Virus record (IMG/VR): IMGVR_UViG_2600255093_000008
Span: 15,992 to 79,991 of that record
Length of the DNA: 64,000 nucleotides
DNA from: a virus
Lineage: Duplodnaviria > Caudoviricetes
Strand: one strand, 5' to 3'
Within the stretch, counting starts at the first letter, position 1. Each line of letters opens with the position of its first letter. The position numbers and the translations under genes are program-made. Below are positions 1-64,000 of the stretch, one piece after another. The notes under the pieces are model-generated. The model searched no databases. It had not been told where the DNA came from and was given only the letters and a program-made list of their open reading frames with translations.

Positions 1-194
1 CACAGTCCCAAATCGACAATGCTTACCTCACGAGCGGTGTTGTCACACGGAACGAAGTTCGCGAAGGGCTGAAACTGAACCCACTCGAAGAACTGAACCA
101 ACCGCTTGCCCCACTCAACCAAGGGGTTGCGACACTTCCGCCCACTACACCCAACCAACTACCACCAGCACCAGGAGCAGCACCGAATGAGTGA
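1..194 (+). CDS. HK97-family portal protein, C-terminal fragment
   Basis: Frame 3 reads QSQIDNAYLTSGVVTRNEVREGLKLNPLEELNQPLAPLNQ...APNE*, a typical portal C-terminus (G..T.NEVR...L.P); stop overlaps the protease ATG. Confidence 0.8.
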   Translation, partial: QSQIDNAYLTSGVVTRNEVREGLKLNPLEELNQPLAPLNQGVATLPPTTPNQLPPAPGAAPNE

Positions 195-753
195 GTTCAC
201 ACGGGTAAGCCGCATCGCACCGAAGATCAGTGAGAACCGGAGATTATCCTTTTACGCAAGTGTTTTTGGCGAAGTTGCTCCGATCACCGAACGGGACACA
301 ACGGGAAATCTCGTGAGTTACCGAGAGCGAATTGTGCCCGGGGCATTCACCGATGCGTTGTGTTCGACAGCGGAAGTGATCGCGAACATCGACCACGACC
401 CAGCCCAGACCTTCGCAAAGAGAAGCACGGGTGAACTGCTCCTGCAGGAAGACCCTCACGGACTCTTCGCCAGTTGCTACTTACCGCCCGGTGAATTCGG
501 TGACAGCATTATTCGGCGTGTTGAAAGTGGCGAGTTGGACGGCTGCAGTTTCCGCTTTGGAGCAGTGAAGGACCGGGTGAATGGGGATGTTGTGGAGCGG
601 CTTGCCGTAACCCTCGCGGATGTCTGCATTTGCTCATCCAAAGTCGCCGCTTACAAGGAAACCGAAGTGCATCTCCGCACCAATCCAGAACTCAAGAAAT
701 TATTCTCGCGAATGAGATTTATAAAAATCAAGCAACGGGCACTAAATAAGTAA
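187..753 (+). CDS. HK97-family prohead protease
   Basis: YASVF, ERIVPGAF, ANIDHD, LDGCSFRF motifs; lies between portal and capsid; ATG 187 chosen over the ORF-track start 106. Confidence 0.9.
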   Translation: MSEFTRVSRIAPKISENRRLSFYASVFGEVAPITERDTTGNLVSYRERIVPGAFTDALCSTAEVIANIDHDPAQTFAKRSTGELLLQEDPHGLFASCYLPPGEFGDSIIRRVESGELDGCSFRFGAVKDRVNGDVVERLAVTLADVCICSSKVAAYKETEVHLRTNPELKKLFSRMRFIKIKQRALNK

Positions 754-769
754 TAACCACGGAGGAACA

Positions 770-2092
770 TTGAGCCAAAAGAACAGAGCCAGTGCAGAAG
801 AGATCCAAGGACAAATCGATTCACTGATGCAGGAAGCCGACGCCCTTCAAGCCAAAGACAGCCTTTCCGCAGAAGAACAGCAGCACCTCGATGAGTTGCT
901 TTCCCAAATCGAGCAATTACAGAACGACCTCGCAGCAGCCCAATCTTCGCAGCGTTTGCTTGCTGCCAAAGAACGGATGCAGCAGCCAACCCGTCCCGCA
1001 CCCAAGGTAGCCGCAACACCGAAGCGTGAAAAGCGCGACGACTTCGGTGAAGGTCTGCGGTTGTGGATGCTCAGCAAAACGGCGAATCCGGACCTGAGCA
1101 GCGAAGCGCACTTCCGCACACAAAATGCCGGTCTGCAGATCGGCAGCAATTCGGGACGGGTGAAGTGCGACTACCGCAATTTAAACTTCAAGAACCGGAC
1201 CATCCTGACCAAAGGCGGCAGCGGTAGCGGTGCTGAGTGGATTTATAAAACTTATTCAGACCATGTGGTTGAGTACCTTTCATACTTTTCCCCCGTCTTG
1301 GGCGTTTTGGGCAGCGAAACCACATCAGACGGCAACGCCCGCGATTACTTTCGTGTAGACGACACAGCGATGGTCTCGAACTACCTGACCAGTTCAGGTG
1401 GTTCGGAAAGTTCGCCGACAATTAACGAATCGAACATTGCATCTTCTGCAGTTACGATTAATTGCTTTGACATCAGTTCTGGCTTCCAGAAAATCTCGTT
1501 CCAAGAGTTGAGGGACTCAGCGGCTGCTGTCGGCATCACCGAGAAGATTGCCAAGGCGAACAGCAACAGCCACGCCCGTAAACTCGAATCGGAAATCATT
1601 AACGCTAGCGGCAACGGGAGCACCGGCGTTCAAGGCTTGATGCAAGTGGACAACGCCCTAACACCCGTGTCGTCTTCGACTTTCAACAGCAACGCACAGA
1701 ATTATCTTGAGAATCTTTACTTCTCAATACCCATTCAGTACCGTCAGAACGCCATTTGGCTTTACAACGACGTGACCGCCAAGCGGTTGCGCCAGAACCT
1801 CAAGGACGATGTTAAACGTTCGCTCTTCGACAAAAACATTGTGGACGGGGTTGAGTGGGATACACTTTTAGGAAAACGATCTTATATTAGCCAATACATG
1901 AGCGACGATACGATTATTTTCTTCGCGCCCGAGTTCTACATGCTGCGAATGGTGGAAGGGCAGACCTTTGCCACCCTAACGGAACGCTTTTTCCCTCATA
2001 CTTGTTACGCTGGAATCATGTCATTCGGCGGCGCGTGGCTCGGACCGACCGGCGCTAACGGTGCGATCCAGTCTCTCACGATCACTTCGTAA
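770..2092 (+). CDS. HK97-fold major capsid protein with N-terminal coiled-coil delta domain
   Basis: Coiled-coil N-terminus; capsid motifs (GNGSTGVQGL, NAIWLYND, LLGKRSY); TTG start after GGAGG. Confidence 0.9.
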   Translation: MSQKNRASAEEIQGQIDSLMQEADALQAKDSLSAEEQQHLDELLSQIEQLQNDLAAAQSSQRLLAAKERMQQPTRPAPKVAATPKREKRDDFGEGLRLWMLSKTANPDLSSEAHFRTQNAGLQIGSNSGRVKCDYRNLNFKNRTILTKGGSGSGAEWIYKTYSDHVVEYLSYFSPVLGVLGSETTSDGNARDYFRVDDTAMVSNYLTSSGGSESSPTINESNIASSAVTINCFDISSGFQKISFQELRDSAAAVGITEKIAKANSNSHARKLESEIINASGNGSTGVQGLMQVDNALTPVSSSTFNSNAQNYLENLYFSIPIQYRQNAIWLYNDVTAKRLRQNLKDDVKRSLFDKNIVDGVEWDTLLGKRSYISQYMSDDTIIFFAPEFYMLRMVEGQTFATLTERFFPHTCYAGIMSFGGAWLGPTGANGAIQSLTITS

Positions 2093-2137
2093 ATAGTTTT
2101 CAGGAACACGACCGCTGTTCAGTGCCAGCGGGAGTTA

Positions 2138-2175
2138 GCGAGTGGGGTACTGGTAATCCCCCACTCGCGTTTTCG
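2138..2175 (+). terminator. Hairpin/terminator after capsid gene
   Basis: GCGAGTGGGG / CCCCACTCGC stem followed by GTTTTCG. Confidence 0.6.
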
Positions 2176-2199
2176 TTTCGTGCGACCCTAAATACGGGT

Positions 2200-2778
2200 A
2201 TGCACAATTATTCGATTGAATCCATATCAACGCCGAATTCACTGGGTTTAGTGGAAGAACTGAAAGCCCACATAAATTCAAATAACGGCAACTCCGAAGA
2301 CGCACAACTGAGCCAATTTCTCGACACAGCCAGCAGCATTTTCACGCACGAAACAGATGGGCGCGTAGTGCTGAGCACCACTTTCAAGCAATACTTTCCG
2401 TGCTGGGAAAAGTGCTTGGAACTCGCACGGGGGAAGGTGTCAGAAGTGCTGAGTGTGAGTTACTTCGATGAGAACGACGCGGAACAGGAGTTGGACGGAT
2501 TCGTTACCGACCTGACGACCATTCCCGCACTGCTCTACTTGCCCGATGGGGATTGCCCAGCGCTGAGTACCACACGACCGCGACCGATCACCGTTACTTT
2601 CGCAGCCGGCTGGCAGAGCGTTGCGTACCTTCCGGCTGATGTCCGCGTAGCGATTCTGCAGTTAGCAGCACACCTCTACGCAAACCGTGAAAGCCACACC
2701 GACGAAGATCTGAAAGAACTCCCGATGGGATTCAAACGCATCTGCGACAAATACAAGACAGGTCTGGGAGGAATTTAA
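2200..2778 (+). CDS. Head-tail connector (HK97 gp6/phiE125 gp8-like)
   Basis: EELKAHI, ITVTFAAGW, PADVRVAILQLAAHLYANRE motifs. Confidence 0.88.
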   Translation: MHNYSIESISTPNSLGLVEELKAHINSNNGNSEDAQLSQFLDTASSIFTHETDGRVVLSTTFKQYFPCWEKCLELARGKVSEVLSVSYFDENDAEQELDGFVTDLTTIPALLYLPDGDCPALSTTRPRPITVTFAAGWQSVAYLPADVRVAILQLAAHLYANRESHTDEDLKELPMGFKRICDKYKTGLGGI

Positions 2779-2779
2779 A

Positions 2780-3172
2780 ATGCAGAAAGGCGGCACTTAC
2801 AACACGAGGCTTACTTGGCTGAAAGGCACTCGCACCAAAGACGAGCAAGGGCAAGACGTGCGAACTCACACCGAGTACGGCAAACTCTGGTGCTCCGTGA
2901 CGGAATCGAACGGTCGCGATACTCAGGACTACGGAGCGAAGCAAACCGGTGCAGACTGCGACATCCGTGTTAAGAACTTTCCCGCACTCAGTACGGACGA
3001 TCTTCTGCAGGACGAGAGCGGGACAGTCTACCACATCGAGAGCATGTACGCAGGGGATCGCGAATGGGTGCTTGCTGCGTACCGGAACGATGTGCTCAGC
3101 ACCGATTACACGATCGTTCCGCCGGCTGGGATGCGTGGCGGATTCCGGGGACTACTTCTTTTAACTTCGTGA
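2780..3172 (+). CDS. Head closure/adaptor protein (SPP1 gp16-like)
   Basis: Synteny; D..GQ, W..V, GTVYHIE beta-barrel pattern. Confidence 0.75.
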   Translation: MQKGGTYNTRLTWLKGTRTKDEQGQDVRTHTEYGKLWCSVTESNGRDTQDYGAKQTGADCDIRVKNFPALSTDDLLQDESGTVYHIESMYAGDREWVLAAYRNDVLSTDYTIVPPAGMRGGFRGLLLLTS

Positions 3173-3181
3173 GGAGGGGCG

Positions 3182-3646
3182 TTGAAACTGAGACTTGGTG
3201 CGGTGTTTACGTGGACTACCGACCCGAAAACGATTCTCGAAAAGCTCAGCAAAGGCTTGAAAACCAAGGCAATGCGGATCTCTTTGAATAAGGCTTCCGC
3301 GCCTGTGAAAGAGAAGATCGTCGCTGCCGCACCCAAGCGCTACGGGTTCTTAAAGAAAAGCATAAGAATCAGGCTGCAGAACTATCAGAACAAACAAGTC
3401 TGGGTTAGTGTGATCGGCGCTGCACGAAGTTTCACAAGAAGAAAAGGGAAGTTCAAACGCGGTAAGCGCAAAGGCGAACCACGCTTAAACAAGCCAAGTC
3501 AGTACATGCGGCTAGTCGATCAGGGCACGAAGCACATCAGAGGAAGGCACTTCATTCAGCGCTCATTCGGTCGCGCCTTCCGCCGCACTTTCATTCGGGA
3601 ACTGTACCGGCAGGTGGATTTGTTGCTTCCGAAGAGGAGAAAGTGA
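3182..3646 (+). CDS. HK97 gp10-like neck/tail-completion protein
   Basis: Basic protein with AP.RYGFLKKSI and LVDQGTKHIRGRHFIQ motifs. Confidence 0.8.
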   Translation: MKLRLGAVFTWTTDPKTILEKLSKGLKTKAMRISLNKASAPVKEKIVAAAPKRYGFLKKSIRIRLQNYQNKQVWVSVIGAARSFTRRKGKFKRGKRKGEPRLNKPSQYMRLVDQGTKHIRGRHFIQRSFGRAFRRTFIRELYRQVDLLLPKRRK

Positions 3647-3685
3647 ACGGTAGCCCCCTACATACAGGTAAACATAGGGGGATCA

Positions 3686-4081
3686 TTGCCAGTACTCGGA
3701 GTCACATCGAAACTAGAATATCAGGTGGGTAGTTCGTGGGTAGCCGTTCCGGGGTTGAAAACCGTGAACTTACCAGACATCGCGGTTACCAGCATCGATA
3801 CGACACATTTGGGACTTTCAAATTTCTGCAAGACTTATGTTGCGGGCATGATCGACCACGGTTCGATCAATTTCACCTGCGAATTCAGTGAAAATACTTG
3901 GACTGTTTTCCACGGCATGCTACGCGATACCGGTTCATGGCGTGTGACAACCCCCGATGATGAAGAGGTGGTTTGCACCTTCGATGCGTTTTTCACATCC
4001 CTGCAAGCACCGTTCGAGCCAGATGCAGAGGCATTGATTACAGCCAATCTGAAAATCAGTGGCAATGTGAGCATCGCCTAA
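3686..4081 (+). CDS. Major tail tube protein
   Basis: IDTTHL, YVAGMID.GSINFT, FDAFFTS, ANLKISG tube motifs. Confidence 0.85.
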   Translation: MPVLGVTSKLEYQVGSSWVAVPGLKTVNLPDIAVTSIDTTHLGLSNFCKTYVAGMIDHGSINFTCEFSENTWTVFHGMLRDTGSWRVTTPDDEEVVCTFDAFFTSLQAPFEPDAEALITANLKISGNVSIA

Positions 4082-4446
4082 TGAACACGAAACAGAAACT
4101 TGCCGCGCTGAACGATGTTCGTGTGATTCCGTTCCCTGTTCCCGAATGGGGTGACGTTGGGAAGGGCTTGCACCTCCGCACGCTCAGCGGTCCGGAATGG
4201 ACCACAGTTCTTTCTAAAATTAGCGAATGTCAGAAGCAGTCACGCGGACCGGATGTGTCGATTTGGTTGTGCCTGTTGTGCCTGTCTGAACCGGACGGCG
4301 CACGGATCTTCAGCGACGAAGACTACCCCATCCTCGCAGCGAAGAACGGTGCAACGCTCAGTTTCATCGCGAATGCGGCAGGCGTTCACGCGGGAATCTG
4401 GGGGGACTCCGAAGCAAAAAAGCCTTCACCGAAAGCCCGTGGGTGA
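4081..4446 (+). CDS. Tail assembly chaperone (G-like)
   Basis: VPEWG...LRTLSG and GARIFSDED motifs; lies between tube and tape measure. Confidence 0.82.
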   Translation: MNTKQKLAALNDVRVIPFPVPEWGDVGKGLHLRTLSGPEWTTVLSKISECQKQSRGPDVSIWLCLLCLSEPDGARIFSDEDYPILAAKNGATLSFIANAAGVHAGIWGDSEAKKPSPKARG

Positions 4447-4754
4447 TGCTCGAAATGCGGTTGTGTCTAGCGCTGGGTTACAAGTCGCTGAGCCACTTCC
4501 GTTGTGAGTTCCCCTACCACGAAATGCCGTTGTGGTCGGAGTACATTCGCCGGGAAGGACTGCCCGAAACACGAATTGAAGCAGCGATTGCGATCGCGGG
4601 AAGTGCGAATTGTCAGGTTCACGGCGCAAAGGTGCAGCCCAAAGACCTGATTCCCAAGTTCGGCGAAGCAAAAACGTTGAACGGAAAGGACGCCAGCGCC
4701 GCACTCAAGGCATGGGCGACAGCGAACCAAAGGAAGGAGCATGGCAGGCAGTAG
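4416..4754 (+). CDS. Tail chaperone GT extension via -1 frameshift at A AAA AAG (4416-4422)
   Basis: Heptamer is in phase; the -1 frame is open from the slip site (KKAFTESPWVMLEMRLCLALG...) to 4754. Confidence 0.8.
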   Translation, partial: KKAFTESPWVMLEMRLCLALGYKSLSHFRCEFPYHEMPLWSEYIRREGLPETRIEAAIAIAGSANCQVHGAKVQPKDLIPKFGEAKTLNGKDASAALKAWATANQRKEHGRQ

Positions 4755-6087
4755 CATCGGAGAAGGTTCACTTGTTCTCACCGCGAACAGCACCGGACTC
4801 ATTACCGGTCTGAAACAGGCTAATGCCAAACTCACTGAATTCTCGAAGACCGCAAAAGAAGCGACTGCCGCAATCGGTGGCGGTTCGTTCGGTGCGTTAC
4901 TCGAAGGCGCTGGTAAATTCGGTGCGATCGGACTCGCTATTGCAGCGGCAATCGAGTTGGGGAAGAACCTCTCCGGCATCGTGACCCGAACGCAGATGTT
5001 CCACAATGAGTTAGAACGGGGCAAAGTGCTCGGTGACGCATGGTCGGAAACGGTCGGTCGCGGCATCGAGAAGATGCGGAAGGAACTCGAAGCGATTTCC
5101 GACATAAAGGGCACTCAGACCGGTATCGACCTGCAAAACAAGCAGTTGAAAACGCTGGAAGAGCAGTTAGTCAGTCTCGCTCCTCAATTGCAGAAAGCAC
5201 GGGAAGAAGCGCTGAAGTGGCAGAGTGTTTGGAACAAAGACTCCAGCGTGATGCAGGCGTTCCTTATCGGTGAAAAGGAATCGGGGTTGAAGAAAGCCGA
5301 AGCGAACTTGGCTGAACTGGAGAAGGTTTACAAGCAGCGGTTCGAGGCGGCGCAGGAACTTCGCAAAGGTCTGCTTGAAATCGGTAACCCTTCCGAATCG
5401 ATCGAAGCAACTAAGGCGATCAGACTCTTCATTCAAGAGATGGAAGACGGGGTTAAATCCCTGACTGAAAATCCCGACATTATGAAATTGGAGAAAATCC
5501 AGCAGGCTTTTGGGTTTTCAAACGCGGACATCGGCGAGGCACGACTTGCTGCCATCAACAAAGAAATTGCGATAGCGAATGACGAGTTAGAGAAATTCGT
5601 CAAATCGCAGTACAACTCAGACCGCAACTCAGATGTGACGGCGTTGGAAGACTTGGCTGAGCAGTACAAGTTCACAGCGGAGCAGATCCAAACTGCGACT
5701 GACGCTATCAACGCTAAGAACAGTCGCGAGGCTCAGCGCTGGATACACGACCTGAGCCAAGAACTTGGATTACTTGCTGGACAGTACAAACAAACGGCAG
5801 AAGAGATCAAGCTTCAGGAACTGGTGGAAAAAGGCGTGGAGCAAAAGCACATCGATCGGCTTCGCAAATTAATTGATTTCAAAAAGGCGGTCGAAGCGCC
5901 GTACAACCCTTTGAAGTCGATTCAGGCGGGCAATGGAGCGGACTTCGAGCTTCGCAACCGCATCAAATTCGACGAAGACAAGCGTTCCGGAATGAATCAG
6001 GAACGATTACTGAAGGACATGCTGCAACAATTAATCAAACTAAACATCGGTCTTTCGGCGCTCGATCGCGATGCGCCTGAGATCTAA
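4741..6087 (+). CDS. Tape measure protein (448 aa)
   Basis: IGEGSLVLTANSTGL N-terminus, helical Ala/Glu/Lys-rich body, position after chaperones. Confidence 0.85.
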   Translation: MAGSSIGEGSLVLTANSTGLITGLKQANAKLTEFSKTAKEATAAIGGGSFGALLEGAGKFGAIGLAIAAAIELGKNLSGIVTRTQMFHNELERGKVLGDAWSETVGRGIEKMRKELEAISDIKGTQTGIDLQNKQLKTLEEQLVSLAPQLQKAREEALKWQSVWNKDSSVMQAFLIGEKESGLKKAEANLAELEKVYKQRFEAAQELRKGLLEIGNPSESIEATKAIRLFIQEMEDGVKSLTENPDIMKLEKIQQAFGFSNADIGEARLAAINKEIAIANDELEKFVKSQYNSDRNSDVTALEDLAEQYKFTAEQIQTATDAINAKNSREAQRWIHDLSQELGLLAGQYKQTAEEIKLQELVEKGVEQKHIDRLRKLIDFKKAVEAPYNPLKSIQAGNGADFELRNRIKFDEDKRSGMNQERLLKDMLQQLIKLNIGLSALDRDAPEI

Positions 6088-6095
6088 GGGGAGCG

Positions 6096-7034
6096 TTGGC
6101 GACTTATGTAGAGATTCCCGGTGGAGACGCATCGACCGACAAAGACGGCATTCGCACCTATCAGCGAACCTTTCGCGTTTACGGGCTTGACCCGAATCTG
6201 CGCCCGTCCTTTGGCATTTTAACAGTTCCGATCAATCGGTTTGATCCACATCCAGACGACAGCGGCGCTTTGGCAGTCGGCGTGTCTTCTGCTTTCGTGA
6301 ACGGCGAATTGGGCGTTCAGGATGTCACCTACTCGTACACCTCGCGCCCGTTCGATGCCGGAATCGGCGAAGATGTCGAGACTGGCGGACCAGGAGGGGG
6401 CGAGTTAAGCCCTGGTGCGACTGATCCGACCGCGAACAACAACCCGCTGAACCGTCCACCCACAATTAAATTCAGTCAAAACACCGTTCAAGTTCCGTTT
6501 GTCAAAGATTACAACCCCGCTGGCGCCAAGCCAGTTCGTAATTCAGCGGGCGTTCCCTTCGAGGGGGAAACCGTCGATGAAATCACCAGCATAATCACGA
6601 TTAGTTTTAACAAAGGTGTACTTGACGTATCGGACCGTCAGCAAACCTACTGTGGCTGCTGTAACGATGCCTCGTTCTCGATTTGCAATGCGTTCCCCAC
6701 TTCGTTCCCCGCGTACACCCTTCGCTGCAATGCGTGGACGGGAACAATCCAGTTCGAGGAGGGGATTTGGTACACAGCGTGCGAAATCGAACTGGAGTAC
6801 AACCGGCACACCTGGACACGCCGATTACTCGATGTGGGTTACACCTACTTGGACGGTACGGTAGACATTTTGGGCAGACCGATTTTAAAGCGTTTCCTGG
6901 ATCAGAGCACCGGCGCGCCAGTCGATCACCCCATGTACTTGAACGGTGCTGGTGCTCCGAATCCCCCGCTCTCTGCACCAGTTCCGCTGACCTTCTACCC
7001 GCACCCCCAAGTATCGTTTGCGAGTATTTTCTAA
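6096..7034 (+). CDS. Tail tip/hub protein
   Basis: Directly after tape measure; beta-rich. Confidence 0.6.
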   Translation: MATYVEIPGGDASTDKDGIRTYQRTFRVYGLDPNLRPSFGILTVPINRFDPHPDDSGALAVGVSSAFVNGELGVQDVTYSYTSRPFDAGIGEDVETGGPGGGELSPGATDPTANNNPLNRPPTIKFSQNTVQVPFVKDYNPAGAKPVRNSAGVPFEGETVDEITSIITISFNKGVLDVSDRQQTYCGCCNDASFSICNAFPTSFPAYTLRCNAWTGTIQFEEGIWYTACEIELEYNRHTWTRRLLDVGYTYLDGTVDILGRPILKRFLDQSTGAPVDHPMYLNGAGAPNPPLSAPVPLTFYPHPQVSFASIF

Positions 7035-7049
7035 AAACAAAGAGGACCA

Positions 7050-8363
7050 TTGGGCTTTGAACTTTCAAAACGAACCGCGAACAAAGTGAAAGCGCTGCTG
7101 GGAAGGAGCGAACCGCTACCGGTCAACCCGACCACGAACAGCACACGCAACTGGGACTGCTTCCTCGAAGTGACCGGCGACGAGATTCACTCAGGCTTCT
7201 ACCCGTGCATCTGCGTGCAATACAAATCGAACACCGACACTTGGGAAGAGTACAGCGGCAGTTGCGTTGCCTTTGATTGCAACGGATTAGCCCTCGAAGT
7301 GGGGAAGCGTTACCGTGCGCTACATGTCGGGATCAACTATGTGTCGGAAGGCGGAAGCGGAAGCGGTTCGGGCAGTGGTGGCGGTAGCGGTGTGGTGAAT
7401 CAGGTGTTCGTGGTTCAGGAGGCAACGGCAGGCGGCACAACTGCAACCACGCTAAAAGACTCAGTTCGGCTCGTCGCAATCGCAGCACTCCCAGCAAACA
7501 CCTACAGCAACGGTTCAAGCGGTGTCGGTGCGACACTATCCGCAACCGCGAATGGTGCGTTCCCCGTCGTTGACGGTTACAGCACCTTCCTCAATGACGA
7601 GATTTTGGTGACTGCCGAGAGTACTGCTTCCCGAAACGGGATTTACAAAATCACCGACGCCGGAAGTGTGAGCACACCTTGGGTACTCACTCGCCGATCA
7701 GATATGGACGAGACGGGGGAATTCGTGGGTGCGCTCGTCCCCGTTCGCCTGGGCACGCTCGGCACGAACACGGTTTGGTTTTGCACTAACTACACCCCGC
7801 CAACCGTCGGGAGCACGAGCATAAGTTTCAGAAGGATTTCGGGCGACATCTACGGTCCGTCAACCGCAACGACAGACACGGCAATTGCTGTCTGGGATGG
7901 AACAAGCGGACGGCTGCTGAAGAACACCAATTACACGGTCGGGGCGAATATAAATTCGATATTCAACGCTCAGGACGGCAATCCTTCGTTCTCAGCCGGT
8001 CAGGGCTTCCTTGCGGTCCGTTTGAACGATGTTCTGACGGGAACGCTGCTCACAGATACTTGCTCGATTGGTGCGGGCGGAACGGGCGGAAGCGGACCGG
8101 GCTTGTCCTTCTCGCATGTCGGCGGCACAACCCTCAGCATCAAAAACTACCTCTCCGAAATTCACGCCAGCACGATCTACAACGGTGGGTTCGTGCTGAA
8201 CGCGACCGGCAACCATACTTCCACTCAAAAATACTCGATAATTCGTTACAACACAGGAATTTCAACACGGTCAGACGGAATAGACGGGAGTTGCACCGTA
8301 AAAGTAGGCGGGGTGGACAAGACTCTTACTTTCGTAGGTGGGATCGTTACGGGACTTTCTTAA
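7050..8363 (+). CDS. Tail fibre/receptor-binding protein
   Basis: GS linker; SVRL...VDG...NDEILV..E..ASRNGIY....W.LTR..DMD fibre module; Gly/Thr/Ser-rich. Confidence 0.75.
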   Translation: MGFELSKRTANKVKALLGRSEPLPVNPTTNSTRNWDCFLEVTGDEIHSGFYPCICVQYKSNTDTWEEYSGSCVAFDCNGLALEVGKRYRALHVGINYVSEGGSGSGSGSGGGSGVVNQVFVVQEATAGGTTATTLKDSVRLVAIAALPANTYSNGSSGVGATLSATANGAFPVVDGYSTFLNDEILVTAESTASRNGIYKITDAGSVSTPWVLTRRSDMDETGEFVGALVPVRLGTLGTNTVWFCTNYTPPTVGSTSISFRRISGDIYGPSTATTDTAIAVWDGTSGRLLKNTNYTVGANINSIFNAQDGNPSFSAGQGFLAVRLNDVLTGTLLTDTCSIGAGGTGGSGPGLSFSHVGGTTLSIKNYLSEIHASTIYNGGFVLNATGNHTSTQKYSIIRYNTGISTRSDGIDGSCTVKVGGVDKTLTFVGGIVTGLS

Positions 8364-8374
8364 AAGAAGGAAAT

Positions 8375-8995
8375 TTGCACTACCTAATTAATTTAAAGAA
8401 GAGACCTGATCGACTGGCAGAATCACTCGAAGAGTGCCGCAAGGTCGGTATTACTCCGACCGTGTTCGAGGCGGTAGATGGTAGCACCCAAGTGATACCG
8501 CCCGAATGGAAGGAAGGGGCTGGCGCTTGGGGATGTCGTCTCAGTCACATGTCCGTTTTGGCTGACGCAATCGAGAAGGGTTACAATTGCGTTACAATTC
8601 TCGAAGACGACGTGACTTTCGTTCCTGACTTTCAGAAGAAACTGGCTGCCTTCATCGATTCAGTTCCCGACTACTGGCAAGCCGCCTTCCTTGGTGGACA
8701 GCACTGCGGTGCTCCCGAATATGTTTCAGAAAGCGTTTCTCGCTGCCTTTGCTGCCACCGAACACACGCAATCATGGTGCGAGGTGAGTTCATTCACCAG
8801 TTGCATTCGATCTACGCTGCGAGCACCGGACACATTGACTGGGCTTTCGCCCACGCCCAAAAGGATTACCGCGTTTACGCTCCGACGAGTTGGCTTGTGG
8901 GGCAGCGATCTTCGACCAGCGACATTACTGGAATGAGCACCGTATCCGATCGGTGGTGGATGCCCCGTAGGGCACTCGCAAAGAAGGTGCGGTGA
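8375..8995 (+). CDS. Glycosyltransferase family 25-like
   Basis: YLINLKKRPDR, FEAVDG, GC.LSH, ILEDDV motifs; TTG start after AAGGA. Confidence 0.88.
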   Translation: MHYLINLKKRPDRLAESLEECRKVGITPTVFEAVDGSTQVIPPEWKEGAGAWGCRLSHMSVLADAIEKGYNCVTILEDDVTFVPDFQKKLAAFIDSVPDYWQAAFLGGQHCGAPEYVSESVSRCLCCHRTHAIMVRGEFIHQLHSIYAASTGHIDWAFAHAQKDYRVYAPTSWLVGQRSSTSDITGMSTVSDRWWMPRRALAKKVR

Positions 8996-9693
8996 GTAAT
9001 AAAGACCTCAGCGTGGTATTCCCTTCGAGGGAGCGCCTGCCCCTCTTGTTTGATTGCCTTTCGAGCATCGCAGAGAACACCACCGACCTCACGCGAATCG
9101 AAGTGCTGGTAGCGATCGACAGCGACGACAAAAAGACGGTGCAGGCAGCCCCTTCGCTGGAGCAGCAGTTTCCGTTCGTAAAGTTCTTCGTTGGGGAACG
9201 GAAGAACAATTTAAGCGAGGGCTACTACTCTCCTCTAGCGATCCATTCCACGGGGGGCTGGGTTCAGCTTTTTAACGACGACGCGCAGATGGTTACGAAG
9301 GGCTGGAACGTCGCAGCCCTCGAGGTACTGAATAGTTTTCAGGAAGAGCATCCGGACGGCATCCTGTTGGGTTGTCCCCACGACGATACCGGCTGTGCGT
9401 ATTCGTGTTTTCCCGTGCTTTCGCGTCAAGCAATTTTGGCGTTGGGGCACGCGATCAACCCGGCATTCGGTTCGTGGGGCGGGGATGTCCAGCTAGACAT
9501 GGTGTTCACGACTTTAGGGCGCAAAGTGCCATTGCAGTACTCGATTTCTCACAAGTGCCCACACAACCGGACCAGGGGCAGAGATCGAGTGCAAGCGAGG
9601 ATGCCAAGGCTGACCCGTGGTTATCCCTACCAAGAAACCGTGAAAAAAGATGTGGAGCGCCTACGCAAAATTATCGGCGAGAGCACTAGATAG
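8992..9693 (+). CDS. Glycosyltransferase family 2-like (GT-A)
   Basis: LSVVFPSR.R, VAIDSDD, FNDD (DxD-like) motifs; GTGA overlap with GT25. Confidence 0.8.
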   Translation: MSNKDLSVVFPSRERLPLLFDCLSSIAENTTDLTRIEVLVAIDSDDKKTVQAAPSLEQQFPFVKFFVGERKNNLSEGYYSPLAIHSTGGWVQLFNDDAQMVTKGWNVAALEVLNSFQEEHPDGILLGCPHDDTGCAYSCFPVLSRQAILALGHAINPAFGSWGGDVQLDMVFTTLGRKVPLQYSISHKCPHNRTRGRDRVQARMPRLTRGYPYQETVKKDVERLRKIIGESTR

Positions 9694-9724
9694 TTTGGTC
9701 ATTTTCATTTCTGTTATTCTCTCT

Positions 9725-9757
9725 GCCCGGGGACTCGTTGTTCCCGGGCTATTTTTT
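9725..9757 (+). terminator. Rho-independent terminator ending the late operon
   Basis: GCCCGGG / CCCGGGC stem followed by TATTTTTT. Confidence 0.75.
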
Positions 9758-9848
9758 GCAGTAGTTGCAGCACCGCCCCATCCGACCTTTTCAAGATTCA
9801 GAGAATTCGCTCGAATAACAGAGTGAACTCCAACTGGAGGACTTCTCA

Positions 9849-10472
9849 GTGTCGAATCGCCTTTTGTACGGCGTTATTGCAGTCGGTTCGTTGCTTCTTA
9901 TCGCGGTTGTCACAGTTGCCGTTCTTGTGCCTGGAGATTCGGTTACGCGGTCGCTTATCGTTGTCGGCTACTTAATTGGATTTGCGAAGACGGCGTATGA
10001 CATCTGGGATAAGGAGCGTGAACGAGGGAAAAAAGCAGAAGACAGCAAAGAAAAGGTGCAAGCAACTGCCATTTGCAGAGACCATCCCAATGACAGTGAT
10101 GAGATAAACATTGGCACAGAAATATACAACCAGGGGGCATTTGTAAATATACGAAGTGTAACGCTTACCGCTAGGAGCAGCACAGGCGTTGTGAACGAAT
10201 TCAGTCTCGTCACAAACGAACGAGAAGTGAAAACTGACGACTTTGTTTATGAGAGCCAGTTTGATAAAGGTGCAAAAATAGATCCAAAGCACAATGTTCG
10301 CTTTTTCCTGAATGGCAAAACTCCTTCCTGGGGTTATTTTACCAGCTTACCTCCTGAAAATCTGTGGATATCAGTGCTCTCGTTTAATGGCGAAGTGGCA
10401 AGGATTACTGGTGATCAAATTCATAAGGCAATTAACCACTTTCTAGAGAAGAAAAACATGAGATATGCCTAA
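9849..10472 (+). CDS. Membrane-anchored hypothetical protein (AT-rich moron)
   Basis: Two N-terminal hydrophobic segments, then a beta-rich soluble domain. Confidence 0.65.
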   Translation: MSNRLLYGVIAVGSLLLIAVVTVAVLVPGDSVTRSLIVVGYLIGFAKTAYDIWDKERERGKKAEDSKEKVQATAICRDHPNDSDEINIGTEIYNQGAFVNIRSVTLTARSSTGVVNEFSLVTNEREVKTDDFVYESQFDKGAKIDPKHNVRFFLNGKTPSWGYFTSLPPENLWISVLSFNGEVARITGDQIHKAINHFLEKKNMRYA

Positions 10473-10563
10473 ATATCGTGCCGCTTCATCAGCGGTTATT
10501 CTCTCGAAAGCACAGCAGCCGGCAAAGAGTCGGCTGCTTGCAATTCAGGGATTATTATAATGA

Positions 10564-10917
10564 CTACCGCCTTTTCAGATCACGCAAGCCAAGGCTAAAA
10601 TAGAAATCAGGCGGAAGATCAACAACTATCCAATACATCTCGCTTATGCAAACAGTGCATCTTACATATGGCAGGCTTTCGCCATCAAACAGTTGAGACA
10701 TCGCAACCATATACCACTCTTTGTCATCGAGTTTGCCCGTGTCCATTTTCAACTGGTATTCGAGTTTCCATTTTTCCGCCTCTTTCACGCAAGTTTCCAG
10801 TTGCGCTCGGGTTAAATAGCGAACCTTAGTCCCTGCCACTTTCGGATCGTCCATCGAATCACTCCCCTGGTAGAGCCAAAATACAACTATTCGACACATT
10901 AATATAATACCATGCAA
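10564..10917 (-). CDS. Hypothetical protein (AT-rich moron; may start at MDDPKV)
   Basis: Protein-like composition; convergent with the previous gene. Confidence 0.55.
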   Translation of the reverse strand: MHGIILMCRIVVFWLYQGSDSMDDPKVAGTKVRYLTRAQLETCVKEAEKWKLEYQLKMDTGKLDDKEWYMVAMSQLFDGESLPYVRCTVCISEMYWIVVDLPPDFYFSLGLRDLKRR

Positions 10918-11055
10918 TTCCTACTATTGTCAAGTTTACAATTGCATTTCTCATTTTATGAAAGCTAATTCTTTCATAAGGACAAAGCTGTCCAGTTTGC
11001 TGCCCGAAGCCGGGTATATAGCGCTGCCTCGAATTACAAATAAAAAGGAATTCCC

Positions 11056-11355
11056 TTGGAAAACATCGATTTCAGTGACGCCACTCGGTGGCATTTGAGC
11101 CAGAGTGCCACCAGTTACGTGACAAAAGGAAGTGGACTGGTCGCGTGCATCTTCAGTTCAAAAAGACCAGAAAAGAGCAAATTCGGCGCGTGGGTCAAAG
11201 TGGACGGGATCGGCAATCGAGACGCGGCCCCGCTCTACCTCGCGTGGTGTCAGTCGCTCCGCGAAGCGATGCTTGAGATGGAAGTGGCGCGGCACAAGTT
11301 TTTGGCAGGAAAATTCGGGACAGCGGGCGAGCGAGAGGGGGAGAGCGAAGGGTGA
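11056..11355 (+). CDS. Hypothetical phage protein
   Basis: TTG start after AAGGA; protein-like composition. Confidence 0.55.
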   Translation: MENIDFSDATRWHLSQSATSYVTKGSGLVACIFSSKRPEKSKFGAWVKVDGIGNRDAAPLYLAWCQSLREAMLEMEVARHKFLAGKFGTAGEREGESEG

Positions 11356-11836
11356 GGGGGGCGAGCACACGACCACGCACAAGTTAACTCGAATTTTTCG
11401 CACTTCGTGCACTAAAGCCGTAAGCACTGGTGGAATTTCTGCAAACTATAAAAATTGGTCGAGCTGGCGGAAATCGCACAGAATTGCGTGCGCAGCACGA
11501 ACAGGGTGGAACGGCACAAACTACCGTTTAACCTGCCGTTCGTGGCGTAGCGATTAATTAAATAAATAACAGGCGGTACGGAGCAAGTAACTGGCAGTTC
11601 GACCCGTTCCACAAGCACGAAAATAACTGGCAGCAAACTTTAGTGCGGAAAGTACAGACTGCCCCTCTGCCTTTGGTTTGGCAGGAAGCGTAGCGTTAGT
11701 TTGGAATCCGATCCGCCGCAGGCGGTGAGGATTTTGCCGAACGCAGTGAGGCATCACCACCGCAAGTTAACAAATATTATACTGGTCAATTTGGTCTAGA
11801 GGTAGAATTGCACTTCTGTTAGAATCGCAAAAACAA

Positions 11837-12082
11837 TTAACTTAAGTTAACTCTTGTTAATTTAGGATCATGCAAGAACTTTTTTATCACAGTCGTCGGC
11901 ACGACGACTGTGATAACCACCTTGTGCCCAAAGCGGCACAAGGTGGTTGCTCTCAACTTAATGAACTCAAATGAACTAAAATACTAGTGTTCGATTTGGA
12001 TCATTTTTCGAGGGGTGTATGGATCGTTCTGCGTACCAACTCGTGTACCAAACGGGGATCGCTTTTGGATCATTTTTCGAGG
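11837..12082. repeat. Palindrome, two perfect hairpins and a 19-bp direct repeat (candidate origin/operator)
   Basis: TTAACTTAAGTTAA 11837-11850; 15-bp IR 11884-11916; 14-bp IR 11915-11948; TTTGGATCATTTTTCGAGG at 11995 and 12064. Confidence 0.7.
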
Positions 12083-12092
12083 AAATTTATAG

Positions 12093-12665
12093 ATGCGAAA
12101 TGACAATTTTCACCAAATTAAATGCCCATCACTGAACTACATTTGCCCTCTGGATTGGCGTGCAAGTTTGGTTTACGGCGTGTGTCTCTGGCACTCACCT
12201 AAAACAATGTTGGAACTATCGGAACTTACCGGATTCCACCGCAGCCGTGACTTGCCCACATCGATCTCGATTTTGGCAAAGCACCAACTCGTTGACTCCG
12301 ACACCTTGCGTGCAAACCTACCCAATGCCGAACTGGGCTGGTTCAAGTTTTGGGAGAAAACTCAGGATCGCATCCCCCTAGCGTTCCGTTTTATCGGGGT
12401 GCGGTCGGATGCCTGCCCGCTGACTCCTTACCAAAATATGATCTACTGGACGATGGTATCTTTAGGAAAGCAACTGGCAAAGTATGGCGTTTCCGGGTTG
12501 GCGACGATCGCTCATGTTCCGCGCCCGAGTCTGAGCGTGGCGCTTGATGAACTTAAGGAAAAGGGCTGCCTGGGCGAGAAGAAATTCACTATGAATCGCC
12601 CCGAAAATTTGGCGGACTGGTGGAAACCCGCCCCGACCACTGATTTGGCAGCGTACTGGGACTGA
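12093..12665 (+). CDS. Tandem winged-HTH-like protein (possible replication initiator)
   Basis: Two HTH-like segments (TMLELSELTG...LAKHQLV; GVSGLATIAHVPRPSLSVALDELKEKG). Confidence 0.55.
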   Translation: MRNDNFHQIKCPSLNYICPLDWRASLVYGVCLWHSPKTMLELSELTGFHRSRDLPTSISILAKHQLVDSDTLRANLPNAELGWFKFWEKTQDRIPLAFRFIGVRSDACPLTPYQNMIYWTMVSLGKQLAKYGVSGLATIAHVPRPSLSVALDELKEKGCLGEKKFTMNRPENLADWWKPAPTTDLAAYWD

Positions 12666-12741
12666 CCTTCGAGTTGCCAAAGAAGGAGCACACGGGAATT
12701 CGTTCCGTGTGCTCTGGGCTGTTGCCCAATGCGGTGGTGTT

Positions 12742-13368
12742 TCAGTTTCGTTTGCGGGGTTTCCACTTCGCGTAGCGCCGAAATGTGCCCGCCATCTCGT
12801 CTTTACCTTTGTCCTGAATGTAATCGGCGAATATTGCAAAATCTGCCTGACAGTCGATTTGAAATTCCGGGTGCTCGTCCTTCGCCCACACTTTCAGTTT
12901 GTCTACCTTCGTGGGTTTGGGAGTGGGGTTGATGGCTACCTGACCAGAACTCAGGTGCAGTACCCCACCCCGTTTGAGCAGTGAACAGAATTCACACCAC
13001 TCTCTATTCGCCAATTGGGTCAGTGTCAAAGCAACCACGACCAGCGCAAAAGAATGCCCGTCCGTGTTCGGTGGCGGTTGCCCGTTGCCGTGCGCTGTGA
13101 TTTTAAAATCGACATTCTGTGACCAAGTCGATTTTTTGGTTAGCGGACTTGCCTCAATGACACCGCCCGACGCCAAGAGATCCCCGCCGAGCGAATTGCC
13201 CATGTCATCGTAGAGTTTCCATGCCCAGTACGATAAATCCTGAAGATCGCGCTCTTCGCGGGCGGTTAACTCCTGCTCTGATCCGAACACTCGGTGCGTC
13301 AGATCGCTAATCATCATCGCTGCGTACTGCGCGGTGTCCACATCGTCGCCACGAGGCTCGTCAGCCAT
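12742..13368 (-). CDS. Hypothetical protein
   Basis: 208-aa ORF with a purine-rich GAGAG upstream and protein-like composition. Confidence 0.55.
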   Translation of the reverse strand: MADEPRGDDVDTAQYAAMMISDLTHRVFGSEQELTAREERDLQDLSYWAWKLYDDMGNSLGGDLLASGGVIEASPLTKKSTWSQNVDFKITAHGNGQPPPNTDGHSFALVVVALTLTQLANREWCEFCSLLKRGGVLHLSSGQVAINPTPKPTKVDKLKVWAKDEHPEFQIDCQADFAIFADYIQDKGKDEMAGTFRRYAKWKPRKRN

Positions 13369-13699
13369 CGGTCTGCTCTCTCAGAGTGATTGGGGACTGT
13401 CGGATCCTTACCCCTCAAACACCCGCCCCTTTCACTCTTCTTAATTTTCATAAGCGCGTCTCGGAACAGCACATTTTCTTACTCAGCGCGTGCAATTCTG
13501 CACTTTCCACCGCAAAGTTAGCCCCCACCCCTTTCTGAAAAGCATTTTGCTCTAACCAAAACTACTGTTTTCTCTCATTTTTGCCCAAAAAACTTCAATT
13601 TTCTGCAAAAAAGCAAGTTTTTGCCACCAATTTTCACCCAAAAAATAGCTCCAAACAAGCGGTTTTTCCAGTAATTATGAATTATCATACGTTTTTCAG

Positions 13700-13728
13700 T
13701 TGACAGTGCGAGTAATCTGTGATATAAT
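13700..13728 (+). promoter_or_regulatory. Perfect sigma70 promoter with extended -10
   Basis: TTGACA-17 bp-TATAAT with TG at -15/-14; A/T tracts upstream. Confidence 0.9.
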
Positions 13729-13773
13729 TGCTTTAGTAAATAATAATAAATTGCAGAAAGGCAGGATTTTGAA

Positions 13774-14556
13774 ATGTCCGCAAAAAGTACGATCGAATGG
13801 TGCGACGCAACATGGAATCCGGTAAGGGGGTGTACCAAGATTTCCCCCGGATGTGCCCATTGCTACGCGGAGACTTTTAGCGAAAGATTCCGGGGTGTTC
13901 CCGGGCACGCTTTTGAGCAAGGATTTGATTTGAAACTTGTGCCCAAAATGCTCAAAGCGCCTTTGACATGGGCAACCCCAACGATAATTTTTGTGAACTC
14001 GATGAGTGACTTGTTCCACAAAGGCGTGCCTGAAAAATATATCGAGGAAGTTTGCTGGGTAATGCAGAAAGCCAACTGGCACACTTACCAAGTGCTAACT
14101 AAGCGATCGGAGCGAATGCGGGACTTCCTTCTAGCCCACCCCGAATTCGGCAAACTGAAGCATGTCTGGTGGGGTGTCTCGGTCGAGAATAAAAAGCACG
14201 GACTGCCAAGAATCGATCATCTCCGCGAAGCACCCGCAGTCACCAGATTCCTTTCAGTCGAACCACTTCTCGAAGACCTCGGAAAACTAAATCTAAAAGG
14301 GATTCACTGGGTAATCGCAGGTGGCGAGAGCGGACACGGTGCGCGACCGATGGAAGCGGATTGGGTGCGATCGATCCGTGAGCAGTGCGCAGCCAAAGGA
14401 GTGGATTTCTTTTTTAAGCAGTGGGGCGGGCGGCAAAAGAAAAAGACCGGTCGGACTCTCGACGGGCAGACCTACGACGCGATGCCTGAGCGAATCAGCC
14501 TGCCCGTGCTGTCGCGAAGCGAGCGAATGGAACTTATCGAAGAATTGAAAGTGTAG
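13774..14556 (+). CDS. DUF5131 (phage Gp37/Gp68) radical-SAM-like protein
   Basis: IEWCDATWNPVRGCTKISPGCAHCYAE, FVNSMSDLFH, FLSVEPLL, WVIAGGESG, FFFKQWGG. Confidence 0.92.
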   Translation: MSAKSTIEWCDATWNPVRGCTKISPGCAHCYAETFSERFRGVPGHAFEQGFDLKLVPKMLKAPLTWATPTIIFVNSMSDLFHKGVPEKYIEEVCWVMQKANWHTYQVLTKRSERMRDFLLAHPEFGKLKHVWWGVSVENKKHGLPRIDHLREAPAVTRFLSVEPLLEDLGKLNLKGIHWVIAGGESGHGARPMEADWVRSIREQCAAKGVDFFFKQWGGRQKKKTGRTLDGQTYDAMPERISLPVLSRSERMELIEELKV

Positions 14557-14567
14557 TGGAGTGAACA

Positions 14568-14591
14568 AAGGCCGCCCCAAAGGGCGGCCTT
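14568..14591. terminator. Hairpin between convergent genes
   Basis: AAGGCCGCCC-CAAA-GGGCGGCCTT. Confidence 0.7.
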
Positions 14592-14596
14592 CACTC

Positions 14597-14797
14597 TTAA
14601 TTCGGCAAGTCGCTCGAACTGATGTGCAGCCAGCGCCCGCACCTGGGGCACGAGTAAAAGCGTATCAGCCCTCTCAAATCTAAGCGGATTTGGGTTAGTC
14701 GCGAAGGCTCATCGCAAGTCGGACACTCGTCCGACTCACGCAACTCAACCGTGTCATAGTAGCGCAAATAGTCCGGCAGGACTTTGGGCGTGGGCAT
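14597..14797 (-). CDS. Small zinc-ribbon protein
   Basis: CPTC...CPRC from MPTPKVLP. Confidence 0.5.
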   Translation of the reverse strand: MPTPKVLPDYLRYYDTVELRESDECPTCDEPSRLTQIRLDLRGLIRFYSCPRCGRWLHISSSDLPN

Positions 14798-14904
14798 GGG
14801 GCGAATCGGGGCTGGAGCAGGGTGCGAGTCAGAAAATCCTACACTCTGTACTCCTGGAGTGCCCCCATTTATTTCAGGATCTGAATTTATTCTTTTCAGG
14901 AGCG

Positions 14905-15321
14905 TTGATGTTCCCCGAAGCACGTACCGCCACGCTTGTGGTTAAGACTCGCCCTCTCGTGATTCCCCTGCCCGACACGGGAGCGGATAAGCGGCTTTGG
15001 TCGGCACTGCTTGACCTCGCAGACATTGCTCGAACTGCGATCAACCGTGACCAATCCGACCGGGCCACGGAAGCCATTCAGCAAGCCACGCGCGAGATCC
15101 GCCAATCACTCGGTAGCCGCAATCCCGTCAGCGAAATTATCGACTTGCAGGAAGCAGCAGCGATTTGCCGTCTGTCGGTTCGCACGCTGCATAACCGGAT
15201 GTGCGAAGACCCTACCTGTCCGCGACTCCCGGGTAAGCACCCGACCTTCAACCGGGCTGCACTGGTGAAGTGGCGTGCGAATTTGCCCCTTCGCAAAAAG
15301 AAGAAAAAGAAGAAAGTCTGA
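14905..15321 (+). CDS. Excisionase-like HTH protein
   Basis: IIDLQEAAAICRLSVRTLHN...FNRAALVKW; directly upstream of integrase. Confidence 0.75.
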   Translation: MMFPEARTATLVVKTRPLVIPLPDTGADKRLWSALLDLADIARTAINRDQSDRATEAIQQATREIRQSLGSRNPVSEIIDLQEAAAICRLSVRTLHNRMCEDPTCPRLPGKHPTFNRAALVKWRANLPLRKKKKKKKV

Positions 15322-15398
15322 CACCTCTTGGAACCGCAGAACGGTTCCATTCACTGGTTCCGGGGCAAAATCTTGAACTCTAAACGAAAGGAAATGAC

Positions 15399-16598
15399 AT
15401 GGCTCGTCCGGCTAAGAATGCGCTCCCCATCGGGGACACGGGAATTGAAGTGAGCGTTTCGCTCAAGCAACGCGGTGACATCTATTCCTGCAAGTTCCCG
15501 CACCCAACGATTAAGGGCAAATACTGCGAAGTGACCACGGGACGGCGCAGTCAACACGAAGCGTGGGCGGCAGCGGCAAAGATCGTCCTGGAGATGTACC
15601 AACCGACCGTCAAACCCACCGCAAGGAATGTGACCTGGGAACAAGTGCTGGAGGAACTGTCATTTGCCAAAGGCATTCGAGCACGAACAATCGAACTTTA
15701 CTCGAATACAGTAAAAATTCTAAGAGTATTCGTTGAGACAGCGCGACCGATCGACATTTCCGAAGCCAAAGCGAACCGGTTCGCGGAACTCTATGCAAGC
15801 ACCCCGTACACTCGCACGAAGGCAGAAGGTGCGAAGCAGTACACGCGCAGTGCGAAGACGGTAGACAACGCGATTCACTTCCTGTCTTGTCTGTGGACAC
15901 GATTAAAAAAGATGGGGTATGTCAACTCTAACCCCTGGCAGAGTGTGCCCCGCCCGGATATTCCGAAAAAGCAACCGACTGCTCCGACAGAGCAAGAGTT
16001 CGCGGAGTTCTTCGCGTGGCTCGATGCCAAAGAATGGGAACTGATGAGCGTACTGCTTCGCTTGAAGTCACTTTCTGGCTGCCGTACCCTCGATGTCTGT
16101 TCGCTCGGAACGAAGCACTTCGATCCGAAAGCCGGTGCAGTAATCATTCCTCCCGAGTTAGACAAGACGCACCGCGAACGGCTAATCCCGCTACCGCCCG
16201 ACCTCGCCAAAAGAATAAATTTAATCAAAGGCAGAGTCTACCTCTGGGATCGGTACACCCCAGAAACGCAGCAGAGGGACGCGCGAGCAACGGACAAGTT
16301 TTACCCCAAACTCCTCGCGATGGCGGTTCGCAGGCTGTTCCGGCGCTACTACATCGAGTGCCCTGAGCGTCCCCGCATTAAGCCACACGATTTCCGACGA
16401 CGGGCAATCACGCTTACCGTGAAGGCAACCGGTTCAGTGGACGCAGCAGCATCGGCACTCGGCGTCAGACCCGAAACTGCGATGCGGCATTACATCGACG
16501 CGGAGAAGGCATTCAAAGGTCAGGAACTGATGCGGAAGATGGCGGACATCCTATTGCCCCAAAACCCTGCCCCGATTGTCCCAGAACCCGAGAAGTGA
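15399..16598 (+). CDS. int: Tyrosine recombinase/integrase
   Basis: SGCR (R), KT, PHDFRR (HxxR), ETAMRHY (Y) catalytic motifs. Confidence 0.93.
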   Translation: MARPAKNALPIGDTGIEVSVSLKQRGDIYSCKFPHPTIKGKYCEVTTGRRSQHEAWAAAAKIVLEMYQPTVKPTARNVTWEQVLEELSFAKGIRARTIELYSNTVKILRVFVETARPIDISEAKANRFAELYASTPYTRTKAEGAKQYTRSAKTVDNAIHFLSCLWTRLKKMGYVNSNPWQSVPRPDIPKKQPTAPTEQEFAEFFAWLDAKEWELMSVLLRLKSLSGCRTLDVCSLGTKHFDPKAGAVIIPPELDKTHRERLIPLPPDLAKRINLIKGRVYLWDRYTPETQQRDARATDKFYPKLLAMAVRRLFRRYYIECPERPRIKPHDFRRRAITLTVKATGSVDAAASALGVRPETAMRHYIDAEKAFKGQELMRKMADILLPQNPAPIVPEPEK

Positions 16599-16629
16599 AA
16601 AGGGACGGGAAAAGCTCTGAACAGAAACG

Positions 16630-16659
16630 AAACAGCCCCGGAGAATTCCGGGGCTGTTT
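16630..16659. terminator. Bidirectional terminator
   Basis: 13-bp stem AAACAGCCCCGGA / TCCGGGGCTGTTT between convergent genes. Confidence 0.8.
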
Positions 16660-16664
16660 CTAAT

Positions 16665-16916
16665 TTAAACCGTGCCTATCGAATTCTTGAATCGCTCCAG
16701 TGCCGCGACTTTTTCTTCCAAAGCCTGTACTTTTTGAGCAATTGCCGTGTGGAATCGAAGCTGTACAGCCTTCTCTTGCTCAAAAGCAGCGAGTATCGCA
16801 TCCAGTGCTTGGTTAAGTTTTTCAGATGTGCCAGCGTCAGCAAGCAGCGAAGCGAGTTGTGCACGGTCCAAGGCGATTCCCCAAAGAGAGAGTTTGGAGA
16901 CAGCATTCTGGGACAA
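16665..16916 (-). CDS. Small coiled-coil protein
   Basis: Heptad pattern (KVQALEEKVAALE); lies between terminator and att. Confidence 0.55.
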   Translation of the reverse strand: MSQNAVSKLSLWGIALDRAQLASLLADAGTSEKLNQALDAILAAFEQEKAVQLRFHTAIAQKVQALEEKVAALERFKNSIGTV

Positions 16917-16961
16917 TTGGCTGCCCCAGAATCCGAAGCGTTGCGAAAGTGCTCTTTCCTA

Positions 16962-17005
16962 GGGTGACTGACGGGATTTGAACCCGCGACTTCCAGATCC
17001 ACAAT
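16962..17005 (-). tRNA. 3' half of tRNA-His(GTG); att core copy, not a complete tRNA
   Basis: ATTGTGGATCTGGAAGTCGCGGGTTCAAATCCCGTCAGTCACCC gives anticodon loop, T arm and acceptor 3' strand; no 5' half upstream. Confidence 0.85.
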
Positions 17006-17101
17006 GTAGCACGTTGTTGGCGCAAGTCGTTTCAGCATCAAGCCTTTCGACACGTCCTGTATACGCTTGCGTACTACTTGCGTAAAGACCTGTTCCGGAC
17101 G

Positions 17102-17110
17102 TGGTAGAAT
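17102..17110 (+). promoter_or_regulatory. Extended -10 promoter for the sigma-like gene
   Basis: TGGTAGAAT about 40 nt before ATG 17149. Confidence 0.5.
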
Positions 17111-17148
17111 GTATCCATCGGTACACCCCTGCCACCGGAACCCCACGC

Positions 17149-17721
17149 ATGCCCGCAACCAGGAAGCGGCAGCCCAAATCCGCGCACACACCCGATCCCG
17201 ACGCACCAACGCCCCGTGAATTGAGACTCGACGCGGCCGATCACGTCGCGTGGGCCAAATCCCGCGCTCGTGGGGTGCGTGCCGACTTCGGTTTCCTGGA
17301 GGGGTCCGCGGAGGAAGAGGAGCTGGAGTCCGTCGCCCTGGCCGCGCTGGTGCGACTGATTGACCGGTTCGACGAGTCCCGTTTGCCGCCCGGTGGTGAT
17401 CTGGCCAAGGCGTTCCGGGGCGCGTCCAGCACTGCGATCCGCTCGGAGTGCCGGCGCGCGGGTGAGCAGCTCCGCAACGGCGGGACGTACCGCACGAAGC
17501 AGGGCGGGTATCTGGTCGTCGGCGGTCTGCCGGTGAATGCCGACGGCGAAGAGGAAGTGACCGATCCCGTCTCGCTCGAAGAGGACGACCACGACGGGTC
17601 ATTGATCGCTGAGCCGGCAGTGTTCGCCAAGGCGCGCACCGGGACCGGGCCGAACGCCGTGGCGCAGCCCGGGGACACTCGCGCGCGGTTTGCGGCCCTG
17701 CTCGCGCAACTGAGGGGCTAG
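17149..17721 (+). CDS. Sigma70-family protein with region 2 but no region 4
   Basis: H.AWAKSRA / EELESVALAALVRLIDRFD / FRGASSTAIRSECRRA align by eye with sigma regions 2.1-2.4; PVSLE resembles region 3.2; no C-terminal HTH. Confidence 0.72.
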   Translation: MPATRKRQPKSAHTPDPDAPTPRELRLDAADHVAWAKSRARGVRADFGFLEGSAEEEELESVALAALVRLIDRFDESRLPPGGDLAKAFRGASSTAIRSECRRAGEQLRNGGTYRTKQGGYLVVGGLPVNADGEEEVTDPVSLEEDDHDGSLIAEPAVFAKARTGTGPNAVAQPGDTRARFAALLAQLRG

Positions 17722-18008
17722 GACTTCTTCCGGCGCGCAGGCTTCTCCGGATCGGGCGGCGCATCGGGTAACGGCGGATCAGCCGGCGGCATTGGCGGGG
17801 GGTTGTCCATGTGCCGCCGCAACGCCCGCTCAATCACGTAGGTAAGCGTCTGACCCCGCGACTCTGTGAACGCACGCACCTCGCTCAACAACTTCGGGTC
17901 GAGAATCACGTTGATCTGGCCGGATCGGTCTTTTACTGGCACTTCCACACTCCCTGTGTACTCCCGCGACCGACGCGGGCTAAGGCCATCATACCCGACT
18001 TTTTCCAC
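17718..18008 (-). CDS. Ribbon-helix-helix (CopG/Arc-like) regulator
   Basis: QINVILDPKLLSEVRAFTESRGQTLTYVIERALRRH. Confidence 0.8.
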   Translation of the reverse strand: MEKVGYDGLSPRRSREYTGSVEVPVKDRSGQINVILDPKLLSEVRAFTESRGQTLTYVIERALRRHMDNPPPMPPADPPLPDAPPDPEKPARRKKS

Positions 18009-18011
18009 GGG

Positions 18012-18063
18012 TCTAGATTTTTTCTAGATTCCGGTTGACATGGATCTAGATCGGGTATAGATT
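18012..18063 (+). promoter_or_regulatory. Sigma70 promoter overlapped by phased TCTAGA sites
   Basis: TTGACA 18035-18040, 17 bp, TAGATT; TCTAGA at 18012, 18023, 18045 and TATAGA at 18056. Confidence 0.7.
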
Positions 18064-18069
18064 ACAAGT

Positions 18070-18291
18070 GTGACGCGAACGAGACACCTGACCTGGAGAG
18101 ACGAGATGACTGCGACAACGACCTTCTTCGCCTACCGCATCCAAAACGGGCAACGGCACTTCTTCGAGTTCGAGCGGTGCGACACCTGGAATAGCCGCGA
18201 AGAGTTAATGGCCGCGATCGAGAAGTGGAAGAAGACCGTGCCTGAAAACTACGCGGCCCGGGTCACCTTCGAGATTCACCAGGACAACTGA
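18070..18291 (+). CDS. Hypothetical protein (may start at ATG 18107)
   Basis: GGAGA SD; first gene after the promoter. Confidence 0.6.
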   Translation: MTRTRHLTWRDEMTATTTFFAYRIQNGQRHFFEFERCDTWNSREELMAAIEKWKKTVPENYAARVTFEIHQDN

Positions 18292-18350
18292 GCGACACAC
18301 CGGGGCGGGTCGCAGTGACCCGCCCTCCCTCACCCGAACCGGATTAGCCC

Positions 18351-18659
18351 ATGCCGATGGCCACTATCGCAATGACCCGCGACGCAGCCTACATCGTCGT
18401 CGCATTCCGCCCGAAGTCCGAGCCGTTGCCCGAAGGATTCGCCGAATTCACTGAGTCGAAAAACACCGTGCAGTACGCGGAGGGGCACCGGTTCGCGGGC
18501 CAACTGGAGATGGTCGCGGTGAAGCTGATGAAGGACGGGCGAGGCGATCCGGACCTGATGCCGATGCTCACTGCCGCCGACTGGCTCCGGGATCGCGGAT
18601 GGACCATCGAGCCAGAAGGGTGGTGCAAGTTGGTGATGCAGGAGATCGGAGCGGCCTGA
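18351..18659 (+). CDS. Hypothetical protein
   Basis: Flanked by hairpins; protein-like composition. Confidence 0.6.
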   Translation: MPMATIAMTRDAAYIVVAFRPKSEPLPEGFAEFTESKNTVQYAEGHRFAGQLEMVAVKLMKDGRGDPDLMPMLTAADWLRDRGWTIEPEGWCKLVMQEIGAA

Positions 18660-18737
18660 TTCAAACGACGCGGGGCGGGGAGTGCTGCTAACACCTCCCG
18701 CCCCACTTCTCAAACCCTGTTCAGGAGGGATCGAGCC

Positions 18738-19085
18738 ATGACAGTGTACACGGAACTACTGCCCCCCACCAAGTCGGAGAAGCACGGCGCCCTGAAGTGG
18801 GAGCCGGCCACCGACAACGCGACCAGCCCCTTTGCCGGCGTGCTCACGCTGACCGGCCGACGCGACCACTGCCGGTATCGCGTCGAAGAGCATCCCGCCG
18901 ACGAACCAGGCCGGGCGTTCGTGCTGTGGAAGCTCGACGCTGGCACCGACCGCACCGAAGAACGGTACGGGTGCTTCGTCGCGAAGAACAACGCTCACCT
19001 GTGCGAGTGCCGGGGGTTCACCGCAACCCGACACTGCAAACACCTCGCGGGCCTCACCGAACTCGTGGGAGCGAAGAAACTGTGA
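18738..19085 (+). CDS. SWIM zinc-finger protein
   Basis: CECRGF...CKH; GGAGGG SD. Confidence 0.8.
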   Translation: MTVYTELLPPTKSEKHGALKWEPATDNATSPFAGVLTLTGRRDHCRYRVEEHPADEPGRAFVLWKLDAGTDRTEERYGCFVAKNNAHLCECRGFTATRHCKHLAGLTELVGAKKL

Positions 19086-19228
19086 TCCAGTACCTACACG
19101 CCCTGGTGGGTTTCGTTGGGTCCGTCGGATGGTTCGTATGGTTCGCGATCGCCTCTGTCTGGCACGTGCTCTGGCCGATGGTCGGCGGGGCCTTTCTCTG
19201 GGAGGCCGTTCGGAACCGGAAGTGGTAG
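19082..19228 (+). CDS. Small membrane protein (48 aa)
   Basis: GTGA overlap; hydrophobic MIQYLHALVGFVGSVGWFVWFAIASVWHVLWPMVGGAFLWEAVRNRKW. Confidence 0.5.
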   Translation: MIQYLHALVGFVGSVGWFVWFAIASVWHVLWPMVGGAFLWEAVRNRKW

Positions 19229-19294
19229 ATCGCTGTCGAACTAATTGCGGGGCGGATCAACGCCCCTTTACCTCACACTAAACGAGTCACTCAC

Positions 19295-19591
19295 ATGATT
19301 TTCTCAATCACGCACGCCACCTGGCAACAACTCCGCGTTCTGGTCCGCGCAAAGGGCAAGCCCGTCCTCGGGCGCGATATCCGGATCGTGCCAACGCGCC
19401 TCACCAAAACGGGCGAGTTTCTCGACGAACTGGTCGAGGCGGGGTTGATCGTCCGGGCTGAAGGGAAGCTCGCCACAGGTCGCGAGCCGGAACAGTTCCG
19501 CGCGAGTTACACGCTGACCGAGAAGGGGAAACATGCCGCAGAGTACGGCGAATATGAGCGGGTACGAGAGCCGCAGCAGACTGCCGGCTGA
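19295..19591 (+). CDS. Winged-helix protein
   Basis: LDELVEAGLI...YTLTEKG wing motif. Confidence 0.65.
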   Translation: MIFSITHATWQQLRVLVRAKGKPVLGRDIRIVPTRLTKTGEFLDELVEAGLIVRAEGKLATGREPEQFRASYTLTEKGKHAAEYGEYERVREPQQTAG

Positions 19592-19786
19592 CGCAAGATG
19601 CGTCCCCGATTGCCCCTTCTCTCACGGGGAGGGGAGTAACCCCGCCTCACGCACGGACGCGATGGGCGGGGTGATTTATTTGGTTTTTCTTGGTTGATTT
19701 TAGTTGATACGGCGGTATTATACCTGTGTCGGAGCAAACGCCCGACAGGTGCCCGGGCCTTCCGGGACTCCCAACAAGGGAAGACG

Positions 19787-20098
19787 ATGGTCGAAGTAGA
19801 TGTGCTCATCCCGACGGCCGACAACGCGGGCCTGATGTTCCTGCCCGCTCACCACGCGATCTTCGAGCAATTCGTGCTCGCCCTGTTCCCCGGCTTCTCG
19901 CTTCAGCCCGGTACGGTGTCCGGTGCCTGGACCGACGCGGGAACCGTGTACCGCGACGAACTGCGAGTGTACACGCTCCGCGTGTCCGGCCTCATCGCCA
20001 ACGGCCCCGCTCTCCGCGAGGTGATCGACTTCGCGAAATCCCACTACGCACAACTGGCCCTCTACGCCCGCTACCTGAACGTGTCCGAAATCCTCTGA
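19787..20098 (+). CDS. Small ferredoxin-fold-like protein (candidate toxin)
   Basis: VLIPTADNAG...GAW...G.VYRDE alternating beta/alpha pattern. Confidence 0.55.
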   Translation: MVEVDVLIPTADNAGLMFLPAHHAIFEQFVLALFPGFSLQPGTVSGAWTDAGTVYRDELRVYTLRVSGLIANGPALREVIDFAKSHYAQLALYARYLNVSEIL

Positions 20099-20153
20099 TC
20101 CGACTCGCTCCCCCGGTGAAGACCGGGGGAGCTTCAACCCTGGGGTGAGTACC

Positions 20154-20945
20154 ATGAATCGCTACGAACTGCTCTCCGGAGAAGTGGTGGAGTACGACAC
20201 TCTACCAGCCCCGCTCGCCGCGTTCTTGACCCGTGTTCAGTCGGCCGCGAGTGACCTCGCCGTATCACCGGCCGCACTCCTGGCCCTGGTGTACGGCGTC
20301 GAAAACCCGCTGCTCGACACCACCACCGCTCCGGGCCGAGCGATCGTGAACGCGACCGCCTTCGCTCACCCCGTCTACAAGGTGCTCGGCGACCTGGTGG
20401 GGCGTAAGCAACTCGCAGCACTCAACCAGTCTCCCGAGCAGGTTGTTGCCGCGTACACGCTCACGGTGAAGGCCGCGGCCGAGCGGATCGGGCTGAGCGA
20501 AACCGCGACCAGGACCGCGATCCAGGGCGGGAAACTGGACGCGATGAAGCGGAACGGGGAATGGTACGTGCGGCCCGAATCGGTCGATTCCTACAAGGTC
20601 AGCAACCGCGGGCGGAAGAAGGCGGTCCCCGCGGCGGTGCGGGTGAGGTGCGGCGGCGCGGACGGGGTAAGCCTGTCCGTGCGGCTCGCGGGCGGGGAAC
20701 TGGTCGCCGAGGGCAAGGACGGAGGAGCTGTCGTCGGTCGATTCCCGGACGGGTGGACCGCCGCGGCCGTGAAGACGACCACCAAGACCGGCGCCCGCGT
20801 GTTCGAGATCGAGCCGGAGGCGGGTACCGAGGAAGTGGTCGAGTTCGGCGAGTTCGAGGTACGCGGGCCGTTCAAGGTCGTGAAGAAGCACAACGCAACG
20901 AAGGTCGCGGCCGAGGTGTGGAAGAAATACGCGGCCGAAGCGTAG
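20154..20945 (+). CDS. Protein with central excisionase-type HTH (HTH_17-like)
   Basis: LTVKAAAERIGLSETATRTAIQGGKLDAMKRNGEWYVRPESV. Confidence 0.7.
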   Translation: MNRYELLSGEVVEYDTLPAPLAAFLTRVQSAASDLAVSPAALLALVYGVENPLLDTTTAPGRAIVNATAFAHPVYKVLGDLVGRKQLAALNQSPEQVVAAYTLTVKAAAERIGLSETATRTAIQGGKLDAMKRNGEWYVRPESVDSYKVSNRGRKKAVPAAVRVRCGGADGVSLSVRLAGGELVAEGKDGGAVVGRFPDGWTAAAVKTTTKTGARVFEIEPEAGTEEVVEFGEFEVRGPFKVVKKHNATKVAAEVWKKYAAEA

Positions 20946-21202
20946 CAGCGGGCCAACGGATCGGCTCTAATGTCTGCGGCTGAAAGGCTCGCCCGGTGAC
21001 GGGGGCGTTAGGCGACACATTCACGAGTCGCAAGCTCGAACGTATCAGTAGCCGCTGTCATGGGGTAAGGCGTGAGTACCCTGCGGCCGGGCGGTCGCGA
21101 CCACGTCTGCCGGAGCGCCCCACCCTGGAGCGGCTCCGGCCTCTGCCCGGCGGCCGGGCACAAGGGGAAACCCAGCCGCATTGTTACGATCAAAATACAG
21201 AC

Positions 21203-21228
21203 GGCCCGCGGGAGCACTCCCGCGGGCC
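21203..21228. terminator. Hairpin at the convergence of late operon and accessory block
   Basis: GGCCCGCGGGAG / CTCCCGCGGGCC inverted repeat. Confidence 0.65.
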
Positions 21229-21253
21229 GGCCTCATTACTGCTCGTCTTTCAC

Positions 21254-21448
21254 TCACGCCGGAAGCAGCGTCTTAAACAGTTCGAGCGCGAGGTCATCTA
21301 ACGGTGTGGGCGTGGCCTTCACCACGAACGCCAGCGCCGGCCCGTGAATCAGTCTGCGGATGAACGCCTGGCCGTCCGCGCTCGCCACCTGACCGGCCTG
21401 CACTCGCGCGGCCACTTTCTCGACCAGATCCAGCAATGCACTATTCAT
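21254..21448 (-). CDS. Small holin-like/lysis-module protein (64 aa)
   Basis: AAGGA SD; ALAFVVKATPTPLDDLAL resembles the T.T..DD motif of small phage membrane proteins. Confidence 0.45.
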   Translation of the reverse strand: MNSALLDLVEKVAARVQAGQVASADGQAFIRRLIHGPALAFVVKATPTPLDDLALELFKTLLPA

Positions 21449-21564
21449 CGTCTCGATCCTTAACAGGGGTGGAAGTAACCCGGCCGGGACGGACGCACAG
21501 CTAACCCAGTCGCATCCCCCAAACGACCACTGGACCGCCCACGTGTCCCGGCCGGGTGTACGGG

Positions 21565-22380
21565 TTAGCGCGAGGTCGGGCATCGCCCGTTCGCGCAGGA
21601 TGAACCGGAGCTGTACGTCACTCCGGGGAACGAGTACGACGTCGCCGGCGAGCACGTGCCGCCGGAGCAACTCACCGCGGGCGAACCGATCGGTTCGAGC
21701 TGGGACCAGGTGCGGCCGCGGTTGTCGCGGTAGGTCACCAGTTGGTAGCTGATTACCGGCGCCGGGGCCTCCACGGGCTTCGGCGCCACGGGCTGTGTTT
21801 CGACTTTCGCGGTCGGGGCTTCAGCGCACGGGCACTTGTCACCACACGCGCACGCAGCTCGGCCGCGGCGAAAGGAGATGGGCTGTTCGTCGCTCCCCTC
21901 CTCCGCGCGGATCTGCCAGTCGGCCGGGGCTGGGGCCGGCATGGGACGAGCGGGAACGTCGCCGATCTTACGGGCCGCTTTCTCAACGGCCTTCTTCACC
22001 TCGGTCTCGGTTCCCTGTCCCGGAATCGTGGTGTCGATCATCAGCTTTTCACCGACCGGGTAACCCACCACGACAGACGGCGCCTTCGCCTCACCGAACG
22101 ATGGTGCGTCGCACTTGCACGCGACCGAACCAACGACCGGAACGACGTCGCATCCCACGAACACGACAAGCGGCACCTGGTCGGCGGTCGCGGCCTTGTA
22201 GCCAGCCGGGTAATCCTTCGGGGCCGGCGCCGTCGCTGTTCGCCCACCCTTGGCTTTCGACAGAGCAATCAGGGCTTTGGCCTTATCCGCCTCAGCCAGT
22301 TCGCCGGCGAAGCTCGTGGTGATCGGTCCCAGTGCCAGACACGCGACCAGTGCCACGCGGATTTTCAGAAGACAGGTCAT
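21565..22380 (-). CDS. Secreted Pro/Cys-rich protein
   Basis: Signal peptide (KIRVALVACLALGPITTSFA); CACGDKCPC and CSGGTC...CANGRCP motifs. Confidence 0.7.
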   Translation of the reverse strand: MTCLLKIRVALVACLALGPITTSFAGELAEADKAKALIALSKAKGGRTATAPAPKDYPAGYKAATADQVPLVVFVGCDVVPVVGSVACKCDAPSFGEAKAPSVVVGYPVGEKLMIDTTIPGQGTETEVKKAVEKAARKIGDVPARPMPAPAPADWQIRAEEGSDEQPISFRRGRAACACGDKCPCAEAPTAKVETQPVAPKPVEAPAPVISYQLVTYRDNRGRTWSQLEPIGSPAVSCSGGTCSPATSYSFPGVTYSSGSSCANGRCPTSR

Positions 22381-22451
22381 CGCGATCTCTTTCAGTGAAA
22401 AGAGCGGGCGAACGAAGGAGCCGGGAACACCCCGGCTCACGGATGAAGGGC

Positions 22452-23687
22452 TTACGGCGCGAGCGGGAATTCCAGGTACCACACGGTGGACGACCGGTTC
22501 CCGAACGAATCTTGGCTGTGGACCTTCTCGAACAGCGGCAATCGAAGTCGGGGTTCCGCTTTCACGATCTTGCCCCAACCAGACAGCTCCTTTTCCTGCT
22601 CAGTGCGGATGAACCAGTCCGGGGTGCGGGCCGGGAACCCGGCGACGTCAGCCAGGGCGAAGGAATCCCCCTGAGACACCATGCGTTCGACCACGGAGGC
22701 ATCGACCCAGAACGCGGCGCGAGGCGCGTCCTCCGGCCACACGGGGCCACCGTGGGCCTGATCGCCCCACGAATTCAGACACAGCGCCCCGGGCCTGCTC
22801 CCGTTGCGCCAGCCGATGAAACACATGCAGTGCGGCCACGTACCGCGAGGCGAGATGAACCCCTGCGAGTCACGGGTACCCACGCTGCCGTCGCGGTTGT
22901 TGAAGCCGACATTCGAGCAGACCGGAACCGGATAGCCTTGCATCAGCGCCCGCTTCACGTCGTCAGCGGTGGTAACCAGAGCGGCCCCACGCACCGCGTG
23001 TTTCTTCGCATCGGCTTCCAGCTCGTCGGGGACACCGGACACGCCCCACTGACGAGCACGCGCGGGAGAGAACGTGGTTAGGTCGTACTTGCCGAGCTTC
23101 TCCATCGGGATCAGCCCGCCGCGCGATTTCAGCCATTCCGAGGCCCACGCGCCCATCGAGCCGTCGCCACGGATCTGGCCTCGGCCAACCTCGACCCGAG
23201 AGCCGGCGTAGATCGCCTCGACCGCCGCGGCCTTCCACTCGAAGCTCGCTCCGGCCGCGATCGCGGTGGCCTGCACGACGTCCGCGCCGTGTTTAAACCC
23301 GCACCCGACGCAACAACCTACGCTCTGCTGGTTGACGTTCGGGTACCAGTCCGACCCGCGGCCGTTGACGCCGCGCACCGTGCGATACAGGAACACGTCC
23401 TCGTCACCGAGTGCCGCTTTACCGGCCGGGGTAGTGACGAAGTGGAGCGTTTTTGCCTGGTCCAAATTGGTGCGGATCGTCTCATCGTCCCGCAGCCAGC
23501 CCATGCGCGACGGCTCGAACTCGTCGAGCTGCGGCACGGGCACGGGCACTTCGATTTTGCGTTCGACCTCGACCGTCTTTGGTGTGGTGAACTGCGTGCC
23601 GCCGATCGCGCCGAGGATGATCGGGATCAGCGTCATCAGGGCTCGCAGGCCCCATTTCTTCAGGCTGCTCTTGGTCTCGTCGGTCAT
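22452..23687 (-). CDS. Papain-like (C1 family) cysteine peptidase with N-terminal membrane anchor
   Basis: NQQSVGCCVG (oxyanion Gln and catalytic Cys), WPHCMCFIGW (His), LNSWG (Asn). Confidence 0.85.
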   Translation of the reverse strand: MTDETKSSLKKWGLRALMTLIPIILGAIGGTQFTTPKTVEVERKIEVPVPVPQLDEFEPSRMGWLRDDETIRTNLDQAKTLHFVTTPAGKAALGDEDVFLYRTVRGVNGRGSDWYPNVNQQSVGCCVGCGFKHGADVVQATAIAAGASFEWKAAAVEAIYAGSRVEVGRGQIRGDGSMGAWASEWLKSRGGLIPMEKLGKYDLTTFSPARARQWGVSGVPDELEADAKKHAVRGAALVTTADDVKRALMQGYPVPVCSNVGFNNRDGSVGTRDSQGFISPRGTWPHCMCFIGWRNGSRPGALCLNSWGDQAHGGPVWPEDAPRAAFWVDASVVERMVSQGDSFALADVAGFPARTPDWFIRTEQEKELSGWGKIVKAEPRLRLPLFEKVHSQDSFGNRSSTVWYLEFPLAP

Positions 23688-23735
23688 GGTGTCCTTTCGA
23701 TGTCACGGGCGAATATGTGATCTGAGGGCGGAACC

Positions 23736-23864
23736 TCAGCGGAAGTACCAGAACCCGCCCCGGTCGAACCAACGGTCAAGAACCAGGAACAGCGCAAAGG
23801 CCGGGATCACGACCCACAGAAAGAACGAGAGCGCCGCGAGCGCGATTCTGTCAGTGGTCTTCAC
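23736..23864 (-). CDS. Single-TM small protein (holin candidate)
   Basis: MKTTDRIALAALSFFLWVVIPAFALFLVLDRW... Confidence 0.5.
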   Translation of the reverse strand: MKTTDRIALAALSFFLWVVIPAFALFLVLDRWFDRGGFWYFR

Positions 23865-23865
23865 G

Positions 23866-24570
23866 TCACAGCCCTTCGAGGATGGTGGCCAATCGGGTGA
23901 ACAGCGCGGCCACAGCGTCACGCTGCGCGCCTGCGAACGCGGCATCGGTGGGGAGCAGCAGAGCCAGTTCCGCGCTCACGGTTTGGCGCACGCCAATAAG
24001 GGCATCGCCGATCATGCTCTTTGCGGTCTCGCGCGCCACGCGCCGGAACTCGTCCGCGGACGGGGACTCGGCCGCTTCTTTGCTCAGCTCCCGGTAGAGC
24101 GTGGCGAGACTTTTCGCGAGCGCGGCTTTCTTCGCCGGGTCGGTCTCAGGATCTGCGCCGAAGGCTTTCTTGATGCGCTCGGTGAGCGCATCGGGCTTCG
24201 GGGGAGTCGGCCCCGGACCGGGGCCAGGTGGCGCGGGCGGGTCACCGATCACGACGACGACGCGCGCGGGTTTCGAGGGGATGTCACCAACGGCTGTGTA
24301 CGCGAGCAGTTCGTAGCGACCGGTGGGGCCGGAGAACAGCAACAACCGCCCGCCATCGACCGGCCGAAGCGACAGGCCCGGGGTGAGAGTGACCCACTCG
24401 ACGACCTTTCCCGGCGTCTCTGCTTTGAGATCGGTGATGGTCGCCGGCGGTGCTTTTACCTCGGACGGGAGTTTCAGAGACGGCGTCGCAGGCGCAGGCG
24501 GATCTTGCGCGAGAGCTGAAGACGAGAAAGCAAGCAAAAGCGCGGCAGCAATCAAAATTCGCACGGTCAT
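23866..24570 (-). CDS. Secreted protein with Ig-like N-domain, PG linker and helical C-domain
   Basis: Signal peptide ILIAAALLLAFSSSALA; PPGPGPGPTPP linker. Confidence 0.7.
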   Translation of the reverse strand: MTVRILIAAALLLAFSSSALAQDPPAPATPSLKLPSEVKAPPATITDLKAETPGKVVEWVTLTPGLSLRPVDGGRLLLFSGPTGRYELLAYTAVGDIPSKPARVVVVIGDPPAPPGPGPGPTPPKPDALTERIKKAFGADPETDPAKKAALAKSLATLYRELSKEAAESPSADEFRRVARETAKSMIGDALIGVRQTVSAELALLLPTDAAFAGAQRDAVAALFTRLATILEGL

Positions 24571-24584
24571 CCCTCTGGGGTGAT

Positions 24585-24600
24585 GACCGGCTAATGGCAC
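24585..24600 (-). promoter_or_regulatory. Conserved 16-nt motif, copy A (GTGCCATTAGCCGGTC)
   Basis: One of 8 copies; followed by a short leader with GAGGG SD. Confidence 0.75.
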
Positions 24601-24606
24601 GGCGTG

Positions 24607-25008
24607 TCAGTCCGGCAGCGTAGGTGTGACAGTCAACCAGGTTGCGGGCACGAGCTGAACTCGCCCCGCGATCCCGCCCGCGGCGACAACATCGACCGCG
24701 TAGCGACGGAACCCGGCGCCGGCCGGGACGGTGACACTGAAGGCCAGTGTGGTCGCGTCTGCTACCGCGCCGACGGCCGTGGCGCTCACGGGCCAGCCGT
24801 CGGCGCGCGGATCGGTCGCCTTGTACTGGTCAGATCCCGACCGGCCGTTGCGATCGGAGTCCCACAGTGGATCAGCGCGCACCGTCAGAGTGATGGTGCC
24901 GTAGTCCGTGAGCGACAGGCCCGAACGGAGCGTACATTCCACTCGCACGGTCTGTGTCTGGAGGGCCGGCCAGGAGAGCACCGGTGCTTCGCGGATCTGC
25001 GATGGCAT
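24607..25008 (-). CDS. Ig-like virion protein (BppU N-terminal-like)
   Basis: Beta-sandwich pattern with RYAVDV; tail-module position. Confidence 0.5.
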   Translation of the reverse strand: MPSQIREAPVLSWPALQTQTVRVECTLRSGLSLTDYGTITLTVRADPLWDSDRNGRSGSDQYKATDPRADGWPVSATAVGAVADATTLAFSVTVPAGAGFRRYAVDVVAAGGIAGRVQLVPATWLTVTPTLPD

Positions 25009-25011
25009 GGC

Positions 25012-25617
25012 TCAGCACTCCAGGTCCGCCGTGAATGTCGTGACGCTGCGGTCGGCGCCGGTCAGGGTGACCACGGATCGATCGGCGCCCGTCATACAGA
25101 CGGCGACGCCGTCCGTCGGCACAACGGGAACCACATACCGGGTCGGCCGCAGTAGAACGCTTGCCCGGGAGACGAACGGGCGCACGAACGCGCCCCGGGC
25201 CACGAGCACGGGGAACTGCCGACGAGTTGCCGGAGCTGCACTGCGAGCTGGCACACGCAGCACCTGGCCGCGGACATGAACCGGTGCCGTGCGGAGCGCG
25301 CGAGCGACTAGGACGGCCGGGGGCCGTTTCGTCGGCGGAGCCACGATCGCTCGCGTGGGACGACCCACGATCGCTCGGCCGAGAACAGGCGCGATGCGCC
25401 GGGGCGCGGCCACGAGCACTGCGGGTGGACGCTTTGCAACGACCTGCGCCGCGGGCTTCGAGGGCCGGCCGACTGTCCCGCGGCCGACGAGCTGCCGGCG
25501 AACCTGTGCCACGACGATCGGGCGCACCGGGGGCCGCGCCGAAACGACGTTAGCCGCTCGCTGGGGCGAACCAACGAACGGCTTGCGGCGCCGGACTCCG
25601 GTGATGATCGTCGGCAC
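25012..25617 (-). CDS. Very basic Arg/Pro/Val/Ala repetitive protein
   Basis: Tightly packed in the operon; no Asp/Glu before residue 169. Confidence 0.65.
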   Translation of the reverse strand: MPTIITGVRRRKPFVGSPQRAANVVSARPPVRPIVVAQVRRQLVGRGTVGRPSKPAAQVVAKRPPAVLVAAPRRIAPVLGRAIVGRPTRAIVAPPTKRPPAVLVARALRTAPVHVRGQVLRVPARSAAPATRRQFPVLVARGAFVRPFVSRASVLLRPTRYVVPVVPTDGVAVCMTGADRSVVTLTGADRSVTTFTADLEC

Positions 25618-25619
25618 GA

Positions 25620-26078
25620 TTACTCTTCGTAGGTGACCTGCGCGGCCACGGTCGGCGTCCCCGTCGAGGTCGCTTCAATGTTCAGTGCCGCGCCGCCCGG
25701 GATACGGATCTCCATACCGGGGGGGAGGAACTCGATAATCCCCGATTGGTCGGGAACCTCATACAAGAGGCCCGTGTCGGTCGGCGTGGTCGGCTCCACG
25801 GTCGCGTTGCTGCCCGCGGTCGCCTGCAACGTCTCAGAATCGGACGTGTCATTCTTGCCCGGCGTCGCCGCGGAGAACGTCCCGAAGTTCGCGGTCGATC
25901 GCGTCAGCCGGACCTTGACCGGCACGCCCGTCCCGCCGGCCGCCGCCTTGCCGAACAATCGGATACTCTTCACGAGAACCCGCTGATTCGCCGGCGCCTT
26001 GATTTGAAGGATCGTCTTCGCGGTGTTCGCCACGAGCGCGACCTCACCGCTGTTCACGTGCGCTACGATGCCGGCCAT
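25620..26078 (-). CDS. Beta-rich virion structural protein
   Basis: Jelly-roll-like strand pattern; operon position. Confidence 0.6.
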   Translation of the reverse strand: MAGIVAHVNSGEVALVANTAKTILQIKAPANQRVLVKSIRLFGKAAAGGTGVPVKVRLTRSTANFGTFSAATPGKNDTSDSETLQATAGSNATVEPTTPTDTGLLYEVPDQSGIIEFLPPGMEIRIPGGAALNIEATSTGTPTVAAQVTYEE

Positions 26079-26080
26079 CG

Positions 26081-27277
26081 TTACCCCACAAGTTGCCAGG
26101 TGTTGGGCGTGAGTACCCGCGGCGGACCGCCCACCGTCCCGCCGCCGCTGTCCGCGTGTTGGAGCGCGCCCACGTCGCGATTGTTCGTGATCCCGGACGG
26201 GAACACGGCCGGGAAGCCCTTGCCCCGGAGCAGCGCCCCGCCTCCGGCCACGTTGTTCAAACTGAAGTCACGCGCGGCCCGGTTCACGAACGGGTCCGCG
26301 GTCAGGGTGAAATCCCCGAACCCGGCGCCCATGCCCGTGTATGCCCCCGACGTGTACGAGCCGTAAGCGTTGTTCCGCAGCACGCGCACTTGCGACATCA
26401 CGTAAGTTTGGGTCAGCGCCGTGTTCTCGATCCCGTACCCGATCGCGTAGAAAATGCTGTTCTCGATTTCGAGCGCGATCGTGCTCGTGGTCGTCCCGGT
26501 CTTGATCGCGCTCCCGGTGATGTCCACCCATATCGAGTCCCGCGAGATGATCGTGACCGGGGTGGCGGCGCTGGTGTTCGCGTTGATCCCCGCCGCGAGT
26601 CCGTCAATGATCGACTTCACCACCTCGAACGTGTACCCGATCCCGAACGACCCGCCGCGGGACAATTCCGAAGACGGGCAATCGTGGATGTCGCACCCGA
26701 ACAGCTTAATGAAGCCCCCGTTCGATCCCGGGAACAGGCTCGCCGTCGTGGTGCAGTTGAGCACCTCGCAGTTCTCCCAGACCCAGAACACGGACGCGAT
26801 GTTCGCGTTAATGGGGGCGAGGCACCCGTCTACCACGACATCCCGGCACACCAACGGGGAACTGGCCGAGGTCGCCAGGCTGAACGCGCCGCCCTTCGTC
26901 GTGGGGTGCGTCTGCGTGAACCGCAAGTGCGTGAACTCGAAGAAGTCGTTGTCGTTGAGGGCGAACACGTTCCCGCCCGATTGCGAGCACGAGAACGTGG
27001 GGCGCCCGTCTCTTGCTCCGGGCGTCGTCGTGTACCCCTCGATCACGTTCACGCCGTTGGTCGTGTCCCCCTTGAGCGCGGCCGGGAACGTGACCGCGGA
27101 CGCCTTGGCGTAGTCGGTCCCGGTGGCGCGCACCCAGATCCGGTTCCCGCCCCCGGTGATCGCGGCGAGCGCGGTGTCGAGGTCCGCGTAAGCCCCGGTC
27201 GAACCCGATCCCGGGTTGTCCCCAGTGTTCGTGTTCAGCCCGAGCACGTTGTCCACGTATTTGTTCGCGTTCGCCAC
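26081..27277 (-). CDS. Right-handed beta-helix tailspike/depolymerase candidate
   Basis: Pectin-lyase-like repeats; C-terminal DPFVN..ARDFSL...G...DVGALQ. Confidence 0.7.
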   Translation of the reverse strand: MANANKYVDNVLGLNTNTGDNPGSGSTGAYADLDTALAAITGGGNRIWVRATGTDYAKASAVTFPAALKGDTTNGVNVIEGYTTTPGARDGRPTFSCSQSGGNVFALNDNDFFEFTHLRFTQTHPTTKGGAFSLATSASSPLVCRDVVVDGCLAPINANIASVFWVWENCEVLNCTTTASLFPGSNGGFIKLFGCDIHDCPSSELSRGGSFGIGYTFEVVKSIIDGLAAGINANTSAATPVTIISRDSIWVDITGSAIKTGTTTSTIALEIENSIFYAIGYGIENTALTQTYVMSQVRVLRNNAYGSYTSGAYTGMGAGFGDFTLTADPFVNRAARDFSLNNVAGGGALLRGKGFPAVFPSGITNNRDVGALQHADSGGGTVGGPPRVLTPNTWQLVG

Positions 27278-27280
27278 GGT

Positions 27281-27658
27281 TCAGCCCACCGGGTTGGGAC
27301 GGGGGTTGACCGCGATCTTCCGGACCAGTGGCCCCAACTGGTCGTTCGCCGCGATCATCTGCCGGACCACCACGAGCACGCGCAGGAACGCGATCACGTC
27401 GTGGTTCGTGAGGAGACTTCGGGCGCCGGCGTCGCTCCCGGTGATGCCCTGCGCGGCCCCGAGCGCGGTGTAATCGCTCGCGTCCCACGGCTCGTCGCGG
27501 AGGAGTTCCGCGTCCGTGGTCCCGAGGGCCGCGGCAAGGCCCTGGCCAACGACCGCGTCAAGTGCCGCCGTCGGCACCGTGAGTACCCCGGCGAGCAGGT
27601 CCGCGGTCGCCCGCACCGTCTCATTGGTGAGCTTCAGAAGTACCGGGTTGTCGATCAT
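27281..27658 (-). CDS. Helical virion/tail-associated protein
   Basis: MIDNPVLLKL start chosen; operon position. Confidence 0.6.
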   Translation of the reverse strand: MIDNPVLLKLTNETVRATADLLAGVLTVPTAALDAVVGQGLAAALGTTDAELLRDEPWDASDYTALGAAQGITGSDAGARSLLTNHDVIAFLRVLVVVRQMIAANDQLGPLVRKIAVNPRPNPVG

Positions 27659-27887
27659 TGCCCGTGCCCTCCACCTTCGCGACCTTCTGCCACCCGATCT
27701 TTTTTGCGACGCGGAGGCACTCGACGTAGCTCGGGAACCGCACCCCGGCTTCGCGCTTGTATCTCTCGATCGCCGCGAGGAACTCTTCCTCGTCCGCGTC
27801 ATACTCGCTTCCGGGGAACGTCCCCTCGTGGCTCACGAGCTGGGGGATCGCGCCCCCTTTCCGCTTCTTGGGGAGGAGCTTCCTCAT
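27621..27887 (-). CDS. Conserved planctomycete-type small helical protein
   Basis: EYDADEEEFLAAIERYKR..G.RFP.Y.E.L.V.K.IG; ATG abuts motif copy B. Confidence 0.65.
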   Translation of the reverse strand: MRKLLPKKRKGGAIPQLVSHEGTFPGSEYDADEEEFLAAIERYKREAGVRFPSYVECLRVAKKIGWQKVAKVEGTGNDRQPGTSEAHQ

Positions 27888-27903
27888 GACCGGCCAATGG
27901 CAC
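27888..27903 (-). promoter_or_regulatory. 16-nt motif, copy B, abutting ATG
   Basis: GTGCCATTGGCCGGTC|ATG. Confidence 0.8.
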
Positions 27904-27908
27904 GCGAC

Positions 27909-28505
27909 TCAGGCCGCCCACGGGCGAACCCGACAGATCACGTCCTCGCACCACACCGGCCCATCGGGGTACTGCGCGCACGTGGTCGCCGCGAAGTCGC
28001 AATCCCCGACGTACCGCATCCCGTAGCGCCCGAGCTTCTCCGGGTCGTTGGGAAAGACCAGGCACGGGGTGCCGAGGTTTCCGACTCGCAACACGGGTTC
28101 ACCCGGTCGCCAGATGAGCGGGGCCGTCGGGTGCCCGCTCATGCGGAAGATGTGAGGCCGGTCGGGTGCGAGTCGCAGGGCCGCGCGAGCCGTGGCGATC
28201 GCGTCCGGGGTGTACTCGTCGTCGTCGTCCAGGGCCATAACGTGCGTGCCGGTGGCCTGTCGGCTGTCGAGCACCCAGTTGCGCGCGTGGTGCCCCCACG
28301 TGCCCGTTGTGCCCGTGTGCTCGATGTATCGCCCGGGAAGGCCCATCTGTCCGAACAGTTCGGCCGCGATCGGCTGCGGTCCGTCGCCCACCAGGAGCAC
28401 TTCGTCGCCCGGCTCCCACGCTTGAACGCGGAGCGAGCGCAGGGTGCGGGCCAGCGTGGGGCGGGAGATCGTTGCGATCACGAGCGAAAGCCGAACCTCA
28501 GCCAT
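27909..28505 (-). CDS. Glycosyltransferase family 2
   Basis: LSLVIATISRP, LLVGDG, RNW, MALDDDD motifs. Confidence 0.85.
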   Translation of the reverse strand: MAEVRLSLVIATISRPTLARTLRSLRVQAWEPGDEVLLVGDGPQPIAAELFGQMGLPGRYIEHTGTTGTWGHHARNWVLDSRQATGTHVMALDDDDEYTPDAIATARAALRLAPDRPHIFRMSGHPTAPLIWRPGEPVLRVGNLGTPCLVFPNDPEKLGRYGMRYVGDCDFAATTCAQYPDGPVWCEDVICRVRPWAA

Positions 28506-29583
28506 GCTTGTACAGCCCCTTCGCGAAGTCGTCTTCCCAGCCCGCGCACGTGAAGTCGTCTGGTAGCGTCACCCCGAAGCGATTCGCGAACGTGCGGTAG
28601 TCGTCCACCGTGCTGGAGTGGTGCCACAGAAACGCGCCGGACTGCTCGCGCGCCACCGGTATCAGCTCCCACGGCCAATAAGCCCCGCCGAGGTGGTCGC
28701 GGATCAGTTCCGCAATCAGCATCTCGGCGTCGTACCCCTTCTCGCGCTCGAAGTAAAATGGGCGCGGCCGGTAGAACTCCAGAGCGCTCGGTTCGGTCCA
28801 GTCCGTGACCCGCATGAGCACGATCTCGGTGCGGATCGGCCAGCGCGGGTTGTCACACGTCCGAGCCGCGGTCGCCAGGTCCGCCAGGGCTAGCGCCTTG
28901 GCCCCATCTTGGAGCCAATACCCGCCGGTTGGGATGAACCGCTGGGACAGCTTGCAGACGAATTCCAGCCCGCGTTCCTGCCCCCACTTGGCGCCCTTCC
29001 AGAATGCCGCGATGTCGCCTCCGCCGTGCCCAATGCGCTCCGGGTTCGTGCTCAGTTCCACGTTTGGATACCGGGCGCAGATGCGTTCCAGATCCGCGTG
29101 TATCCGCAGGTCGTCGTTGGAGATCAGCACCGGGACCGGGCCGCACGACTCGCGCACGGCCCGGATCTGCACCTCGGCGAGCGCGGCCCACTTGTACACG
29201 CCCACGACGACCCCACACGCGGGGTCTCCGGCGCGGGGAATATTCGATGGAATAATTGCGGCCGCTTTTGCCCGGGGCGCGTCCGGGTGATGCTCGCACG
29301 TGGCGCACGTCCACAGCCCGGACAGCGGGTTCCCGCGCGTGCAGCGCCCGTCGGTGTTGTCCGGGTGATCGCAGTAGTACGTGCGCCGTGCCTCGTTCGG
29401 ACCCGCGCACGTGCTGCACTCGGCCACCAACTCGCCTTGCAAGGGGCACGGCGAGCGGAGCACGGGCAACGACACCCCCACCGCGCCGGCCCGGACCCGC
29501 CCCGCGTGCTCCGGGTACCGCTTGCTCACGCCCCGGGCCTTGCGGTCCGCGGTCCGCGCCTGGACCTCGTCGAACTTGGTCAC
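28498..29583 (-). CDS. Cys-rich N-terminal domain fused to a GT-A-like glycosyltransferase domain
   Basis: CPL..ECSTC..C.H..CT..CATC, then VVVGVY...VLISND; GTGA overlap with the tail gene. Confidence 0.6.
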   Translation of the reverse strand: MTKFDEVQARTADRKARGVSKRYPEHAGRVRAGAVGVSLPVLRSPCPLQGELVAECSTCAGPNEARRTYYCDHPDNTDGRCTRGNPLSGLWTCATCEHHPDAPRAKAAAIIPSNIPRAGDPACGVVVGVYKWAALAEVQIRAVRESCGPVPVLISNDDLRIHADLERICARYPNVELSTNPERIGHGGGDIAAFWKGAKWGQERGLEFVCKLSQRFIPTGGYWLQDGAKALALADLATAARTCDNPRWPIRTEIVLMRVTDWTEPSALEFYRPRPFYFEREKGYDAEMLIAELIRDHLGGAYWPWELIPVAREQSGAFLWHHSSTVDDYRTFANRFGVTLPDDFTCAGWEDDFAKGLYKHG

Positions 29584-30830
29584 GGGATGTCCTCCGGGCA
29601 CAATTGCTCCTCGTTGAAGCAGTTGCAGATCCCCGTGAACCACGACGGCTCACCCGTGAGCGGCCCGTCCACCGTCGCCGTGAACTCGATGTAAATGATC
29701 CGGTTCACCAGGAAGTCAAAAGGCGGTATCGAGATACACGTGCGGGGGCTGTTGAACACGAACTGTGTCATTCCCGTGCAGCCCTTCGACGGGCCGTACC
29801 AGACGTTCACGATCCCGGTCCCGTTGATCGTCAGGCAGTTCGTCACGCTCGGCGGGGAACTGCTGGCGATCCGATCGTACACGTGCCAGGCCACGTCCCC
29901 GGCCTTCATGTCCGAGGGGAGTGCCCAGCTCGTGCAGCACGGGAGCCCCATGTTCGGGGGGCACGCGCTACAGTGCTCCTCGGCCTCCTCCTCGCTCTCC
30001 CACGGCCCGCCCGATTGCACGTCTAGCTCGCCCGAGCACGCTTCACCCACTTCCAGTTCCAGGGGGGTGTACGGCGTCCCCGGGTCCGAGTTCTTCGGGC
30101 GCGTGCAGTACCATCCGGCCGGGCAGCTCGCGCACACCTTCACGTACAGCACCCGCGAGCACACGTCGTCCGGGTCGTCCACGAAGTCCGGGTAAAAGAC
30201 CTTGCGGCGGAACGCGAACGTGACGCACGGGCACACCGAGCAGTCCTTGCGGCCAACGATATCGACCGCTGACGGCAGCCCCGAATTGAGTTTGAGCGAC
30301 GGGACGGCCGGATCGAACGTGATCGTATACGCGACACCGTTGATCGTGATTCCCTGATGGATCTCGACCGCCGGTGCGGTGCCCCCGACTTCTTGAATCG
30401 TCCAGTAATCGTCCGGCAGAGCGGCCACAAGCCAGCCGTCGCCGTTGCAATCGAGGCCGCTACCACCAGAACCGTCACGGTACTCGAACGCCAGCCCCGG
30501 AGCTGAACGGAGCGGCCTGAGCCACACTTTTGCGGTGCCATCGGTCGGTACGTCGGTGCGGCCGGTTACCTCGTAGGCCGCGAGCAGCGTCCCGTCGCCC
30601 ACTTCAGGTGCGCCGTCCAGCTCGGGGAACGTGGTCGGATCGCCGTCGTCCAGGCGGGCGAACCCGTAAGCGTTTCCGGTTGCGTGCGAGGTGATGACGG
30701 CCCAAAAACCGCGCGGGCTCCAATCTTCGATGGTCAGCGCGGTCAGGCCGTTATCGGGCGGCCGCCCGGAGACCGCAAGATTTCCGGAACCAGTCACAGA
30801 TTCGGCGGGTGAGCTTCGCACCGGGTACAT
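29580..30830 (-). CDS. Cys-rich tail tip/fibre protein
   Basis: GFWAVIT..NAYGF..YEV N-terminal spike-like domain; many CxxC pairs; ATG abuts motif copy C. Confidence 0.65.
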   Translation of the reverse strand: MYPVRSSPAESVTGSGNLAVSGRPPDNGLTALTIEDWSPRGFWAVITSHATGNAYGFARLDDGDPTTFPELDGAPEVGDGTLLAAYEVTGRTDVPTDGTAKVWLRPLRSAPGLAFEYRDGSGGSGLDCNGDGWLVAALPDDYWTIQEVGGTAPAVEIHQGITINGVAYTITFDPAVPSLKLNSGLPSAVDIVGRKDCSVCPCVTFAFRRKVFYPDFVDDPDDVCSRVLYVKVCASCPAGWYCTRPKNSDPGTPYTPLELEVGEACSGELDVQSGGPWESEEEAEEHCSACPPNMGLPCCTSWALPSDMKAGDVAWHVYDRIASSSPPSVTNCLTINGTGIVNVWYGPSKGCTGMTQFVFNSPRTCISIPPFDFLVNRIIYIEFTATVDGPLTGEPSWFTGICNCFNEEQLCPEDIP

Positions 30831-30846
30831 GACCGGCAAATGGCAC
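30831..30846 (-). promoter_or_regulatory. 16-nt motif, copy C, abutting ATG
   Basis: GTGCCATTTGCCGGTC|ATG. Confidence 0.8.
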
Positions 30847-30936
30847 CGGCTTTAGCCGCTGTGAACTCGCGCCCACTTTTCCAGCGCCCGTACACGCGGG
30901 TACCTTTAGTACCCTGGCTTAAAAGTGTAACGGCGC

Positions 30937-31545
30937 GTGAGTAATCGAGTTATGGACGTCGAACGGTTGCCCTTCAGGTGCCCGACGTGTCGTGAAACGC
31001 TCCTCGCTCCTGTGACTTTGGCGGGCGTCACACAGTCCTGCCCAAAGTGTCACCAGGTGGTCACATGGGAGGCTCCACCAGCACAGACGGGCCGAATCGC
31101 ACGCCAACAATCGCGTAACGTGGCCTTTGCTGCACTGGTAATTGTCACTATCGGCGTCCTCATGTTCCTGAAGGGCGGTCAGGAGCTAGATCGATTGCAG
31201 CAGCCGTCTGTAAATGCGATCGATGCCGATTGGAGGGCGTACAGAAACGAGGAGGCCGGGCTGCTTCGCAAGGTTACCTGGGGTGTGATTCTTGTCGCTG
31301 TCGGATGTGGTCTTTACTACTTTGTGGTTCCCGCCACGAGACTCAGAGAATCGCTTGAGTCGCTTCAGCCTGTGACCGGTCGCTCCAAAGAGGAGATCGC
31401 TGGCGTACTCGGTGCCCCTGGTGAGGTGGAGAGATCGACCGATGGGAGCGTCACCCGCGAAACCTGGCGAACACTCAGGTTCCGATTCACACTCGAATTC
31501 CACCAGGGCGTGTGCGCCGGACTTGTCCACACGCGAGAGGACTAG
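30937..31545 (+). CDS. Zinc-ribbon, 2-TM, SmpA/OmlA-like membrane moron
   Basis: CPTC/CPKC; two hydrophobic helices; GRSKEEI..VLGAP motif; antisense inside the tail operon. Confidence 0.7.
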   Translation: MSNRVMDVERLPFRCPTCRETLLAPVTLAGVTQSCPKCHQVVTWEAPPAQTGRIARQQSRNVAFAALVIVTIGVLMFLKGGQELDRLQQPSVNAIDADWRAYRNEEAGLLRKVTWGVILVAVGCGLYYFVVPATRLRESLESLQPVTGRSKEEIAGVLGAPGEVERSTDGSVTRETWRTLRFRFTLEFHQGVCAGLVHTRED

Positions 31546-32529
31546 CTACGAGTTCCCGGGCTTGAACAGATCATCGAAAGGCGTGAGGGCGTAGGGCGTG
31601 GTGTCTGTTGTCACGTTGCGACGGTAGACGCGCCCGTACTTGCGGCCGGCATTAGGAGCGCCCACGGCTGGGTCGCGGTCGCGCTTTTCGTAACCGTTCC
31701 ATCCGAACTTTCCAGGGCGATAGTCGAATACGAGCGTCGTATCAAAATAAAAATTCCCGTCGGCCCCCTGATACCAGGCAATCGGCTCCGCCGGTCCCTT
31801 GAACAACAGGGACTCTTTCTCAAAACTAAAGCCGCCCTTCTGCAACTGGAACATTCCGTGGTTCACGGTGAGGAGTTGTGAAGCCCATCGCTGCTCGGGT
31901 ATTGCATCTACGGGCCACTGGTGGAGTTTCAACAGGAACTCGACGGTGTAGTCTGGGGAGAATGCGGTTTCGTCAGGCACTATCGCGCGATCGGCCGCGG
32001 GCTGCCCTTCGCCCAGGGCCGAGGTGTCGTAAGTGAACCCATAACTGCTAATCCTCTTCTCGCGCGGACGGTACCTTCTTTGGAGAGAGGTGTACCGGTT
32101 CTTCTCGATCCCATCGTAACTATTGGTCAAAGTGTCATCGCCGCGCACCCAGTACGGAGGGCGCGTGAATACCAATTCATAGATACACCAATCGCACTCA
32201 AACACGTTTTCATTAAACGGATCATGCGTAACCTCTCGTTTATCGTAACAACCGAAATCCACGATCCGGTAGCTCTCGCAGTACAAGGTCTCGTTAAACG
32301 GGCATTGATGAGGAACCACCCGGTTAAGGATCGGCGATGTTCCATCCCATTCCGTGTACCCGACGATATCGCGGAGGAAGTCGTTGGAGTCGCTCCACGA
32401 CACAAGGGCCTGCATCACCTCTTGGTTCGCGTCACGTGCGCCGCGGCCACTGTAACCGTCCATGAGCCACTGGAACGGGACGCCGGACGAGGTCTGCGCG
32501 GTGATGGTTGCTCGATCGGGACGGGCCAC
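31546..32529 (-). CDS. Tail hub/tip protein
   Basis: Position after tape measure and tube paralogue; aromatic, beta-rich. Confidence 0.6.
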   Translation of the reverse strand: MARPDRATITAQTSSGVPFQWLMDGYSGRGARDANQEVMQALVSWSDSNDFLRDIVGYTEWDGTSPILNRVVPHQCPFNETLYCESYRIVDFGCYDKREVTHDPFNENVFECDWCIYELVFTRPPYWVRGDDTLTNSYDGIEKNRYTSLQRRYRPREKRISSYGFTYDTSALGEGQPAADRAIVPDETAFSPDYTVEFLLKLHQWPVDAIPEQRWASQLLTVNHGMFQLQKGGFSFEKESLLFKGPAEPIAWYQGADGNFYFDTTLVFDYRPGKFGWNGYEKRDRDPAVGAPNAGRKYGRVYRRNVTTDTTPYALTPFDDLFKPGNS

Positions 32530-32532
32530 GTG

Positions 32533-32973
32533 TTACGGCTCCTCGGGCTCTTCAGGTTCTTCCGGGGGGAAGGGGGATTCCACGTCGCGGACGTATCGCC
32601 CGTGTTCGCACACGATCTCGACCCATCGCGCTTTTTGCTGGTCGTTGACGACCCGAACTGTGCTCACGATCGCGGACTCGATCTGGTCGAACTGGTCCAA
32701 GGCTCCGCGTTTGAGCCAGAACGAGACCTCGGCGCCCTCGGTGAACCCGAGCGCCTGGGGATAGTTGATGTCGTCCTCGGCAACGCGAATTGACGCCGAG
32801 CGAACCCGCTTGAACCGCGGCAACCCTTCGGTCCAACCCGCGCACCCGGCCGATCGGTGTTCACGCACGTCTTCTTCGATGTCCACCTCGTAAGTGGCGT
32901 TGTGCACCTTTGTGGGCACTTCTTCGTCACCGATCAACGTGGCCCAATACGCGCCGTGGCCGGAAATTTTCAC
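32533..32973 (-). CDS. Tail-tube paralogue (tube initiator/distal tail-like)
   Basis: Shares KISGHG, VHNA, AGW.EGLP, W.KRGA with 34992-35408. Confidence 0.75.
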   Translation of the reverse strand: MKISGHGAYWATLIGDEEVPTKVHNATYEVDIEEDVREHRSAGCAGWTEGLPRFKRVRSASIRVAEDDINYPQALGFTEGAEVSFWLKRGALDQFDQIESAIVSTVRVVNDQQKARWVEIVCEHGRYVRDVESPFPPEEPEEPEEP

Positions 32974-34277
32974 TGTTCACCGGGCCGTTTCAACTGTGGT
33001 GCGCTACGCTTCGTGTTTTCGGCCGCCGCTGCTTCGGACGCTGCAGCGATCCGCTCTAACAGGGGTACGATGTTCTCCGGCGCGCCAGTCAGCCGCTCTG
33101 CGTCCACCTTGGCAATTGCGCTCGCGATCCGATCGTAACCGCTACCGCCTTCGTCGTAACCGCCACCGGATAACGTGACCATGCGGTGCCCGTTTGGTGA
33201 CGATCCAGGGGGGTGCTTCCGGTCCCAGTTTTTGCGCCCCTCTTGGATCGGGTTACCATCCTCCCACGGGGCTAGCTGGTAGTACGTGTCGGCCAAGCCC
33301 GCACCAAACGCGACCATTGCGGAGCCGAGCTTGCTTTTCCCGGCAGCACGCGCCCTGCCGTAGTCCCCGCTGGTGGCAGCGTCACCAGCGCTGAGCGCCA
33401 GGCCGACACCAGGAGCTGCCCGAGCTGCACGCCCAGCAGTCGCGCTCGCCCCGCTCCGAGCTGCTGACCCGGCTGCAGCTCCACCAACCGCAGTTCCGGC
33501 CGCAGTGCCCAATGCGCTACCGCCCGCGCTGGCGGCCGCACTACCGGCAAGCGACATGCCGCCAGTAAGAGCAGCCCGCCCCACGGCCCCGACGATTCCA
33601 CCGCCCGCGACAGCCTTCAGTGCGAGTCCCGCGGCGAGTGCGGTGCCACCGAGCATGACCACGTCTTGCCCCGTCGGGCCGAGCGTCTCCATGAACTGGC
33701 GCAACCCACGAACCGCCTTGGTGGTCACGTCGATGAGCGGTTTGAACGCGCCGGCCATTTCGCGCGCGAGCATGTTCCATTCGGCCGACAGCCGGGCGCT
33801 CTCAACGGTCCCACTGAAGCCCTGGCGCACGAGTCCGGTGCCGGTAGCGACCGCGGCCGTGGCCCCATAGGTCGCGGCCCGACTCGCGGCCGCAATGCCG
33901 CCCTCGTTCCGGGCCAGGAACCCACCTACTCGGTTCCCGTACCGAGCGATTAGCTCCGTTTCGCGCCGCACTTTTTCGTACTGGCGCGCGAGCGTGGCCA
34001 TCTCGCGGGCCTGACGCGCGTAGGTGCCGTTGGTGACGGCGTCGGTGAGTTGCTTGTTGCGCTGTGCGGCCTTCTCGACCGCGCCGGCGAAATCGCCGTA
34101 GAGTTGCTTCAGGCGTGCAACTTCATCGGCGCGCCGTTGGGCGGCTTTGGCCGCGGCTTCGTCGGCTTCTGCAGCCTTTATCTTGGCTTCGGCGAACTGT
34201 TCGATCGCCGCGGCGAACTGTGCGGTCCCGTCCGCCTGGGCGTCGAGGTCAAGGCTAATGGGAGCGGGATCGGCCAC
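32970..34277 (-). CDS. Tape measure protein (435 aa)
   Basis: Ala/Gly-rich helical; follows the chaperones. Confidence 0.82.
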   Translation of the reverse strand: MADPAPISLDLDAQADGTAQFAAAIEQFAEAKIKAAEADEAAAKAAQRRADEVARLKQLYGDFAGAVEKAAQRNKQLTDAVTNGTYARQAREMATLARQYEKVRRETELIARYGNRVGGFLARNEGGIAAASRAATYGATAAVATGTGLVRQGFSGTVESARLSAEWNMLAREMAGAFKPLIDVTTKAVRGLRQFMETLGPTGQDVVMLGGTALAAGLALKAVAGGGIVGAVGRAALTGGMSLAGSAAASAGGSALGTAAGTAVGGAAAGSAARSGASATAGRAARAAPGVGLALSAGDAATSGDYGRARAAGKSKLGSAMVAFGAGLADTYYQLAPWEDGNPIQEGRKNWDRKHPPGSSPNGHRMVTLSGGGYDEGGSGYDRIASAIAKVDAERLTGAPENIVPLLERIAAASEAAAAENTKRSAPQLKRPGEQ

Positions 34278-34554
34278 GTGGCACTTCCTTCATTAGCCAA
34301 CCAGGTGCAACTGGCGCAGCACCCACGGGTGCCAGTTTCTCGTGATTCAGCCGGTGCAGCTCCGCGACCGGATTAATTACCTGGTTCTGTTCCTCTTCTT
34401 CACGCGGTGAGAACAGGAACAGGATCTCGTGTGGGGTGCGATCGTCGAGCCACGACGGTGGGAGTTTGCGCTTCTCCCACAGCACCCGGAGCAGGTCGTC
34501 ATACCCCTGAGCTTCGAGCTGGTGCGCGAGACTCAGGGGGTCAACGGGTTTGGG
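34255..34554 (-). CDS. Tail chaperone GT extension via -1 frameshift at C CCA AAC (34548-34554)
   Basis: In-phase heptamer; the -1 frame is open (PKPVDPLSLAHQLEAQGY...). Confidence 0.78.
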   Translation of the reverse strand, partial: PKPVDPLSLAHQLEAQGYDDLLRVLWEKRKLPPSWLDDRTPHEILFLFSPREEEEQNQVINPVAELHRLNHEKLAPVGAAPVAPGWLMKEVPRGRSRSH

Positions 34555-34979
34555 TTGGCGCCCTCCTGCACCTGTTGCATCTGGACCCACACGTCATCCA
34601 CGTTCACGTCGGTGATGATCGCGCGCAACCCATCGAACGTGAGGCCCGGGGTCGCCTTCCGCCCGCGGTGGAATAGCTCGATCGCGACCCCGGTTGGCGA
34701 TTCCCGGAACTCGAACAACTGGTCCTCACTCACGGTCGGGCCGATCGCGGCCAATTCGGTGATGCGCTCGACCGCTTTGAAGTAAGCGGCGGGCGTGGCC
34801 TTCATCGCGTTCAGTAGCTTCGCGCAGCGGGTGAAGTAGTCCCCGGCTGCGTCCGCTGCGGCCTTGATGAGCACACGCCGGAGGGCGCGTTCCTCGACCA
34901 TTTTGAGGGGCGTTACGGTGACGAGCAGGTCACCGACCCGCACTGCACCCACTGCACCTACCGCGTTATCCGCACTCAT
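34533..34979 (-). CDS. Tail assembly chaperone (G-like)
   Basis: Between tube and tape measure; ends at the slippery site. Confidence 0.75.
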   Translation of the reverse strand: MSADNAVGAVGAVRVGDLLVTVTPLKMVEERALRRVLIKAAADAAGDYFTRCAKLLNAMKATPAAYFKAVERITELAAIGPTVSEDQLFEFRESPTGVAIELFHRGRKATPGLTFDGLRAIITDVNVDDVWVQMQQVQEGANPNPLTP

Positions 34980-34991
34980 TCGCGCTCTCTG

Positions 34992-35408
34992 TTAGGGGAT
35001 GTCGGGCGCAACCGTGTTTCGGCTCAGGACACCGTACTCGGTCGTGATGGTGATCCGACGCGCTCCGGTCTGGGGGTTGGACGTGCGGACGTTTCGCACG
35101 ATCGTGTTTGTGACCACGTCGCCCGTGGCCGCGGCCCCGCGCTTGCACCACAGGGTGACAACGGCGTTCTCTGTGATGCCCACCGCCAACGCGAAGCTCG
35201 CCGCGTCGCTGTCCACGACCTCGATTGTGACGCCGTTGACCTTGTTGAGAATGGGCAGCCCTTCGGCCCATCCCGCGGAACTCGAATCGGTCACATCGTC
35301 ACTGATCCCGTCCACGTCGATGTCGAACCGGGCGTTGTGGACGATTTGGTTGGGGCCGCTCTCGTTGATCTTGACGAGGAACCCACCGTGACCGGAGATT
35401 TTGCCCAT
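34992..35408 (-). CDS. Major tail tube protein
   Basis: Position before the chaperones; D.TDSSSAGW.EGLP tube motif. Confidence 0.75.
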   Translation of the reverse strand: MGKISGHGGFLVKINESGPNQIVHNARFDIDVDGISDDVTDSSSAGWAEGLPILNKVNGVTIEVVDSDAASFALAVGITENAVVTLWCKRGAAATGDVVTNTIVRNVRTSNPQTGARRITITTEYGVLSRNTVAPDIP

Positions 35409-35412
35409 TTGG

Positions 35413-35928
35413 TTACCTCACGCCGATCACGCGAACCCAGCCCGACACGTCGGCAGCGCCGGGGTTCTTGATTCCGAGTACCTTGTGCGTGGCGTCCAAC
35501 GCCCAACCGGTCGCGCGGTCGAACATCGCGAACCGGTCGCGCACCTGAACCCAGAAGTTCGCCGTGGCTGCCTGGAACCACAGTTGGGCCGCGTTGGTCA
35601 GCCCCTGCGGGCCGATCTGGAGTGACACGCCCGCGGCCGGTGCCGTCGTGATGATGATCTCGACGCCCTTCACGGCGGTAAACGCGAGGAGCTGATTCAG
35701 CACGTTGGTTTCGCCGCTGCCGCCCTTCAGGTCGATCGCGAGCGTGGCCCCGGCCGCGACGGTGAACGTCTTTTCGTACACGTCGTTCGCCTGGCCACTC
35801 CCGGTGCCGTCGCCGAGCTGGAACAGCCCGGCCGGTGTCGGCGCCGAGCCGAACCGGGACCGGTAGCGCAGTCCCCCGGACTCGAAGAGCACGCCGTCGG
35901 TCCACTGGATGCGCGTCGCGAGTCCCAT
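35413..35928 (-). CDS. Virion structural protein (beta-sandwich)
   Basis: GTGSGQANDVY..TVAAG motif; neck/tail position. Confidence 0.6.
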   Translation of the reverse strand: MGLATRIQWTDGVLFESGGLRYRSRFGSAPTPAGLFQLGDGTGSGQANDVYEKTFTVAAGATLAIDLKGGSGETNVLNQLLAFTAVKGVEIIITTAPAAGVSLQIGPQGLTNAAQLWFQAATANFWVQVRDRFAMFDRATGWALDATHKVLGIKNPGAADVSGWVRVIGVR

Positions 35929-36365
35929 CAGGGCACCAAGTTCCCTTCGATCAGCAACGACCACTGTGCCCCGGAAACGAACACGTCGCGAGCATTTCGC
36001 AACCGCGGGTCAAACCGGCCGTCGTACCCGCGGGGCAAACAGTGCATCACGCGCCCGTCTCGCAGCGCCGTCCAGGTGGTCGGGTTCTTGTTCAGCGCAT
36101 CGGCCATTGCCAGTTGCGCCGCGTTCGGGTCCGTGGCTCCCTGGTCCGAGTACACCACCATGCGGATGGTGAACGCCTGCGTGTACGATCCGTCCGAGCT
36201 AAAATCCGGCGAGCCGTCTCGCTCGATGCCGAACACCGCGTAGGGAACCGCGTCCACTTCGCCGGGCCGATCGAGCCACGCCTTTCCCGGTACCGCCGTG
36301 GTGAATGCACTCGACGCGACACAGCGAGCCACGATCGCGACGGCGATATCGTCGAAGGTCACCAT
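35928..36365 (-). CDS. Tail terminator (DUF3168-like)
   Basis: PYAVF...FTIRMVVYS pattern; synteny. Confidence 0.7.
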   Translation of the reverse strand: MVTFDDIAVAIVARCVASSAFTTAVPGKAWLDRPGEVDAVPYAVFGIERDGSPDFSSDGSYTQAFTIRMVVYSDQGATDPNAAQLAMADALNKNPTTWTALRDGRVMHCLPRGYDGRFDPRLRNARDVFVSGAQWSLLIEGNLVP

Positions 36366-37021
36366 CAGGGCGTGATCCGTTCGAGAACGAGGCTCATTAA
36401 CTCGTCGATCCGCTCCGGCGAGCGCACTTCGAGCACGGTGTACGTCTGGCCGTCGGAGACGAACCGATCCTTTGCCCGCACGTCAACCTGTGTGCCGAGG
36501 TAGGTCGTGTAGCGTTTCGGCATCTGCCGACGGCCCTGAGCGTCGGTCGCACTGCTACTCTCTGGCTGCACCCGGCACGCGATCCCGCTCGCGACGTCTG
36601 AGTAGCTTCCAAGCGTTGGGCGCCCCGCCGCGTCCTGAGCGTTGGACGGGCGGGACAATGTGCCAGTGGATCGCAGATCGGCCGCGAGGATCAGGTTGCG
36701 GCACGTCAGATTCCAGCACCGCGTAATTGTGCCAGCAACCGCGGTGAGTACGGTGTACGTCTGGCCGTCGGTCTCGCGCGTGACCGTGTCCCGTGGCTTC
36801 GCGCCGCCGAGATCCGCGAGCAACTCCGTGCGGATCGAGAAATTCACGTCGCCAGCCTGGTACACGCCACGACTCGCAGCAGCTTCTTTCAGCGTCACAT
36901 ACTCGAACGTGACGTCGGCCGCGTCCACGGACCGGTTGCCGGCGTTGCGGACCGACGTGAACGTGACGGCTTCGAGGTTGTCGAAGATGGCTTGGTCGCT
37001 GCTGAAGTCGAGGCTGTTCAC
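36365..37021 (-). CDS. Head closure protein with tandem duplicated domain
   Basis: DGQTYTVL occurs twice; 21-bp DNA repeat near 36436 and 36750. Confidence 0.7.
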   Translation of the reverse strand: MNSLDFSSDQAIFDNLEAVTFTSVRNAGNRSVDAADVTFEYVTLKEAAASRGVYQAGDVNFSIRTELLADLGGAKPRDTVTRETDGQTYTVLTAVAGTITRCWNLTCRNLILAADLRSTGTLSRPSNAQDAAGRPTLGSYSDVASGIACRVQPESSSATDAQGRRQMPKRYTTYLGTQVDVRAKDRFVSDGQTYTVLEVRSPERIDELMSLVLERITP

Positions 37022-37024
37022 GGA

Positions 37025-37249
37025 TCAGCGCCCCACACTCACGACGTCGAAGATCGGTTTCGTTACCGGGGCAACGCCGGGAACCTTTTCCAGCTCCGCT
37101 CGCGCGTCCATCAGGTTGCGGAACAGCTCGCCCCAGCTAACTGTGCGCCCCTTCTCGGAGTACGTGGGCTTCGGGTTCCTAGTGATCTCGGCAATCTGCG
37201 CGCAGATGTTCGAGTAGGACGCCTTCAGGTTGTCGAGATCGCTGGCCAT
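37025..37249 (-). CDS. gpW-like head-tail joining protein
   Basis: Helix, hairpin (KPTYSEKGRTVSW), helix. Confidence 0.7.
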   Translation of the reverse strand: MASDLDNLKASYSNICAQIAEITRNPKPTYSEKGRTVSWGELFRNLMDARAELEKVPGVAPVTKPIFDVVSVGR

Positions 37250-37297
37250 ACTCACCTTTCGCGGCCTGGAGCCTGATCGGAACACCACTTCGCGAGT

Positions 37298-37606
37298 CTA
37301 TTCGTGCTGTTGGACTTCGGGCTGCTCCGGTAGCGACCAGATGCCCTGGGATTCCTTGAACGCATTCACCGCGGCTGTGAACGGGTCTTTGGCGTCGGCC
37401 GGGTACTCGACCTCGACGGGCGCCCGCCCGCGCATCGTCACAGTAGCCGTTCGCACTGCGGCATTCGCAGCGCCCTCATCGCTATCCGTGTTGTCGTTGG
37501 CACCTTCGGTCGGCGTCGTGACAGCACCCGCCGATCCGTTGGCACCCTCACCGCCGGAGTTCGGCTGCCCTTCTTCGCCCGGCTTGGTCAGTTTGATTTT
37601 CGCCAC
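37298..37606 (-). CDS. Hypothetical head-associated protein
   Basis: GAGG SD, GTG start; low-complexity centre. Confidence 0.5.
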   Translation of the reverse strand: MAKIKLTKPGEEGQPNSGGEGANGSAGAVTTPTEGANDNTDSDEGAANAAVRTATVTMRGRAPVEVEYPADAKDPFTAAVNAFKESQGIWSLPEQPEVQQHE

Positions 37607-37637
37607 CGCGAAGGCCCTCAATTCGATGTTCGGGATA

Positions 37638-37666
37638 GCCCCGTGACTTGTGACCGGTCACGGGGC
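37638..37666 (-). terminator. Hairpin after major capsid gene
   Basis: GCCCCGTGAC / GTCACGGGGC. Confidence 0.6.
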
Positions 37667-37694
37667 GATTTATATATCAAATATTCAAACAATT

Positions 37695-39092
37695 CTACGA
37701 CACTTTCCACCGCTGAATCGCCCACGGGCTGAGTACCTGGACCTGCACCGCGATGTTCGCGACCGATCCGAAGATCAGGTTCTGATCGGCCATCACGAAA
37801 CCGTTCGGGTTGATCTCGGTAACGTTCACGTCCCAGCCCATGCGCCGGCACGCGAACCGTTCCGGGTCCAGACGATACGCGCGGTTACCGGTCCCCCCGA
37901 CGCCCGCCGTCAGGCCCAGGCCGGGACTCAGTTCCGGATCGGTCTGAGTCGTGCTCGCGATGTGGCGGTTGTAGAGCCACTGCGAGACGCGGACGTTCTT
38001 AAAGATCCCGGCGAACGGGTTCGGTGCATTAGCCCATCCGGTCGGGAACGTGCTGCCCGCGATCTGCGAGGCCGGGGCCGCGGGCTGGCTCCCGAGTGCG
38101 ATGTTCTGGATCGTGTTGAGGTAAGTCGCGAACCACTGGATGGAGCTGGGCAGGAGCATCGTGGTGAGCCGGTCCGCCATCGGCATCGGCAGGCCGGTGA
38201 CGGGGTGCCTGTAACCCAACAGTGCAACCTGACTGGTGTTGAACACCGTCATCGGGTCGCTGGAGATCGGGTTAACTATGTCGTTGCCGAGTGTGGCGGT
38301 TTGCCCCGGACCCGCGGGAACCGTAGCGCCGTAGGTGTTGTACCCCGTCGCCGAAGCGTCCGCGGTCAGCCCCAACTTGAAGTTGTTGGTCTGGCCCACG
38401 ATGGCATCGAGAGCGAGTTCGTTCTCTCGGTACTTCAGCCCCATGCCCAAATCCCGGGCCGAAGCCAGTACCTGCCCCCCGGTGATGTCCGTGACCGCGG
38501 TCTCCTTCGCCACAGTGATCTTGTGGCCGTACTTCGACATTGCTCCCGGCTCGACCCACATGGCGTCGAGCCGCACATCGGGGTGCGACTGACCGGGGCC
38601 GACCCTTGGGGCGGGGCGGCTCGGCCCGATGATGGCCGTGTACCGCTCGCCGCCCTGCCAGTAGACCATCGGCCGAATCGGGAACAGGTCGACCAGGTCG
38701 AAGTCCGCCGACTCGTACCCTTCGAGGATCGACCCCTTCACGAGTCCGCCAACGCTGGCGGTCCACGCGGACACGTTCATCAAGTGCGACGGCCCGATGG
38801 GAGCCGCGTTCTCTTCGGAAAACCACCGGCCCTCTGCGATGAGTCGGCGCCAGTTGTGGCCGATCAGCCCCTCGGTAATTGCTTCGAGCGGGAAATCGGC
38901 GACGGTACGCTTCCGCTCTTTGGCGAGCATCGGCGCCCCGTCCGGGCGCCGGTAGTGGTCGCCGGTCTTGGGATCGATCAGCCCGATCGCCTCGGTAATC
39001 ACGCGCGCGATGTACTTGTCCGGCCGCGGGTTCGAGGACTCGCAAACCTGCTTGTACTTGTCGCGGATCTTCTCGTACACGGCCTGGGACAT
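37695..39092 (-). CDS. Major capsid protein (Mu gpT-like HK97 fold)
   Basis: KYGHKITVAKETAVTDITG.VL..ARDLG..LKYRENEL; start at MSQAVYEK. Confidence 0.82.
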   Translation of the reverse strand: MSQAVYEKIRDKYKQVCESSNPRPDKYIARVITEAIGLIDPKTGDHYRRPDGAPMLAKERKRTVADFPLEAITEGLIGHNWRRLIAEGRWFSEENAAPIGPSHLMNVSAWTASVGGLVKGSILEGYESADFDLVDLFPIRPMVYWQGGERYTAIIGPSRPAPRVGPGQSHPDVRLDAMWVEPGAMSKYGHKITVAKETAVTDITGGQVLASARDLGMGLKYRENELALDAIVGQTNNFKLGLTADASATGYNTYGATVPAGPGQTATLGNDIVNPISSDPMTVFNTSQVALLGYRHPVTGLPMPMADRLTTMLLPSSIQWFATYLNTIQNIALGSQPAAPASQIAGSTFPTGWANAPNPFAGIFKNVRVSQWLYNRHIASTTQTDPELSPGLGLTAGVGGTGNRAYRLDPERFACRRMGWDVNVTEINPNGFVMADQNLIFGSVANIAVQVQVLSPWAIQRWKVS

Positions 39093-39128
39093 TACGGACC
39101 TCGTGTGTGCGGTGATCTCTCGAAGGAA

Positions 39129-39152
39129 CCCGGGGCCAACTCTGGCCCCGGG
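39129..39152 (-). terminator. Hairpin between decoration and capsid genes
   Basis: CCCGGGGCCA / TGGCCCCGGG. Confidence 0.45.
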
Positions 39153-39163
39153 CGGAATGCGGG

Positions 39164-39673
39164 TTACGCCGGAGCCGTCGGCCCGCCGTACAGGAGCGGC
39201 AACAGCAGCTCGAAGAACAGGAAAGTTTGGCCCACGGGCGCGTCGCGAGTTACGCGCCCGAAGGCTTGGCCGATGGTCGCGGTGACGGCGACGGCCTGGT
39301 TGTCCACCAGGTTGGCAGAGGCTTGTTTTGCGAAGGTGACGAGCGCGCCCGGAGCCGCGGCCGAACCGAGTGCGGCACACGGGAAGCAGAACTCACCGGT
39401 CTTGAGAATGTTGCCGTCGGCTTTCCCGCCGTCGGTCGCTTGCGCTGCGAGCCGGCGGGCCATCGACACGCCGCGGAGCAGGATGTTGAGCGCCCCAGCG
39501 GTGGTTGCGATGTCCGTGTTCCACGTGTAGCTCGACACGGGCTTGTCATACCCGTCGGTGTCACGGAACACGAAATCGCCGGGGCTGACGGCAATCGAGG
39601 CCTTCCAGATCGCGTCCCACTGCTCGGGTGCGCGACCCTGGCCCGTTTCGTTGTAAATGCCGCATGCTGGCAT
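39164..39673 (-). CDS. Capsid decoration/cement protein
   Basis: GDFV...GVS...G.F.F pattern; between protease and capsid. Confidence 0.7.
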   Translation of the reverse strand: MPACGIYNETGQGRAPEQWDAIWKASIAVSPGDFVFRDTDGYDKPVSSYTWNTDIATTAGALNILLRGVSMARRLAAQATDGGKADGNILKTGEFCFPCAALGSAAAPGALVTFAKQASANLVDNQAVAVTATIGQAFGRVTRDAPVGQTFLFFELLLPLLYGGPTAPA

Positions 39674-39721
39674 CGCATTGTCCTCGGTACGGTGGTTGTC
39701 GGTGGCCGATCCCGCGCGGGG

Positions 39722-40822
39722 TTACGAGTCCCAGGTGATGCGCCCGGGCGCGGCCCCGGTTGTCGTTTTGGACTCTTTGGTCTGCTGCCCTTTGTCTCGC
39801 GGTGTGCTGATCGGCGTTTCGGCCCCACCGCCCGCAGACAGTCGCTTGTACGATTCGGCGATGACCTTGCGGCGATCGGGTTTAGCCGCGGCGATCGCTT
39901 CGAGATCGTCGGTGGAGTAGCCGGTGAACCCGACCGCCTTGCAAACGGCAATTGCTTCGAGGATCGCGGCGCCGTCCCGGGCCTTCTGCTTGCCTTCGGG
40001 TGTGGCTGGATCTCCGTCGTCGTCCACCTTGTCGGGTTTGGTTGCGTCGGCAACCGCGTCGCCGTGGCTGTTGAGCAGGTTCTTGATCTTGGCGAGCGCG
40101 TCTTTGGGTTCCATGTCGCCGCTGAGGGCGTTGTCAATAACGGCCATGAGCGCAGTCTTGAACCCGGCGCTGATCGCCGCGTTGACGTCGTCGCTCTCGC
40201 CCGGCCCTGCGTCCATGTCCGTGGCGACGTCGGCCATGCCGTCCATCTCGGACAGGGCCTTGATCTTGAGCACCTGCTTCGTGGTGCTCTTGGGGTGTTT
40301 CGCGATCGACTCGGCCAGTTGCTTGATTGTCAGCGGCACTTTTCGGCCCTCAAAGAGTCCCTTGGTAGTGGCCGGTTGTGCCACCAGATCGATTGATTCC
40401 ACTTCGCGGATCGCCTCAACTACCTCACGCCCGCCCGGTCCGCGGCGCGTATCGCACATTGCGACGTGCGAGAATCCGAACAGGGCGGGATTCTTCTCCG
40501 CGGCCTCCATCACCCGCTCGTACATGGGGTGTTTGGTGAGGCAGTGGAGCGTGCCGCGGGGCTTGCCGTCGGCGTCGATCTTTACCCCTTTGAACCAGCC
40601 GAACACGCGGTCGACCGTGGCGTCACGGCCGTGATCGCAGTTGACGGGTTTCCCCTCGTACTTGCCAAAGTCGCGCTTGAACACGCTCACCGGGTAATCG
40701 CGCCCGTTGGCGCTGACCGTCCCGCAGATGAGCACGCCGCTGATAGTGCCCGCTTCCCGGTCGACTTTGGCGCCGGTGAAAGGTGCCGCAACGCGCTCGG
40801 TGATGCGTACTGCGATCGTCAT
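39722..40822 (-). CDS. Prohead core protease fused to scaffold
   Basis: SANGRDY, NCDH, GFSH, SIDLVAQPAT; acidic helical C-terminus. Confidence 0.85.
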   Translation of the reverse strand: MTIAVRITERVAAPFTGAKVDREAGTISGVLICGTVSANGRDYPVSVFKRDFGKYEGKPVNCDHGRDATVDRVFGWFKGVKIDADGKPRGTLHCLTKHPMYERVMEAAEKNPALFGFSHVAMCDTRRGPGGREVVEAIREVESIDLVAQPATTKGLFEGRKVPLTIKQLAESIAKHPKSTTKQVLKIKALSEMDGMADVATDMDAGPGESDDVNAAISAGFKTALMAVIDNALSGDMEPKDALAKIKNLLNSHGDAVADATKPDKVDDDGDPATPEGKQKARDGAAILEAIAVCKAVGFTGYSTDDLEAIAAAKPDRRKVIAESYKRLSAGGGAETPISTPRDKGQQTKESKTTTGAAPGRITWDS

Positions 40823-40838
40823 GACCGGCCAATGGCAC
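40823..40838 (-). promoter_or_regulatory. 16-nt motif, copy D, abutting ATG
   Basis: GTGCCATTGGCCGGTC|ATG. Confidence 0.8.
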
Positions 40839-40842
40839 GGGG

Positions 40843-41208
40843 CTATTTCCGAGCAGGCTCCACAGCAAAGGCGAACCGTCCGAAGATGTGTGGGAACATC
40901 TCACGAGCGATCACCAGCCCGGCATCCGTTGTGTGCTCGCCTTCGAGTACGAACGCGCTGTTACTATTCCCCCGGCTGTCTCCGCTGCGATCCCAGAACG
41001 CGAGCACGGTCCATCCGTTGATGACCGATCGGTGAACGGCGCCCTGCACCTGGTCGCCGTCTTGAGGCAGTAGATGGCTGTCCAGGATGTGCAGAGCGAA
41101 CGGCAGAGAACGCTCTGCGTCGCGACCAGCGAAACGACCACTGCGCGTGTGCAGATGGTGCCCCGCTTGACCCGCGTTCCACACACCGAAGTAGTACACC
41201 TGCATCAC
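40843..41208 (-). CDS. Hypothetical protein coupled to the portal
   Basis: ATGA overlap; YYFGVW..AGH, WDRS.D.R.NSNSAF. Confidence 0.6.
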   Translation of the reverse strand: MMQVYYFGVWNAGQAGHHLHTRSGRFAGRDAERSLPFALHILDSHLLPQDGDQVQGAVHRSVINGWTVLAFWDRSGDSRGNSNSAFVLEGEHTTDAGLVIAREMFPHIFGRFAFAVEPARK

Positions 41209-44066
41209 GACATCCCCTTGACCAGTTCCCGGAGCCGCTGTTCAACCGTCGCCGCGTCGGGTGCGGCACGCTCGACGCTAAGCTGCTCGTTAAGGTGGGT
41301 GAACAGTTCGGCGATCATCGCGGCCCACACACCGAACCCGTCGTCGGTGTCCACCGCTTCACCGCGGACCTTGTGAGCGGCCCAATACGCGGCCTTGACG
41401 ATCACCTTTGAGGCAATCGACGCGACGAGGTGCCCAGAGATGCCGAACCCGAGCGCATCGTTGAGATTCGAGGACACCGCGTCGGCAGTCTTCGGGTTGG
41501 CCGTTCCGGAGCTGAGGTTCGGGTTGTAGCCGAGCAGCTTCATGTCGCCCGGGGTATCCAGAATCGCACCGAGTATCCCACCGATGCGTTCGGCCGCGGG
41601 ACTCAGGCGAATCGACCACTCGTAGGCTTTCACGGCCGCGGTCAGGGCCAGATCCTTGACGCGCGCGACGGTGCCAGCGGGCGGGCGCTTGTCGGCTGGC
41701 AGTGCCGCAATGTCCTTGTCGATGCCTGCGGTGATGGACGCGCGGTCGTCGTCGTGCAACTCGTGGGCGCGGTCGGGTGCGGCGGCGTCGGACGGACCGT
41801 TACCTTTAACGCGGCGCTGGTACGTGGTCCCGTTCGACAAATGGACGTCGATTATCCGATCTTCCCAGACAATCGCCTTGATCGGTGCCGATTCCTTTTT
41901 CGCCGGCGCGACCTGACCCTTCACGAGCACCTTGCCGTCGGGCAACACGACCGGCGGGCGAACGACAACGCCCGTATCGCCGGGGAACATCCCCGCGGGT
42001 GCGTAGTACAGTGCGCCGGAATGTTTGACCGGCTCGCCCTTCTTCGGCCCGGTCGTCGCGGCGCCGGTGATCGGCAACACACGCTCGATGGCCGCTTGAG
42101 CCTCGACGTGGCCGAGGTCGTGAGCGTGCATCCATACCGACGCGAGTTCTTGCGCCAAGTCCCGAGCGTCGCCGTCGGTCGCGTTGAAGAGCGCGGATTC
42201 GAGGTAGTCTTTCGCCACCGGGTCCGTGGCCTGAGAAATGGCCGCTTTGGTCGCGCTGAAGGGGTCCGATTCGGTCGACTGGTCGGGCGCCTTAGCGACC
42301 TGTTTGCCGTCAACGTAATGCCGCTCGCGCCCCTTCGCGTCCTTGATGGTGCCCGTGAAACCTTCTTTCAGAATGGCTTCACCGAAGATTCCCCCGTCAT
42401 CCGGAGACGTGCCGTCACCGCCCGCACTGCCCGGGGGTGTGGGCGTGGGATCTTTCGGACCGGCCGTCGGCGCTGGTACCGGTGCGGGAAGTCCGCCCAT
42501 CTCTGTCAGCTTCTTCTTGTGGCTGGCAAGGTTCGCGAGCAGCACTTTTGGATCGTCGCCGGCAGCGCTCATCCACTTGTAGGGATCGGCCACACCCTTA
42601 TCGAGTAGCGCGAGGAAGGTACGAGCCTTCTTTTCTTCGTCGGCGATCACAACCGGCTTCGAGGTCAGCACGGGCTTCACCCGCCGCCACGTGCCCTGTG
42701 GCAGCCGGCCCGATTCCTCGCACAGCAGAATCACGCGCTCGATAACGGACCGCGTGAACCCTTGCTGCTTCTTCTGGCGACCTTCGATGATGCGGACGAA
42801 GGGGGAGCCGGACACGAGGCTCGACGCGAACGAGTCGGCCTCTCCGGAGAAGGAAGACGGCAGGCCGAAGCGGAAGCTGATGCTCCGCATGATGGCCTGC
42901 TCGACCTGGACGAACCCGTTGGGTTGCGACGTCGGCCCCACCTGGACGTTGCGCCCGGCTTCGGTGCGGATGATCGAGCCGGCGTCGTAATTCTTCACAT
43001 CCACGCGCGCAGCATTTGAGCCTTGCCCCGGTCCACCGAGCCGCAGGCCCTGATAGTCGCGGTTCGTTTCGATATGCCGGCGGAGATTGTCTTCGGTCGT
43101 GTTGGCGTACTCTTCCCACCACGCAATTGCCGCTTGCAGTCGAGCCACGTGGCCCATGTTTTCGAGCAGGCCCGCTACCTTGCGCACCAGCTCAGCGACC
43201 GGCCGGAAGTCGCTCATGCCGCGTTTCACGACGCGGTCAACGTTATGCTTCGTGCGCACGAACCGGTTCGCCGGGATCACGCGCCCGCCGTCGCGGTCCG
43301 GGTGGGCCACGTAGATCGCCGGCACTGTCTCGGCGTCGTGGGGCTTGGTGAGCGCGCCCCACTTCCAGTCTTCGAGGCTGGCCCAATCAAAGTCGCGCGG
43401 CACCTCATCCGGTGTGCGGATTAGCTCAGGCTCAACGTGACGGCACACGGGCACTTCGCCCCGACCGCCGCGGAAAAACTCGAGAGTCGCTTCCCCTTCA
43501 AGGATGCTGCGCCCGATGCACTCCTCTTCCCGGTCCGTCTCGCCCTGGCCCCAGTCGTTGACCTCGCACCACTCGTCCCATGCCTCTTGTACAGTGCGGA
43601 CGAGCGGGTCAACGTCCGTCTGACCGTCGCCGTCGGCATCGACCGGGCCGGACGCGGTGGAGCCGGGCGCCTGGCCGCGCAACACGAACTGTACGGACAC
43701 GGGACCGATGAACGCCTTGACGTGATCCCTGAACCCGATCAGCAGGTGATTTCGCTGCGCCATCTCGCGCACGAGCGACAGGTGCAGGCGCCATTCCTCT
43801 TCGGTCAGGTACGGCAGCGCCGCGTGCGTGCGGTCGTCGGCCCGGTCCGCGGGATAGCCCCCACCGAACCCACCGAGGTAACCGAACGTGCCGTCATAGA
43901 ATCGGTCGAATCGCCAGGAGACGGCGTCGAGTGCAGCAATCTGCTCGCGGACCCGGCCTTCCGCGAGCGCGAGTTGCCGACGAAGTGTGGTCAGACCCTC
44001 TGGTTCCGATGAACCAGAGGTTGCGGGGAGTGCTTCGGATGTGGTCAGCGTGATGGCCGGATACAT
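41205..44066 (-). CDS. Lambda-family portal protein with about 400-aa C-terminal extension
   Basis: DGE-like ILEGE, VEPE, H....DR..KRGMSD portal motifs; ATG abuts motif copy E. Confidence 0.85.
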   Translation of the reverse strand: MYPAITLTTSEALPATSGSSEPEGLTTLRRQLALAEGRVREQIAALDAVSWRFDRFYDGTFGYLGGFGGGYPADRADDRTHAALPYLTEEEWRLHLSLVREMAQRNHLLIGFRDHVKAFIGPVSVQFVLRGQAPGSTASGPVDADGDGQTDVDPLVRTVQEAWDEWCEVNDWGQGETDREEECIGRSILEGEATLEFFRGGRGEVPVCRHVEPELIRTPDEVPRDFDWASLEDWKWGALTKPHDAETVPAIYVAHPDRDGGRVIPANRFVRTKHNVDRVVKRGMSDFRPVAELVRKVAGLLENMGHVARLQAAIAWWEEYANTTEDNLRRHIETNRDYQGLRLGGPGQGSNAARVDVKNYDAGSIIRTEAGRNVQVGPTSQPNGFVQVEQAIMRSISFRFGLPSSFSGEADSFASSLVSGSPFVRIIEGRQKKQQGFTRSVIERVILLCEESGRLPQGTWRRVKPVLTSKPVVIADEEKKARTFLALLDKGVADPYKWMSAAGDDPKVLLANLASHKKKLTEMGGLPAPVPAPTAGPKDPTPTPPGSAGGDGTSPDDGGIFGEAILKEGFTGTIKDAKGRERHYVDGKQVAKAPDQSTESDPFSATKAAISQATDPVAKDYLESALFNATDGDARDLAQELASVWMHAHDLGHVEAQAAIERVLPITGAATTGPKKGEPVKHSGALYYAPAGMFPGDTGVVVRPPVVLPDGKVLVKGQVAPAKKESAPIKAIVWEDRIIDVHLSNGTTYQRRVKGNGPSDAAAPDRAHELHDDDRASITAGIDKDIAALPADKRPPAGTVARVKDLALTAAVKAYEWSIRLSPAAERIGGILGAILDTPGDMKLLGYNPNLSSGTANPKTADAVSSNLNDALGFGISGHLVASIASKVIVKAAYWAAHKVRGEAVDTDDGFGVWAAMIAELFTHLNEQLSVERAAPDAATVEQRLRELVKGMS

Positions 44067-44082
44067 GACCGGCCAATGGCAC
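44067..44082 (-). promoter_or_regulatory. 16-nt motif, copy E, abutting ATG
   Basis: GTGCCATTGGCCGGTC|ATG. Confidence 0.8.
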
Positions 44083-44085
44083 CGG

Positions 44086-44490
44086 CTACACCTGGTGCGT
44101 GCCTTCGACGCCACGTGCGAGTCGATCCTTCGTGCGTTGCTGCAAAGACGCACGCGCGGACCGCAGTGAGCTGAGCGCGTCTGCGTTGTACGGATGCGCG
44201 AACGGGCCGTTCTGGAAACCCTCCAGTCGGTCGATCAGGATCGTGAGCAACACTTCGTGCGTCAGCCCGTTAGTTCCGACTTCGGGGATCGGGCCGTTTT
44301 GGAACAGGATCGTCGAATGTTGAGCGGGCTGACCATGACGCGCCGTCCACGGATCGGACGGATTAGTTCCGCTATTGAATCCTTCGACCTGGTAGAGGTG
44401 CGGCGCGCCGCCCTTGCCCGGCTCGTCGAGCACAGTGATAGTGAGATGGTCGTTGCAACCGTTTACCTTGTGGCCGTTCAACTCGCGCAT
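44086..44490 (-). CDS. tad1: Tad1-family anti-Thoeris signal sponge
   Basis: GGAPH.Y, FQNGP..E.G.NG, LL.ILIDRL.GFQ.GPF...N, RT.DR..RGVEGT match the recalled Tad1 motif set. Confidence 0.82.
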   Translation of the reverse strand: MRELNGHKVNGCNDHLTITVLDEPGKGGAPHLYQVEGFNSGTNPSDPWTARHGQPAQHSTILFQNGPIPEVGTNGLTHEVLLTILIDRLEGFQNGPFAHPYNADALSSLRSARASLQQRTKDRLARGVEGTHQV

Positions 44491-44520
44491 TGGGCACTCC
44501 GTTAGGAAATCGAAAGAGAC

Positions 44521-44536
44521 GAACGGCCAATGGCAC
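44521..44536 (-). promoter_or_regulatory. 16-nt motif, copy F
   Basis: GTGCCATTGGCCGTTC, then a 30-nt leader with GGAG SD. Confidence 0.75.
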
Positions 44537-44540
44537 TGAC

Positions 44541-45230
44541 TTAGCGCGAGGCTTTAGCTCGTCGGGCTTTGACAACCGGAGTAGTGTCTACGGTCTGACT
44601 GCAAACCCATTCGCCGGCCGCGTAGGTCTGGCACGACTTACACTTTCTGCACGCCTGGAATCGTCCGCGTACTGACTTCAGGGACCATTCCTCACACCAC
44701 CAACAGAGATCGTGAAGGGCCTGTTCTTTGGTCTGCCGGATCACGTCGGCCTTACTGTCCCATTCGAGCGGGTGCAGCATCCTGCCCGTGTGCCCGGCCG
44801 CGACCTGGAGTGCGTCAAATGCGGCTTGGTATCGACCTGCGTTGTGCCAGAAGTCATCGGTGCGGATGTAGCCGGAGTAGAGATCCTCGTCGCGTTCCAG
44901 GTAATTGATGGCTGTCGTGAGCCACAGCAAGGCTTGCGGGTTGTCGGATGAGCCGATGCCGTTCTCCGGTCGCCAAGTGCGGAAGTTCTGTTTGGCCGAC
45001 ACTTCGAGGTAATTGATCGTGAAGCCGAGCGCGCGGAACTTCTCCTTAAGCGCGGTACGGGCGTTCGCCGCGGCCTTCTCGTGCATGGAGACTTGCGGGT
45101 GAACGATAGTGAGCGCGCGAATGCCGTGCGGGTGGTGAGTGGTCCCGTCGCGATGCTCGGTCGCGATGCGATGCAGAACCAACGTCGAATCGAGACCGCC
45201 GGACCAGCAGAGCAAAGACATAAAACGCAA
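44541..45230 (-). CDS. QueC-like PP-loop ATPase
   Basis: WSGGLDST PP-loop; PL...SKADV; CWWC...CRKCKSC zinc site. Confidence 0.85.
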   Translation of the reverse strand: MRFMSLLCWSGGLDSTLVLHRIATEHRDGTTHHPHGIRALTIVHPQVSMHEKAAANARTALKEKFRALGFTINYLEVSAKQNFRTWRPENGIGSSDNPQALLWLTTAINYLERDEDLYSGYIRTDDFWHNAGRYQAAFDALQVAAGHTGRMLHPLEWDSKADVIRQTKEQALHDLCWWCEEWSLKSVRGRFQACRKCKSCQTYAAGEWVCSQTVDTTPVVKARRAKASR

Positions 45231-45286
45231 TCTCCAAAGGGATCGTGCCAGGATGCGCAGTCGGAACAGAATGTCATCGCCGGCCT

Positions 45287-45475
45287 CTATCGATCAACGC
45301 CGTGCTTCGTTTCGCGCGTGTCTTCCTTTTCATCAGCCGACCGATGCCGCTGAGTCGGCACGTAAGCCAAGTACCCGGACGACCGCAGTTCGTTCAGGAC
45401 CACTTTGCGGCAATGCTTGCAGAATCGCTCGTGAGCCTCCGCAGGGAATGCCTTGCAACGTTCGCAGGTCTTCAT
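45287..45475 (-). CDS. Small zinc-finger protein
   Basis: CERC...CKHC; ATGA overlap with terL. Confidence 0.6.
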   Translation of the reverse strand: MKTCERCKAFPAEAHERFCKHCRKVVLNELRSSGYLAYVPTQRHRSADEKEDTRETKHGVDR

Positions 45476-46929
45476 GTCAACAGTTCCTCCAACCGAATGA
45501 CGGCCGTCGCCAGCGCATCAGGGCCGTCGTCGTGATCGCCGTGGGGGAAGTCGCGGAGTTGATTCGCGAGTAGCTGCCCGCCCGCAGTGTTGCGGACACG
45601 GATCTGGCCGAGGCGGATGTAGTCGTTGAGCGCGCGAATGCGCACGATCTTCGGGTCCGAGACGCTCTTCTCGTAGTAGATCAACGACACAGGCCGGCCC
45701 TGCTTGAGCCGGTCTTGCTTCACACGCTCGGCAGCCGGCCCGAAGAGGCCCATCGTGTTGTTGACTTCCGCGACCAACTCCTTCGGCTGCCAGCTCGCCG
45801 CGATGTCGATGGCCCGTTCGACCCACTCAGGCTCGCGCCTCAACTCGCAGTCAACGAACAGCGTGCCGTACCGGGACAGGCCGAGCATGATGTGGGCCTG
45901 GTAGTCGGACTTCTCGCTCGTGCCCTTCGAGGGGTCCAGGGACTGGATCTTGAACACGATGTCGTCGGGCCACTGATTGAAGAAGAAGTCAGCGCGGTCG
46001 AAGCACTCCGACGGCCATTCCACGCCTTCGATCGACCCGGGCACGCCCTGGAATTCGGACTCGAACGCGGACGCGCCCACTTCGGCCCGCTTCAGCATGA
46101 TGTCGAGCAAGCTGAATCGCTGGGGCCAGTAGAGCACCGCGCCCTCGTCCATCGCAGCTTTGTTCCGCTCGTAGAACGCACGCGCCGTTGTGTCGCGGTT
46201 GTCGTCGGCGAGGTTCGTCGCAAGCCTCTCGAACTCGTCCCACAGGTCCATTCGCTTCGGCCAGGAGTGGACGGCCTTGTACGTGTGCCCGGACCAGCCG
46301 GCGAGTTTGCCGAGACGGACCGCAACGGCCTCACGGTGGATGGCGGAGCCGACGGCGAGGAAGTTCGTGTGCTCATCGCCGGCGTTCATCACCTCGCGCG
46401 TGGCCCATCGCCAAGCGTGGTCGCGTTCGATCGGCGAGATAACGTCTTTGTTCGATTGAATGTCGTCGAAAATGATGAGTGACGGTCGGGCTGATCGGTT
46501 GCGGCGCCCGCGCACCTTTTTGCCGCGGCCGAGGGCCTCGATAATCGACCCGTTGCGGAGTTGGATTCGCGACGTCTTCCATTCCGGCCCGACGCCCGCT
46601 GCGTCCGAGTACACCGTGCGAATCAGGTCGTTGTCTTCGAGCTCCTTCCTGATGTGCCCTAAGTGCTGGTCGGCCTGGTCGCTGCTGTCCGACAGAATGA
46701 GCGTGTACTTCTCCCAACCCTCCAGGGCGGCACGGAGCGGGTAGGCGAGCGTCTTCCAGGTGCTTTTCGCTCCACCCCGCGGCGCGATGTCGGAGATCTT
46801 CACCGATCTCCGCTTGTGGAGTTGGTGCAGCTCGGTGTCGAACTGGCGGTGAAAGTCCGCCTGGCTGCCGCGGAAGTAGTGCGGCAGGTACGTGCGGTTC
46901 CAATCCGTCGGCGATAACTCACGCGCCAT
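45472..46929 (-). CDS. terL: Terminase large subunit
   Basis: APRGGAKST Walker A, LIIFDD Walker B, LDPS..SDY and HDDGPDA nuclease motifs. Confidence 0.93.
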   Translation of the reverse strand: MARELSPTDWNRTYLPHYFRGSQADFHRQFDTELHQLHKRRSVKISDIAPRGGAKSTWKTLAYPLRAALEGWEKYTLILSDSSDQADQHLGHIRKELEDNDLIRTVYSDAAGVGPEWKTSRIQLRNGSIIEALGRGKKVRGRRNRSARPSLIIFDDIQSNKDVISPIERDHAWRWATREVMNAGDEHTNFLAVGSAIHREAVAVRLGKLAGWSGHTYKAVHSWPKRMDLWDEFERLATNLADDNRDTTARAFYERNKAAMDEGAVLYWPQRFSLLDIMLKRAEVGASAFESEFQGVPGSIEGVEWPSECFDRADFFFNQWPDDIVFKIQSLDPSKGTSEKSDYQAHIMLGLSRYGTLFVDCELRREPEWVERAIDIAASWQPKELVAEVNNTMGLFGPAAERVKQDRLKQGRPVSLIYYEKSVSDPKIVRIRALNDYIRLGQIRVRNTAGGQLLANQLRDFPHGDHDDGPDALATAVIRLEELLT

Positions 46930-47695
46930 CAGCCGTTCCCCGGCCGCCCAAATGCGGCGGAGCGAAGAGGGGGCGAAGGGCAGTGAGGAGAGCTGCGAGT
47001 TCATCGGGGGCCATCTTGGTCAGGTCCGGCAGGTCGCCGTCTTTGATCTTCACCACGTCCTCGAACATGCCGAGGTGCCGCGCGACGTTGACCAGTGCGG
47101 CGTGTTGGTCGTTGAGTTTGGCTTCGATTCCCTCTTTGGTTTGCTTCACGCCGGCGTAGAGGCACTTCGCCGCGGCAGACAGCAACCGAGTGTCTTTGAT
47201 GTGGGTTCGGCCTTCGCCCTCACCGAAGCACTCGGAGCAGTCCGGGTGAGGCGGCTTCCTCGCGTCGTAACCGTCGCCCCCCATTGTGGCGAACGTGCCG
47301 GGGTGCGGTTCCTTCGAGTTGGCCTGGTGCGCACGGACCAGCACATCGTGCGCGGCCCGATCCCGCTCCAACTCCCCCTGCGTGCGCTGGTACCGGTTCC
47401 CGCGACCGTGGCAGTACCGGCAGCACGTCCGCCGGTACTCCACGATCTCGTTCGCATCGGCCGTCGCGATCGACCAGAACCGCTGTAGGACCGCGTCCGC
47501 ACTGATCTCCGTGCTTTTACTGCGTTTCGCAATCGCCGCATCGATCGCCGCTTTTACGTCAACAAAAGTCAACAACCGCTGACCGATCTGCTTCGCCGTC
47601 TTTGCCGAATACCCTGCCCGAATAGCGGCTTGCGTTGCGTTCAGATCGATCAGGTATTCAGCGACGAAACGCTGTTGCTTGGGTGTAAGAGCCAT
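46919..47695 (-). CDS. terS: Terminase small subunit with Cys-rich insert
   Basis: LTPKQQRFVAEYLIDLNATQAAIRAGYS; CCRYC and CSEC. Confidence 0.93.
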   Translation of the reverse strand: MALTPKQQRFVAEYLIDLNATQAAIRAGYSAKTAKQIGQRLLTFVDVKAAIDAAIAKRSKSTEISADAVLQRFWSIATADANEIVEYRRTCCRYCHGRGNRYQRTQGELERDRAAHDVLVRAHQANSKEPHPGTFATMGGDGYDARKPPHPDCSECFGEGEGRTHIKDTRLLSAAAKCLYAGVKQTKEGIEAKLNDQHAALVNVARHLGMFEDVVKIKDGDLPDLTKMAPDELAALLTALRPLFAPPHLGGRGTADGA

Positions 47696-47711
47696 GCCCG
47701 GCAAATGGCAC
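47696..47711 (-). promoter_or_regulatory. 16-nt motif, copy G, abutting terS ATG
   Basis: GTGCCATTTGCCGGGC|ATG. Confidence 0.78.
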
Positions 47712-48439
47712 TATTCCGCACCTGCCGATTCTTCCGTCAGATCGCGAATCACCACTGTGAGCGTCTCATACGCCGGCCAGCGATCACCCTCGAACGGCAC
47801 CCCGTGACGCTCGGCAACCTGCCGAAACCGATCGGCCAGTGGACCGGCCAACAGCTCGGGAATCGCACCAAACACGCGATCCCGGTCGGCGCGGTACAAA
47901 GTCGATAACGCCCGCCGGAACCGTTCCAGGGGCCGAAACGCCAAGTTTGAACCGGGGGGTTCAAGCTCAAGACCGGCCGCACTTGCGATATCCCTGACAA
48001 TTTGCGTCTGACTGATACCCTCGGCATGAGCGATATCACGTGTCGTCAGGCCACGGTCACGCAACGCGACAATGCGGGCCAGTCGCTCTTCGCGCCGGGC
48101 ACTCTGCTCGGCCGGACTCAGGTGCCTGCGATCAATGTTCAGGTCCAGGCACTCGATCCGCGCGTCGTCGTCGCTCATCGGCCCCCGGTGTTGGACCGGA
48201 ATATCGATCGGGTGTTCCATCTCGCTCACGATCCGCAACCGATTGGCCCCGTCGATCACGCACCGATCACCCCATGTCGGGCTGTCGTAAGTCACGACGC
48301 GAGTCAGGACCCTGCGACGTCGGGTAATCGACTCCGTAAGGCCCGCGGCCTCCCGCTTGTTCAGCGGCCGGATCAGATCAGCAAACGGGAGCCGGTATAA
48401 CAGCCCGCCCAGGCGAATCACCTTCACTGTCTCACTCAC
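47711..48439 (-). CDS. ParB-like N-terminal domain plus HTH protein
   Basis: FADLIRPL..L.ESI, VIDGANR, LNIDRRHL, GLTTRDIAHAEGISQTQI. Confidence 0.8.
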   Translation of the reverse strand: MSETVKVIRLGGLLYRLPFADLIRPLNKREAAGLTESITRRRRVLTRVVTYDSPTWGDRCVIDGANRLRIVSEMEHPIDIPVQHRGPMSDDDARIECLDLNIDRRHLSPAEQSARREERLARIVALRDRGLTTRDIAHAEGISQTQIVRDIASAAGLELEPPGSNLAFRPLERFRRALSTLYRADRDRVFGAIPELLAGPLADRFRQVAERHGVPFEGDRWPAYETLTVVIRDLTEESAGAE

Positions 48440-48630
48440 GCTTTGGCCCTCGCCTTGGTGTTCGGATCTTTCCCCGCTTCGAGCCGCATCCAGCTCCCGT
48501 TCCTCAGCCCACTCTTGTCCATCAGCGCCAGGGCCTGCGGTCCCGTTTCCGCCCGACCGACCTCGCGCCACTTGTGCCGCTTCGTCTCCCGGTACCACAA
48601 CACGACCTGCGGATTATTCTGATCGCTCAC
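48436..48630 (-). CDS. Small hypothetical protein
   Basis: GTGA-coupled; W.R...KW..VG motif. Confidence 0.6.
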   Translation of the reverse strand: MSDQNNPQVVLWYRETKRHKWREVGRAETGPQALALMDKSGLRNGSWMRLEAGKDPNTKARAKA

Positions 48631-48645
48631 CTAATGCCCTCCGAA

Positions 48646-49092
48646 TCAGATCTGCCGACCCGCTGCCAACTCACGAGCGCGGGCCTGGATCTCGCGACAG
48701 GCCGCAACAACCCCGACCGTGTCACGCCACTGGCGAGCGGCCACACAGCGCGATGCCGCTGCGCTGATGACCTCATCGAAGCCGCTGACACGTAATTGGC
48801 CGATCATCCCGTCCGTTTCGCTCTCAAGCGCAGCCAGAGGCCCTGGCTGCCACGCGCGGAGCCACTCCAGCACTTCGGGTTTCCGGGCGACTAGCTGCTC
48901 ACCGACGGACCGGGCTTCCTTCGGGCCTTTGATCCGCAGCGAATCGCCATCCACGATGAGCGCGATACCCGCTCGAACGGCTTGAAAGACCAGTTCCGGG
49001 ACCGAATCGCAGGTTTGCCGCAGGTTTGACGCAGGTTCCAACGCAGGTTTCCTCCGAAATCGGTTGTCGCAACCTGTTGAAAGATAAAGCAC
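48646..49092 (-). CDS. TubC-N-like small protein following primase/helicase (start uncertain)
   Basis: AGIALIVDGDSLRIKGP...L..RKPEV. Confidence 0.55.
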   Translation of the reverse strand: MLYLSTGCDNRFRRKPALEPASNLRQTCDSVPELVFQAVRAGIALIVDGDSLRIKGPKEARSVGEQLVARKPEVLEWLRAWQPGPLAALESETDGMIGQLRVSGFDEVISAAASRCVAARQWRDTVGVVAACREIQARARELAAGRQI

Positions 49093-49384
49093 TTACAAAG
49101 ACACCGCAGGTTTCGCAGGTTTGAAACCGGGTTAATCACCTCACACATGCGCGTATGCACACGCACACACGCATGCACGGGCGCCCGCGTATACGCTAAG
49201 GTGGGCAAAGAAACCTGCGAAACCTGCGGTGTTTCCATAACTCGTTCACTAATGCCATGTTGTGGACTGCCTGTTTTTGAGAAACCTGCGTTGAAACCTG
49301 CGATAAACCTGCACGAAACCTGCGGTGTAAGCTGGGTCAGAATGTCGCTCGGGATTTCGGCTCGGAAACCTGCGGCAAACCTGC
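49009..49384. repeat. Replication origin: 14 AAACCTGC iterons in two opposing sets around a purine-pyrimidine tract
   Basis: GCAGGTTY at 49009, 49020, 49031, 49043, 49106, 49115; AAACCTGC at 49211, 49220, 49282, 49294, 49305, 49316, 49366, 49377; RY tract 49142-49178. Confidence 0.82.
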
Positions 49385-49385
49385 A

Positions 49386-51500
49386 TCACGCTGTGATGTC
49401 GAATTCCTCGTCAGACTCCGCATATTCATTTCTGGGCTTGGCTTCCGGCTTCTTGCTCGCCTTCACCTCTTGCAGCTTGTAACGCGGCCTACCGCTGTGA
49501 TCGCGGTCCTCTTTGCCGTCCTGCCGAGTGACAGCCACGATGCGGTACCCGGCGCACACGCGGTCCCGCTGCTTCCGGAGGAAGCGCCCTAGCTGCTTCT
49601 TCCGGCCGTCGTCGTTCTCCGCGGTCAAAACGGATTCGAGAATCTCTTTCGCATCGGTGAACAGCTCCGACGCCATAACGGGAAGTGAATGGTGGCGTTC
49701 CCACCAAGCGCGGACGAACTCCGGCATCTCGTTCGCCTCGTTCGCGGAGAGTTGACGGAACTCCTCCGCGTTACCCAGCAGCCCATCAATCCCCGCGGCC
49801 GCGAGGATGCCACCCACAGTGCGGGACCAGTGCTCGAACTTGCCGAGCGTCTCGGAGCCGGGCGGACGGCCCTGCGTGAGCCAGTTGTTCACAAGGGTGA
49901 TGAGTGCGGCGAGCAGCCGTTCCCGGTTGTCTCGGATCCACTGGTGAATGTCGGGGTGGCGGTAACCGACGTGCTCGCTCGGGTTCTCCTCCCCACGGTC
50001 CAGGCGAATCCAGTAGACGCGGCGGGCGATCTCGCGGGACACAAGGACGTTGTTCCCAGTGAGGAGCCAGCATACGTTGACGCGAGCGCGGGCAACGGTG
50101 GACGAGCCGAGGATGCGGCCGCGCTTGTATTTGGACGTGAGAGCCGCCGCGAGGTTGCCACTATCAACGGTCTTATTCGCGTTGTCGAAGTACACAACGG
50201 GCGAGCCGGCAATCAGTTCGGCCAGGAGCAGCTTGTTCCACTCCTCGTCTGAGAGGTCGGGACTCATCGCCTGAGGGATTTCGCCGATCGTGGTGAGTGT
50301 GACCACTTCCGCCAGCAACGATTTTCCCGTTCCTTCCGCCGGTGCGTCGATCAGCGCGAGCGGGGTCGGGCCGTCGATCGCGTGGCGGATCAGTGGCAAG
50401 ATCAGCATCGCAACCGCGTTGGCACGGCTCGACTGATCCACGAACGGGAAGTCGCCGAGCAGCTCCGTGACGATCAGCTCCCGCGCGGCCTCGACCTCTT
50501 CGACCGACGGCCGGACCGGGACCGATGGGAGCGCGAGCGAACCGAGGTCGCAGTAGATCAGGGACGACGGGTGATAGCCGGAGGTCGCGGCCAGTTCCCA
50601 TTTGGGACCGAATACCGGATAGGTAGCGACCGAACGCAAATGTGGGATACCGGGCCACGCACCGCGGGCCGGAAAGCTCGTCAAAAGCGGTAGGGGCGGG
50701 AAGTCGTCCTTATAAGTGACACCCTGACTCGTTTCTTTGCGCGAGATCCAGTTGGCCACGCGCGCGAGCACGCCACGCAGCGAGTACGTATCCAGCTCGC
50801 GGGCCATCAGAGACGAATCAGGATCGCTCTTCTGGAGGTCGACCAGGCCGCACCCATTACCCACGAACACGGACGGCGGGTCGTTGGCACGGACGAGGGC
50901 CTGCAGCGCGTCCGACTCGACGTCGCGGTACTGGCGCCCGTTGTGGACGATGTCCGGCAGGTCGTTGAGCGTGGAACCGTGGCCGTCGCCGTCACCGGCG
51001 GGCGGTGGCACACCTCGACCGGAACCGGCCGGCTGCTCGGACCGCGTGCGGGACCGCGATTCGCTCGGTGCGTTCCAGCCCGGCCGGTCCTCCTGCAGCT
51101 TCCACCCGCGCCCCTTTGGACAGGGTCCGCGATCGACCGCCTCATTCCATTTGCGGCGCAGCCCCTGCTTCCCGTCCTCTTCCCACGGCGGTGAACAGGT
51201 CGCGTTGTACTCGTCGAGCAGCGCGTAGCCGTCGGCTTCATCCACGCCGAAGTCATTCCAGATGACTCTGGCCGCGTGAAAAACGCGATCGCTCCCGTTC
51301 TGGCCCTCGACCGACGGGGGCAGTGTCTTCAGGTAGGCACGGCACCTCGCGACGCGGTTGTCCGCGTGCGGTCCGGTGCCCCGGGGCCGCTCGGCTCGTG
51401 GTGGGGCTGCAGCCCGACGCGCCGCTTCCTCCGCCGCGATCTCCGCGAGATATTCGGCCGCTACTTGCTCGATCAATTCGCGCGGGGTGACCTGACACAC
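49386..51500 (-). CDS. PriCT domain plus P-loop (SF3-like) helicase
   Basis: ARCRAYL...GQNGS..F..A..YNATCSPPW; APAEGTGKS Walker A; YFDN. Confidence 0.85.
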   Translation of the reverse strand: MCQVTPRELIEQVAAEYLAEIAAEEAARRAAAPPRAERPRGTGPHADNRVARCRAYLKTLPPSVEGQNGSDRVFHAARVIWNDFGVDEADGYALLDEYNATCSPPWEEDGKQGLRRKWNEAVDRGPCPKGRGWKLQEDRPGWNAPSESRSRTRSEQPAGSGRGVPPPAGDGDGHGSTLNDLPDIVHNGRQYRDVESDALQALVRANDPPSVFVGNGCGLVDLQKSDPDSSLMARELDTYSLRGVLARVANWISRKETSQGVTYKDDFPPLPLLTSFPARGAWPGIPHLRSVATYPVFGPKWELAATSGYHPSSLIYCDLGSLALPSVPVRPSVEEVEAARELIVTELLGDFPFVDQSSRANAVAMLILPLIRHAIDGPTPLALIDAPAEGTGKSLLAEVVTLTTIGEIPQAMSPDLSDEEWNKLLLAELIAGSPVVYFDNANKTVDSGNLAAALTSKYKRGRILGSSTVARARVNVCWLLTGNNVLVSREIARRVYWIRLDRGEENPSEHVGYRHPDIHQWIRDNRERLLAALITLVNNWLTQGRPPGSETLGKFEHWSRTVGGILAAAGIDGLLGNAEEFRQLSANEANEMPEFVRAWWERHHSLPVMASELFTDAKEILESVLTAENDDGRKKQLGRFLRKQRDRVCAGYRIVAVTRQDGKEDRDHSGRPRYKLQEVKASKKPEAKPRNEYAESDEEFDITA

Positions 51501-51501
51501 G

Positions 51502-52248
51502 TCATGCTCCGATCGTAGACGGCACTTCGAGGACGCGGCACATGCGGTGCGGGCGCTCCGGGGTGCTGTCACCCTTCCGCGCCCACGTACCGGGGATCTT
51601 GATGATGCGACTCGGATTGAAAACGGTCGTGTCCACGCCCGCGAGCGGCGTGTTGTGGCGTCGTGCCATCTGCTTCAGCGTGCGTTCGATCTGGCCCCCG
51701 TCGTCGCGGGGCAGATCGACGCGGTACCACAGGTGGAACCCGTTCCCGCTGTCGATGAACATGGGAGCCCGGAACCCGCGGGCACTCAGATCGGACCGCA
51801 CGCCGTCGATCACCGAGCGGGCCGCGGCCTTTTCCTCGTCGGTGGAGCTGACACCGGCGATGCGGCGCTTCGGGTCGACGTCCACGACGACCCACCGGCG
51901 CGAGACCACGTCGCCATCGTCCGCGGAGATCTTCGCCAGCCCGTCACCCATCCGGTTGTTAGCGCGGGACAGGTAGACCGGGTCCACGCCGTTCATCGTG
52001 ACGTAGATCCCGGCCGGCTGCAGCTCAAGGGGGCGCGAGACGTACCCCTTGACGGCTTCCCAGAAGCCGCGCTTGCCCGGTTCGGTGAGCAGATCGAAGA
52101 ACCCGGCCTCGGTGCGCGGGCGCCCGTACCGCTGCGGGGCGTTCGGCACCCGCAGTTCGACCACGAGCGAGCCGACGGCACCGGCAGTGAACACCGGGAC
52201 AAAGCGTTTCAACTGCTCGCCACATTCGTTAATGGCGCTCTGTTCCAC
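51502..52248 (-). CDS. AEP primase-polymerase catalytic domain
   Basis: IYVTMN, VVDVD, DSGNGFHLW, NPSRIIKIPGT. Confidence 0.88.
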   Translation of the reverse strand: MEQSAINECGEQLKRFVPVFTAGAVGSLVVELRVPNAPQRYGRPRTEAGFFDLLTEPGKRGFWEAVKGYVSRPLELQPAGIYVTMNGVDPVYLSRANNRMGDGLAKISADDGDVVSRRWVVVDVDPKRRIAGVSSTDEEKAAARSVIDGVRSDLSARGFRAPMFIDSGNGFHLWYRVDLPRDDGGQIERTLKQMARRHNTPLAGVDTTVFNPSRIIKIPGTWARKGDSTPERPHRMCRVLEVPSTIGA

Positions 52249-52331
52249 CCGCACGCCTCCATTGCGTCGAACGGCCCGTGTGGACGTGTTCCACACGGGC
52301 CGTTATTAGTTCCGCCGCAGCCCTGGCGGGC

Positions 52332-52634
52332 CTACTCGGATGACTGGTTATCGATCCACTTCTGAAGCTCGCAGATGGTGCCAGAGAGCCGGCACGCGAC
52401 TGCGTACCAGTACCCTGCGTGAATCTCGGTCAGGTGATCGCGAAACGTCTGAGTTCCGCCGTCGCCTTTAGTTGGTACCGCGTCGGCAATCAGCTTCGGC
52501 AGGATCGCGACAGCACACTCTCCGCAGACGTAAACATCCTGACGGCCCGACCACATAGCTGAGGCCAGGTCGCCGCAATTGAAACACGGCTTGGCTGGCG
52601 GGGCCTCTTCGGGCCGGGGGTACTGAATTCGCAT
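52332..52634 (-). CDS. Zinc-finger hypothetical protein
   Basis: CFNC...CGEC. Confidence 0.55.
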   Translation of the reverse strand: MRIQYPRPEEAPPAKPCFNCGDLASAMWSGRQDVYVCGECAVAILPKLIADAVPTKGDGGTQTFRDHLTEIHAGYWYAVACRLSGTICELQKWIDNQSSE

Positions 52635-53077
52635 CAGACAGCCTCTCTGCTTTTCTGGTTCCTTCCGGTGGCCACTTTGCGAACGTTCTGTTCGGCCTCG
52701 GCTCGTAGTTCGGCCCGCGCCGCGGCGAGTTCTTCGGGAGTAGGGAACCGCCGACCGGTGATCGCCTCACACAACTCCTTCAGCACCGCGGCGCCGCGCT
52801 CGACAATGCTGAGCGCGGCGCGATCGTCTGCGAATTCGGCGCGCATCACCTCACCCCACGTAAACGCGACCCGCGGAAACATGATCGCGGCCGGGCGCTG
52901 GTCAGCGGGGCGCTGGTCGATCTCGTCGGAGACAACCAGGTCGATGCCCAACTGTTTCTTTGCGATCGCCCGCCAAGTGTCGGACGTGTCCTCGTGATCC
53001 GCGAGCCACGCCCAATAATCAGGTGGCACCCGGTCGAGAGGTTCGCCGCGGTATCTACCGAACGGGATGCGGAGCAC
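52634..53077 (-). CDS. DUF3820-like protein
   Basis: IPFGRYRGEPL..VP.DY..W; GGAGG SD. Confidence 0.75.
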   Translation of the reverse strand: MLRIPFGRYRGEPLDRVPPDYWAWLADHEDTSDTWRAIAKKQLGIDLVVSDEIDQRPADQRPAAIMFPRVAFTWGEVMRAEFADDRAALSIVERGAAVLKELCEAITGRRFPTPEELAAARAELRAEAEQNVRKVATGRNQKSREAV

Positions 53078-53108
53078 GTGGCCCTCCGTAGTCAGTAAGC
53101 CTGCGACG

Positions 53109-53124
53109 AATCGGCCAATGGCAC
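53109..53124 (-). promoter_or_regulatory. 16-nt motif, copy H
   Basis: GTGCCATTGGCCGATT, then a leader with GGAGG SD. Confidence 0.7.
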
Positions 53125-53126
53125 GG

Positions 53127-53609
53127 TTACTTCTTCTTCTCCCGGACCGGGAACGGTTTGCCGGTGGCACCCACGTAGGCCGCTTGCGTGAGACTGTCGG
53201 CCGCGGTGTTGAAATCACGCTTCACCCACGTCGCCGACCACGGGCACCCGATGGACGTGAGCAGCTCTCGGCACCGCGCGAGCAGCGGGCGGAGATTCGC
53301 AGCGTTACAGGCCCATCGTCCGCTGAGTTGCTCGACGACGAGTTTCGAGTCACCACTAATAAGGAGCGAGTGTTCAGACGCCGGCTTCAGAACCGAGCGG
53401 TAGTTAGAATCAACGAACGCGAGTGCCTTTCCGAGCGCAACCCACTCAGCGACGTTGTTGGTCATCGGCACCGATAGTGGTTCGACGATGCCAACGCCGT
53501 ACACAGGGACGGACCGGCCAGGCAGATCACGGATGATGAAGCCCCAAGTGCCAACTCCACCGGGATTCACCGGTTCGCACGCGCCGTCGAAGTTGATTGC
53601 AACGATCAC
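53127..53609 (-). CDS. rnhA: Ribonuclease HI
   Basis: FDGA, TNNVAEW.A, GDSKLV, N..AD catalytic DEDD. Confidence 0.9.
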   Translation of the reverse strand: MIVAINFDGACEPVNPGGVGTWGFIIRDLPGRSVPVYGVGIVEPLSVPMTNNVAEWVALGKALAFVDSNYRSVLKPASEHSLLISGDSKLVVEQLSGRWACNAANLRPLLARCRELLTSIGCPWSATWVKRDFNTAADSLTQAAYVGATGKPFPVREKKK

Positions 53610-53881
53610 AATCCGGCTCCTCCCGCTATCACAGCCGCGTCGAGCATGAGCAGCCCAGACACGCGCAGCAGTAGATCTGTAGCCTGGAACAAAACCGCCT
53701 CGCCGCCCGCGTCGTTGTGCTCGTCTCGCCACCAGTAGAACGACCATAGGTTGACCGCCCGGCGTTCGGCTGCGTAAGCTTTGTCGCGGAGTTCCATCCA
53801 TTCCCGGTACTGCTGCGGCTGCCACGGCGCACGACGCGACCTACCGGACGGGAACGCTGCCTGCAGTTGCTCGGTGGTCAC
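53606..53881 (-). CDS. Hypothetical protein
   Basis: Translationally coupled on both sides. Confidence 0.55.
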   Translation of the reverse strand: MTTEQLQAAFPSGRSRRAPWQPQQYREWMELRDKAYAAERRAVNLWSFYWWRDEHNDAGGEAVLFQATDLLLRVSGLLMLDAAVIAGGAGL

Positions 53882-54195
53882 GGCCGCGGCCCCTCTTCGT
53901 GGCGAACATCATCGGTCAAGGTGCCGCATCGAGCCGAGTACGCGAGAAACTTCTCGATCTTGGCTCTCTTCCCAACAAACTCGAAGTATTCGATCGGGCG
54001 CAGCAGCCCCATGTCACGGAGCACATTCCAAGTGGCGATCAGATCGCACATCTCTGCTTCAATGCGCTGAGCGTTGGTTTCGGGTTGCCCTGGCTGGATC
54101 TCACCGAGGCCGAATCGCAACGCCTTACTGATGCGCTGCGCGACCTCTGCGCACTCTTCAGCCAGAATCGTTAGCAGATGCTCCAGCTTGGTCAC
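53878..54195 (-). CDS. MazG-like nucleotide pyrophosphohydrolase
   Basis: LAEECAEV...K..RFG...E..DL; GGAGG SD. Confidence 0.7.
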   Translation of the reverse strand: MTKLEHLLTILAEECAEVAQRISKALRFGLGEIQPGQPETNAQRIEAEMCDLIATWNVLRDMGLLRPIEYFEFVGKRAKIEKFLAYSARCGTLTDDVRHEEGPRP

Positions 54196-54196
54196 G

Positions 54197-54589
54197 TCAG
54201 CAAACCTCCGCCACATGAGGGCAGCCATCATCGGCCATGCGGTGGAGGTCCGCGATCGCGACAGGGCGCACAGGCCCGCGTCGCATCTCCCCCACGGTCG
54301 CGGGATCGTCGGTGCGGTGCCGGCCCGCGTCCGGGTCACCGATCGGGATGGCACCGATGATTTGGCCCGTCTGCCACTCGGTTGCCAACTGGCGGACGTC
54401 GGCGACGTACTTCGGGTCCATGCCGCACTGAGCCGCGGCATCCGCGTAGGCCCTCAGCGCGGCTGGTGCGGCCGGGTCGCCTTCACCGAGGACGAACCAG
54501 GCCCACGGCGGTATTGTGCCGTCGCGCCGCTTGACGAGGTACTTACCCTCGCGCGTGCCCTCATCGTTTCGCCACAGTCCGGCCATCAC
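54197..54589 (-). CDS. Conserved phage hypothetical protein
   Basis: KYLVKRRDG...FVL...DPAAPAALRAYA. Confidence 0.65.
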   Translation of the reverse strand: MMAGLWRNDEGTREGKYLVKRRDGTIPPWAWFVLGEGDPAAPAALRAYADAAAQCGMDPKYVADVRQLATEWQTGQIIGAIPIGDPDAGRHRTDDPATVGEMRRGPVRPVAIADLHRMADDGCPHVAEVC

Positions 54590-54722
54590 TCACCGCCTTT
54601 CGATCGCCCGGAATGAACCCACTCAATCGCCACAGCACCAAGGACAATAAGGCCGACGAAGCACACGCTTTTCCACGACAACGTGGGCAGGAACGAGTCA
54701 ACGAAGTTGGCAAAGAGAGCCA

Positions 54723-55436
54723 TCACACACGACCTTTCCGAGGAGACAACACGAGCCATGTCTGAGACCACAGCCCTTGCCGGAGCAGTTCCGCGGCGAT
54801 GACCCACGGTGCGGTTTCGGCGCTCGGGATCTCCGCACTCGACTGCACGCTGAACGGGTTCGCGCCCGATGTGGCCAGCAGACGGCATTTGCTCGCGGTC
54901 CCAGTGATCGGGATGAACTGACACAGCACCGCACCGGCAGGAATCCGGCCCTCGCGATCCCACTGCGCGAAGATGCCGACGATGTCTTCGCCCGGTGGCA
55001 GGATCACACGGCGCGGGATAGGCTCGCCCGGAGGCCGTCGCTTCGGCGGAGGCGTGGACTCATCGAAGTCGTCCACCGGAGCAGGTGGAGGGGGCAGCTC
55101 GGGAGCGGACGGTGCGGGCCAGCCGGCCATCACTTTGAGCATGTGGACCCGGCCGCCGAACAGCTTGATGAGGGCGTCACCAAACCTGTACCGACTGACG
55201 TCGGACAACTCGTGCTTGTATGCGATCACGAATGCCGGTTCACACGTTGGGTCCGCCGCGGCCTCGGCCTCAGTCAGTGGGCGCAGATCCGCGAGCGTGA
55301 GAATGCCCTTCTCTTTGAAGTAGGTCGCGGCCTCGGCCGGCATGCCGGGCACGTCGGCGAGATTGAGGGCCGGGCCGGGATCGCGAAACTTCGGGGCAGC
55401 CTCGGTCGCGCCGGTGAAGACTTGCTTGCGCCTCAT
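54723..55436 (-). CDS. Hypothetical protein with Pro-rich linker
   Basis: ATGA-coupled to the MTase. Confidence 0.55.
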   Translation of the reverse strand: MRRKQVFTGATEAAPKFRDPGPALNLADVPGMPAEAATYFKEKGILTLADLRPLTEAEAAADPTCEPAFVIAYKHELSDVSRYRFGDALIKLFGGRVHMLKVMAGWPAPSAPELPPPPAPVDDFDESTPPPKRRPPGEPIPRRVILPPGEDIVGIFAQWDREGRIPAGAVLCQFIPITGTASKCRLLATSGANPFSVQSSAEIPSAETAPWVIAAELLRQGLWSQTWLVLSPRKGRV

Positions 55437-56434
55437 GGCTTCACCGCCTTTCGCTTCCGGCCGGTGGGCTTCTTCGGTTCCTCCGACTCAGGCAGTGGGG
55501 TCGGTTCGACGGGCACGGTCGCGAGTGGTACCGGGCTGTCGTCGAAATCATCGAACGGGAGCGTGCCCTGGACGCCGACCTTCGCCACCCTTTCTGCGGT
55601 GTTGAGGTTGCGGCACGCGGCGGCGTGGTACTCGGGCTTCAGTTCGCACCCGTAGAACCGACGGCGCCGTTTGATGGCGACGTAGCCCTCCGACCCGATC
55701 CCGGCGAACGGCGAGAAGACCAATTCACCGGGGTTGGAGTAGAGCCGAATCAGGCGATCAATGACCGACAGTTGCAAGGGGCAGATGTGCTGTGTGTCCC
55801 CTTCACCGCGGGCCTCTTCCTTTCCCTTGTCGCCTTTGAGCGTGTCGTTCTCGCGAATGTCGCCCCAACACCCTTCGGCCCACTCGATCCAGTCGTTGCG
55901 GGAAACCTCTCCATCCGAGTCAATCGGGACCGCGTTCTCCCCGGGAACAATGAACTTAAGCAGGTAGTCCGGGAGCGACCCTCGAGACGCCGCGCGGTCG
56001 TTCTCCAGTCCGGCGAACTGAAGGCTCCGGCTCCGCGTGCGGATGGCCTGAGCTTGGGGATTTTTGCGTACCGACCAGTCGTACTCGAACACCAGCCCGG
56101 CCCGCTCGCCGAGCCGGATGTTCATCCCGCGGTAATCGAACAGACCGGTGCCCCCGGACCGCTTCATGCGCGGGATCTGGGCCACGTGGACCATCACCAC
56201 CCGCCCCGGTTTCATGACCCGGACGAGCTGGCGGTAGAAGAACGACAGGTGCAGTTTCGCGTCGCCCTTCAGATCCTCACTGTTACCGATGTCCCGGTCG
56301 CTCGACGTGTAGGCGTAGAGCTTGGGGAACGGCGGGCTGAACGCGGCCATGTCGAACACCGCCGGGGGGAGCGCGGCCATGTGCTCGATGCAGTCACCGA
56401 GGTGAACGTGCCACGGGTTCTCAGTAGTCAGCAC
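55433..56434 (-). CDS. Beta-class N4-C/N6-A DNA methyltransferase
   Basis: SPPF motif IV precedes PFAGIGS motif I; HICPLQ. Confidence 0.9.
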   Translation of the reverse strand: MLTTENPWHVHLGDCIEHMAALPPAVFDMAAFSPPFPKLYAYTSSDRDIGNSEDLKGDAKLHLSFFYRQLVRVMKPGRVVMVHVAQIPRMKRSGGTGLFDYRGMNIRLGERAGLVFEYDWSVRKNPQAQAIRTRSRSLQFAGLENDRAASRGSLPDYLLKFIVPGENAVPIDSDGEVSRNDWIEWAEGCWGDIRENDTLKGDKGKEEARGEGDTQHICPLQLSVIDRLIRLYSNPGELVFSPFAGIGSEGYVAIKRRRRFYGCELKPEYHAAACRNLNTAERVAKVGVQGTLPFDDFDDSPVPLATVPVEPTPLPESEEPKKPTGRKRKAVKP

Positions 56435-57887
56435 GGAACGCCTCCTTAAAGAGTTGCTCTTGCTCCTCAGTGTCCGCCTGTACCCGGCCCGCTTTCGCGA
56501 GCACGGTATCGATCATGGGGCGCTCGATTTCGGTGGTCGGGATTAACACGTCGAGCGGCCGCGTCGAGCCGTAGCGGTTGGCGCGCTTCACCGCCTGGTA
56601 GTAGTCCTCGTAGCTGTCTTGCAGCGTCGAGAAGACCATCCGCCGGCACCGCTGGAGGTTCAGCCCGAAACCCATGATCTTCGGCTTGGTGATGAGCGTG
56701 GCGCGTTCACCGGTCTGGAACTGGCGGATCAGCTCGCCGCGCTCCTTCTCCGGAGTCTCACCCGACACATCACCAGCGCCCGGCATCAGCCGGACCAGCT
56801 CGTCTTGCTCCGGGTTGTACTTGCACCACACGATGCACGGTTCGTCCGACGACGCGACCAGATCGGCGATGAATCGGGGCTTGTGGCCGCTCGCTTCCTT
56901 TGCGATGGACGCGACCTTCTGGCGCCCGCCGATCCCGCCCGGAACGCCGAACAGGTTCCCGGTGACGGCCTGCGCCCGGTTCCACTGGTCGTCAGTTAGC
57001 GGGACGTCGAGGATCTGCGTGTTGATCGGTGGGAGCGGACCCGAGTTGTCCTTCCACCCGTAAACTCCGGGCCGGGACAGGAAGATGCACCAGTGCGAGA
57101 GGGCGCGGTAGAACGGCCGGAGGGCGTGCGGCTTCAGCTCCCAGCGGTTCGCCGTTTCGCCGCGGTTAACGAAGAACCGCGCGAGGAAGCTGTTGACCGT
57201 CGGGAACTGGTCGAGGAACACCGCGTGGTTCGCGTACTCGATCCGGTCGTTCGGCGCGGGCGTCCCGGTGAGGCACAGCTTCCACTCGATGCCGCGGCCC
57301 AAATTGATGAGCCGCTGGCCCCACTGACCGTAATGCGATTTCAGTAAGCTCGACTCGTCGAGAATCAGCGCACCCAACCGCCCGGCGCTCGTTACCTTCT
57401 TGGTGATAGCTTCGTAGTTCGTGATCCCGAGGCGCCCGGCCCCCGCCTCGATCCATTTGGGCAGATCCGCCGCGCGGACGGGTTCTATGGGCATGTCGCC
57501 GCGGTAGAATTTCGCGGCCTCGCTCACGGTCTGGTTCACGACCATGAGGGGCGACACGATCAGAACCGCTCGGTCGCGCGGGAGCACGCCGAGAGCCTGT
57601 CGCGCGAACTCCAGCATGATGAGCGTCTTGCCCAGTCCACAATCGGCGAACACCGCGAACTTGCGCCGGGTGATCGCCGTTGCCGCGATGTCGGCCTGAT
57701 AATCGAACAGGCCCCTCATCGGGTCGTACAGCTCGTCAACCGGGTCCGACGGCGCCACCCCCAGACGCGCCGCGTACTCGTCCGGGAACCACGCCTCGCG
57801 CCCCACGAAGCGGTGCACCGGCAGGGCCTTCACCTGCAGGAAGGTCCGGTACCCGTCGATCGTGTTGAGGTCGAGTTCGAGACGCAT
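56421..57887 (-). CDS. SNF2-related SF2 helicase
   Basis: DCGLGKT, ILDESS, LTGTPAPND, GFGLNLQ, QAVKRANRYG. Confidence 0.9.
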   Translation of the reverse strand: MRLELDLNTIDGYRTFLQVKALPVHRFVGREAWFPDEYAARLGVAPSDPVDELYDPMRGLFDYQADIAATAITRRKFAVFADCGLGKTLIMLEFARQALGVLPRDRAVLIVSPLMVVNQTVSEAAKFYRGDMPIEPVRAADLPKWIEAGAGRLGITNYEAITKKVTSAGRLGALILDESSLLKSHYGQWGQRLINLGRGIEWKLCLTGTPAPNDRIEYANHAVFLDQFPTVNSFLARFFVNRGETANRWELKPHALRPFYRALSHWCIFLSRPGVYGWKDNSGPLPPINTQILDVPLTDDQWNRAQAVTGNLFGVPGGIGGRQKVASIAKEASGHKPRFIADLVASSDEPCIVWCKYNPEQDELVRLMPGAGDVSGETPEKERGELIRQFQTGERATLITKPKIMGFGLNLQRCRRMVFSTLQDSYEDYYQAVKRANRYGSTRPLDVLIPTTEIERPMIDTVLAKAGRVQADTEEQEQLFKEAFRADY

Positions 57888-57954
57888 ATGCGCGCACCGG
57901 GGGCTACGCGGCACGGTTCGCTGTGCCGCTCGAACGAATCGGGCTAACTGCGGG

Positions 57955-58308
57955 TCAGGCTGCGGAGGCGATCAGCTCGCGGATACGGCCCGCGACCTTT
58001 GCGGGCGTGGTGCGCGGGATCGACGGGTAGCACTCGGGCGCGAACAGGTGCCGGGCCTGTTCGTAGCTGATGTCGAAGAACATCGCAGCAGCGCCAAAAC
58101 CGACCATGTTGCCGAAACTTGGTACCGCAGGATCGCCGGCGAGACAGAGTTTCTGTTCGCGGAATTCTTGGATCAGGCAAGCGTGCCCCATCGCACAAGC
58201 GACAGTCCCGCAGTCCGGATATTCACGATGCCAAATGCCCAAATCGAAGGCCTTCTCTTCGACGGTATCGAGGTGGTTGGCGAGCACTGTCAGGCGATCG
58301 GTTTTCAC
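57955..58308 (-). CDS. Conserved phage hypothetical protein
   Basis: FD...W..CGTVACAMGHA motif. Confidence 0.6.
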   Translation of the reverse strand: MKTDRLTVLANHLDTVEEKAFDLGIWHREYPDCGTVACAMGHACLIQEFREQKLCLAGDPAVPSFGNMVGFGAAAMFFDISYEQARHLFAPECYPSIPRTTPAKVAGRIRELIASAA

Positions 58309-58616
58309 GCACTGATCTCCATTGCGGGCCTGATGATTTCGTTCCAGATCGCCCCGGCGTGCTTACAGACCGGCACGCCATTGGCCTCACACCATCGCCC
58401 GGCCGCGTGCCGGTTGTACTTCCACGCCGGACACGAGCACTTGCACCCGCCGTCGGGGAGCTCGCTCACGCGGTGCGTCTCGCCCTTCGGGGAGGTCACC
58501 AGCCACGCGCGCCACTCGCTCTCATCAGCGACGACCGGCAGCACGAGGTAGGCGACCAGTTCGCCGTCGGGCTGTTGCACCTCGACGGCGGGCTTTCCGT
58601 ACACGGTGGCGGGCAT
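58305..58616 (-). CDS. SWIM zinc-finger protein
   Basis: CKCSCPAW...CKH. Confidence 0.75.
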   Translation of the reverse strand: MPATVYGKPAVEVQQPDGELVAYLVLPVVADESEWRAWLVTSPKGETHRVSELPDGGCKCSCPAWKYNRHAAGRWCEANGVPVCKHAGAIWNEIIRPAMEISA

Positions 58617-58619
58617 GGG

Positions 58620-60041
58620 TCACTTCTTGTCGGGGTGCGTCTTGAGGTCCGCGGTCAGGGCGACGAGTTGCTCGGTGCTCAGCTCGTACAGTTGGGTTTT
58701 GCCCTCGTACTTCGTGCCGAACCGGGTGTTGAGCCACGAGACGCACTTGACCCAACGGGTTCCGGTGCGCAAAATCTCGGCCCGGCACGCGCTGAACTCG
58801 GGACGCGAAAGGGACTCCTTGAGCTGATCGACCGTGGCAACTGCCAGCTCGATTGCGGTCTTGTTCCACTTCGTGAAGTCGGGGGACAGGCCCTTCCGTG
58901 CTCCGCCCTCCATGATTCGCGCCGTGACAGCACCGGCCGAGCACAGGCCCTGGTCAACGAAGTCCGCGTCCTGGTGACTGATCCACTCCGCGAAGTCGTC
59001 ACCCACGGCCGGATGCCACGGCTCCCCTTCGTCCTCAGTCGTAGAGGTGGAGGTTTGCGAGGTCGTCGCAGACGCATCGGACGCAGTGGCACCAGCGGCA
59101 CTCGTAGGGTCCGAGCCTTCCTCATCCTCCGTCGCCACGTCCCCCACCGGCGCGGATTCCGGCATGCGGCCGGGCTGGTCGTCCTGCTGGTGGGGCGCGA
59201 ACTCCTGCGCGACCTCGGCCTCTTCCGCGTCGTCACTGAAGTCGTCGGGGGCCGCGAGTAGCCGCTTGTATTCGGTCTGGGCTGCGGCCAGTTCCTTGAC
59301 GTGCTTCACCTCGAACTGCGCCAGTTCCAGCGCGCGGGCCTGGAGTGCCGCGATGTCGTTACCCTGCAACTCGACGTGGACGACGTAGATCGTCGTGGGC
59401 TTGCCGTCGGGTGACACCTGCATCGGCCGCACGACGAGCCGGAGCGGGAGGCCGCGGAGCACACCGCCGGTGAGCTGGCGGAGCTGTACGAGTGAGCCGT
59501 ACATCTGGTCGGAGGTGATCCGCGACGTGGTGCGGAACTTATAGAGGCCCCCGAAGCGCGACGACGCGGACGCAATCAGCACGTTCAGCGTGCAGTGCAG
59601 TTTGAACATGGGGGCGTTGTTGAATTTGAGGTCCGCCCACGCGCTCACCCACGGCTGAATCTTCGGCTTATCCAGCCACTTTCCCGTCTTGTGGTCGAAG
59701 AATGTCGTGAGCGTCTCGCCGTCCGATTTGCCGGCCAGCCTTTTGCCGTTGTACCAGAGGTAAGCGGCCTGCATCACCTCTTCCATGTTGTTGGACAACA
59801 GGGACACGGGGATCGAGGTGAGCTTGCCGTTGCTGTCTTTGGGGAGCGACGCCATCAGCTCGGTGTCGTCGATCAAAAGCCCTTGCTCGTCCCTGTTCAG
59901 CGTGGTGATGTGAAACTCGTCGTACTTCATCGGCGCGCGATACTTGTTGCCGGCCTTGCTGGTGCGTTCTTCACCCAGTCCACCGATCTTGATCTTGCCC
60001 AGCTCGCACACGCGCGGGCGGAGCATGTTCGCCAGAGACAT
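58620..60041 (-). CDS. Gp3-like recombination protein with acidic linker
   Basis: ELGKIKIG...P.K.DEF; C...L.V, GG.YKFRTTS. Confidence 0.7.
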   Translation of the reverse strand: MSLANMLRPRVCELGKIKIGGLGEERTSKAGNKYRAPMKYDEFHITTLNRDEQGLLIDDTELMASLPKDSNGKLTSIPVSLLSNNMEEVMQAAYLWYNGKRLAGKSDGETLTTFFDHKTGKWLDKPKIQPWVSAWADLKFNNAPMFKLHCTLNVLIASASSRFGGLYKFRTTSRITSDQMYGSLVQLRQLTGGVLRGLPLRLVVRPMQVSPDGKPTTIYVVHVELQGNDIAALQARALELAQFEVKHVKELAAAQTEYKRLLAAPDDFSDDAEEAEVAQEFAPHQQDDQPGRMPESAPVGDVATEDEEGSDPTSAAGATASDASATTSQTSTSTTEDEGEPWHPAVGDDFAEWISHQDADFVDQGLCSAGAVTARIMEGGARKGLSPDFTKWNKTAIELAVATVDQLKESLSRPEFSACRAEILRTGTRWVKCVSWLNTRFGTKYEGKTQLYELSTEQLVALTADLKTHPDKK

Positions 60042-60066
60042 TGGGGCATCCTCAGTTAGTGATTTC

Positions 60067-60158
60067 AGCGCCGCGGATGGGAGTCGAACCCATCAACCGA
60101 CCCGTTCTCCGCACCACAGCCGAGAGCTTGCAAGCGGCCGTAGGTGGTCGTCGCAGCA
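60067..60158 (-). ncRNA. tRNA-like structured RNA, copy 1
   Basis: Acceptor-like stem TGCTGCG/CGCGGCG; T arm GATGGG-TTCGACT-CCCATC; long central stem; no D arm, anticodon arm or CCA. Confidence 0.65.
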
Positions 60159-60298
60159 GATAGTTGCCGGGGCCGCGAGGGAGGCTGTTCGCTCGCGCCC
60201 CGGCTGCCGTGGTTTTTGTGCCGGCGCTCACGGGCACTGCACGGCTAATCCCACACCTGCGGGCCACGCGGCCCTGCGCCCCGGTGCCGGGCGGGGTA

Positions 60299-60586
60299 TC
60301 ACTTGTTCGCGTGGGCCTGTGCCGCCTGGATCTGGTACGGCATCCACTCGCAATAGTCGCCGCCCGGCTCAGGCTCGCCCGGCTGCCGGAGCGTGACGGA
60401 CGTCATGCCGAAAGTCTTGCCGTTCGCGTCGGACACGGTCAGGTTCACGCACGTGTCGCTATGAACGTAGGCGACGTGCGCGTTGTGGGGCTTGCCAGCA
60501 TTCAGCGCGAAGCCGAATCCGTGCTTACTCTCCTTTGGCACGAACAGCACAACGCGGCCAATGGTCGGCTTGATCGTCTGACTCAT
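60299..60586 (-). CDS. Conserved small beta-barrel phage protein
   Basis: KPTIGRVVLF...VNL.V..ANG...SV. Confidence 0.7.
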   Translation of the reverse strand: MSQTIKPTIGRVVLFVPKESKHGFGFALNAGKPHNAHVAYVHSDTCVNLTVSDANGKTFGMTSVTLRQPGEPEPGGDYCEWMPYQIQAAQAHANK

Positions 60587-60646
60587 CTGATCTCCACGTA
60601 AAAGAATGGTCGAAATTCACCACACGTCGTCGGGCCGCGATCGGCC

Positions 60647-60808
60647 TTATTCGTCGTCTTCGTCGTCCTCTAAGTCGTCGCCCTGGTCGTCGAACCGCCC
60701 GTCTATGTTCTCCTGCACTTCGGTAAGCAGTTCGTCGTACTCGCCCTCGTCCAGCTCATCCTCCGCTTGGTCGAGCAGCTTCGTGATCCTGGCCAGGAAC
60801 TCGTTCAC
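60647..60808 (-). CDS. Extremely acidic 53-aa protein
   Basis: 24 Asp/Glu versus 3 Lys/Arg; GGGGA SD. Confidence 0.65.
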   Translation of the reverse strand: MNEFLARITKLLDQAEDELDEGEYDELLTEVQENIDGRFDDQGDDLEDDEDDE

Positions 60809-61052
60809 CGTTAATTCCCCTTTCCTCTGATGCCCGGTGGAACCGTTTGATCGCGGCACTGGTCGTCCACCACTCGCCCCGCCGCTTGACCCCGTCCAGG
60901 TGGACCCGGCTCCGCCCCTCGATGATCCACCGCAGCATCACCACCGGTGGGGCGCCGGCCGCTCGGGTCAGTTCCGCGAGCGGCCGAAGGTTACCGTCAG
61001 CCGCCAGGCGCAGGATCGCCCGGCCGATCTCGATGCGGCTCAGCTTCGCCAC
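60756..61052 (-). CDS. DUF1580-like HTH protein
   Basis: LRWIIEGR...LDGVKR.GEWWTTSAAIKRF. Confidence 0.7.
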   Translation of the reverse strand: MAKLSRIEIGRAILRLAADGNLRPLAELTRAAGAPPVVMLRWIIEGRSRVHLDGVKRRGEWWTTSAAIKRFHRASEERGINGERVPGQDHEAARPSGG

Positions 61053-61054
61053 GG

Positions 61055-61357
61055 TCACTCCAGTTCGGTTGGTTCGTCGGGAGAGTCGCCGTCGTCCACG
61101 ACGATTGCGGCGTCGCCAGCTTCGGGCGACTCTCCCTGTAACTTCGCCTCGGCTTCCAGTGCCGGCGTCCACTCGATCGGGGCCACCCGATCGTCGAGGA
61201 TCAGGAACTCCGTCAGCACAGATCCCTGCGCCGCGTAATCGGTGATGGCGTCTTCGAGCGTCTCGCCGTGACCGTGCCGCTTCACGGCTTCCTCGCGAGC
61301 GAGGTTCTCCAGTTCGACCGAATCAATGGCCGTGTATTCGATGATGAGAACGGGCAC
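61055..61357 (-). CDS. Acidic hypothetical protein
   Basis: GAGG SD; acidic tail. Confidence 0.55.
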   Translation of the reverse strand: MPVLIIEYTAIDSVELENLAREEAVKRHGHGETLEDAITDYAAQGSVLTEFLILDDRVAPIEWTPALEAEAKLQGESPEAGDAAIVVDDGDSPDEPTELE

Positions 61358-61374
61358 GGGAACCTCGTTGGTTG

Positions 61375-62304
61375 TCAGGCCACCATCGGGAGCGCGACGC
61401 GGCGCAGCGCCGACACCGCTTTTCGACTGCCCCACCCGTGTACCGCGAAGCCGATGGCGAGCGTCGCGCCGGCGAGACGAGCGTCGTTGAAGCACAACCG
61501 GCAGTCGGTACAGACGCGGTCGCGGGTTTGCTGCGGGCACGGGACGACCTTCACCCCGTCAACCTCGTGGGCGACGTCCGACGCGAACTCCGGCACCACG
61601 ATCGCCGCGGCGTACCCACGGGCGCGGGCCAGGAGCACATCGGCCCCGGTCTCACAGCTCGCGAGGATGGACACCGTACCCCACGCATCGCGCGGAACCG
61701 TCCGCCAGGCGTGCGTGTAGGCCCAGACCCGGACCGCCAGGCCGAGCTGCCGGCCCCGCTCCACGTACCGAGCACATGCCGCCGCGATGAGTCGGGTGCC
61801 CTCGTCGGTGGTCGAATCGCCGGCGACGTGGAGCCGCAAGTCACGGTCACCCGGCAGACCGTCGATCGCCGCGGCCTCGGCACGGGCCAGGTCGAGCGGC
61901 GTCGCTTCCATCGCGCCCGCCGTGATCCGGTCCCAGATGACGCGGTTGTTGTCGTGCTCCGCGTAGCAGCCCTTCTGGTGGAACGCGCACGACGTCGGGC
62001 ACGACTGGCGAGCGACGATCGTGACGGCAGCCTGACCGAGCTTCGCGTTCTTTGAGTTCGCGACCACCGTGACGCCCGATCCCTTCTTGACCTTTGCGGC
62101 ACGCTTCGCGGCCCACTTAACGACCTGGTGCCCGTAGCACATGAACGGGCCACGCATCCGCGCCTTGAGCCGACCGTCGCTGATCGCTCGGTGGACGTTG
62201 CCCACGTCCAGACCGATAACCTTCGCGATCTGTGCGGCCGTGTACAGGCGCGACCCGCTAAGCTGTGCGCGCACGCGCGCCAGTGATTCCGCCGGGGTAA
62301 TCAT
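61375..62304 (-). CDS. HTH_17 fused to GP88-like Fe-S/radical-SAM-like domain
   Basis: YTAAQIAKVIG HTH; SCPTSC....GCYAE, RLHVAGD, WAYTH, CPQQ...CTDCRLC. Confidence 0.72.
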   Translation of the reverse strand: MITPAESLARVRAQLSGSRLYTAAQIAKVIGLDVGNVHRAISDGRLKARMRGPFMCYGHQVVKWAAKRAAKVKKGSGVTVVANSKNAKLGQAAVTIVARQSCPTSCAFHQKGCYAEHDNNRVIWDRITAGAMEATPLDLARAEAAAIDGLPGDRDLRLHVAGDSTTDEGTRLIAAACARYVERGRQLGLAVRVWAYTHAWRTVPRDAWGTVSILASCETGADVLLARARGYAAAIVVPEFASDVAHEVDGVKVVPCPQQTRDRVCTDCRLCFNDARLAGATLAIGFAVHGWGSRKAVSALRRVALPMVA

Positions 62305-62320
62305 TCCTTTGACCCTCTTG

Positions 62321-62421
62321 AGCGCCGCGGCCGGGAGTCGAACCCGGCAACCGACCCGTTCTCCACACCACCGCGTCACGGGAGTCGTCTTGTGTCAACG
62401 CGGTAGCTAGTCGTCGCAGCA
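62321..62421 (-). ncRNA. tRNA-like structured RNA, copy 2
   Basis: Same scaffold as copy 1 with T stem GCCGGG/CCCGGC (compensatory changes). Confidence 0.65.
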
Positions 62422-62553
62422 ACTCGGTTCTCCCCCGACCGCAACGCGACCAGGGAACCTCCACCGAAAGGCCGGTCATGGGCCGACCGGAGCCTGCGCA
62501 TATTGGCGTGCGCTGCACCCTCACACCCCCTTCCCTGGGGAGGACTCACGTTG

Positions 62554-62910
62554 TCACTTCGTCGGCAGTGCGGTTGCGGGGATCAGGTCACCCGGGAGCA
62601 CGTCGGGCTGGGCCACTTGCGGCCCCTGCGGTTGGCGGGACAGCTCGCGGAGCAGCCCGTTGCGCTCCAGTTCGAGATCCAGCACCTGGCGCCGCAGATT
62701 GAACTCGGCCGTGCGGAGCCGGTGGTTCTCGACGAGCAGTTGCTTCGCGGCCGGGGTGTCCATCTCGTGGACATGGGCCGGTTCGGGGCGGATCAGTCGG
62801 TCCCCGCCGTACACGATGCCGGCACACGCCGTGACTACCGCGAGGTACCCGACGCACGCCGGGGCCATCTCGCACGCGGCGCCGATCCAGTTCGAGAGAG
62901 ACCGTTTCAT
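62554..62910 (-). CDS. Membrane-anchored coiled-coil protein
   Basis: Hydrophobic N-terminus followed by heptads. Confidence 0.55.
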   Translation of the reverse strand: MKRSLSNWIGAACEMAPACVGYLAVVTACAGIVYGGDRLIRPEPAHVHEMDTPAAKQLLVENHRLRTAEFNLRRQVLDLELERNGLLRELSRQPQGPQVAQPDVLPGDLIPATALPTK

Positions 62911-63035
62911 CGCTTGCCCTCCGTGACGGGTCGCGGCCGATCGGGTTCAAGCCAGCAGAACAAGAGGCCGAATCCGACACAGGCCAAAAGGATCAAGGGC
63001 GTGAAGACAACCACTGCGGTGAGGAATGCGGCCAT
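62907..63035 (-). CDS. Small single-TM protein (42 aa)
   Basis: MAAFLTAVVVFTPLILLACVGFGLLFCW...; ATGA overlap. Confidence 0.45.
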   Translation of the reverse strand: MAAFLTAVVVFTPLILLACVGFGLLFCWLEPDRPRPVTEGKR

Positions 63036-63138
63036 CGGGACATCCTCCGGGCGAACCGCGTGTATCACCGACCGGGGGAGTCAGCGGCTGTCGCCCATTC
63101 AGCGCACATCCTCACCCCGGCCGGTTTTCTCCTGCGAG

Positions 63139-63387
63139 TCAGGTGCGGCCCATGATGCGCCGGTAGTTCAGCACCGGTGCCACACCTCGACTCGACTGCT
63201 CGATTGCGATGGCCAGCTCGTCTTCGTAGACGCGGCGCTCGGCACCTTTTCGCAGCGCGACTGGTCGCGGGTCCGTGAACACCAAGTGCCACCGGCGCCA
63301 GAACGTTCGACGACAGCACCCGAGCGCCCTGCACGCCTCCTGCATCTTCACGAGGCGCGTCGTCAGTATTGGGGTGCGCGACGGCAT
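63139..63387 (-). CDS. Excisionase-like HTH protein
   Basis: LVKMQEACRALGCCRRTFWR...RRVYEDEL. Confidence 0.7.
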   Translation of the reverse strand: MPSRTPILTTRLVKMQEACRALGCCRRTFWRRWHLVFTDPRPVALRKGAERRVYEDELAIAIEQSSRGVAPVLNYRRIMGRT

Positions 63388-63593
63388 TAGCGGCGGCCCT
63401 CGGTTTCCGCCTGCATCTCGGCCAGCACCTTGCGGTACTCCTTGTCAATTCCGGGTCCGCCGAATCGGTCGACAACATCGGCGATGTTCCCGCCACGGCG
63501 CTCGCGAATGACCCGGACCTTGGAAAGAAAGCTCTCGTAGAGAAGTGCCGCTTTGACGGCTTCCGCCTTCTCCTCTGCGGCGGTGGTGCTCAT
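63387..63593 (-). CDS. Small regulator, first gene of leftward early operon (RHH-like, Cro position)
   Basis: LYESFLSKVRVIRERRGGNIADVVDRF. Confidence 0.55.
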   Translation of the reverse strand: MSTTAAEEKAEAVKAALLYESFLSKVRVIRERRGGNIADVVDRFGGPGIDKEYRKVLAEMQAETEGRR

Positions 63594-63604
63594 CTTGGCT
63601 CCGC

Positions 63605-63669
63605 TCGTTTGAACGCTCCGTTCGTTTGAACGCTGAGAAATAAATAACACCACGTTCAAAATTTGTCAA
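63605..63669 (-). promoter_or_regulatory. Leftward early promoter with operator repeats
   Basis: TTGACA (63669-63664), 17 bp, TATTTA; TCGTTTGAACGCT at 63605 and 63622; inverted CGTTCAAA at 63653. Confidence 0.7.
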
Positions 63670-63763
63670 GTCACGGGAACGAACTATTTCTAAACCGGTG
63701 CGTTGAGACGGGGCGGGCGCGCCGCTAACCTGAGCGACATGCCCCTCAAGGCGAGAGGCGACC

Positions 63764-64000
63764 GTGACGAACACTGCGATGGCAAAAGGCGAGAAGAAGA
63801 AATTGGTCAACGACGATGACGTGACGAGCGTTAAGGCTCGCGTGAAAGTCGCGAAGTTGATCCGAAAATACGCGGCCCTCCTGGAGGTAAACCAGGAGGA
63901 GATTCTGGATCGCTACACGCAGCGAATCGAAGACGACTTGTACGCTGAAATGGCTAAGCAACAGGCTCAGAAGAATCGCCCGTCGGGACCAAAGTCGTAA
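63764..64000 (+). CDS. Divergent RHH-like repressor candidate
   Basis: VTSVKARVKVAKLIRKYAALLEVNQEEILDRY strand-helix-helix. Confidence 0.6.
   Translation: MTNTAMAKGEKKKLVNDDDVTSVKARVKVAKLIRKYAALLEVNQEEILDRYTQRIEDDLYAEMAKQQAQKNRPSGPKS

Follow-up and report, generated by a model that had tools for sequence, protein, structure and literature searches.

The window analysed here, a stretch of 64,000 nucleotides, corresponds to C6:15994-79993 within a genome of 9.27 Mb and 22 contigs; the nearest homologues of the 190-aa protein considered below are found in Gemmata, and the host is a Gemmata-like planctomycete. Blastn repeats place the 3' fragment of a tRNA-His gene at three sites of contig C6 (8182-8226; 32944-33053, that is 16951-17060 of the window; and 82417-82478), with the intact tRNA-His at C6 c[82428-82502], and this threefold occurrence indicates two prophages in tandem. 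These prophages are unrelated to each other, with a GC3 of about 0.6 for prophage 1 and about 0.8 for prophage 2, and a fourth copy of the tRNA-His fragment lies on another contig (C9:306858-306903). Prophage 2 spans ~49 kb, from ~17013 to ~66430 in window coordinates, its right end lying past the window, and it opens, at 137 nt from the att core, with the sigma-like open reading frame (ORF) that is the subject of this work (Table 1).

This ORF, which runs from an ATG at 17149 to a TAG ending at 17721, is intact, has the bounds that had initially been proposed and encodes 190 aa; its GC3 of 0.79 fits prophage 2, not prophage 1. The start codon is backed by the 'MP...' N-termini conserved among homologues, and a GTG at 17101, considered as an alternative start, was discarded since the homologues begin with the 'MP' of the ATG at 17149. 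A two-hexamer scan found no promoter 5' of the gene, and a comparison of gene-upstream regions between loci revealed no conservation. By eye, a possible host-type extended -10 element (TGgTAGAAT) is present, and a TATAAT occupies a similar place upstream of the homologue at locus L004; both elements would fit early transcription by the host holoenzyme. Downstream, a 3.5-kb cassette (17718-21301) stands between the sigma-like gene and the late-block end; it comprises one RHH-like gene and small ORFs that form an operon, the promoter of which reads TTGACA-17-TAGATT (18035-18063). This cassette looks like an insertion, because at L004 and in a related prophage on contig C2 of the same genome, the sigma-like gene adjoins the last late-block gene directly.

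Table 1. Features of prophage 2 discussed in the text, in window coordinates, with the observations on which each assignment is based.
Feature	Position	Strand	Basis
att junction, tRNA-His 3' fragment common to both tandem prophages; left end of prophage 2	16951..17012	.	blastn repeats
Possible host-type extended -10 (TGgTAGAAT), 39 nt 5' of the ATG	17102..17110	+	by eye
Gene for 190-aa sigma-like protein, first in prophage 2	17149..17721	+	ORF, GC3, homologues at 49-58% identity in Gemmata, family of 180 representatives
Sigma domain 2-like three-helix core, residues 29-111	17233..17481	+	AlphaFold2, VIA, hhalign
Acidic linker with little regular structure, residues 115-176; holds 'PVSLE'	17491..17676	+	AlphaFold2 pLDDT, column conservation
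C-terminal amphipathic basic helix, residues 177-189 (RFAALLAQLR)	17677..17715	+	AlphaFold2
Motif copy 1; short leader with AGAGGG, then last (lysis-position) gene block	24585..24600	-	
Motif copy 2; ATG at position 17 is the start of an 88-aa ORF	27888..27903	-	
Motif copy 3; ATG at position 17 is the start of a 416-aa tail-region protein	30831..30846	-	
Motif copy 4; ATG at position 17 is the start of a 366-aa head-region protein; variant motif at the same junction in the C2 homologue	40823..40838	-	
Motif copy 5; ATG at position 17 is the start of the portal protein	44067..44082	-	phrog_21 portal, E 3.9e-98
Motif copy 6; leader with GGAG, then gene 44086-44490	44521..44536	-	
Motif copy 7; ATG at position 17 is the start of the small terminase subunit	47696..47711	-	Terminase_2 match from residue 3
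Motif copy 8; ~30-nt leader with GGAGG, then gene 52634-53077 and polymerase/primase block	53109..53124	-	

What kind of protein does this gene encode? Taken alone, the 190-aa query had no Pfam match at E<=1 and none in PHROGs, NCBIfam or PDB sequences, and profiles built from its family likewise retrieved nothing from Pfam, PHROGs, NCBIfam and PDB. A word-indexed search returned five Gemmata homologues at 49-58% identity, and an exhaustive search extended the family to 180 cluster representatives at E<=0.001 (97 at E<=1e-10), which have in common a core matching query residues about 20-120. When 112 family members were scanned singly at E<=1, half of them (56) matched PF04542 Sigma70_r2, with a best E-value of 9.5e-9; the query belongs to Sigma70_r2 transitively, its phmmer E-values to the matching members being 1e-10 to 1e-57. 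Aligned by hhalign with 50 region-2 stretches of host sigma factors, the family core gave a probability of 95.7% (E 1e-8, 51 columns), region 2 of the host ECF (group 4) sigma factors being its best profile match. Neighbours in the ESM Atlas belong to 'hypothetical protein' clusters, are viral wherever a taxon is recorded, and in some cases carry Sigma70_r2 on part of the members. The conserved family register, F89-x-x-[W/Y/F]92-A93-x3-I97-R98-x4-R103, resembles what we take to be the gapless register F427..Y430-A431..I435-R436..R441 of sigma70.

The predicted structure leads to the same domain. An AlphaFold2 model built on a 112-sequence alignment contains three helices (residues 29-47, 54-73 and 85-109), with a pLDDT of 94-98 over residues 31-110, and the best match of this model in a VIA search against all representatives is the E. 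coli sigma70 fragment 1sig_A (Z 8.5, rmsd 2.2, 69 residues aligned), followed by SigB (8x6g_H, Z 8.4), the N-terminal domain of SigE (8b3z_A, 8.3), SigA domain 2 (4x8k_A, 8.0), sigma32 (8hkc_E, 7.9) and RpoS region 2 (7.6). Sigma domain 2 thus makes up eight of the ten best VIA matches (Z 8.5-7.4), and another match is a scaffold (3les); Foldseek against PDB gave weak E-values of 0.22-1.5, with SigB on top at 0.22. Since, for a helical bundle, such Z values are moderate when taken alone, the assignment relies on profile and structure together, and from their agreement the sigma-2 homology of the protein is solid. The region 2-like block announced by the original prediction is accordingly borne out at the level of the family and of the structure, in both of which sigma domain 2 ranks first, the query on its own matching nothing.

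Some residues of the query depart from this pattern. At family column 92 (n=112), which presumably corresponds to the sigma70 residue Y430 used in promoter opening, W (56), Y (26) and F (13) account for 95 of the 112 members, and A is found in three; the query has Ala there, and so lacks the aromatic residue expected from this register. It also differs from the family at A105G and R107Q. Could the gene then be a decaying remnant without current function? These three deviations fall at strongly conserved columns, and lone copies of the gene exist in other genomes. Against this, the frame is intact, the GC3 is like that of the rest of the prophage, and 21 of the ~24 strongly conserved columns are kept, so that we consider decay very improbable.

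Beyond the core, a region 4 was looked for and not found: the 190-aa protein has no Sigma70_r4 or helix-turn-helix match, as had been anticipated, and residues 110-190 are modelled as a low-confidence linker with two short helices. One of these (140-145) is the single helix predicted between residues 110 and 176, where pLDDT falls to 72-83 over 111-140 and to 45-62 over 141-170. The other, at the C-terminus, counts 13 residues and is too short for a helix-turn-helix; a loose [WR]xx[FYW][LVA]xx[LRK] pattern occurs in the last 40 residues of 14 of 154 family proteins, and by eye ~10 have a comparable C-terminal helix. The string 'PVSLE', which had been read as a region 3.2, is present at residues 140-144 (nt 17566-17580), within the acidic linker, but this label is unsupported and we do not accept it, because its 'SLE' is kept in the closest Gemmata relatives only.

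True Sigma70_r4 domains are found in few relatives (P0042, 6.6e-10; P0055, 7.3e-6), which suggests that most members of the family probably lost region 4. Other relatives (P0029-P0152) carry zinc ribbons, one of them with a weak Ogr/Delta-like match, and by eye some have ParB-like C-terminal or DUF3102-like N-terminal modules, while four members hold inserts of about 100 residues between helices 2 and 3. The family, in which helix 3 is followed by an invariant 'RLRNGGTY' segment of its own, is a sigma-2 module with interchangeable partners.

The second component of the locus is a 16-nt motif, whose reality had been claimed together with the gene and withstands counting: GTGCCATT occurs nine times in the window for 1.64 expected, and the 13-mer GTGCCATTNGCCG has eight copies in the 9.27-Mb genome, all of them in prophage 2, on its minus (late-gene) strand, between 24.6 and 53.1 kb. 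Each of the eight starts 2-8 nt past the upstream stop codon (0-6 nt between). In five of them an ATG stands at motif position 17, and in the other three the motif is followed by leaders of ~15-30 nt with GGAG-type sites. For the small terminase, this ATG is the true start, since the Terminase_2 Pfam match begins at residue 3. The units led by the motif comprise a block with polymerase/primase, both terminase subunits and a small gene, then the portal, one protein of the head region, genes of the tail region and the last block; no copy was found in the helicase/methylase/RDF-like region at 53-64 kb. The 88-aa ORF that follows copy 2 (27621-27887, minus strand) overlaps, in another frame, the 5' part of a longer ORF (27281-27802), which probably has its true start further downstream.

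Conservation around the copies is confined to 18 positions, from -16 to +2, with nothing further upstream, and the absence of a -35 block therefore stands as it was first described. If the A of the ATG is numbered +1, the motif has an invariant A at -11, TG at -15/-14, a 6-nt spacer to +1 and a G at -7, which, apart from the G in place of T at -7, fits the arrangement of an extended -10 promoter that lacks a -35 and gives leaderless mRNAs. The fixed spacing between motif and ATG could equally serve a function at the RNA level, and the motif might be a processing site, a start signal independent of Shine-Dalgarno sequences or the site of another late regulator, the protein acting on other promoters. 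Such a signal would explain why the motif replaces a Shine-Dalgarno sequence, with constant spacing to the ATG and 0-6 nt from the upstream stop, and why -7 is G and not T; in addition, helix-turn-helix proteins of the prophage (47711-48598 and 61375-62379) could bind DNA. However, three copies precede ordinary GGAG leaders, so that the start codon itself does not require the motif, the copies contain by inspection no GGAG-type (Shine-Dalgarno-like) sequence, and the invariant A and the TG fit a -10 element. A role other than that of a promoter appears fairly improbable.

How specific is the motif outside this prophage? Across the genomes of the Gemmata-like family, GTGCCATYNGCCGG gives a background of one to three matches per genome. 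Four of the single strict matches found out of the genus, reading GTGCCATTTGCCGGNCATG (L061, L062, L063 and L065; G023, G007, G026 and G009), were rejected as phage motifs and attributed to a conserved coding segment, the reverse strand of which, by eye, presumably reads as the ...GKWH... of sulfatase genes; a fifth match of this kind that was fetched (G026:C134) is without a sulfatase-like flank. This sulfatase segment is a source of false motif matches in planctomycete genomes. At the loci of two distant family members (G195 and G156), k-mer enrichment returned GC-rich noise only, and a search for co-variation between protein variants and motif variants found a T/C change at motif position 8 only, with no clear pattern.

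Are gene and motif linked? With a strict pattern that includes the ATG, a tally over 29 genomes of the genus gave six with motif and gene, none with the motif without the gene, four with the gene without the motif (one of which, G137, has variant motif copies) and 19 with neither, every motif-bearing genome also carrying the gene. Our calculation of Fisher's exact test gives p about 4e-4, a value that overstates the case, as the genomes, and their prophages, are kin. The motif-bearing prophages have portal, capsid-like and terminase genes in common, and the co-occurrence of gene and motif may reflect shared descent instead of a functional link.

Within the host genome itself, the single paralogue (C2:536570-537139, 56% identity), which unlike the query retains the aromatic residue of position 92, occupies one end of a related prophage, whose late-gene strand carries variants of the GCCATYnGCCGG type at C2:502583, 514407, 526582, 531328 and 534132, two of them preceding portal-like and capsid-like homologues. 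One IMG/VR provirus was found with a narrower family alignment, and since its gene-to-motif distances match, this provirus and the C2 locus are apparently one element. Fragments of prophages are also present on contig C1 (557-572 kb and 1469-1473 kb), and their tail-tip and glycosyltransferase-region genes, 84-91% identical in protein sequence to those of prophage 2, show mosaic exchange of tail modules. These C1 fragments, tail genes included, contain neither a family member nor a copy of the core motif TGCCATTNGCC; one looser match stands at a fragment edge, on the opposite strand.

Among the other homologous loci, L004 (58% identity) has two motif copies and L042 in G161 (50% identity) has five strict ones, on the strand opposite to the gene and no more than 45 kb from it; three are found in G139, within 37 kb, and another three share the contig of the gene in G136. 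In G244, a genome from a different genus, the sigma-like gene has its ATG exactly where GTGGCATCGGCCGGGC ends (L078 9911-9929, G244:C1098), an arrangement that, judged from sequence, looks like a self-activating, autoregulated sigma factor; a second copy of the motif lies 3.5 kb upstream. Other loci depart from this association. In G. obscuriglobus, a lone gene (G138:C1:1187770-1188237) sits between DUF1501 and chemoreceptor genes, ~240 kb from a prophage (1427179-1458269; L001, L066 and L067) with at least five motif copies. In Gemmata sp. JC673, where the gene has the same chemoreceptor flank, the contig carries unannotated genes and three copies of the motif upstream of it, and on this ground the G. 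obscuriglobus lone copy looks like a remnant; either gene and prophage were parted by a rearrangement, or the gene acts in trans. In G156, the gene is present and no motif was found within 30 kb on either side.

Such lone copies, which in G. obscuriglobus and G156 are intact and lie apart from motif clusters, weigh against a promoter reader, as does the Ala at position 92, and they may be accounted for by a protein that binds RNA polymerase (RNAP) as a decoy or competitor, at the sigma-2 site of the core or via its acidic tail, shutting down the sigma-dependent transcription of the host or of rival phages while another factor reads the motif. The long acidic tail and the lack of a DNA-binding region 4 would suit such a protein, as would the position of the gene: the edge of a prophage, beside att, is typical of accessory genes. 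However, sigma-2 alone is the module that reads the -10, and gp55 of phage T4 works without region 4 (PMC2988020). Moreover, the motif precedes the ATG of the gene itself in G244, and no alternative reader was found among the prophage proteins scanned (about 40 proteins, without any other sigma-like or region-4 protein). A decoy is in our opinion unlikely, while deserving serious attention.

We therefore favour, on account of the geometry of the motif, its co-occurrence with the gene in the genus, the motif-less C1 fragments and the G244 motif placed before the gene itself, a role as promoter reader: the protein would be a phage sigma factor reduced to domain 2 that reads the motif as a late promoter. 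We hold this reading tentatively, with slightly less than even confidence; core binding, motif recognition, start site and timing are its inferred components. Under this scenario, the gene would be transcribed early from a host-type promoter, and its product would bind the core of the host RNAP at the sigma-2 site, on the beta-prime clamp helices, and direct the polymerase, alone or with a partner, to the 16-nt element GTGCCATTnGCCGGTC. This element would act as a -10-only promoter through its TG at -15/-14 and its A at -11, in the absence of a -35, and transcription would start at motif position 17; as the start codon has its A there in five of the eight copies, the polymerase/primase, terminase, portal, head, tail and lysis blocks would be expressed from leaderless mRNAs. 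The sigma-like gene is the best candidate for the switch of the replication, packaging, head, tail and lysis genes.

Several known systems can be compared with this arrangement. ECF sigma factors (group 4) share with the family a segment, 'DLE..A..L....FD......FRGW....R', that resembles their regions 2.1-2.3, as well as the autoregulation-like layout seen in one relative. ECF sigma factors combine sigma-2 with sigma-4 and recognise both -35 and -10 elements, whereas the window protein is without sigma-4 and its motif without a -35, and the two-domain organisation of the group is thus lacking.

The closest parallel in layout is T4 gp55, which comprises a sigma-2-like domain, a linker and a C-terminal tether and reads an 8-bp -10-only late promoter (PMC2988020); this published description agrees with the truncated sigma that the original prediction had taken as its precedent. 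Both proteins are phage-encoded, have a flexible linker between a sigma-2-like domain and a short C-terminal element, lack region 4, and are linked to promoters of the -10 type only, the use of the host RNAP being a prediction for the window protein. This likeness is one of layout and not proof of common descent: in sequence, hhalign aligns gp55 with the family in the right register and without significance (1.3%, E 0.04, 42 columns), and the gp55 structure (7d7d_F) matches the model with a Z of 6.7, below the bacterial sigma domain 2. The motif of the window is GC-rich and 16 nt long, whereas the gp55 promoter is TATAAATA, and, unlike T4, the element belongs to a temperate planctomycete prophage in which leaderless starts are implied.

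A stand-alone sigma-2 is also known in RsoA, encoded beside its sigma-4 partner SigO (PMC8103513), which differs from the window gene in being a host gene and not a phage gene. The division of sigma-4 and sigma-2 over two proteins in SigO-RsoA (PMC8103513), the domain-linker-helix layout parallel to that of gp55, and the relatives in which the domain is fused to region 4, zinc ribbons or, by eye, ParB-like or DUF3102-like modules would all agree with the protein being one half of a split sigma factor, a separate partner taking the region-4/flap-binding role (as gp33 does for gp55, and SigO in the case of RsoA), with the C-terminal helix as a possible tether. In contrast to SigO-RsoA, the neighbours of the window gene (the RHH-like gene and small ORFs) are without Sigma70_r4, and none was seen in the other prophage proteins scanned; a partner similar to gp33 would have no recognisable sequence, and neither a clamp-binding motif nor a gp33-like gene was recognised. 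We regard a split sigma factor as quite improbable here.

To what extent might the promoter-reading role be generalized to the whole family? We find it doubtful, though conceivable, that planctomycete phages would harbor an unannotated sigma-2-only family that retargets the host RNAP to a GC-rich -10-only promoter, drives leaderless late blocks and can activate itself, its C-terminal modules (helix, zinc ribbon, ParB-like, region 4) tethering partners in the way gp55 is tethered to the sliding clamp. No description of this family was found in the literature, and a limited full-text search retrieved no paper on transcription control in planctomycete phages. The present work provides a name and a fold for a family of 180 cluster representatives listed as hypothetical in databases. 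If the promoter-reading role is true, T4 gp55 would be joined by a second, independent case of a sigma factor trimmed to domain 2, and the prophage would offer a very specific promoter (eight copies in 9.27 Mb, in one prophage) that might serve as an orthogonal expression switch in Gemmata, and a testable case of leaderless phage late mRNAs. The host genome itself has a very large complement of sigma factors and sigma fusions, with at least 101 Sigma70_r2 matches, many of them within open frames of 500-1300 aa.

Follow-up and report, generated by a model that had tools for sequence, protein, structure and literature searches.

The window, the whole 64,000-nt stretch of DNA analysed here, carries a 16-nt motif, GTGCCATTDGCCGDKY, in eight copies, all of them on the minus strand. 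An earlier note on this DNA had listed eight such copies, and a sequence scan verified every one; 100 dinucleotide-preserving shuffles of the window gave no match. Following the minus strand, copy 1 (GTGCCATTGGCCGATT, 53109..53124) heads a block that comprises genes of 147 aa and 100 aa together with RepB-primase-like, primase/helicase and ParB/Srx-like genes. Copy 2 (GTGCCATTTGCCGGGC, 47696..47711) overlaps by 1 nt the TAG of the preceding ParB/Srx-like gene and touches the ATG at 47695 of terS, a phrog_51 protein gene whose product aligns in PHROGs from residue 1 of its N-terminus. Copy 3 (GTGCCATTGGCCGTTC, 44521..44536) precedes a 134-aa gene (phrog_2428, earlier labelled Tad1-like). Copies 4 and 5, both GTGCCATTGGCCGGTC, touch the start codons of the 953-aa portal gene (phrog_21; motif at 44067..44082, ATG 44066) and of a 366-aa head-module gene (motif at 40823..40838, ATG 40822). 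Copy 6 (GTGCCATTTGCCGGTC, 30831..30846) touches ATG 30830 of a 416-aa tail-region gene and lies in a divergent intergenic region, adjoining a plus-strand Zn-ribbon and transmembrane ORF (30937-31545). Copy 7, again GTGCCATTGGCCGGTC (27888..27903), touches ATG 27887 of an 88-aa gene, and copy 8 (GTGCCATTAGCCGGTC, 24585..24600) precedes the last gene block, earlier labelled a lysis-position module. The early region upstream of 53124, to about 63 kb, holds no copy in the window. Among the earlier gene labels, terS and portal agree with PHROGs, and "protease/scaffold" and "tail tip" find no family match.

The motif stands in two arrangements relative to gene starts, both of which had been described correctly. 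Five copies (47696, 44067, 40823, 30831 and 27888) lie directly before an ATG, leaving no room for a Shine-Dalgarno (SD)-like word. The other three (53109, 44521 and 24585) are followed by a leader of 20-31 nt with an SD at normal spacing. In copy 1, a 31-nt leader contains GGAGG, 5 nt before the GTG at 53077; in copy 3, a 30-nt leader contains GGAG, 6 nt before ATG 44490; and in copy 8, a 20-nt leader contains GAGGG, 6 nt before GTG 24564, which is a better start than ATG 24570. Motif-less genes of the prophage start by SD or by overlap coupling. The alternation between an immediate ATG and an SD-bearing leader is predicted by an element that defines the 5′ end of an RNA.

The motif is confined to prophages of one lineage. 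In the 9.27-Mb assembly, its 13-mer core GTGCCATTNGCCG occurs at just these eight sites, on one strand. A looser form, GTG[AC]CATNNGCCGG, has 10 matches genome-wide, 8 of them inside the two prophages of this family. Among 252 family genomes, the strict motif-plus-ATG pattern exceeds two matches per genome in only six, all of this genus, and in IMG/VR more than one copy is found on only two Gemmata-type contigs. A search of 251 family genomes for the exact 13-mer returned scattered background; in five genomes with strand-biased counts (G062, G042, G085, G161 and G086), the matches proved to be unclustered. A Chi-like hotspot, a primase site and a packaging site were rejected as identities for the motif, which is tied to ATGs and absent from the host genome.

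Relatives were found by a portal search of genomes, which yielded 44 curated motif copies in nine related prophages from seven genomes of the Gemmata/Frigoriglobus group; a portal-based search for related loci in genome contigs and viral contigs returned no relative. The portals of the nine prophages are 33-54% identical. Each prophage has one to eight copies, all co-oriented and placed before the orthologues of terS, the portal gene and head genes. The portal gene bears the motif in all nine, and the 366-aa head gene, also present in all nine, bears it in seven. A motif search upstream of genes in related prophages had been proposed as a check; the presence of the motif before orthologous genes there, at a fixed spacing of 0 or +1 to the ATG, establishes it as a family trait of these Gemmata-group prophages.

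Across the 44 copies from nine prophages, the conserved block is exactly 16 nt long, from -16 to -1 when the A of an abutting ATG is counted as +1. Upstream of -16, each column carries at most 0.23 bit, which bears out the claim that a -35 box is lacking. Within the block, T occupies -15 in 40 of 44 copies and G occupies -14 in all 44; C at -12 and A at -11 are likewise invariant (44/44 each), G occupies -7 in 41/44, and the stretch from -8 to -1 is G+C-rich. The GTGCCA in the motif is the reverse complement of the sigma-54 -24 box TGGCAC, a candidate ruled out by GTGACA variants and an unconserved flank.

Most prophages mix variants of the motif, with A or C at -13 and C or T at -9. This mixing bears on the possibility that a phage DNA-binding protein uses the copies as an array of binding sites; the protein could be a prophage repressor that silences late genes in the manner of stoperators, or the ParB/Srx-like protein whose gene precedes terS. 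The sites resemble Cluster A stoperators, which Pope et al. 2011 (PMC3203893) contrast with start-associated sequences, in being asymmetric, co-oriented with transcription, placed in short intergenic gaps, variable between phages and absent from the host. Most of these prophages also have a ParB/Srx-like gene whose product contains a helix-turn-helix, and in one of them (G057b) this gene itself has the motif in front. However, the mixed variants offer no clean pairing of protein and site, and one prophage with three copies (G076) has no ParB-like gene that could be found. Copy numbers of one to eight per prophage, with none in the early region of the window, also argue against an array, which would leave the fixed 0/+1 spacing, the restriction to ATG and the missing SD unexplained. 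We consider such an array very unlikely.

The position of the copies relative to neighbouring genes admits further explanations. The claim that most copies closely follow a stop codon stands for seven of the eight, where the stop of a co-directional gene lies -1 to 6 nt before the motif; it does not hold for the copy at 30831, where the divergent plus-strand ORF adjoins the motif upstream and the TAA is only a stop in frame. The layout of these seven counts against a promoter in that it is also compatible with one long transcript, processed or re-initiated. In the related prophages, the terS copies of C2, G056 and G058 and the portal copy of G082 lie behind divergent ORFs or gaps, the gaps spanning 250-1200 nt without a called co-directional ORF. 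These copies, like that at 30831, stand first in their gene blocks and would head transcription units. Re-initiation, raised earlier as an alternative, agrees with the many copies near a stop and is weakened by those that stand behind a divergent gene or a long stretch of non-coding DNA. The sequence TAGAAT lies about 50 nt before the C2 terS copy. It could be a conventional promoter, in which case the motif would sit within a 5′ UTR; this possibility counts against the motif itself being a promoter.

Alternatively, a sequence-specific endonuclease may cut a late transcript just 3′ of the motif, leaving monophosphate ends at an AUG or an SD leader. Such a processing site predicts the same alternation of immediate ATG and SD leader as a promoter does. 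The tight packing of genes in the window makes read-through transcription plausible, and copy 1 has an RNase H-like gene (PF13456) immediately before it, which the closest relative (G057a) also has. Nevertheless, linear specificity over 16 nt without conserved structure would be unusual among known endoribonucleases, and a nuclease common to all nine prophages was not found. The copies at strand switches and behind long gaps would, moreover, still require a separate, unconserved upstream promoter. Cleavage at the motif is thus an account we regard as distinctly unlikely.

A start codon adjoins the motif in 30 of the 44 copies, at 0 nt in 24 and at +1 in six, and all 30 of these starts are ATG, compared with roughly 58% ATG in the remaining genes of the prophage. 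In the other 14 copies, the start lies 8-47 nt downstream or no start is resolved, and at least seven of the 14 have their own SD at normal spacing. Work by Brock et al. in 2008 is said to have found that a 5′-terminal AUG is required for leaderless translation.

This tie to ATG also suits a signal acting in RNA, whereby the motif would serve as a non-SD initiation signal within long polycistronic mRNAs and a bound factor would load ribosomes on the adjacent AUG. The absence of an SD from the 30 abutting copies, the operon-like position of the window copies 0-6 nt behind a stop codon and a G+C-rich core atypical of a site that must melt are all consistent with this view, and the start-associated sequences of Cluster K phages are equally ATG-biased and equally absent from their host genome. 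The 14 set-back or unresolved copies argue against it: where a set-back copy has its own SD, the motif is neither needed nor rightly placed for translation. The motif is not more complementary than shuffled controls to the SSU rRNA or to the 3′ tail of that rRNA, in an SSU copy that looks incomplete. Searches of 20-64 kb gave no Rfam match at E<=1, no stable conserved hairpin was found, with none in the motif alone, and the motif is unused by host genes. We judge an initiation signal of this kind unlikely. A resemblance to the 530 loop/515F region of the rRNA (10/16 bases) is a likeness, not complementarity, and was treated as coincidence.

The host genome provides a frame for the preferred interpretation. 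TAnnnT begins exactly 12 nt before the ATG (-12) in 110 host genes, against a background of about 33, and at -13 in a further 53. The peak is seen in SD-less genes only, and no such peak occurs before GTG. The host thus has a leaderless-gene signature. The phage motif lies in the register of this element: it has TG at -15/-14, A at -11 and an ATG at either of the two spacings that the host uses, 0 and +1, but at -7 it has G rather than T. The host anti-SD is canonical, and an SD word is present at about 47% of reliable starts. A usable host promoter consensus did not emerge from hexamer enrichment upstream of the 104 tRNA genes. Scans for consensus sigma-70 promoters and for intrinsic terminators returned matches at or below the shuffle level.

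With moderate confidence, we propose that the motif is a promoter, specific to this lineage of Gemmata-group temperate phages, that yields leaderless middle and late mRNAs. As the earlier note had suggested, a promoter giving leaderless mRNA is the best fit, given the conservation of the motif, the copies at the heads of blocks and the shared register with host genes. Two parts of that suggestion were not supported. The element is not a canonical -10, because its core is G+C-rich and position -7 holds G where T is expected, and it is not a purely late signal, because replication genes follow the first copy. The block from -16 to -1 would position RNA polymerase through TG at -15/-14, C-A-T at -12 to -10 and GGCCGG at -8 to -3, and transcription would start at the base following the motif. 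In about two thirds of the copies, +1 would be the A of the ATG, producing a leaderless mRNA for which an SD is dispensable. The other copies would yield a transcript with a leader of 14-47 nt, and an SD can be recognised in at least half of these cases. Against a promoter stand C at -12 and G at -7, and a G+C-rich stretch from -8 to -1 that should resist melting.

The identity of the reader is a further difficulty for the promoter, as the prophage has no recognisable sigma or T7-type polymerase gene and offers no candidate. The earlier note had referred to a sigma-like gene, but no Sigma70_r2 match was obtained in the prophage, and its sole Sigma70_r4_2 match is a weak one (E=0.095) to a helix-turn-helix in the ORF at 61375-62304; a very divergent sigma could escape these models. 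Pfam, PHROGs and NCBIfam searches of about 45 ORFs, and Atlas look-ups, found no sigma, activator or NusG-like protein. T7-type RNA polymerase (PF00940) had no match genome-wide, and likewise none in 14 control genomes. All-against-all BLAST showed that the genes shared by the prophages are structural only, with the portal and the 366-aa head gene in 9/9 and terL in 8/9. It found neither a non-structural gene nor a large unexplained ORF common to all nine, and consequently no candidate reader.

Since the element has no T at -7 and host genes never carry it, the host sigma-A holoenzyme probably does not read it unaided; the reader is more likely to be a protein of the phage or one that the phage commandeers from the host. 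The host has 130-odd alternative sigma factors. Rather more tentatively, the motif may represent a new promoter class, read neither by unaided sigma-A nor by a recognisable sigma or T7-type polymerase. A small phage protein or a captured host sigma would redirect the polymerase to the G+C-rich 16-mer, and all middle and late mRNAs would start on AUG. This possibility is doubtful at present.

In the searchable literature, no leaderless-mRNA promoter like the motif has been described for planctomycete viruses, nor has gene control in viruses of Planctomycetes or a Gemmata promoter consensus. If the promoter reading holds, the motif would give these organisms, in which engineering is difficult, a promoter of only 16 bp that is compact, portable and probably inducible. 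Together with the host TAnnnT at -12, it would also mean that Gemmata routinely translates leaderless mRNAs. If the new-class reading were true, the whole virion programme of a planctomycete virus would run on leaderless translation. The question is open to direct testing, since G. obscuriglobus can be cultivated and the motif is present in two of its prophages, G057a with six copies and G057b with five; these prophages lie at 8.44-8.50 Mb and 1.40-1.46 Mb of G057:C1.

Despite sharing features with several known systems, the motif differs from each. It has the TG at -15/-14 of a sigma-70 extended -10 element (40/44 T, 44/44 G), and an ATG at position 0 or +1 after the block would fit a transcription start 6-8 nt past the hexamer. 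In place of TAnnnT with T at -7, however, it has C at -12 (44/44) and G at -7 (41/44). T4-type late promoters, which have a -10 only, depend on a phage sigma like gp55, and the prophage has no corresponding Sigma70_r2 match. The promoters of the single-subunit polymerases of T7, T3, SP6 and Syn5 each consist of one contiguous block, about 16-23 bp long, that runs up to the start site without a separate -35. They share with the motif a single conserved block, phage-specific variants and several copies per genome. Unlike T7-type systems, these prophages are temperate with unrelated early regions. PF00940 had no match in the genome, nor any in the controls.

Cluster A stoperators, the sites of L5 gp71, are asymmetric 13-16-bp sequences that lie in short intergenic gaps, are oriented with transcription, are phage-specific and occur in many copies. 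The Gemmata motif is alike in its asymmetry, 13-16-bp length, intergenic position, co-orientation with transcription, phage specificity and multiple copies. Stoperators bind the immunity repressor, number about 24-36 genome-wide, in early and late regions alike, and keep no fixed distance to starts, and the genes concerned retain their SD. In contrast, the Gemmata motif occurs in one to eight copies per prophage, mostly at a fixed 0/+1 spacing.

In Thermus phage P23-45, many transcripts are reportedly leaderless. Its middle and late promoters are described as having an extended -10 and no -35 (Berdygulova 2011, summarised in PMC7403470). They resemble the motif in their middle/late timing, the lack of a -35 and the TG upstream of the -10. 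The same account (PMC7403470) gives the P23-45 promoters a recognisable -10 and a host sigma-A holoenzyme remodelled by gp39 and gp76, whereas neither such a box nor such a factor is identifiable in the Gemmata prophage.

In Actinobacteria and Deinococcus-Thermus, leaderless genes are documented whose -10 box, TAnnnT, occupies -12 to -7 relative to the ATG (ProTISA, PMC2238952). The host leaderless boxes and the motif share a hexamer at -12 to -7 followed by 6 or 7 nt, a restriction to ATG, the absence of an SD and A at -11. The host boxes, however, are an ordinary, degenerate TAnnnT, whereas the 16 nt of the phage element hardly vary; they include C at -12 and G at -7, and the sequence at the discriminator position is G+C-rich.

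The Start-Associated Sequences (SAS) of Cluster K mycobacteriophages have an AGGAG core, lie 3-7 bp before the start and are confined to that half of the genome which holds the non-structural genes (Pope et al. 2011, PMC3203893). Both SAS and the Gemmata motif are short and asymmetric, lie in one orientation directly upstream of many starts and are strongly ATG-biased; both are absent from the host genome and conserved before different genes, across subclusters in the case of SAS (PMC3203893), with a function that is putative in each case. Unlike SAS, the Gemmata motif contains neither GGAG nor AGGA and touches the ATG. It marks structural, lysis and replication blocks, and it also stands set back by 14-47 nt from genes that are led by an SD.

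The pattern GTGCCATTDGCCGDKY matches eight times in the window, always on the minus strand (53109, 47696, 44521, 44067, 40823, 30831, 27888 and 24585), as an earlier note had reported, and never in 100 shuffled sequences. Across the whole host assembly, G000 (9.27 Mb, 22 contigs; the window is C6:15994-79993), its 13-mer core occurs solely at these eight sites, and allowing two mismatches adds only background. Read along the gene strand, five copies do touch an ATG, namely those of terS (phrog_51, N-terminus aligned from residue 1), the 953-aa portal gene (phrog_21), a 366-aa head-module gene, a 416-aa tail-region gene and an 88-aa gene. The other three are followed by the Shine-Dalgarno (SD)-bearing leaders described for them, which span 20-31 nt and carry GGAGG, GGAG or GAGGG 5-6 nt ahead of the start codon. 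Downstream of the copy at 24585, the GTG at 24564 fits the SD better than the ATG at 24570. Prophage genes that lack the motif either carry an SD-like word or overlap with the gene before them. The eight copies split the prophage into blocks: replication, including a ParB-like gene; terS, terL and a QueC-like gene; a 134-aa gene; portal; head and tail; a tail end with glycosyltransferases (the earlier note's name; no family matches); a block beginning with the 88-aa gene; and a last block in the lysis position.

An alignment of 44 curated copies, numbered back from the A (+1) of the abutting ATG, confines the information to 16 columns. The copies are not fully independent: near-identity of orthologous copies suggests that the prophages of G058, G056 and contig C2 of G000 are close relatives. 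Position -14 (G), positions -12 to -10 (C, A, T), -13 (A or C) and -9 (C or T) hold in 44/44, T at -15 in 40/44, and G, C, C, G, G at -7 to -3 in 38-43 of 44 each. Each column upstream of -16 carries at most 0.23 bit, which bears out the absence of a -35 box. The motif contacts ATG directly in 24/44 copies and with one extra base in 6/44, and the start codon is ATG in all 30; by our count, only about 58% of the other prophage genes start with ATG. Of the remaining 14 copies, at least seven are followed, 14-47 nt further on, by a start codon with its own SD.

Such an element would set the RNA 5′ end, leaving either an immediate ATG or a leader with an SD, and this would account for the either/or pattern, for the restriction to ATG, for the strict orientation and for the position of copies at block heads. 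As judged from the sequences, the chance that the motif is a promoter acting in this way is about even. An RNA-processing site would predict the same features but requires unseen upstream promoters and a nuclease with 16-nt specificity, and we consider it quite unlikely. The motif could also be an RNA-level start signal, like the start-associated sequences of Cluster K phages (PMC3203893). This would explain the copies touching ATG but not the distant, SD-led ones, and rRNA pairing, structure and Rfam give it no support; it is an unlikely reading. Translational re-initiation had been proposed since most window copies closely follow a stop codon. This proximity does not extend to the relatives, where many copies lie 20 to >1000 nt from a stop and several come after divergent ORFs or long non-coding stretches, so re-initiation fails as a general explanation.

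Portal homologues 33-54% identical occur in same-genus genomes, Gemmata and Frigoriglobus by source names, and at a second G000 locus (C2 near 502 kb). Motif variants were sought in 60-kb regions around nine related portals, and all nine carry the motif before orthologous genes. The variant nTG[A/C]CAT[C/T]nG[C/T]CGG[G/T]n occurs in 1-8 copies per region on the gene strand. It precedes the portal in 9/9, the 366-aa head gene homologue in 7/9 (G062 and G076 have no curated copy there) and terS in three prophages. N-termini are conserved from the ATG on (for example ATGTAYCC in portals), which fixes these starts. The exact 13-mer in the other 251 family genomes is unclustered background. Six genomes of this genus contain 3-6 matches each to the strict pattern TGMCATYNGCCGGNNATG, and every remaining genome of the 252-genome family contains at most two, scattered; the reversed control pattern gives almost none. 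In IMG/VR, more than one copy occurs in only two Gemmata-type contigs. On this sequence evidence, the motif is a trait of one prophage lineage.

Individual neighbourhoods show further features. G058 has a pair of portal genes whose 5′ ends are near-identical and which lie 5.4 kb apart (C1:3309310-3316323; L040, L052); each is preceded by a copy. The G076 region (L069, L070) contains the palindromic word CGCCCGCGCGGGCG about 15-17 times within 40 kb around the prophage, which points to a family of REP-like repeats in that genome. In the C2 prophage, the copy at terS follows a 650-nt non-coding gap with three direct repeats of about 40 nt (CCAGGGGTGAAGGCGCGTCATTGCCC...) and a long pyrimidine tract (L111:2640-3100, G000:C2:499265-499725), a region that might serve as cos/pac or for terminase binding. 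The copy at 30831 adjoins a 202-aa ORF (30937-31545, plus strand) opposed to the surrounding tail genes, with two CxxC pairs (weak Zn_ribbon match) and then a hydrophobic transmembrane segment; the intervening ~100 nt contain a hairpin, GGGTAC-TAAA-GGTACCC, and the ORF looks like a moron-type insert. The portal and 416-aa tail genes (44067-44033 and 30846-30812, minus strand) both start ATG-TAY-CCG-G, so that motif GCCGG and CCGG(C) of codons 3-4 flank the ATG as the two halves of an inverted repeat. At the portal this is predicted at -15 kcal/mol, and the ATG might be buried in read-through RNA.

The sigma-like prophage gene of the earlier note was not recovered as a candidate reader: none of 135 Sigma70_r2 matches falls in either G000 prophage, and the one Sigma70_r4_2 match (E=0.095) is a helix-turn-helix in ORF 61375-62304, a DUF7227 + HTH_17 protein. 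A search for a T7-type polymerase, run without a positive control, gave no matches. Genome-wide, G000 has at least 135 Sigma70_r2 and at least 150 Sigma70_r4_2 matches, and many of them fall in open frames 500-1300 aa long. This points to a very large repertoire of alternative sigma factors, many fused to long extensions. Genes common to all or nearly all nine prophages are structural only. The gene directly upstream of terS (47711-48439, minus strand) codes for a ParB/Sulfiredoxin-like protein with a weak helix-turn-helix; homologues 36-53% identical occur at varying positions in most related prophages, with none found in G076, and in G057b the gene is itself preceded by the motif. A repressor or ParB site array would account for orientation and phage specificity but leaves the link to ATG unexplained, and is very unlikely. 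The -13 and -9 variants are uniform in the window prophage and G057a and mixed in the others, and hence do not co-vary cleanly with a phage protein.

The host 16S 3′ end reads CCUCC, and 450 unambiguously placed host gene starts show G enrichment at -12 to -8 and an SD word in 47%; since the host uses SD, its absence at motif-abutting genes is meaningful. The sole SSU rRNA match in G000 (C2:240985-241967; L072) places model positions 1-1533 within 983 bases and lacks the 530-loop sequence GCCGCGGTAA; the assembly has probably collapsed this 16S copy or captured only part of it. Upstream of in-frame ATGs taken as possible starts of long G000 ORFs with high GC3, TAnnnT begins precisely at -12 in 110 cases, where neighbouring positions give about 33, and at -13 in 53; no peak precedes GTG. 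In a stricter unambiguous-start set, 24/24 genes with TAnnnT at -12 are SD-less. A -10 box 6-7 nt before an AUG that doubles as the transcription start marks leaderless genes in other phyla (PMC2238952); we found no report of this signature for Gemmata. Taken at face value, the counts show the ordinary -10 of host sigma-A in use, and they suggest that leaderless, AUG-only mRNAs are translated by the host, with roughly 75 or more such genes in the sampled set.

Precedents exist for phage-specific promoters, for late promoters that lack a -35 and for leaderless mRNAs in phages, and we found no description in the searchable literature of this motif, its G+C-rich non-canonical core or its use by a planctomycete prophage lineage. 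A promoter needs the fewest extra assumptions to fix the 5′ end and would match host leaderless geometry, and we hold this whole reading at about even confidence. The motif has its invariant A at -11 and its TG at the extended -10 position, and its two spacings to ATG are those of host TAnnnT. It thus shares the register of the host's leaderless -10 boxes. With C at -12, with G at -7 and with a core rich in G+C it nevertheless departs from them, and no host gene in G000 is preceded by it; together these features set it apart from a host-type box.

Follow-up and report, generated by a model that had tools for sequence, protein, structure and literature searches.

Genes and sequence elements between the terminase and the portal

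The locus lies in a window of 64,000 nucleotides (the whole stretch of DNA that was analysed), within a prophage of a Gemmata-like planctomycete genome. On the minus strand, the genes are arranged in the order TerS, TerL, zinc-ribbon, QueC-like, Tad1-like and portal. An earlier reading made from the sequence alone had placed the Tad1-like gene between terminase and portal; this order is right, but the wording is loose, since the zinc-ribbon and QueC-like genes intervene on the terminase side. The features of the locus are:

46919-47695, minus strand: terminase small subunit TerS (Terminase_2), with a 12-mer ahead of it at 47700-47711
45472-47004, minus strand: terminase large subunit TerL (PHROG 38), the upstream border of the cargo slot
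45287-45475, minus strand: zinc-ribbon protein of 62 aa, the first gene of the slot, its start overlapping the TerL stop
44541-45230, minus strand: QueC-like PP-loop protein, co-resident in the slot (21 bits against a QueC equivalog cut-off of 150)
44525-44536, minus strand: 12-mer GTGCCATTGGCC, a candidate promoter/TSS element, 5 nt past the QueC-like stop and 34 nt before the Tad1 ATG
44491-44524, minus strand: leader of 34 nt that includes GGAG, a Shine-Dalgarno-like sequence, at 44497-44500, opening with GTTCGTC like the leader that follows the 12-mer copy at 53113 (GATTCGTC)
44086-44490, minus strand: Tad1-family sponge gene (P0001), 134 aa, with its ATG at 44490 and its stop at 44086-44088
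44071-44082, minus strand: second, identical 12-mer, separated by 3 nt from the Tad1 stop and by 4 nt from the portal ATG (44066)
41205-44066, minus strand: portal of 953 aa (PHROG 21), whose start, MYPAITL, is common to the portals of related prophages

The start codon assigned to the Tad1-like gene is credible, because the GGAG lies 6 nt 5' of the ATG and because the N-terminus MRELxxHKV is conserved in an alignment of homologues. The gene is bracketed by the two direct 12-mer copies, which are 454 nt apart, and one may speculate that these copies served as recombination handles.

The product is a member of the Tad1 family

Every motif of the Tad1 set quoted in the sequence-only reading was found in the 134-residue open reading frame (GGAPHLY at residues 27-33, FQNG at 63-66, DRLEGFQNGPFAHPYN at 87-102 and RTKDRLARGVEGT at 119-131), and the two departures it had described, HPYNA for xRENA and RSARAS for EEA.MW, were both seen in the HMMER alignment to CbTad1 (SRENA/HPYNA and EEALMW/RSARAS). 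When the protein was compared with all PDB chains by phmmer, the best match was Pseudomonas phage phiKZ gp184/Tad1 (8Y6V chain I, E 4e-18), followed by CmTad1 (8KBB, E 2.6e-12) and by 7UAV and other CbTad1 entries (E ~2e-9; 1.8e-9); nothing but Tad1 entries fell below E 0.1, and the next, unrelated match had an E of 0.14. An AF2 model built from a 55-sequence alignment (pLDDT 95.3, pTM 0.85) has strands at residues 2-4, 17-20, 32-36 and 58-63, followed by helices at 78-94 and 100-126. The structural match to Tad1 that had been proposed as a check was found with this model: the first 20 Foldseek matches in the PDB were all Tad1 chains (E 2e-9 to 5e-8, TM 0.70-0.82; next match E 0.67), and VIA-align to CbTad1 with 1''-3' gcADPR gave a Z of 13.2 and an rmsd of 3.3 Å with 122 of 124 residues aligned, unrelated helical hairpins scoring Z 7.3 or less. 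Sequence and predicted fold thus agree on the family, as the earlier reading had claimed, and, judged by both, the product of 44086-44490 is a genuine member of the Tad1 family. What is new here is one more Tad1; the family itself and its fold are already known.

Another proposed check, a search against the Acb2/Tad1 hairpin family, came out silent as run with the local profile PF24729.2 (Acb2_Tad1_hairpin): hmmscan of the Tad1-like protein against Pfam-A returned no family at E up to 1, and the profile found no match in the host genome, with control genomes silent as well. This silence is probably a matter of model version, since the precomputed annotation with PF24729.3 does match the Tad1-like protein and 120 of the 120 homologues listed. 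PADLOC and NCBIfam profiles gave no match to the protein, and a PHROGs search placed it in families of 'unknown function' only. The Tad1 family is very large, with 2636 matches and 3571 clusters.

CbTad1 (7UAV/7UAW/8SMD, 8KBE-H), CmTad1 (8KBB-D) and SBSphiJ7 Tad1 are homologous to the protein over the full length at 28-33% identity. Like these proteins, it has an N-terminal antiparallel sheet and a two-helix hairpin in its predicted fold, the same residues in the pocket for gcADPR and cyclic dinucleotides (CDN), a C-terminal lid motif, and a small, stand-alone, phage-borne gene; however, its beta3-beta4 loop (NSGTNPSDPWTARHGQPAQ) is 10 residues longer, and its host is a planctomycete, whereas theirs is a Firmicute. 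The sponge Acb2 (T4 Vs.4, 7UQ2) shares the helical hairpin (Pfam Acb2_Tad1_hairpin; VIA Z 5.8 over residues 76-134), but lacks the N-terminal beta-sheet domain and differs in its pocket residues, and these two features rule out Acb2 as the identity of the protein.

The gcADPR pocket is kept and the trinucleotide residues are replaced

In CbTad1, gcADPR and 2'3'-cGAMP share a dimer-interface pocket that needs F82, N92, R109 and R113 (Li et al., PMC10680739), while R90 and T97 bind cyclic trinucleotides (cA3) at the trimer-of-dimers interface (PMC10680739). The hexamer interface of CmTad1 is made of R88, T95, K96, Q98, E99, M102, W103 and K106, including a Met-Trp pair, and the cyclic-trinucleotide site is present in most, not all, Tad1 proteins, with 6% substituted (PMC10680739). 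CDN spectra also differ among Tad1 homologues, and the loops surrounding the pocket vary.

In total, 270 relatives were considered, comprising 120 close homologues (of the 2636 matches) and 150 representatives of 50%-identity clusters (of the 3571). All four pocket residues of CbTad1 are kept in the phmmer alignments, as F92, N102, R119 and R123; they are conserved without exception among the 120 close homologues, and at least 143 of the 150 cluster representatives keep them too. The C-terminal lid is kept as well; ERNVLGT of CbTad1 (lid 116-122) aligns with ARGVEGT, and the lid residues R126, V128, E129 and G130 are each at least 90% conserved among homologues. By contrast with this intact pocket, the trinucleotide Arg (CbTad1 R90, CmTad1 R88) is gone, being replaced by P100, and T97 is S107. 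CmTad1 K96, Q98, E99 and K106 correspond to S, R, S and Q, and the Met-Trp hexamer contact is A114-S115, so that 7 of the 8 hexamer-interface positions are changed in the sequence alignment, although a differently built interface is possible. The altered ligand range suggested earlier would accordingly apply to the trinucleotide site, as far as can be told from the alignments, and not to the gcADPR/CDN pocket.

R/K100, T/S107 and W115 co-vary strongly among the 270 relatives, all three being present in 52 and all absent in 158. On a FastTree phylogeny built without these triad columns, the 'full' state changes about 19 times, compared with about 48 times when labels are shuffled; the nearest homologue with a full triad is 70% identical to the Tad1-like protein, and P0029 is an example of a full homologue at this identity. 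The best-scoring solved relative, phiKZ gp184, which is 43% identical over residues 26-132, is also triad-less, its residues at the R90, T97 and Trp positions being Glu, Asn and Ala. The triad-less state is thus common among the sampled sequences and is present in phiKZ Tad1 too. The co-loss of the triad offers a simple sequence-based criterion to separate Tad1 homologues that are likely to act against Thoeris alone from those likely to act against both Thoeris and CBASS. Taken together, the Tad1-like protein is best read from these residues as having retained the gcADPR pocket, and possibly dinucleotide binding, and as having lost the trinucleotide site; the canonical hexamer was probably lost along with that site, and an anti-CBASS action via cyclic trinucleotides appears unlikely.

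The gap between TerL and portal is a cargo slot

Prophages with a 67-70% identical TerL were found in three genomes of the same genus and as a second copy in the host genome (five loci). The portal lies 0.75-6.4 kb downstream of TerL in 4 of the 5 loci, the fifth having no portal match in the 10 kb fetched, and genes for the zinc-ribbon, QueC-like and Tad1-like proteins were found after TerL in none of the five. Instead, the TerL-portal gap of these related Gemmataceae prophages holds TIGR02996 (rpt_mate_G_obs) proteins. The GC3 of the three inserted genes of the window is 0.68-0.73, below that of TerL (0.85) and of the portal (0.79). In this prophage lineage, the gap is thus a hotspot for cargo, and the slot provides a handle for finding more of it.

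Two side observations concern the related prophages. TIGR02996, a planctomycete-specific domain of unknown function that travels as phage cargo, is present in one copy in three prophages and in about six tandem copies in another (L043-L046; L045:1783-2553, L046:2029-2712, L043:2508-6445). The TerL of the second related prophage in the host genome, at C2:500268-501734, is 69% identical.

Homologues of the Tad1-like protein with 62-71% identity come from IMG/VR contigs and from genomes labelled Gemmata sp., Gemmataceae and Phenylobacterium. When 10 neighbouring window proteins were searched by tblastn against nine Tad1-homologue loci, no match was found near the homologues, and on two viral contigs the homologues lie among DNA polymerase, exonuclease, Sak4-like and ParB-methyltransferase genes. 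The Tad1-like gene is therefore regarded as mobile accessory cargo, because its homologues stand in unrelated neighbourhoods and because sister prophages fill the slot differently; its placement in a packaging module is unusual among the few comparators. A conserved pairing of Tad1 with the QueC-like gene was considered and rejected, since neither the QueC-like nor the zinc-ribbon gene accompanies the Tad1 homologues elsewhere (9 loci).

A phage-specific 12-mer precedes lytic genes

The 12-mer occurs in the window as five exact and three one-mismatch copies, all on the minus strand (24589, 27892, 30835, 40827, 44071, 44525, 47700 and 53113), whereas about 0.3 would be expected. In the 9.27-Mb genome there are seven exact copies, five of them inside the prophage; one of the two exact copies outside the window, at C2:526581, lies 25 kb downstream of the TerL of the second prophage. 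Downstream of each copy in the window, and on its strand, comes the start codon of one of eight lytic genes. Five of the eight copies stand exactly 4 nt before the ATG (…GGCCGGTCATG), filling a stop-to-ATG gap of 20-25 nt; the other three, ahead of a lysis-region gene, the Tad1-like gene and a replication-module gene, are followed by leaders of 18, 34 or 35 nt that include a Shine-Dalgarno-like sequence. In the sister prophages, the variant GCCATCGGCCGGG stands before the portal ATG. A scan of viral contigs with a 19-mer (the motif plus ATG) hit a single contig that has no proteins in common with the window, and this hit was treated as a chance match.

The two spacing classes would fit a promoter-like element that sets the transcription start a few nucleotides downstream, which would give mostly leaderless mRNAs, and short-leadered mRNAs in three cases. 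A motif promoter belonging to the Tad1-like gene had been proposed at the outset. The motif is real, and its repetition suggests the promoter role; a scan of 43900-45600 for sigma-70 promoters and terminators found none on the coding strand, and a candidate sigma-like reader of the 12-mer (17149-17721) has no Pfam match and a best PDB E of 0.75. The late expression that had also been envisaged is too narrow a description, since the copy at 53113 stands ahead of a gene of the replication module, which makes the motif a mark of lytic genes in general. Co-expression of the sponge with structural genes would be sensible, because structural proteins can trigger Thoeris, tail fibres doing so for type II (bioRxiv 10.64898/2026.06.04.730250).

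It is quite possible, though we put it short of an even chance, that the 12-mer is instead an intercistronic RNA or DNA element, acting in processing, coupling or regulator binding, and that the Tad1-like gene is co-transcribed from the start of the packaging operon. The fixed 4-nt distance at which five copies fill the intergenic gap favours this, as do the lack of a terminator between the genes in the scanned region and the lack of Pfam or PDB support for the candidate sigma factor. Against it, the three copies that precede leaders of 18-35 nt with Shine-Dalgarno-like sequences of their own indicate that the motif is not itself a ribosome-binding site; furthermore, the motif is strand-specific and almost confined to the prophage within 9.27 Mb, and its variant recurs ahead of the portal ATG in sister prophages. 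The phage-specific 12-mer is in any case a handle for studying promoter use in planctomycete phages.

The host genome carries an orphan ThsA-like gene

The host genome has 9.27 Mb and a GC content of 64%, and its housekeeping ThiC is closest to entries from Gemmata, Gemmataceae and Planctomycetes. The sequence-only reading had inferred that a planctomycete Thoeris or CBASS system is being countered; this was not borne out in the lysogen, where the ThsB_TIR and SMODS CD-NTase profiles had no match and an orphan ThsA-like gene is the only component found, although the phage may meet other hosts too. Two TIR_2 proteins were considered as Thoeris and rejected, one being a bSEFIR and the other a pAgo-associated REase-TIR-APAZ. 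Of four SIR2_2 proteins in the genome, one is a ThsA-like SIR2-SLOG protein of full length (PADLOC ThsA1, E 1e-65, positions 8-432 of 478; PDB 6LHX, E 1e-34), and it is encoded in the following pair:

G000:C2:1071622-1074126 (L007:7623-10129): ThsA-like and ThiC-like genes with a 4-nt overlap, translationally coupled

The downstream gene of the pair encodes a divergent ThiC-family radical-SAM paralogue that reaches 151 bits where the equivalog cut-off is 410, the real ThiC being encoded elsewhere. The pair lies in a low-GC island beside genes for a HATPase_c_3 protein, DHFR and ThyA, with no adjacent TIR gene, and the ThsA-like gene was not found in nine genomes of the same genus. As a side observation, the pair may be Thoeris-like with a non-TIR signal generator.

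A minor observation concerns the housekeeping ThiC (C5:73446-74846, L054), whose sequence seems broken close to the C-terminus, where the match to the family falls into two parts with one in-frame TGA; homologues cover only 70% of the called open reading frame, and this may reflect a frameshift or an assembly error.

Proposed function and alternative readings

The best explanation overall, and one that we consider probable, is that the gene encodes a Tad1 sponge for gcADPR that is without the trinucleotide site, is carried as accessory cargo and is transcribed with the lytic regulon. From the observed family membership, predicted fold, residue conservation, cargo status and motif statistics we infer a ligand, an oligomeric state, a promoter function, a timing and a host target as follows. 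The small phage protein would oligomerise and sequester TIR-made glycocyclic ADP-ribose (3'cADPR / 2'cADPR), and the sequestered signals could then no longer switch on effectors with a SLOG domain, for example ThsA. We predict binding in the canonical dimer-interface pocket formed by F92, N102, R119 and R123 together with the RGVEGT lid, and this pocket may accept some cyclic dinucleotides as well. The protein is also predicted to lack the second site of Tad1, which takes cyclic trinucleotides at the trimer-of-dimers interface, because Pro100 stands in place of the phosphate-binding Arg and seven of the eight residues of the hexamer interface are changed; it may act as a dimer or as an oligomer of another architecture. 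Transcription of the gene probably occurs as part of the lytic regulon, whether the polymerase reads through from the packaging operon or initiates from the 12-mer 34 nt upstream.

Two other readings of the protein were weighed against the gcADPR sponge. The same fold could serve another ligand, the pocket binding another nucleotide signal of planctomycetes, such as a different cADPR isomer, a cyclic dinucleotide or an as yet undescribed signal, in which case the protein would not be directed against type I Thoeris in its natural host. The varying CDN spectra of Tad1 homologues and the differing loops around the pocket are consistent with this, and so are the roughly one-quarter of tested sponge homologues that blocked none of seven systems (0/7) and a host without ThsB and CD-NTase but with an orphan ThsA-like gene that is coupled to one for a divergent radical-SAM protein of the ThiC family; however, each of the four residues that mutation showed to be required for gcADPR binding is invariant in the clade and the C-terminal lid segment is conserved, and we regard a shifted ligand as distinctly unlikely. 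Alternatively, the protein could be packaged in the virion, being enclosed in the capsid and injected along with the DNA like phiKZ gp184, which would account for the position of its gene in the head module. Within the phiKZ capsid, gp184 has been built into the vertex complex at the inner surface (PMC11297242), and it is treated as a functional, injected Tad1 (bioRxiv 10.1101/2025.11.23.690004; review PMC13282480). Its N-terminus is wedged in the capsid, and the head protease releases its C-terminal part, which is injected (bioRxiv 10.1101/2025.11.23.690004; PMC13282480). That the closest solved relative resides in the capsid, and that the Tad1-like gene is directly upstream of the portal, argues for packaging. 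So does the length of the family members: half of the 150 cluster representatives have at least 180 aa, typically with the Tad1 domain at the C-terminus, which makes N-terminally extended forms common in the family, and about two-thirds of these longer representatives carry a long N-terminal extension, as gp184 does. Nevertheless, gp184 has 230 aa, residues 17-132 of the Tad1-like protein align to gp184 116-227, and the capsid-anchoring N-terminal part of about 115 residues is absent from the protein, which is a Tad1 domain alone. Because it is without this anchoring extension, packaging is only a minor rival, and a very improbable one, given also that close homologues lie in the replication/recombination modules of other phages and that the same slot holds unrelated cargo in sister prophages.

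Returning to the gcADPR sponge, the results can be joined into a broader reading, which we consider unlikely in its entirety but worth stating. The protein would belong to a large, barely described Tad1 morph in which the trinucleotide site and the hexamer interface were lost as one module (R/K100, T/S107, W115), leaving a dimeric sponge for gcADPR only; this morph would include phiKZ Tad1 and be the majority form among environmental relatives. The gene would be wired into the lytic/structural regulon, and its target may be the orphan ThsA-like effector. If so, the sponge would be made at the same time as the virion proteins by which TIR sensors are triggered, and the ThsA-like effector of the host would pair with a ThiC-family radical-SAM enzyme and not with a TIR protein.

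Bona fide Tad1 sponges now reach prophages of the Gemmataceae (Planctomycetota), a phylum in which, to our knowledge, there has been almost no experimental work on phage defence. Their presence in a Gemmataceae prophage implies that signalling of the gcADPR type is a selective pressure there, and knowledge of the Tad1 mechanism is unchanged by the present results.

Left end of the window

The first 16 kb of the window (1-16000) have a GC content of 0.46-0.55, compared with 0.64 for the genome. This segment has the appearance of an island of its own, or of the prophage end on the attachment side; it contains a DUF5131 gene at 13774-14556 and ends with a tyrosine integrase gene (15399-16598).
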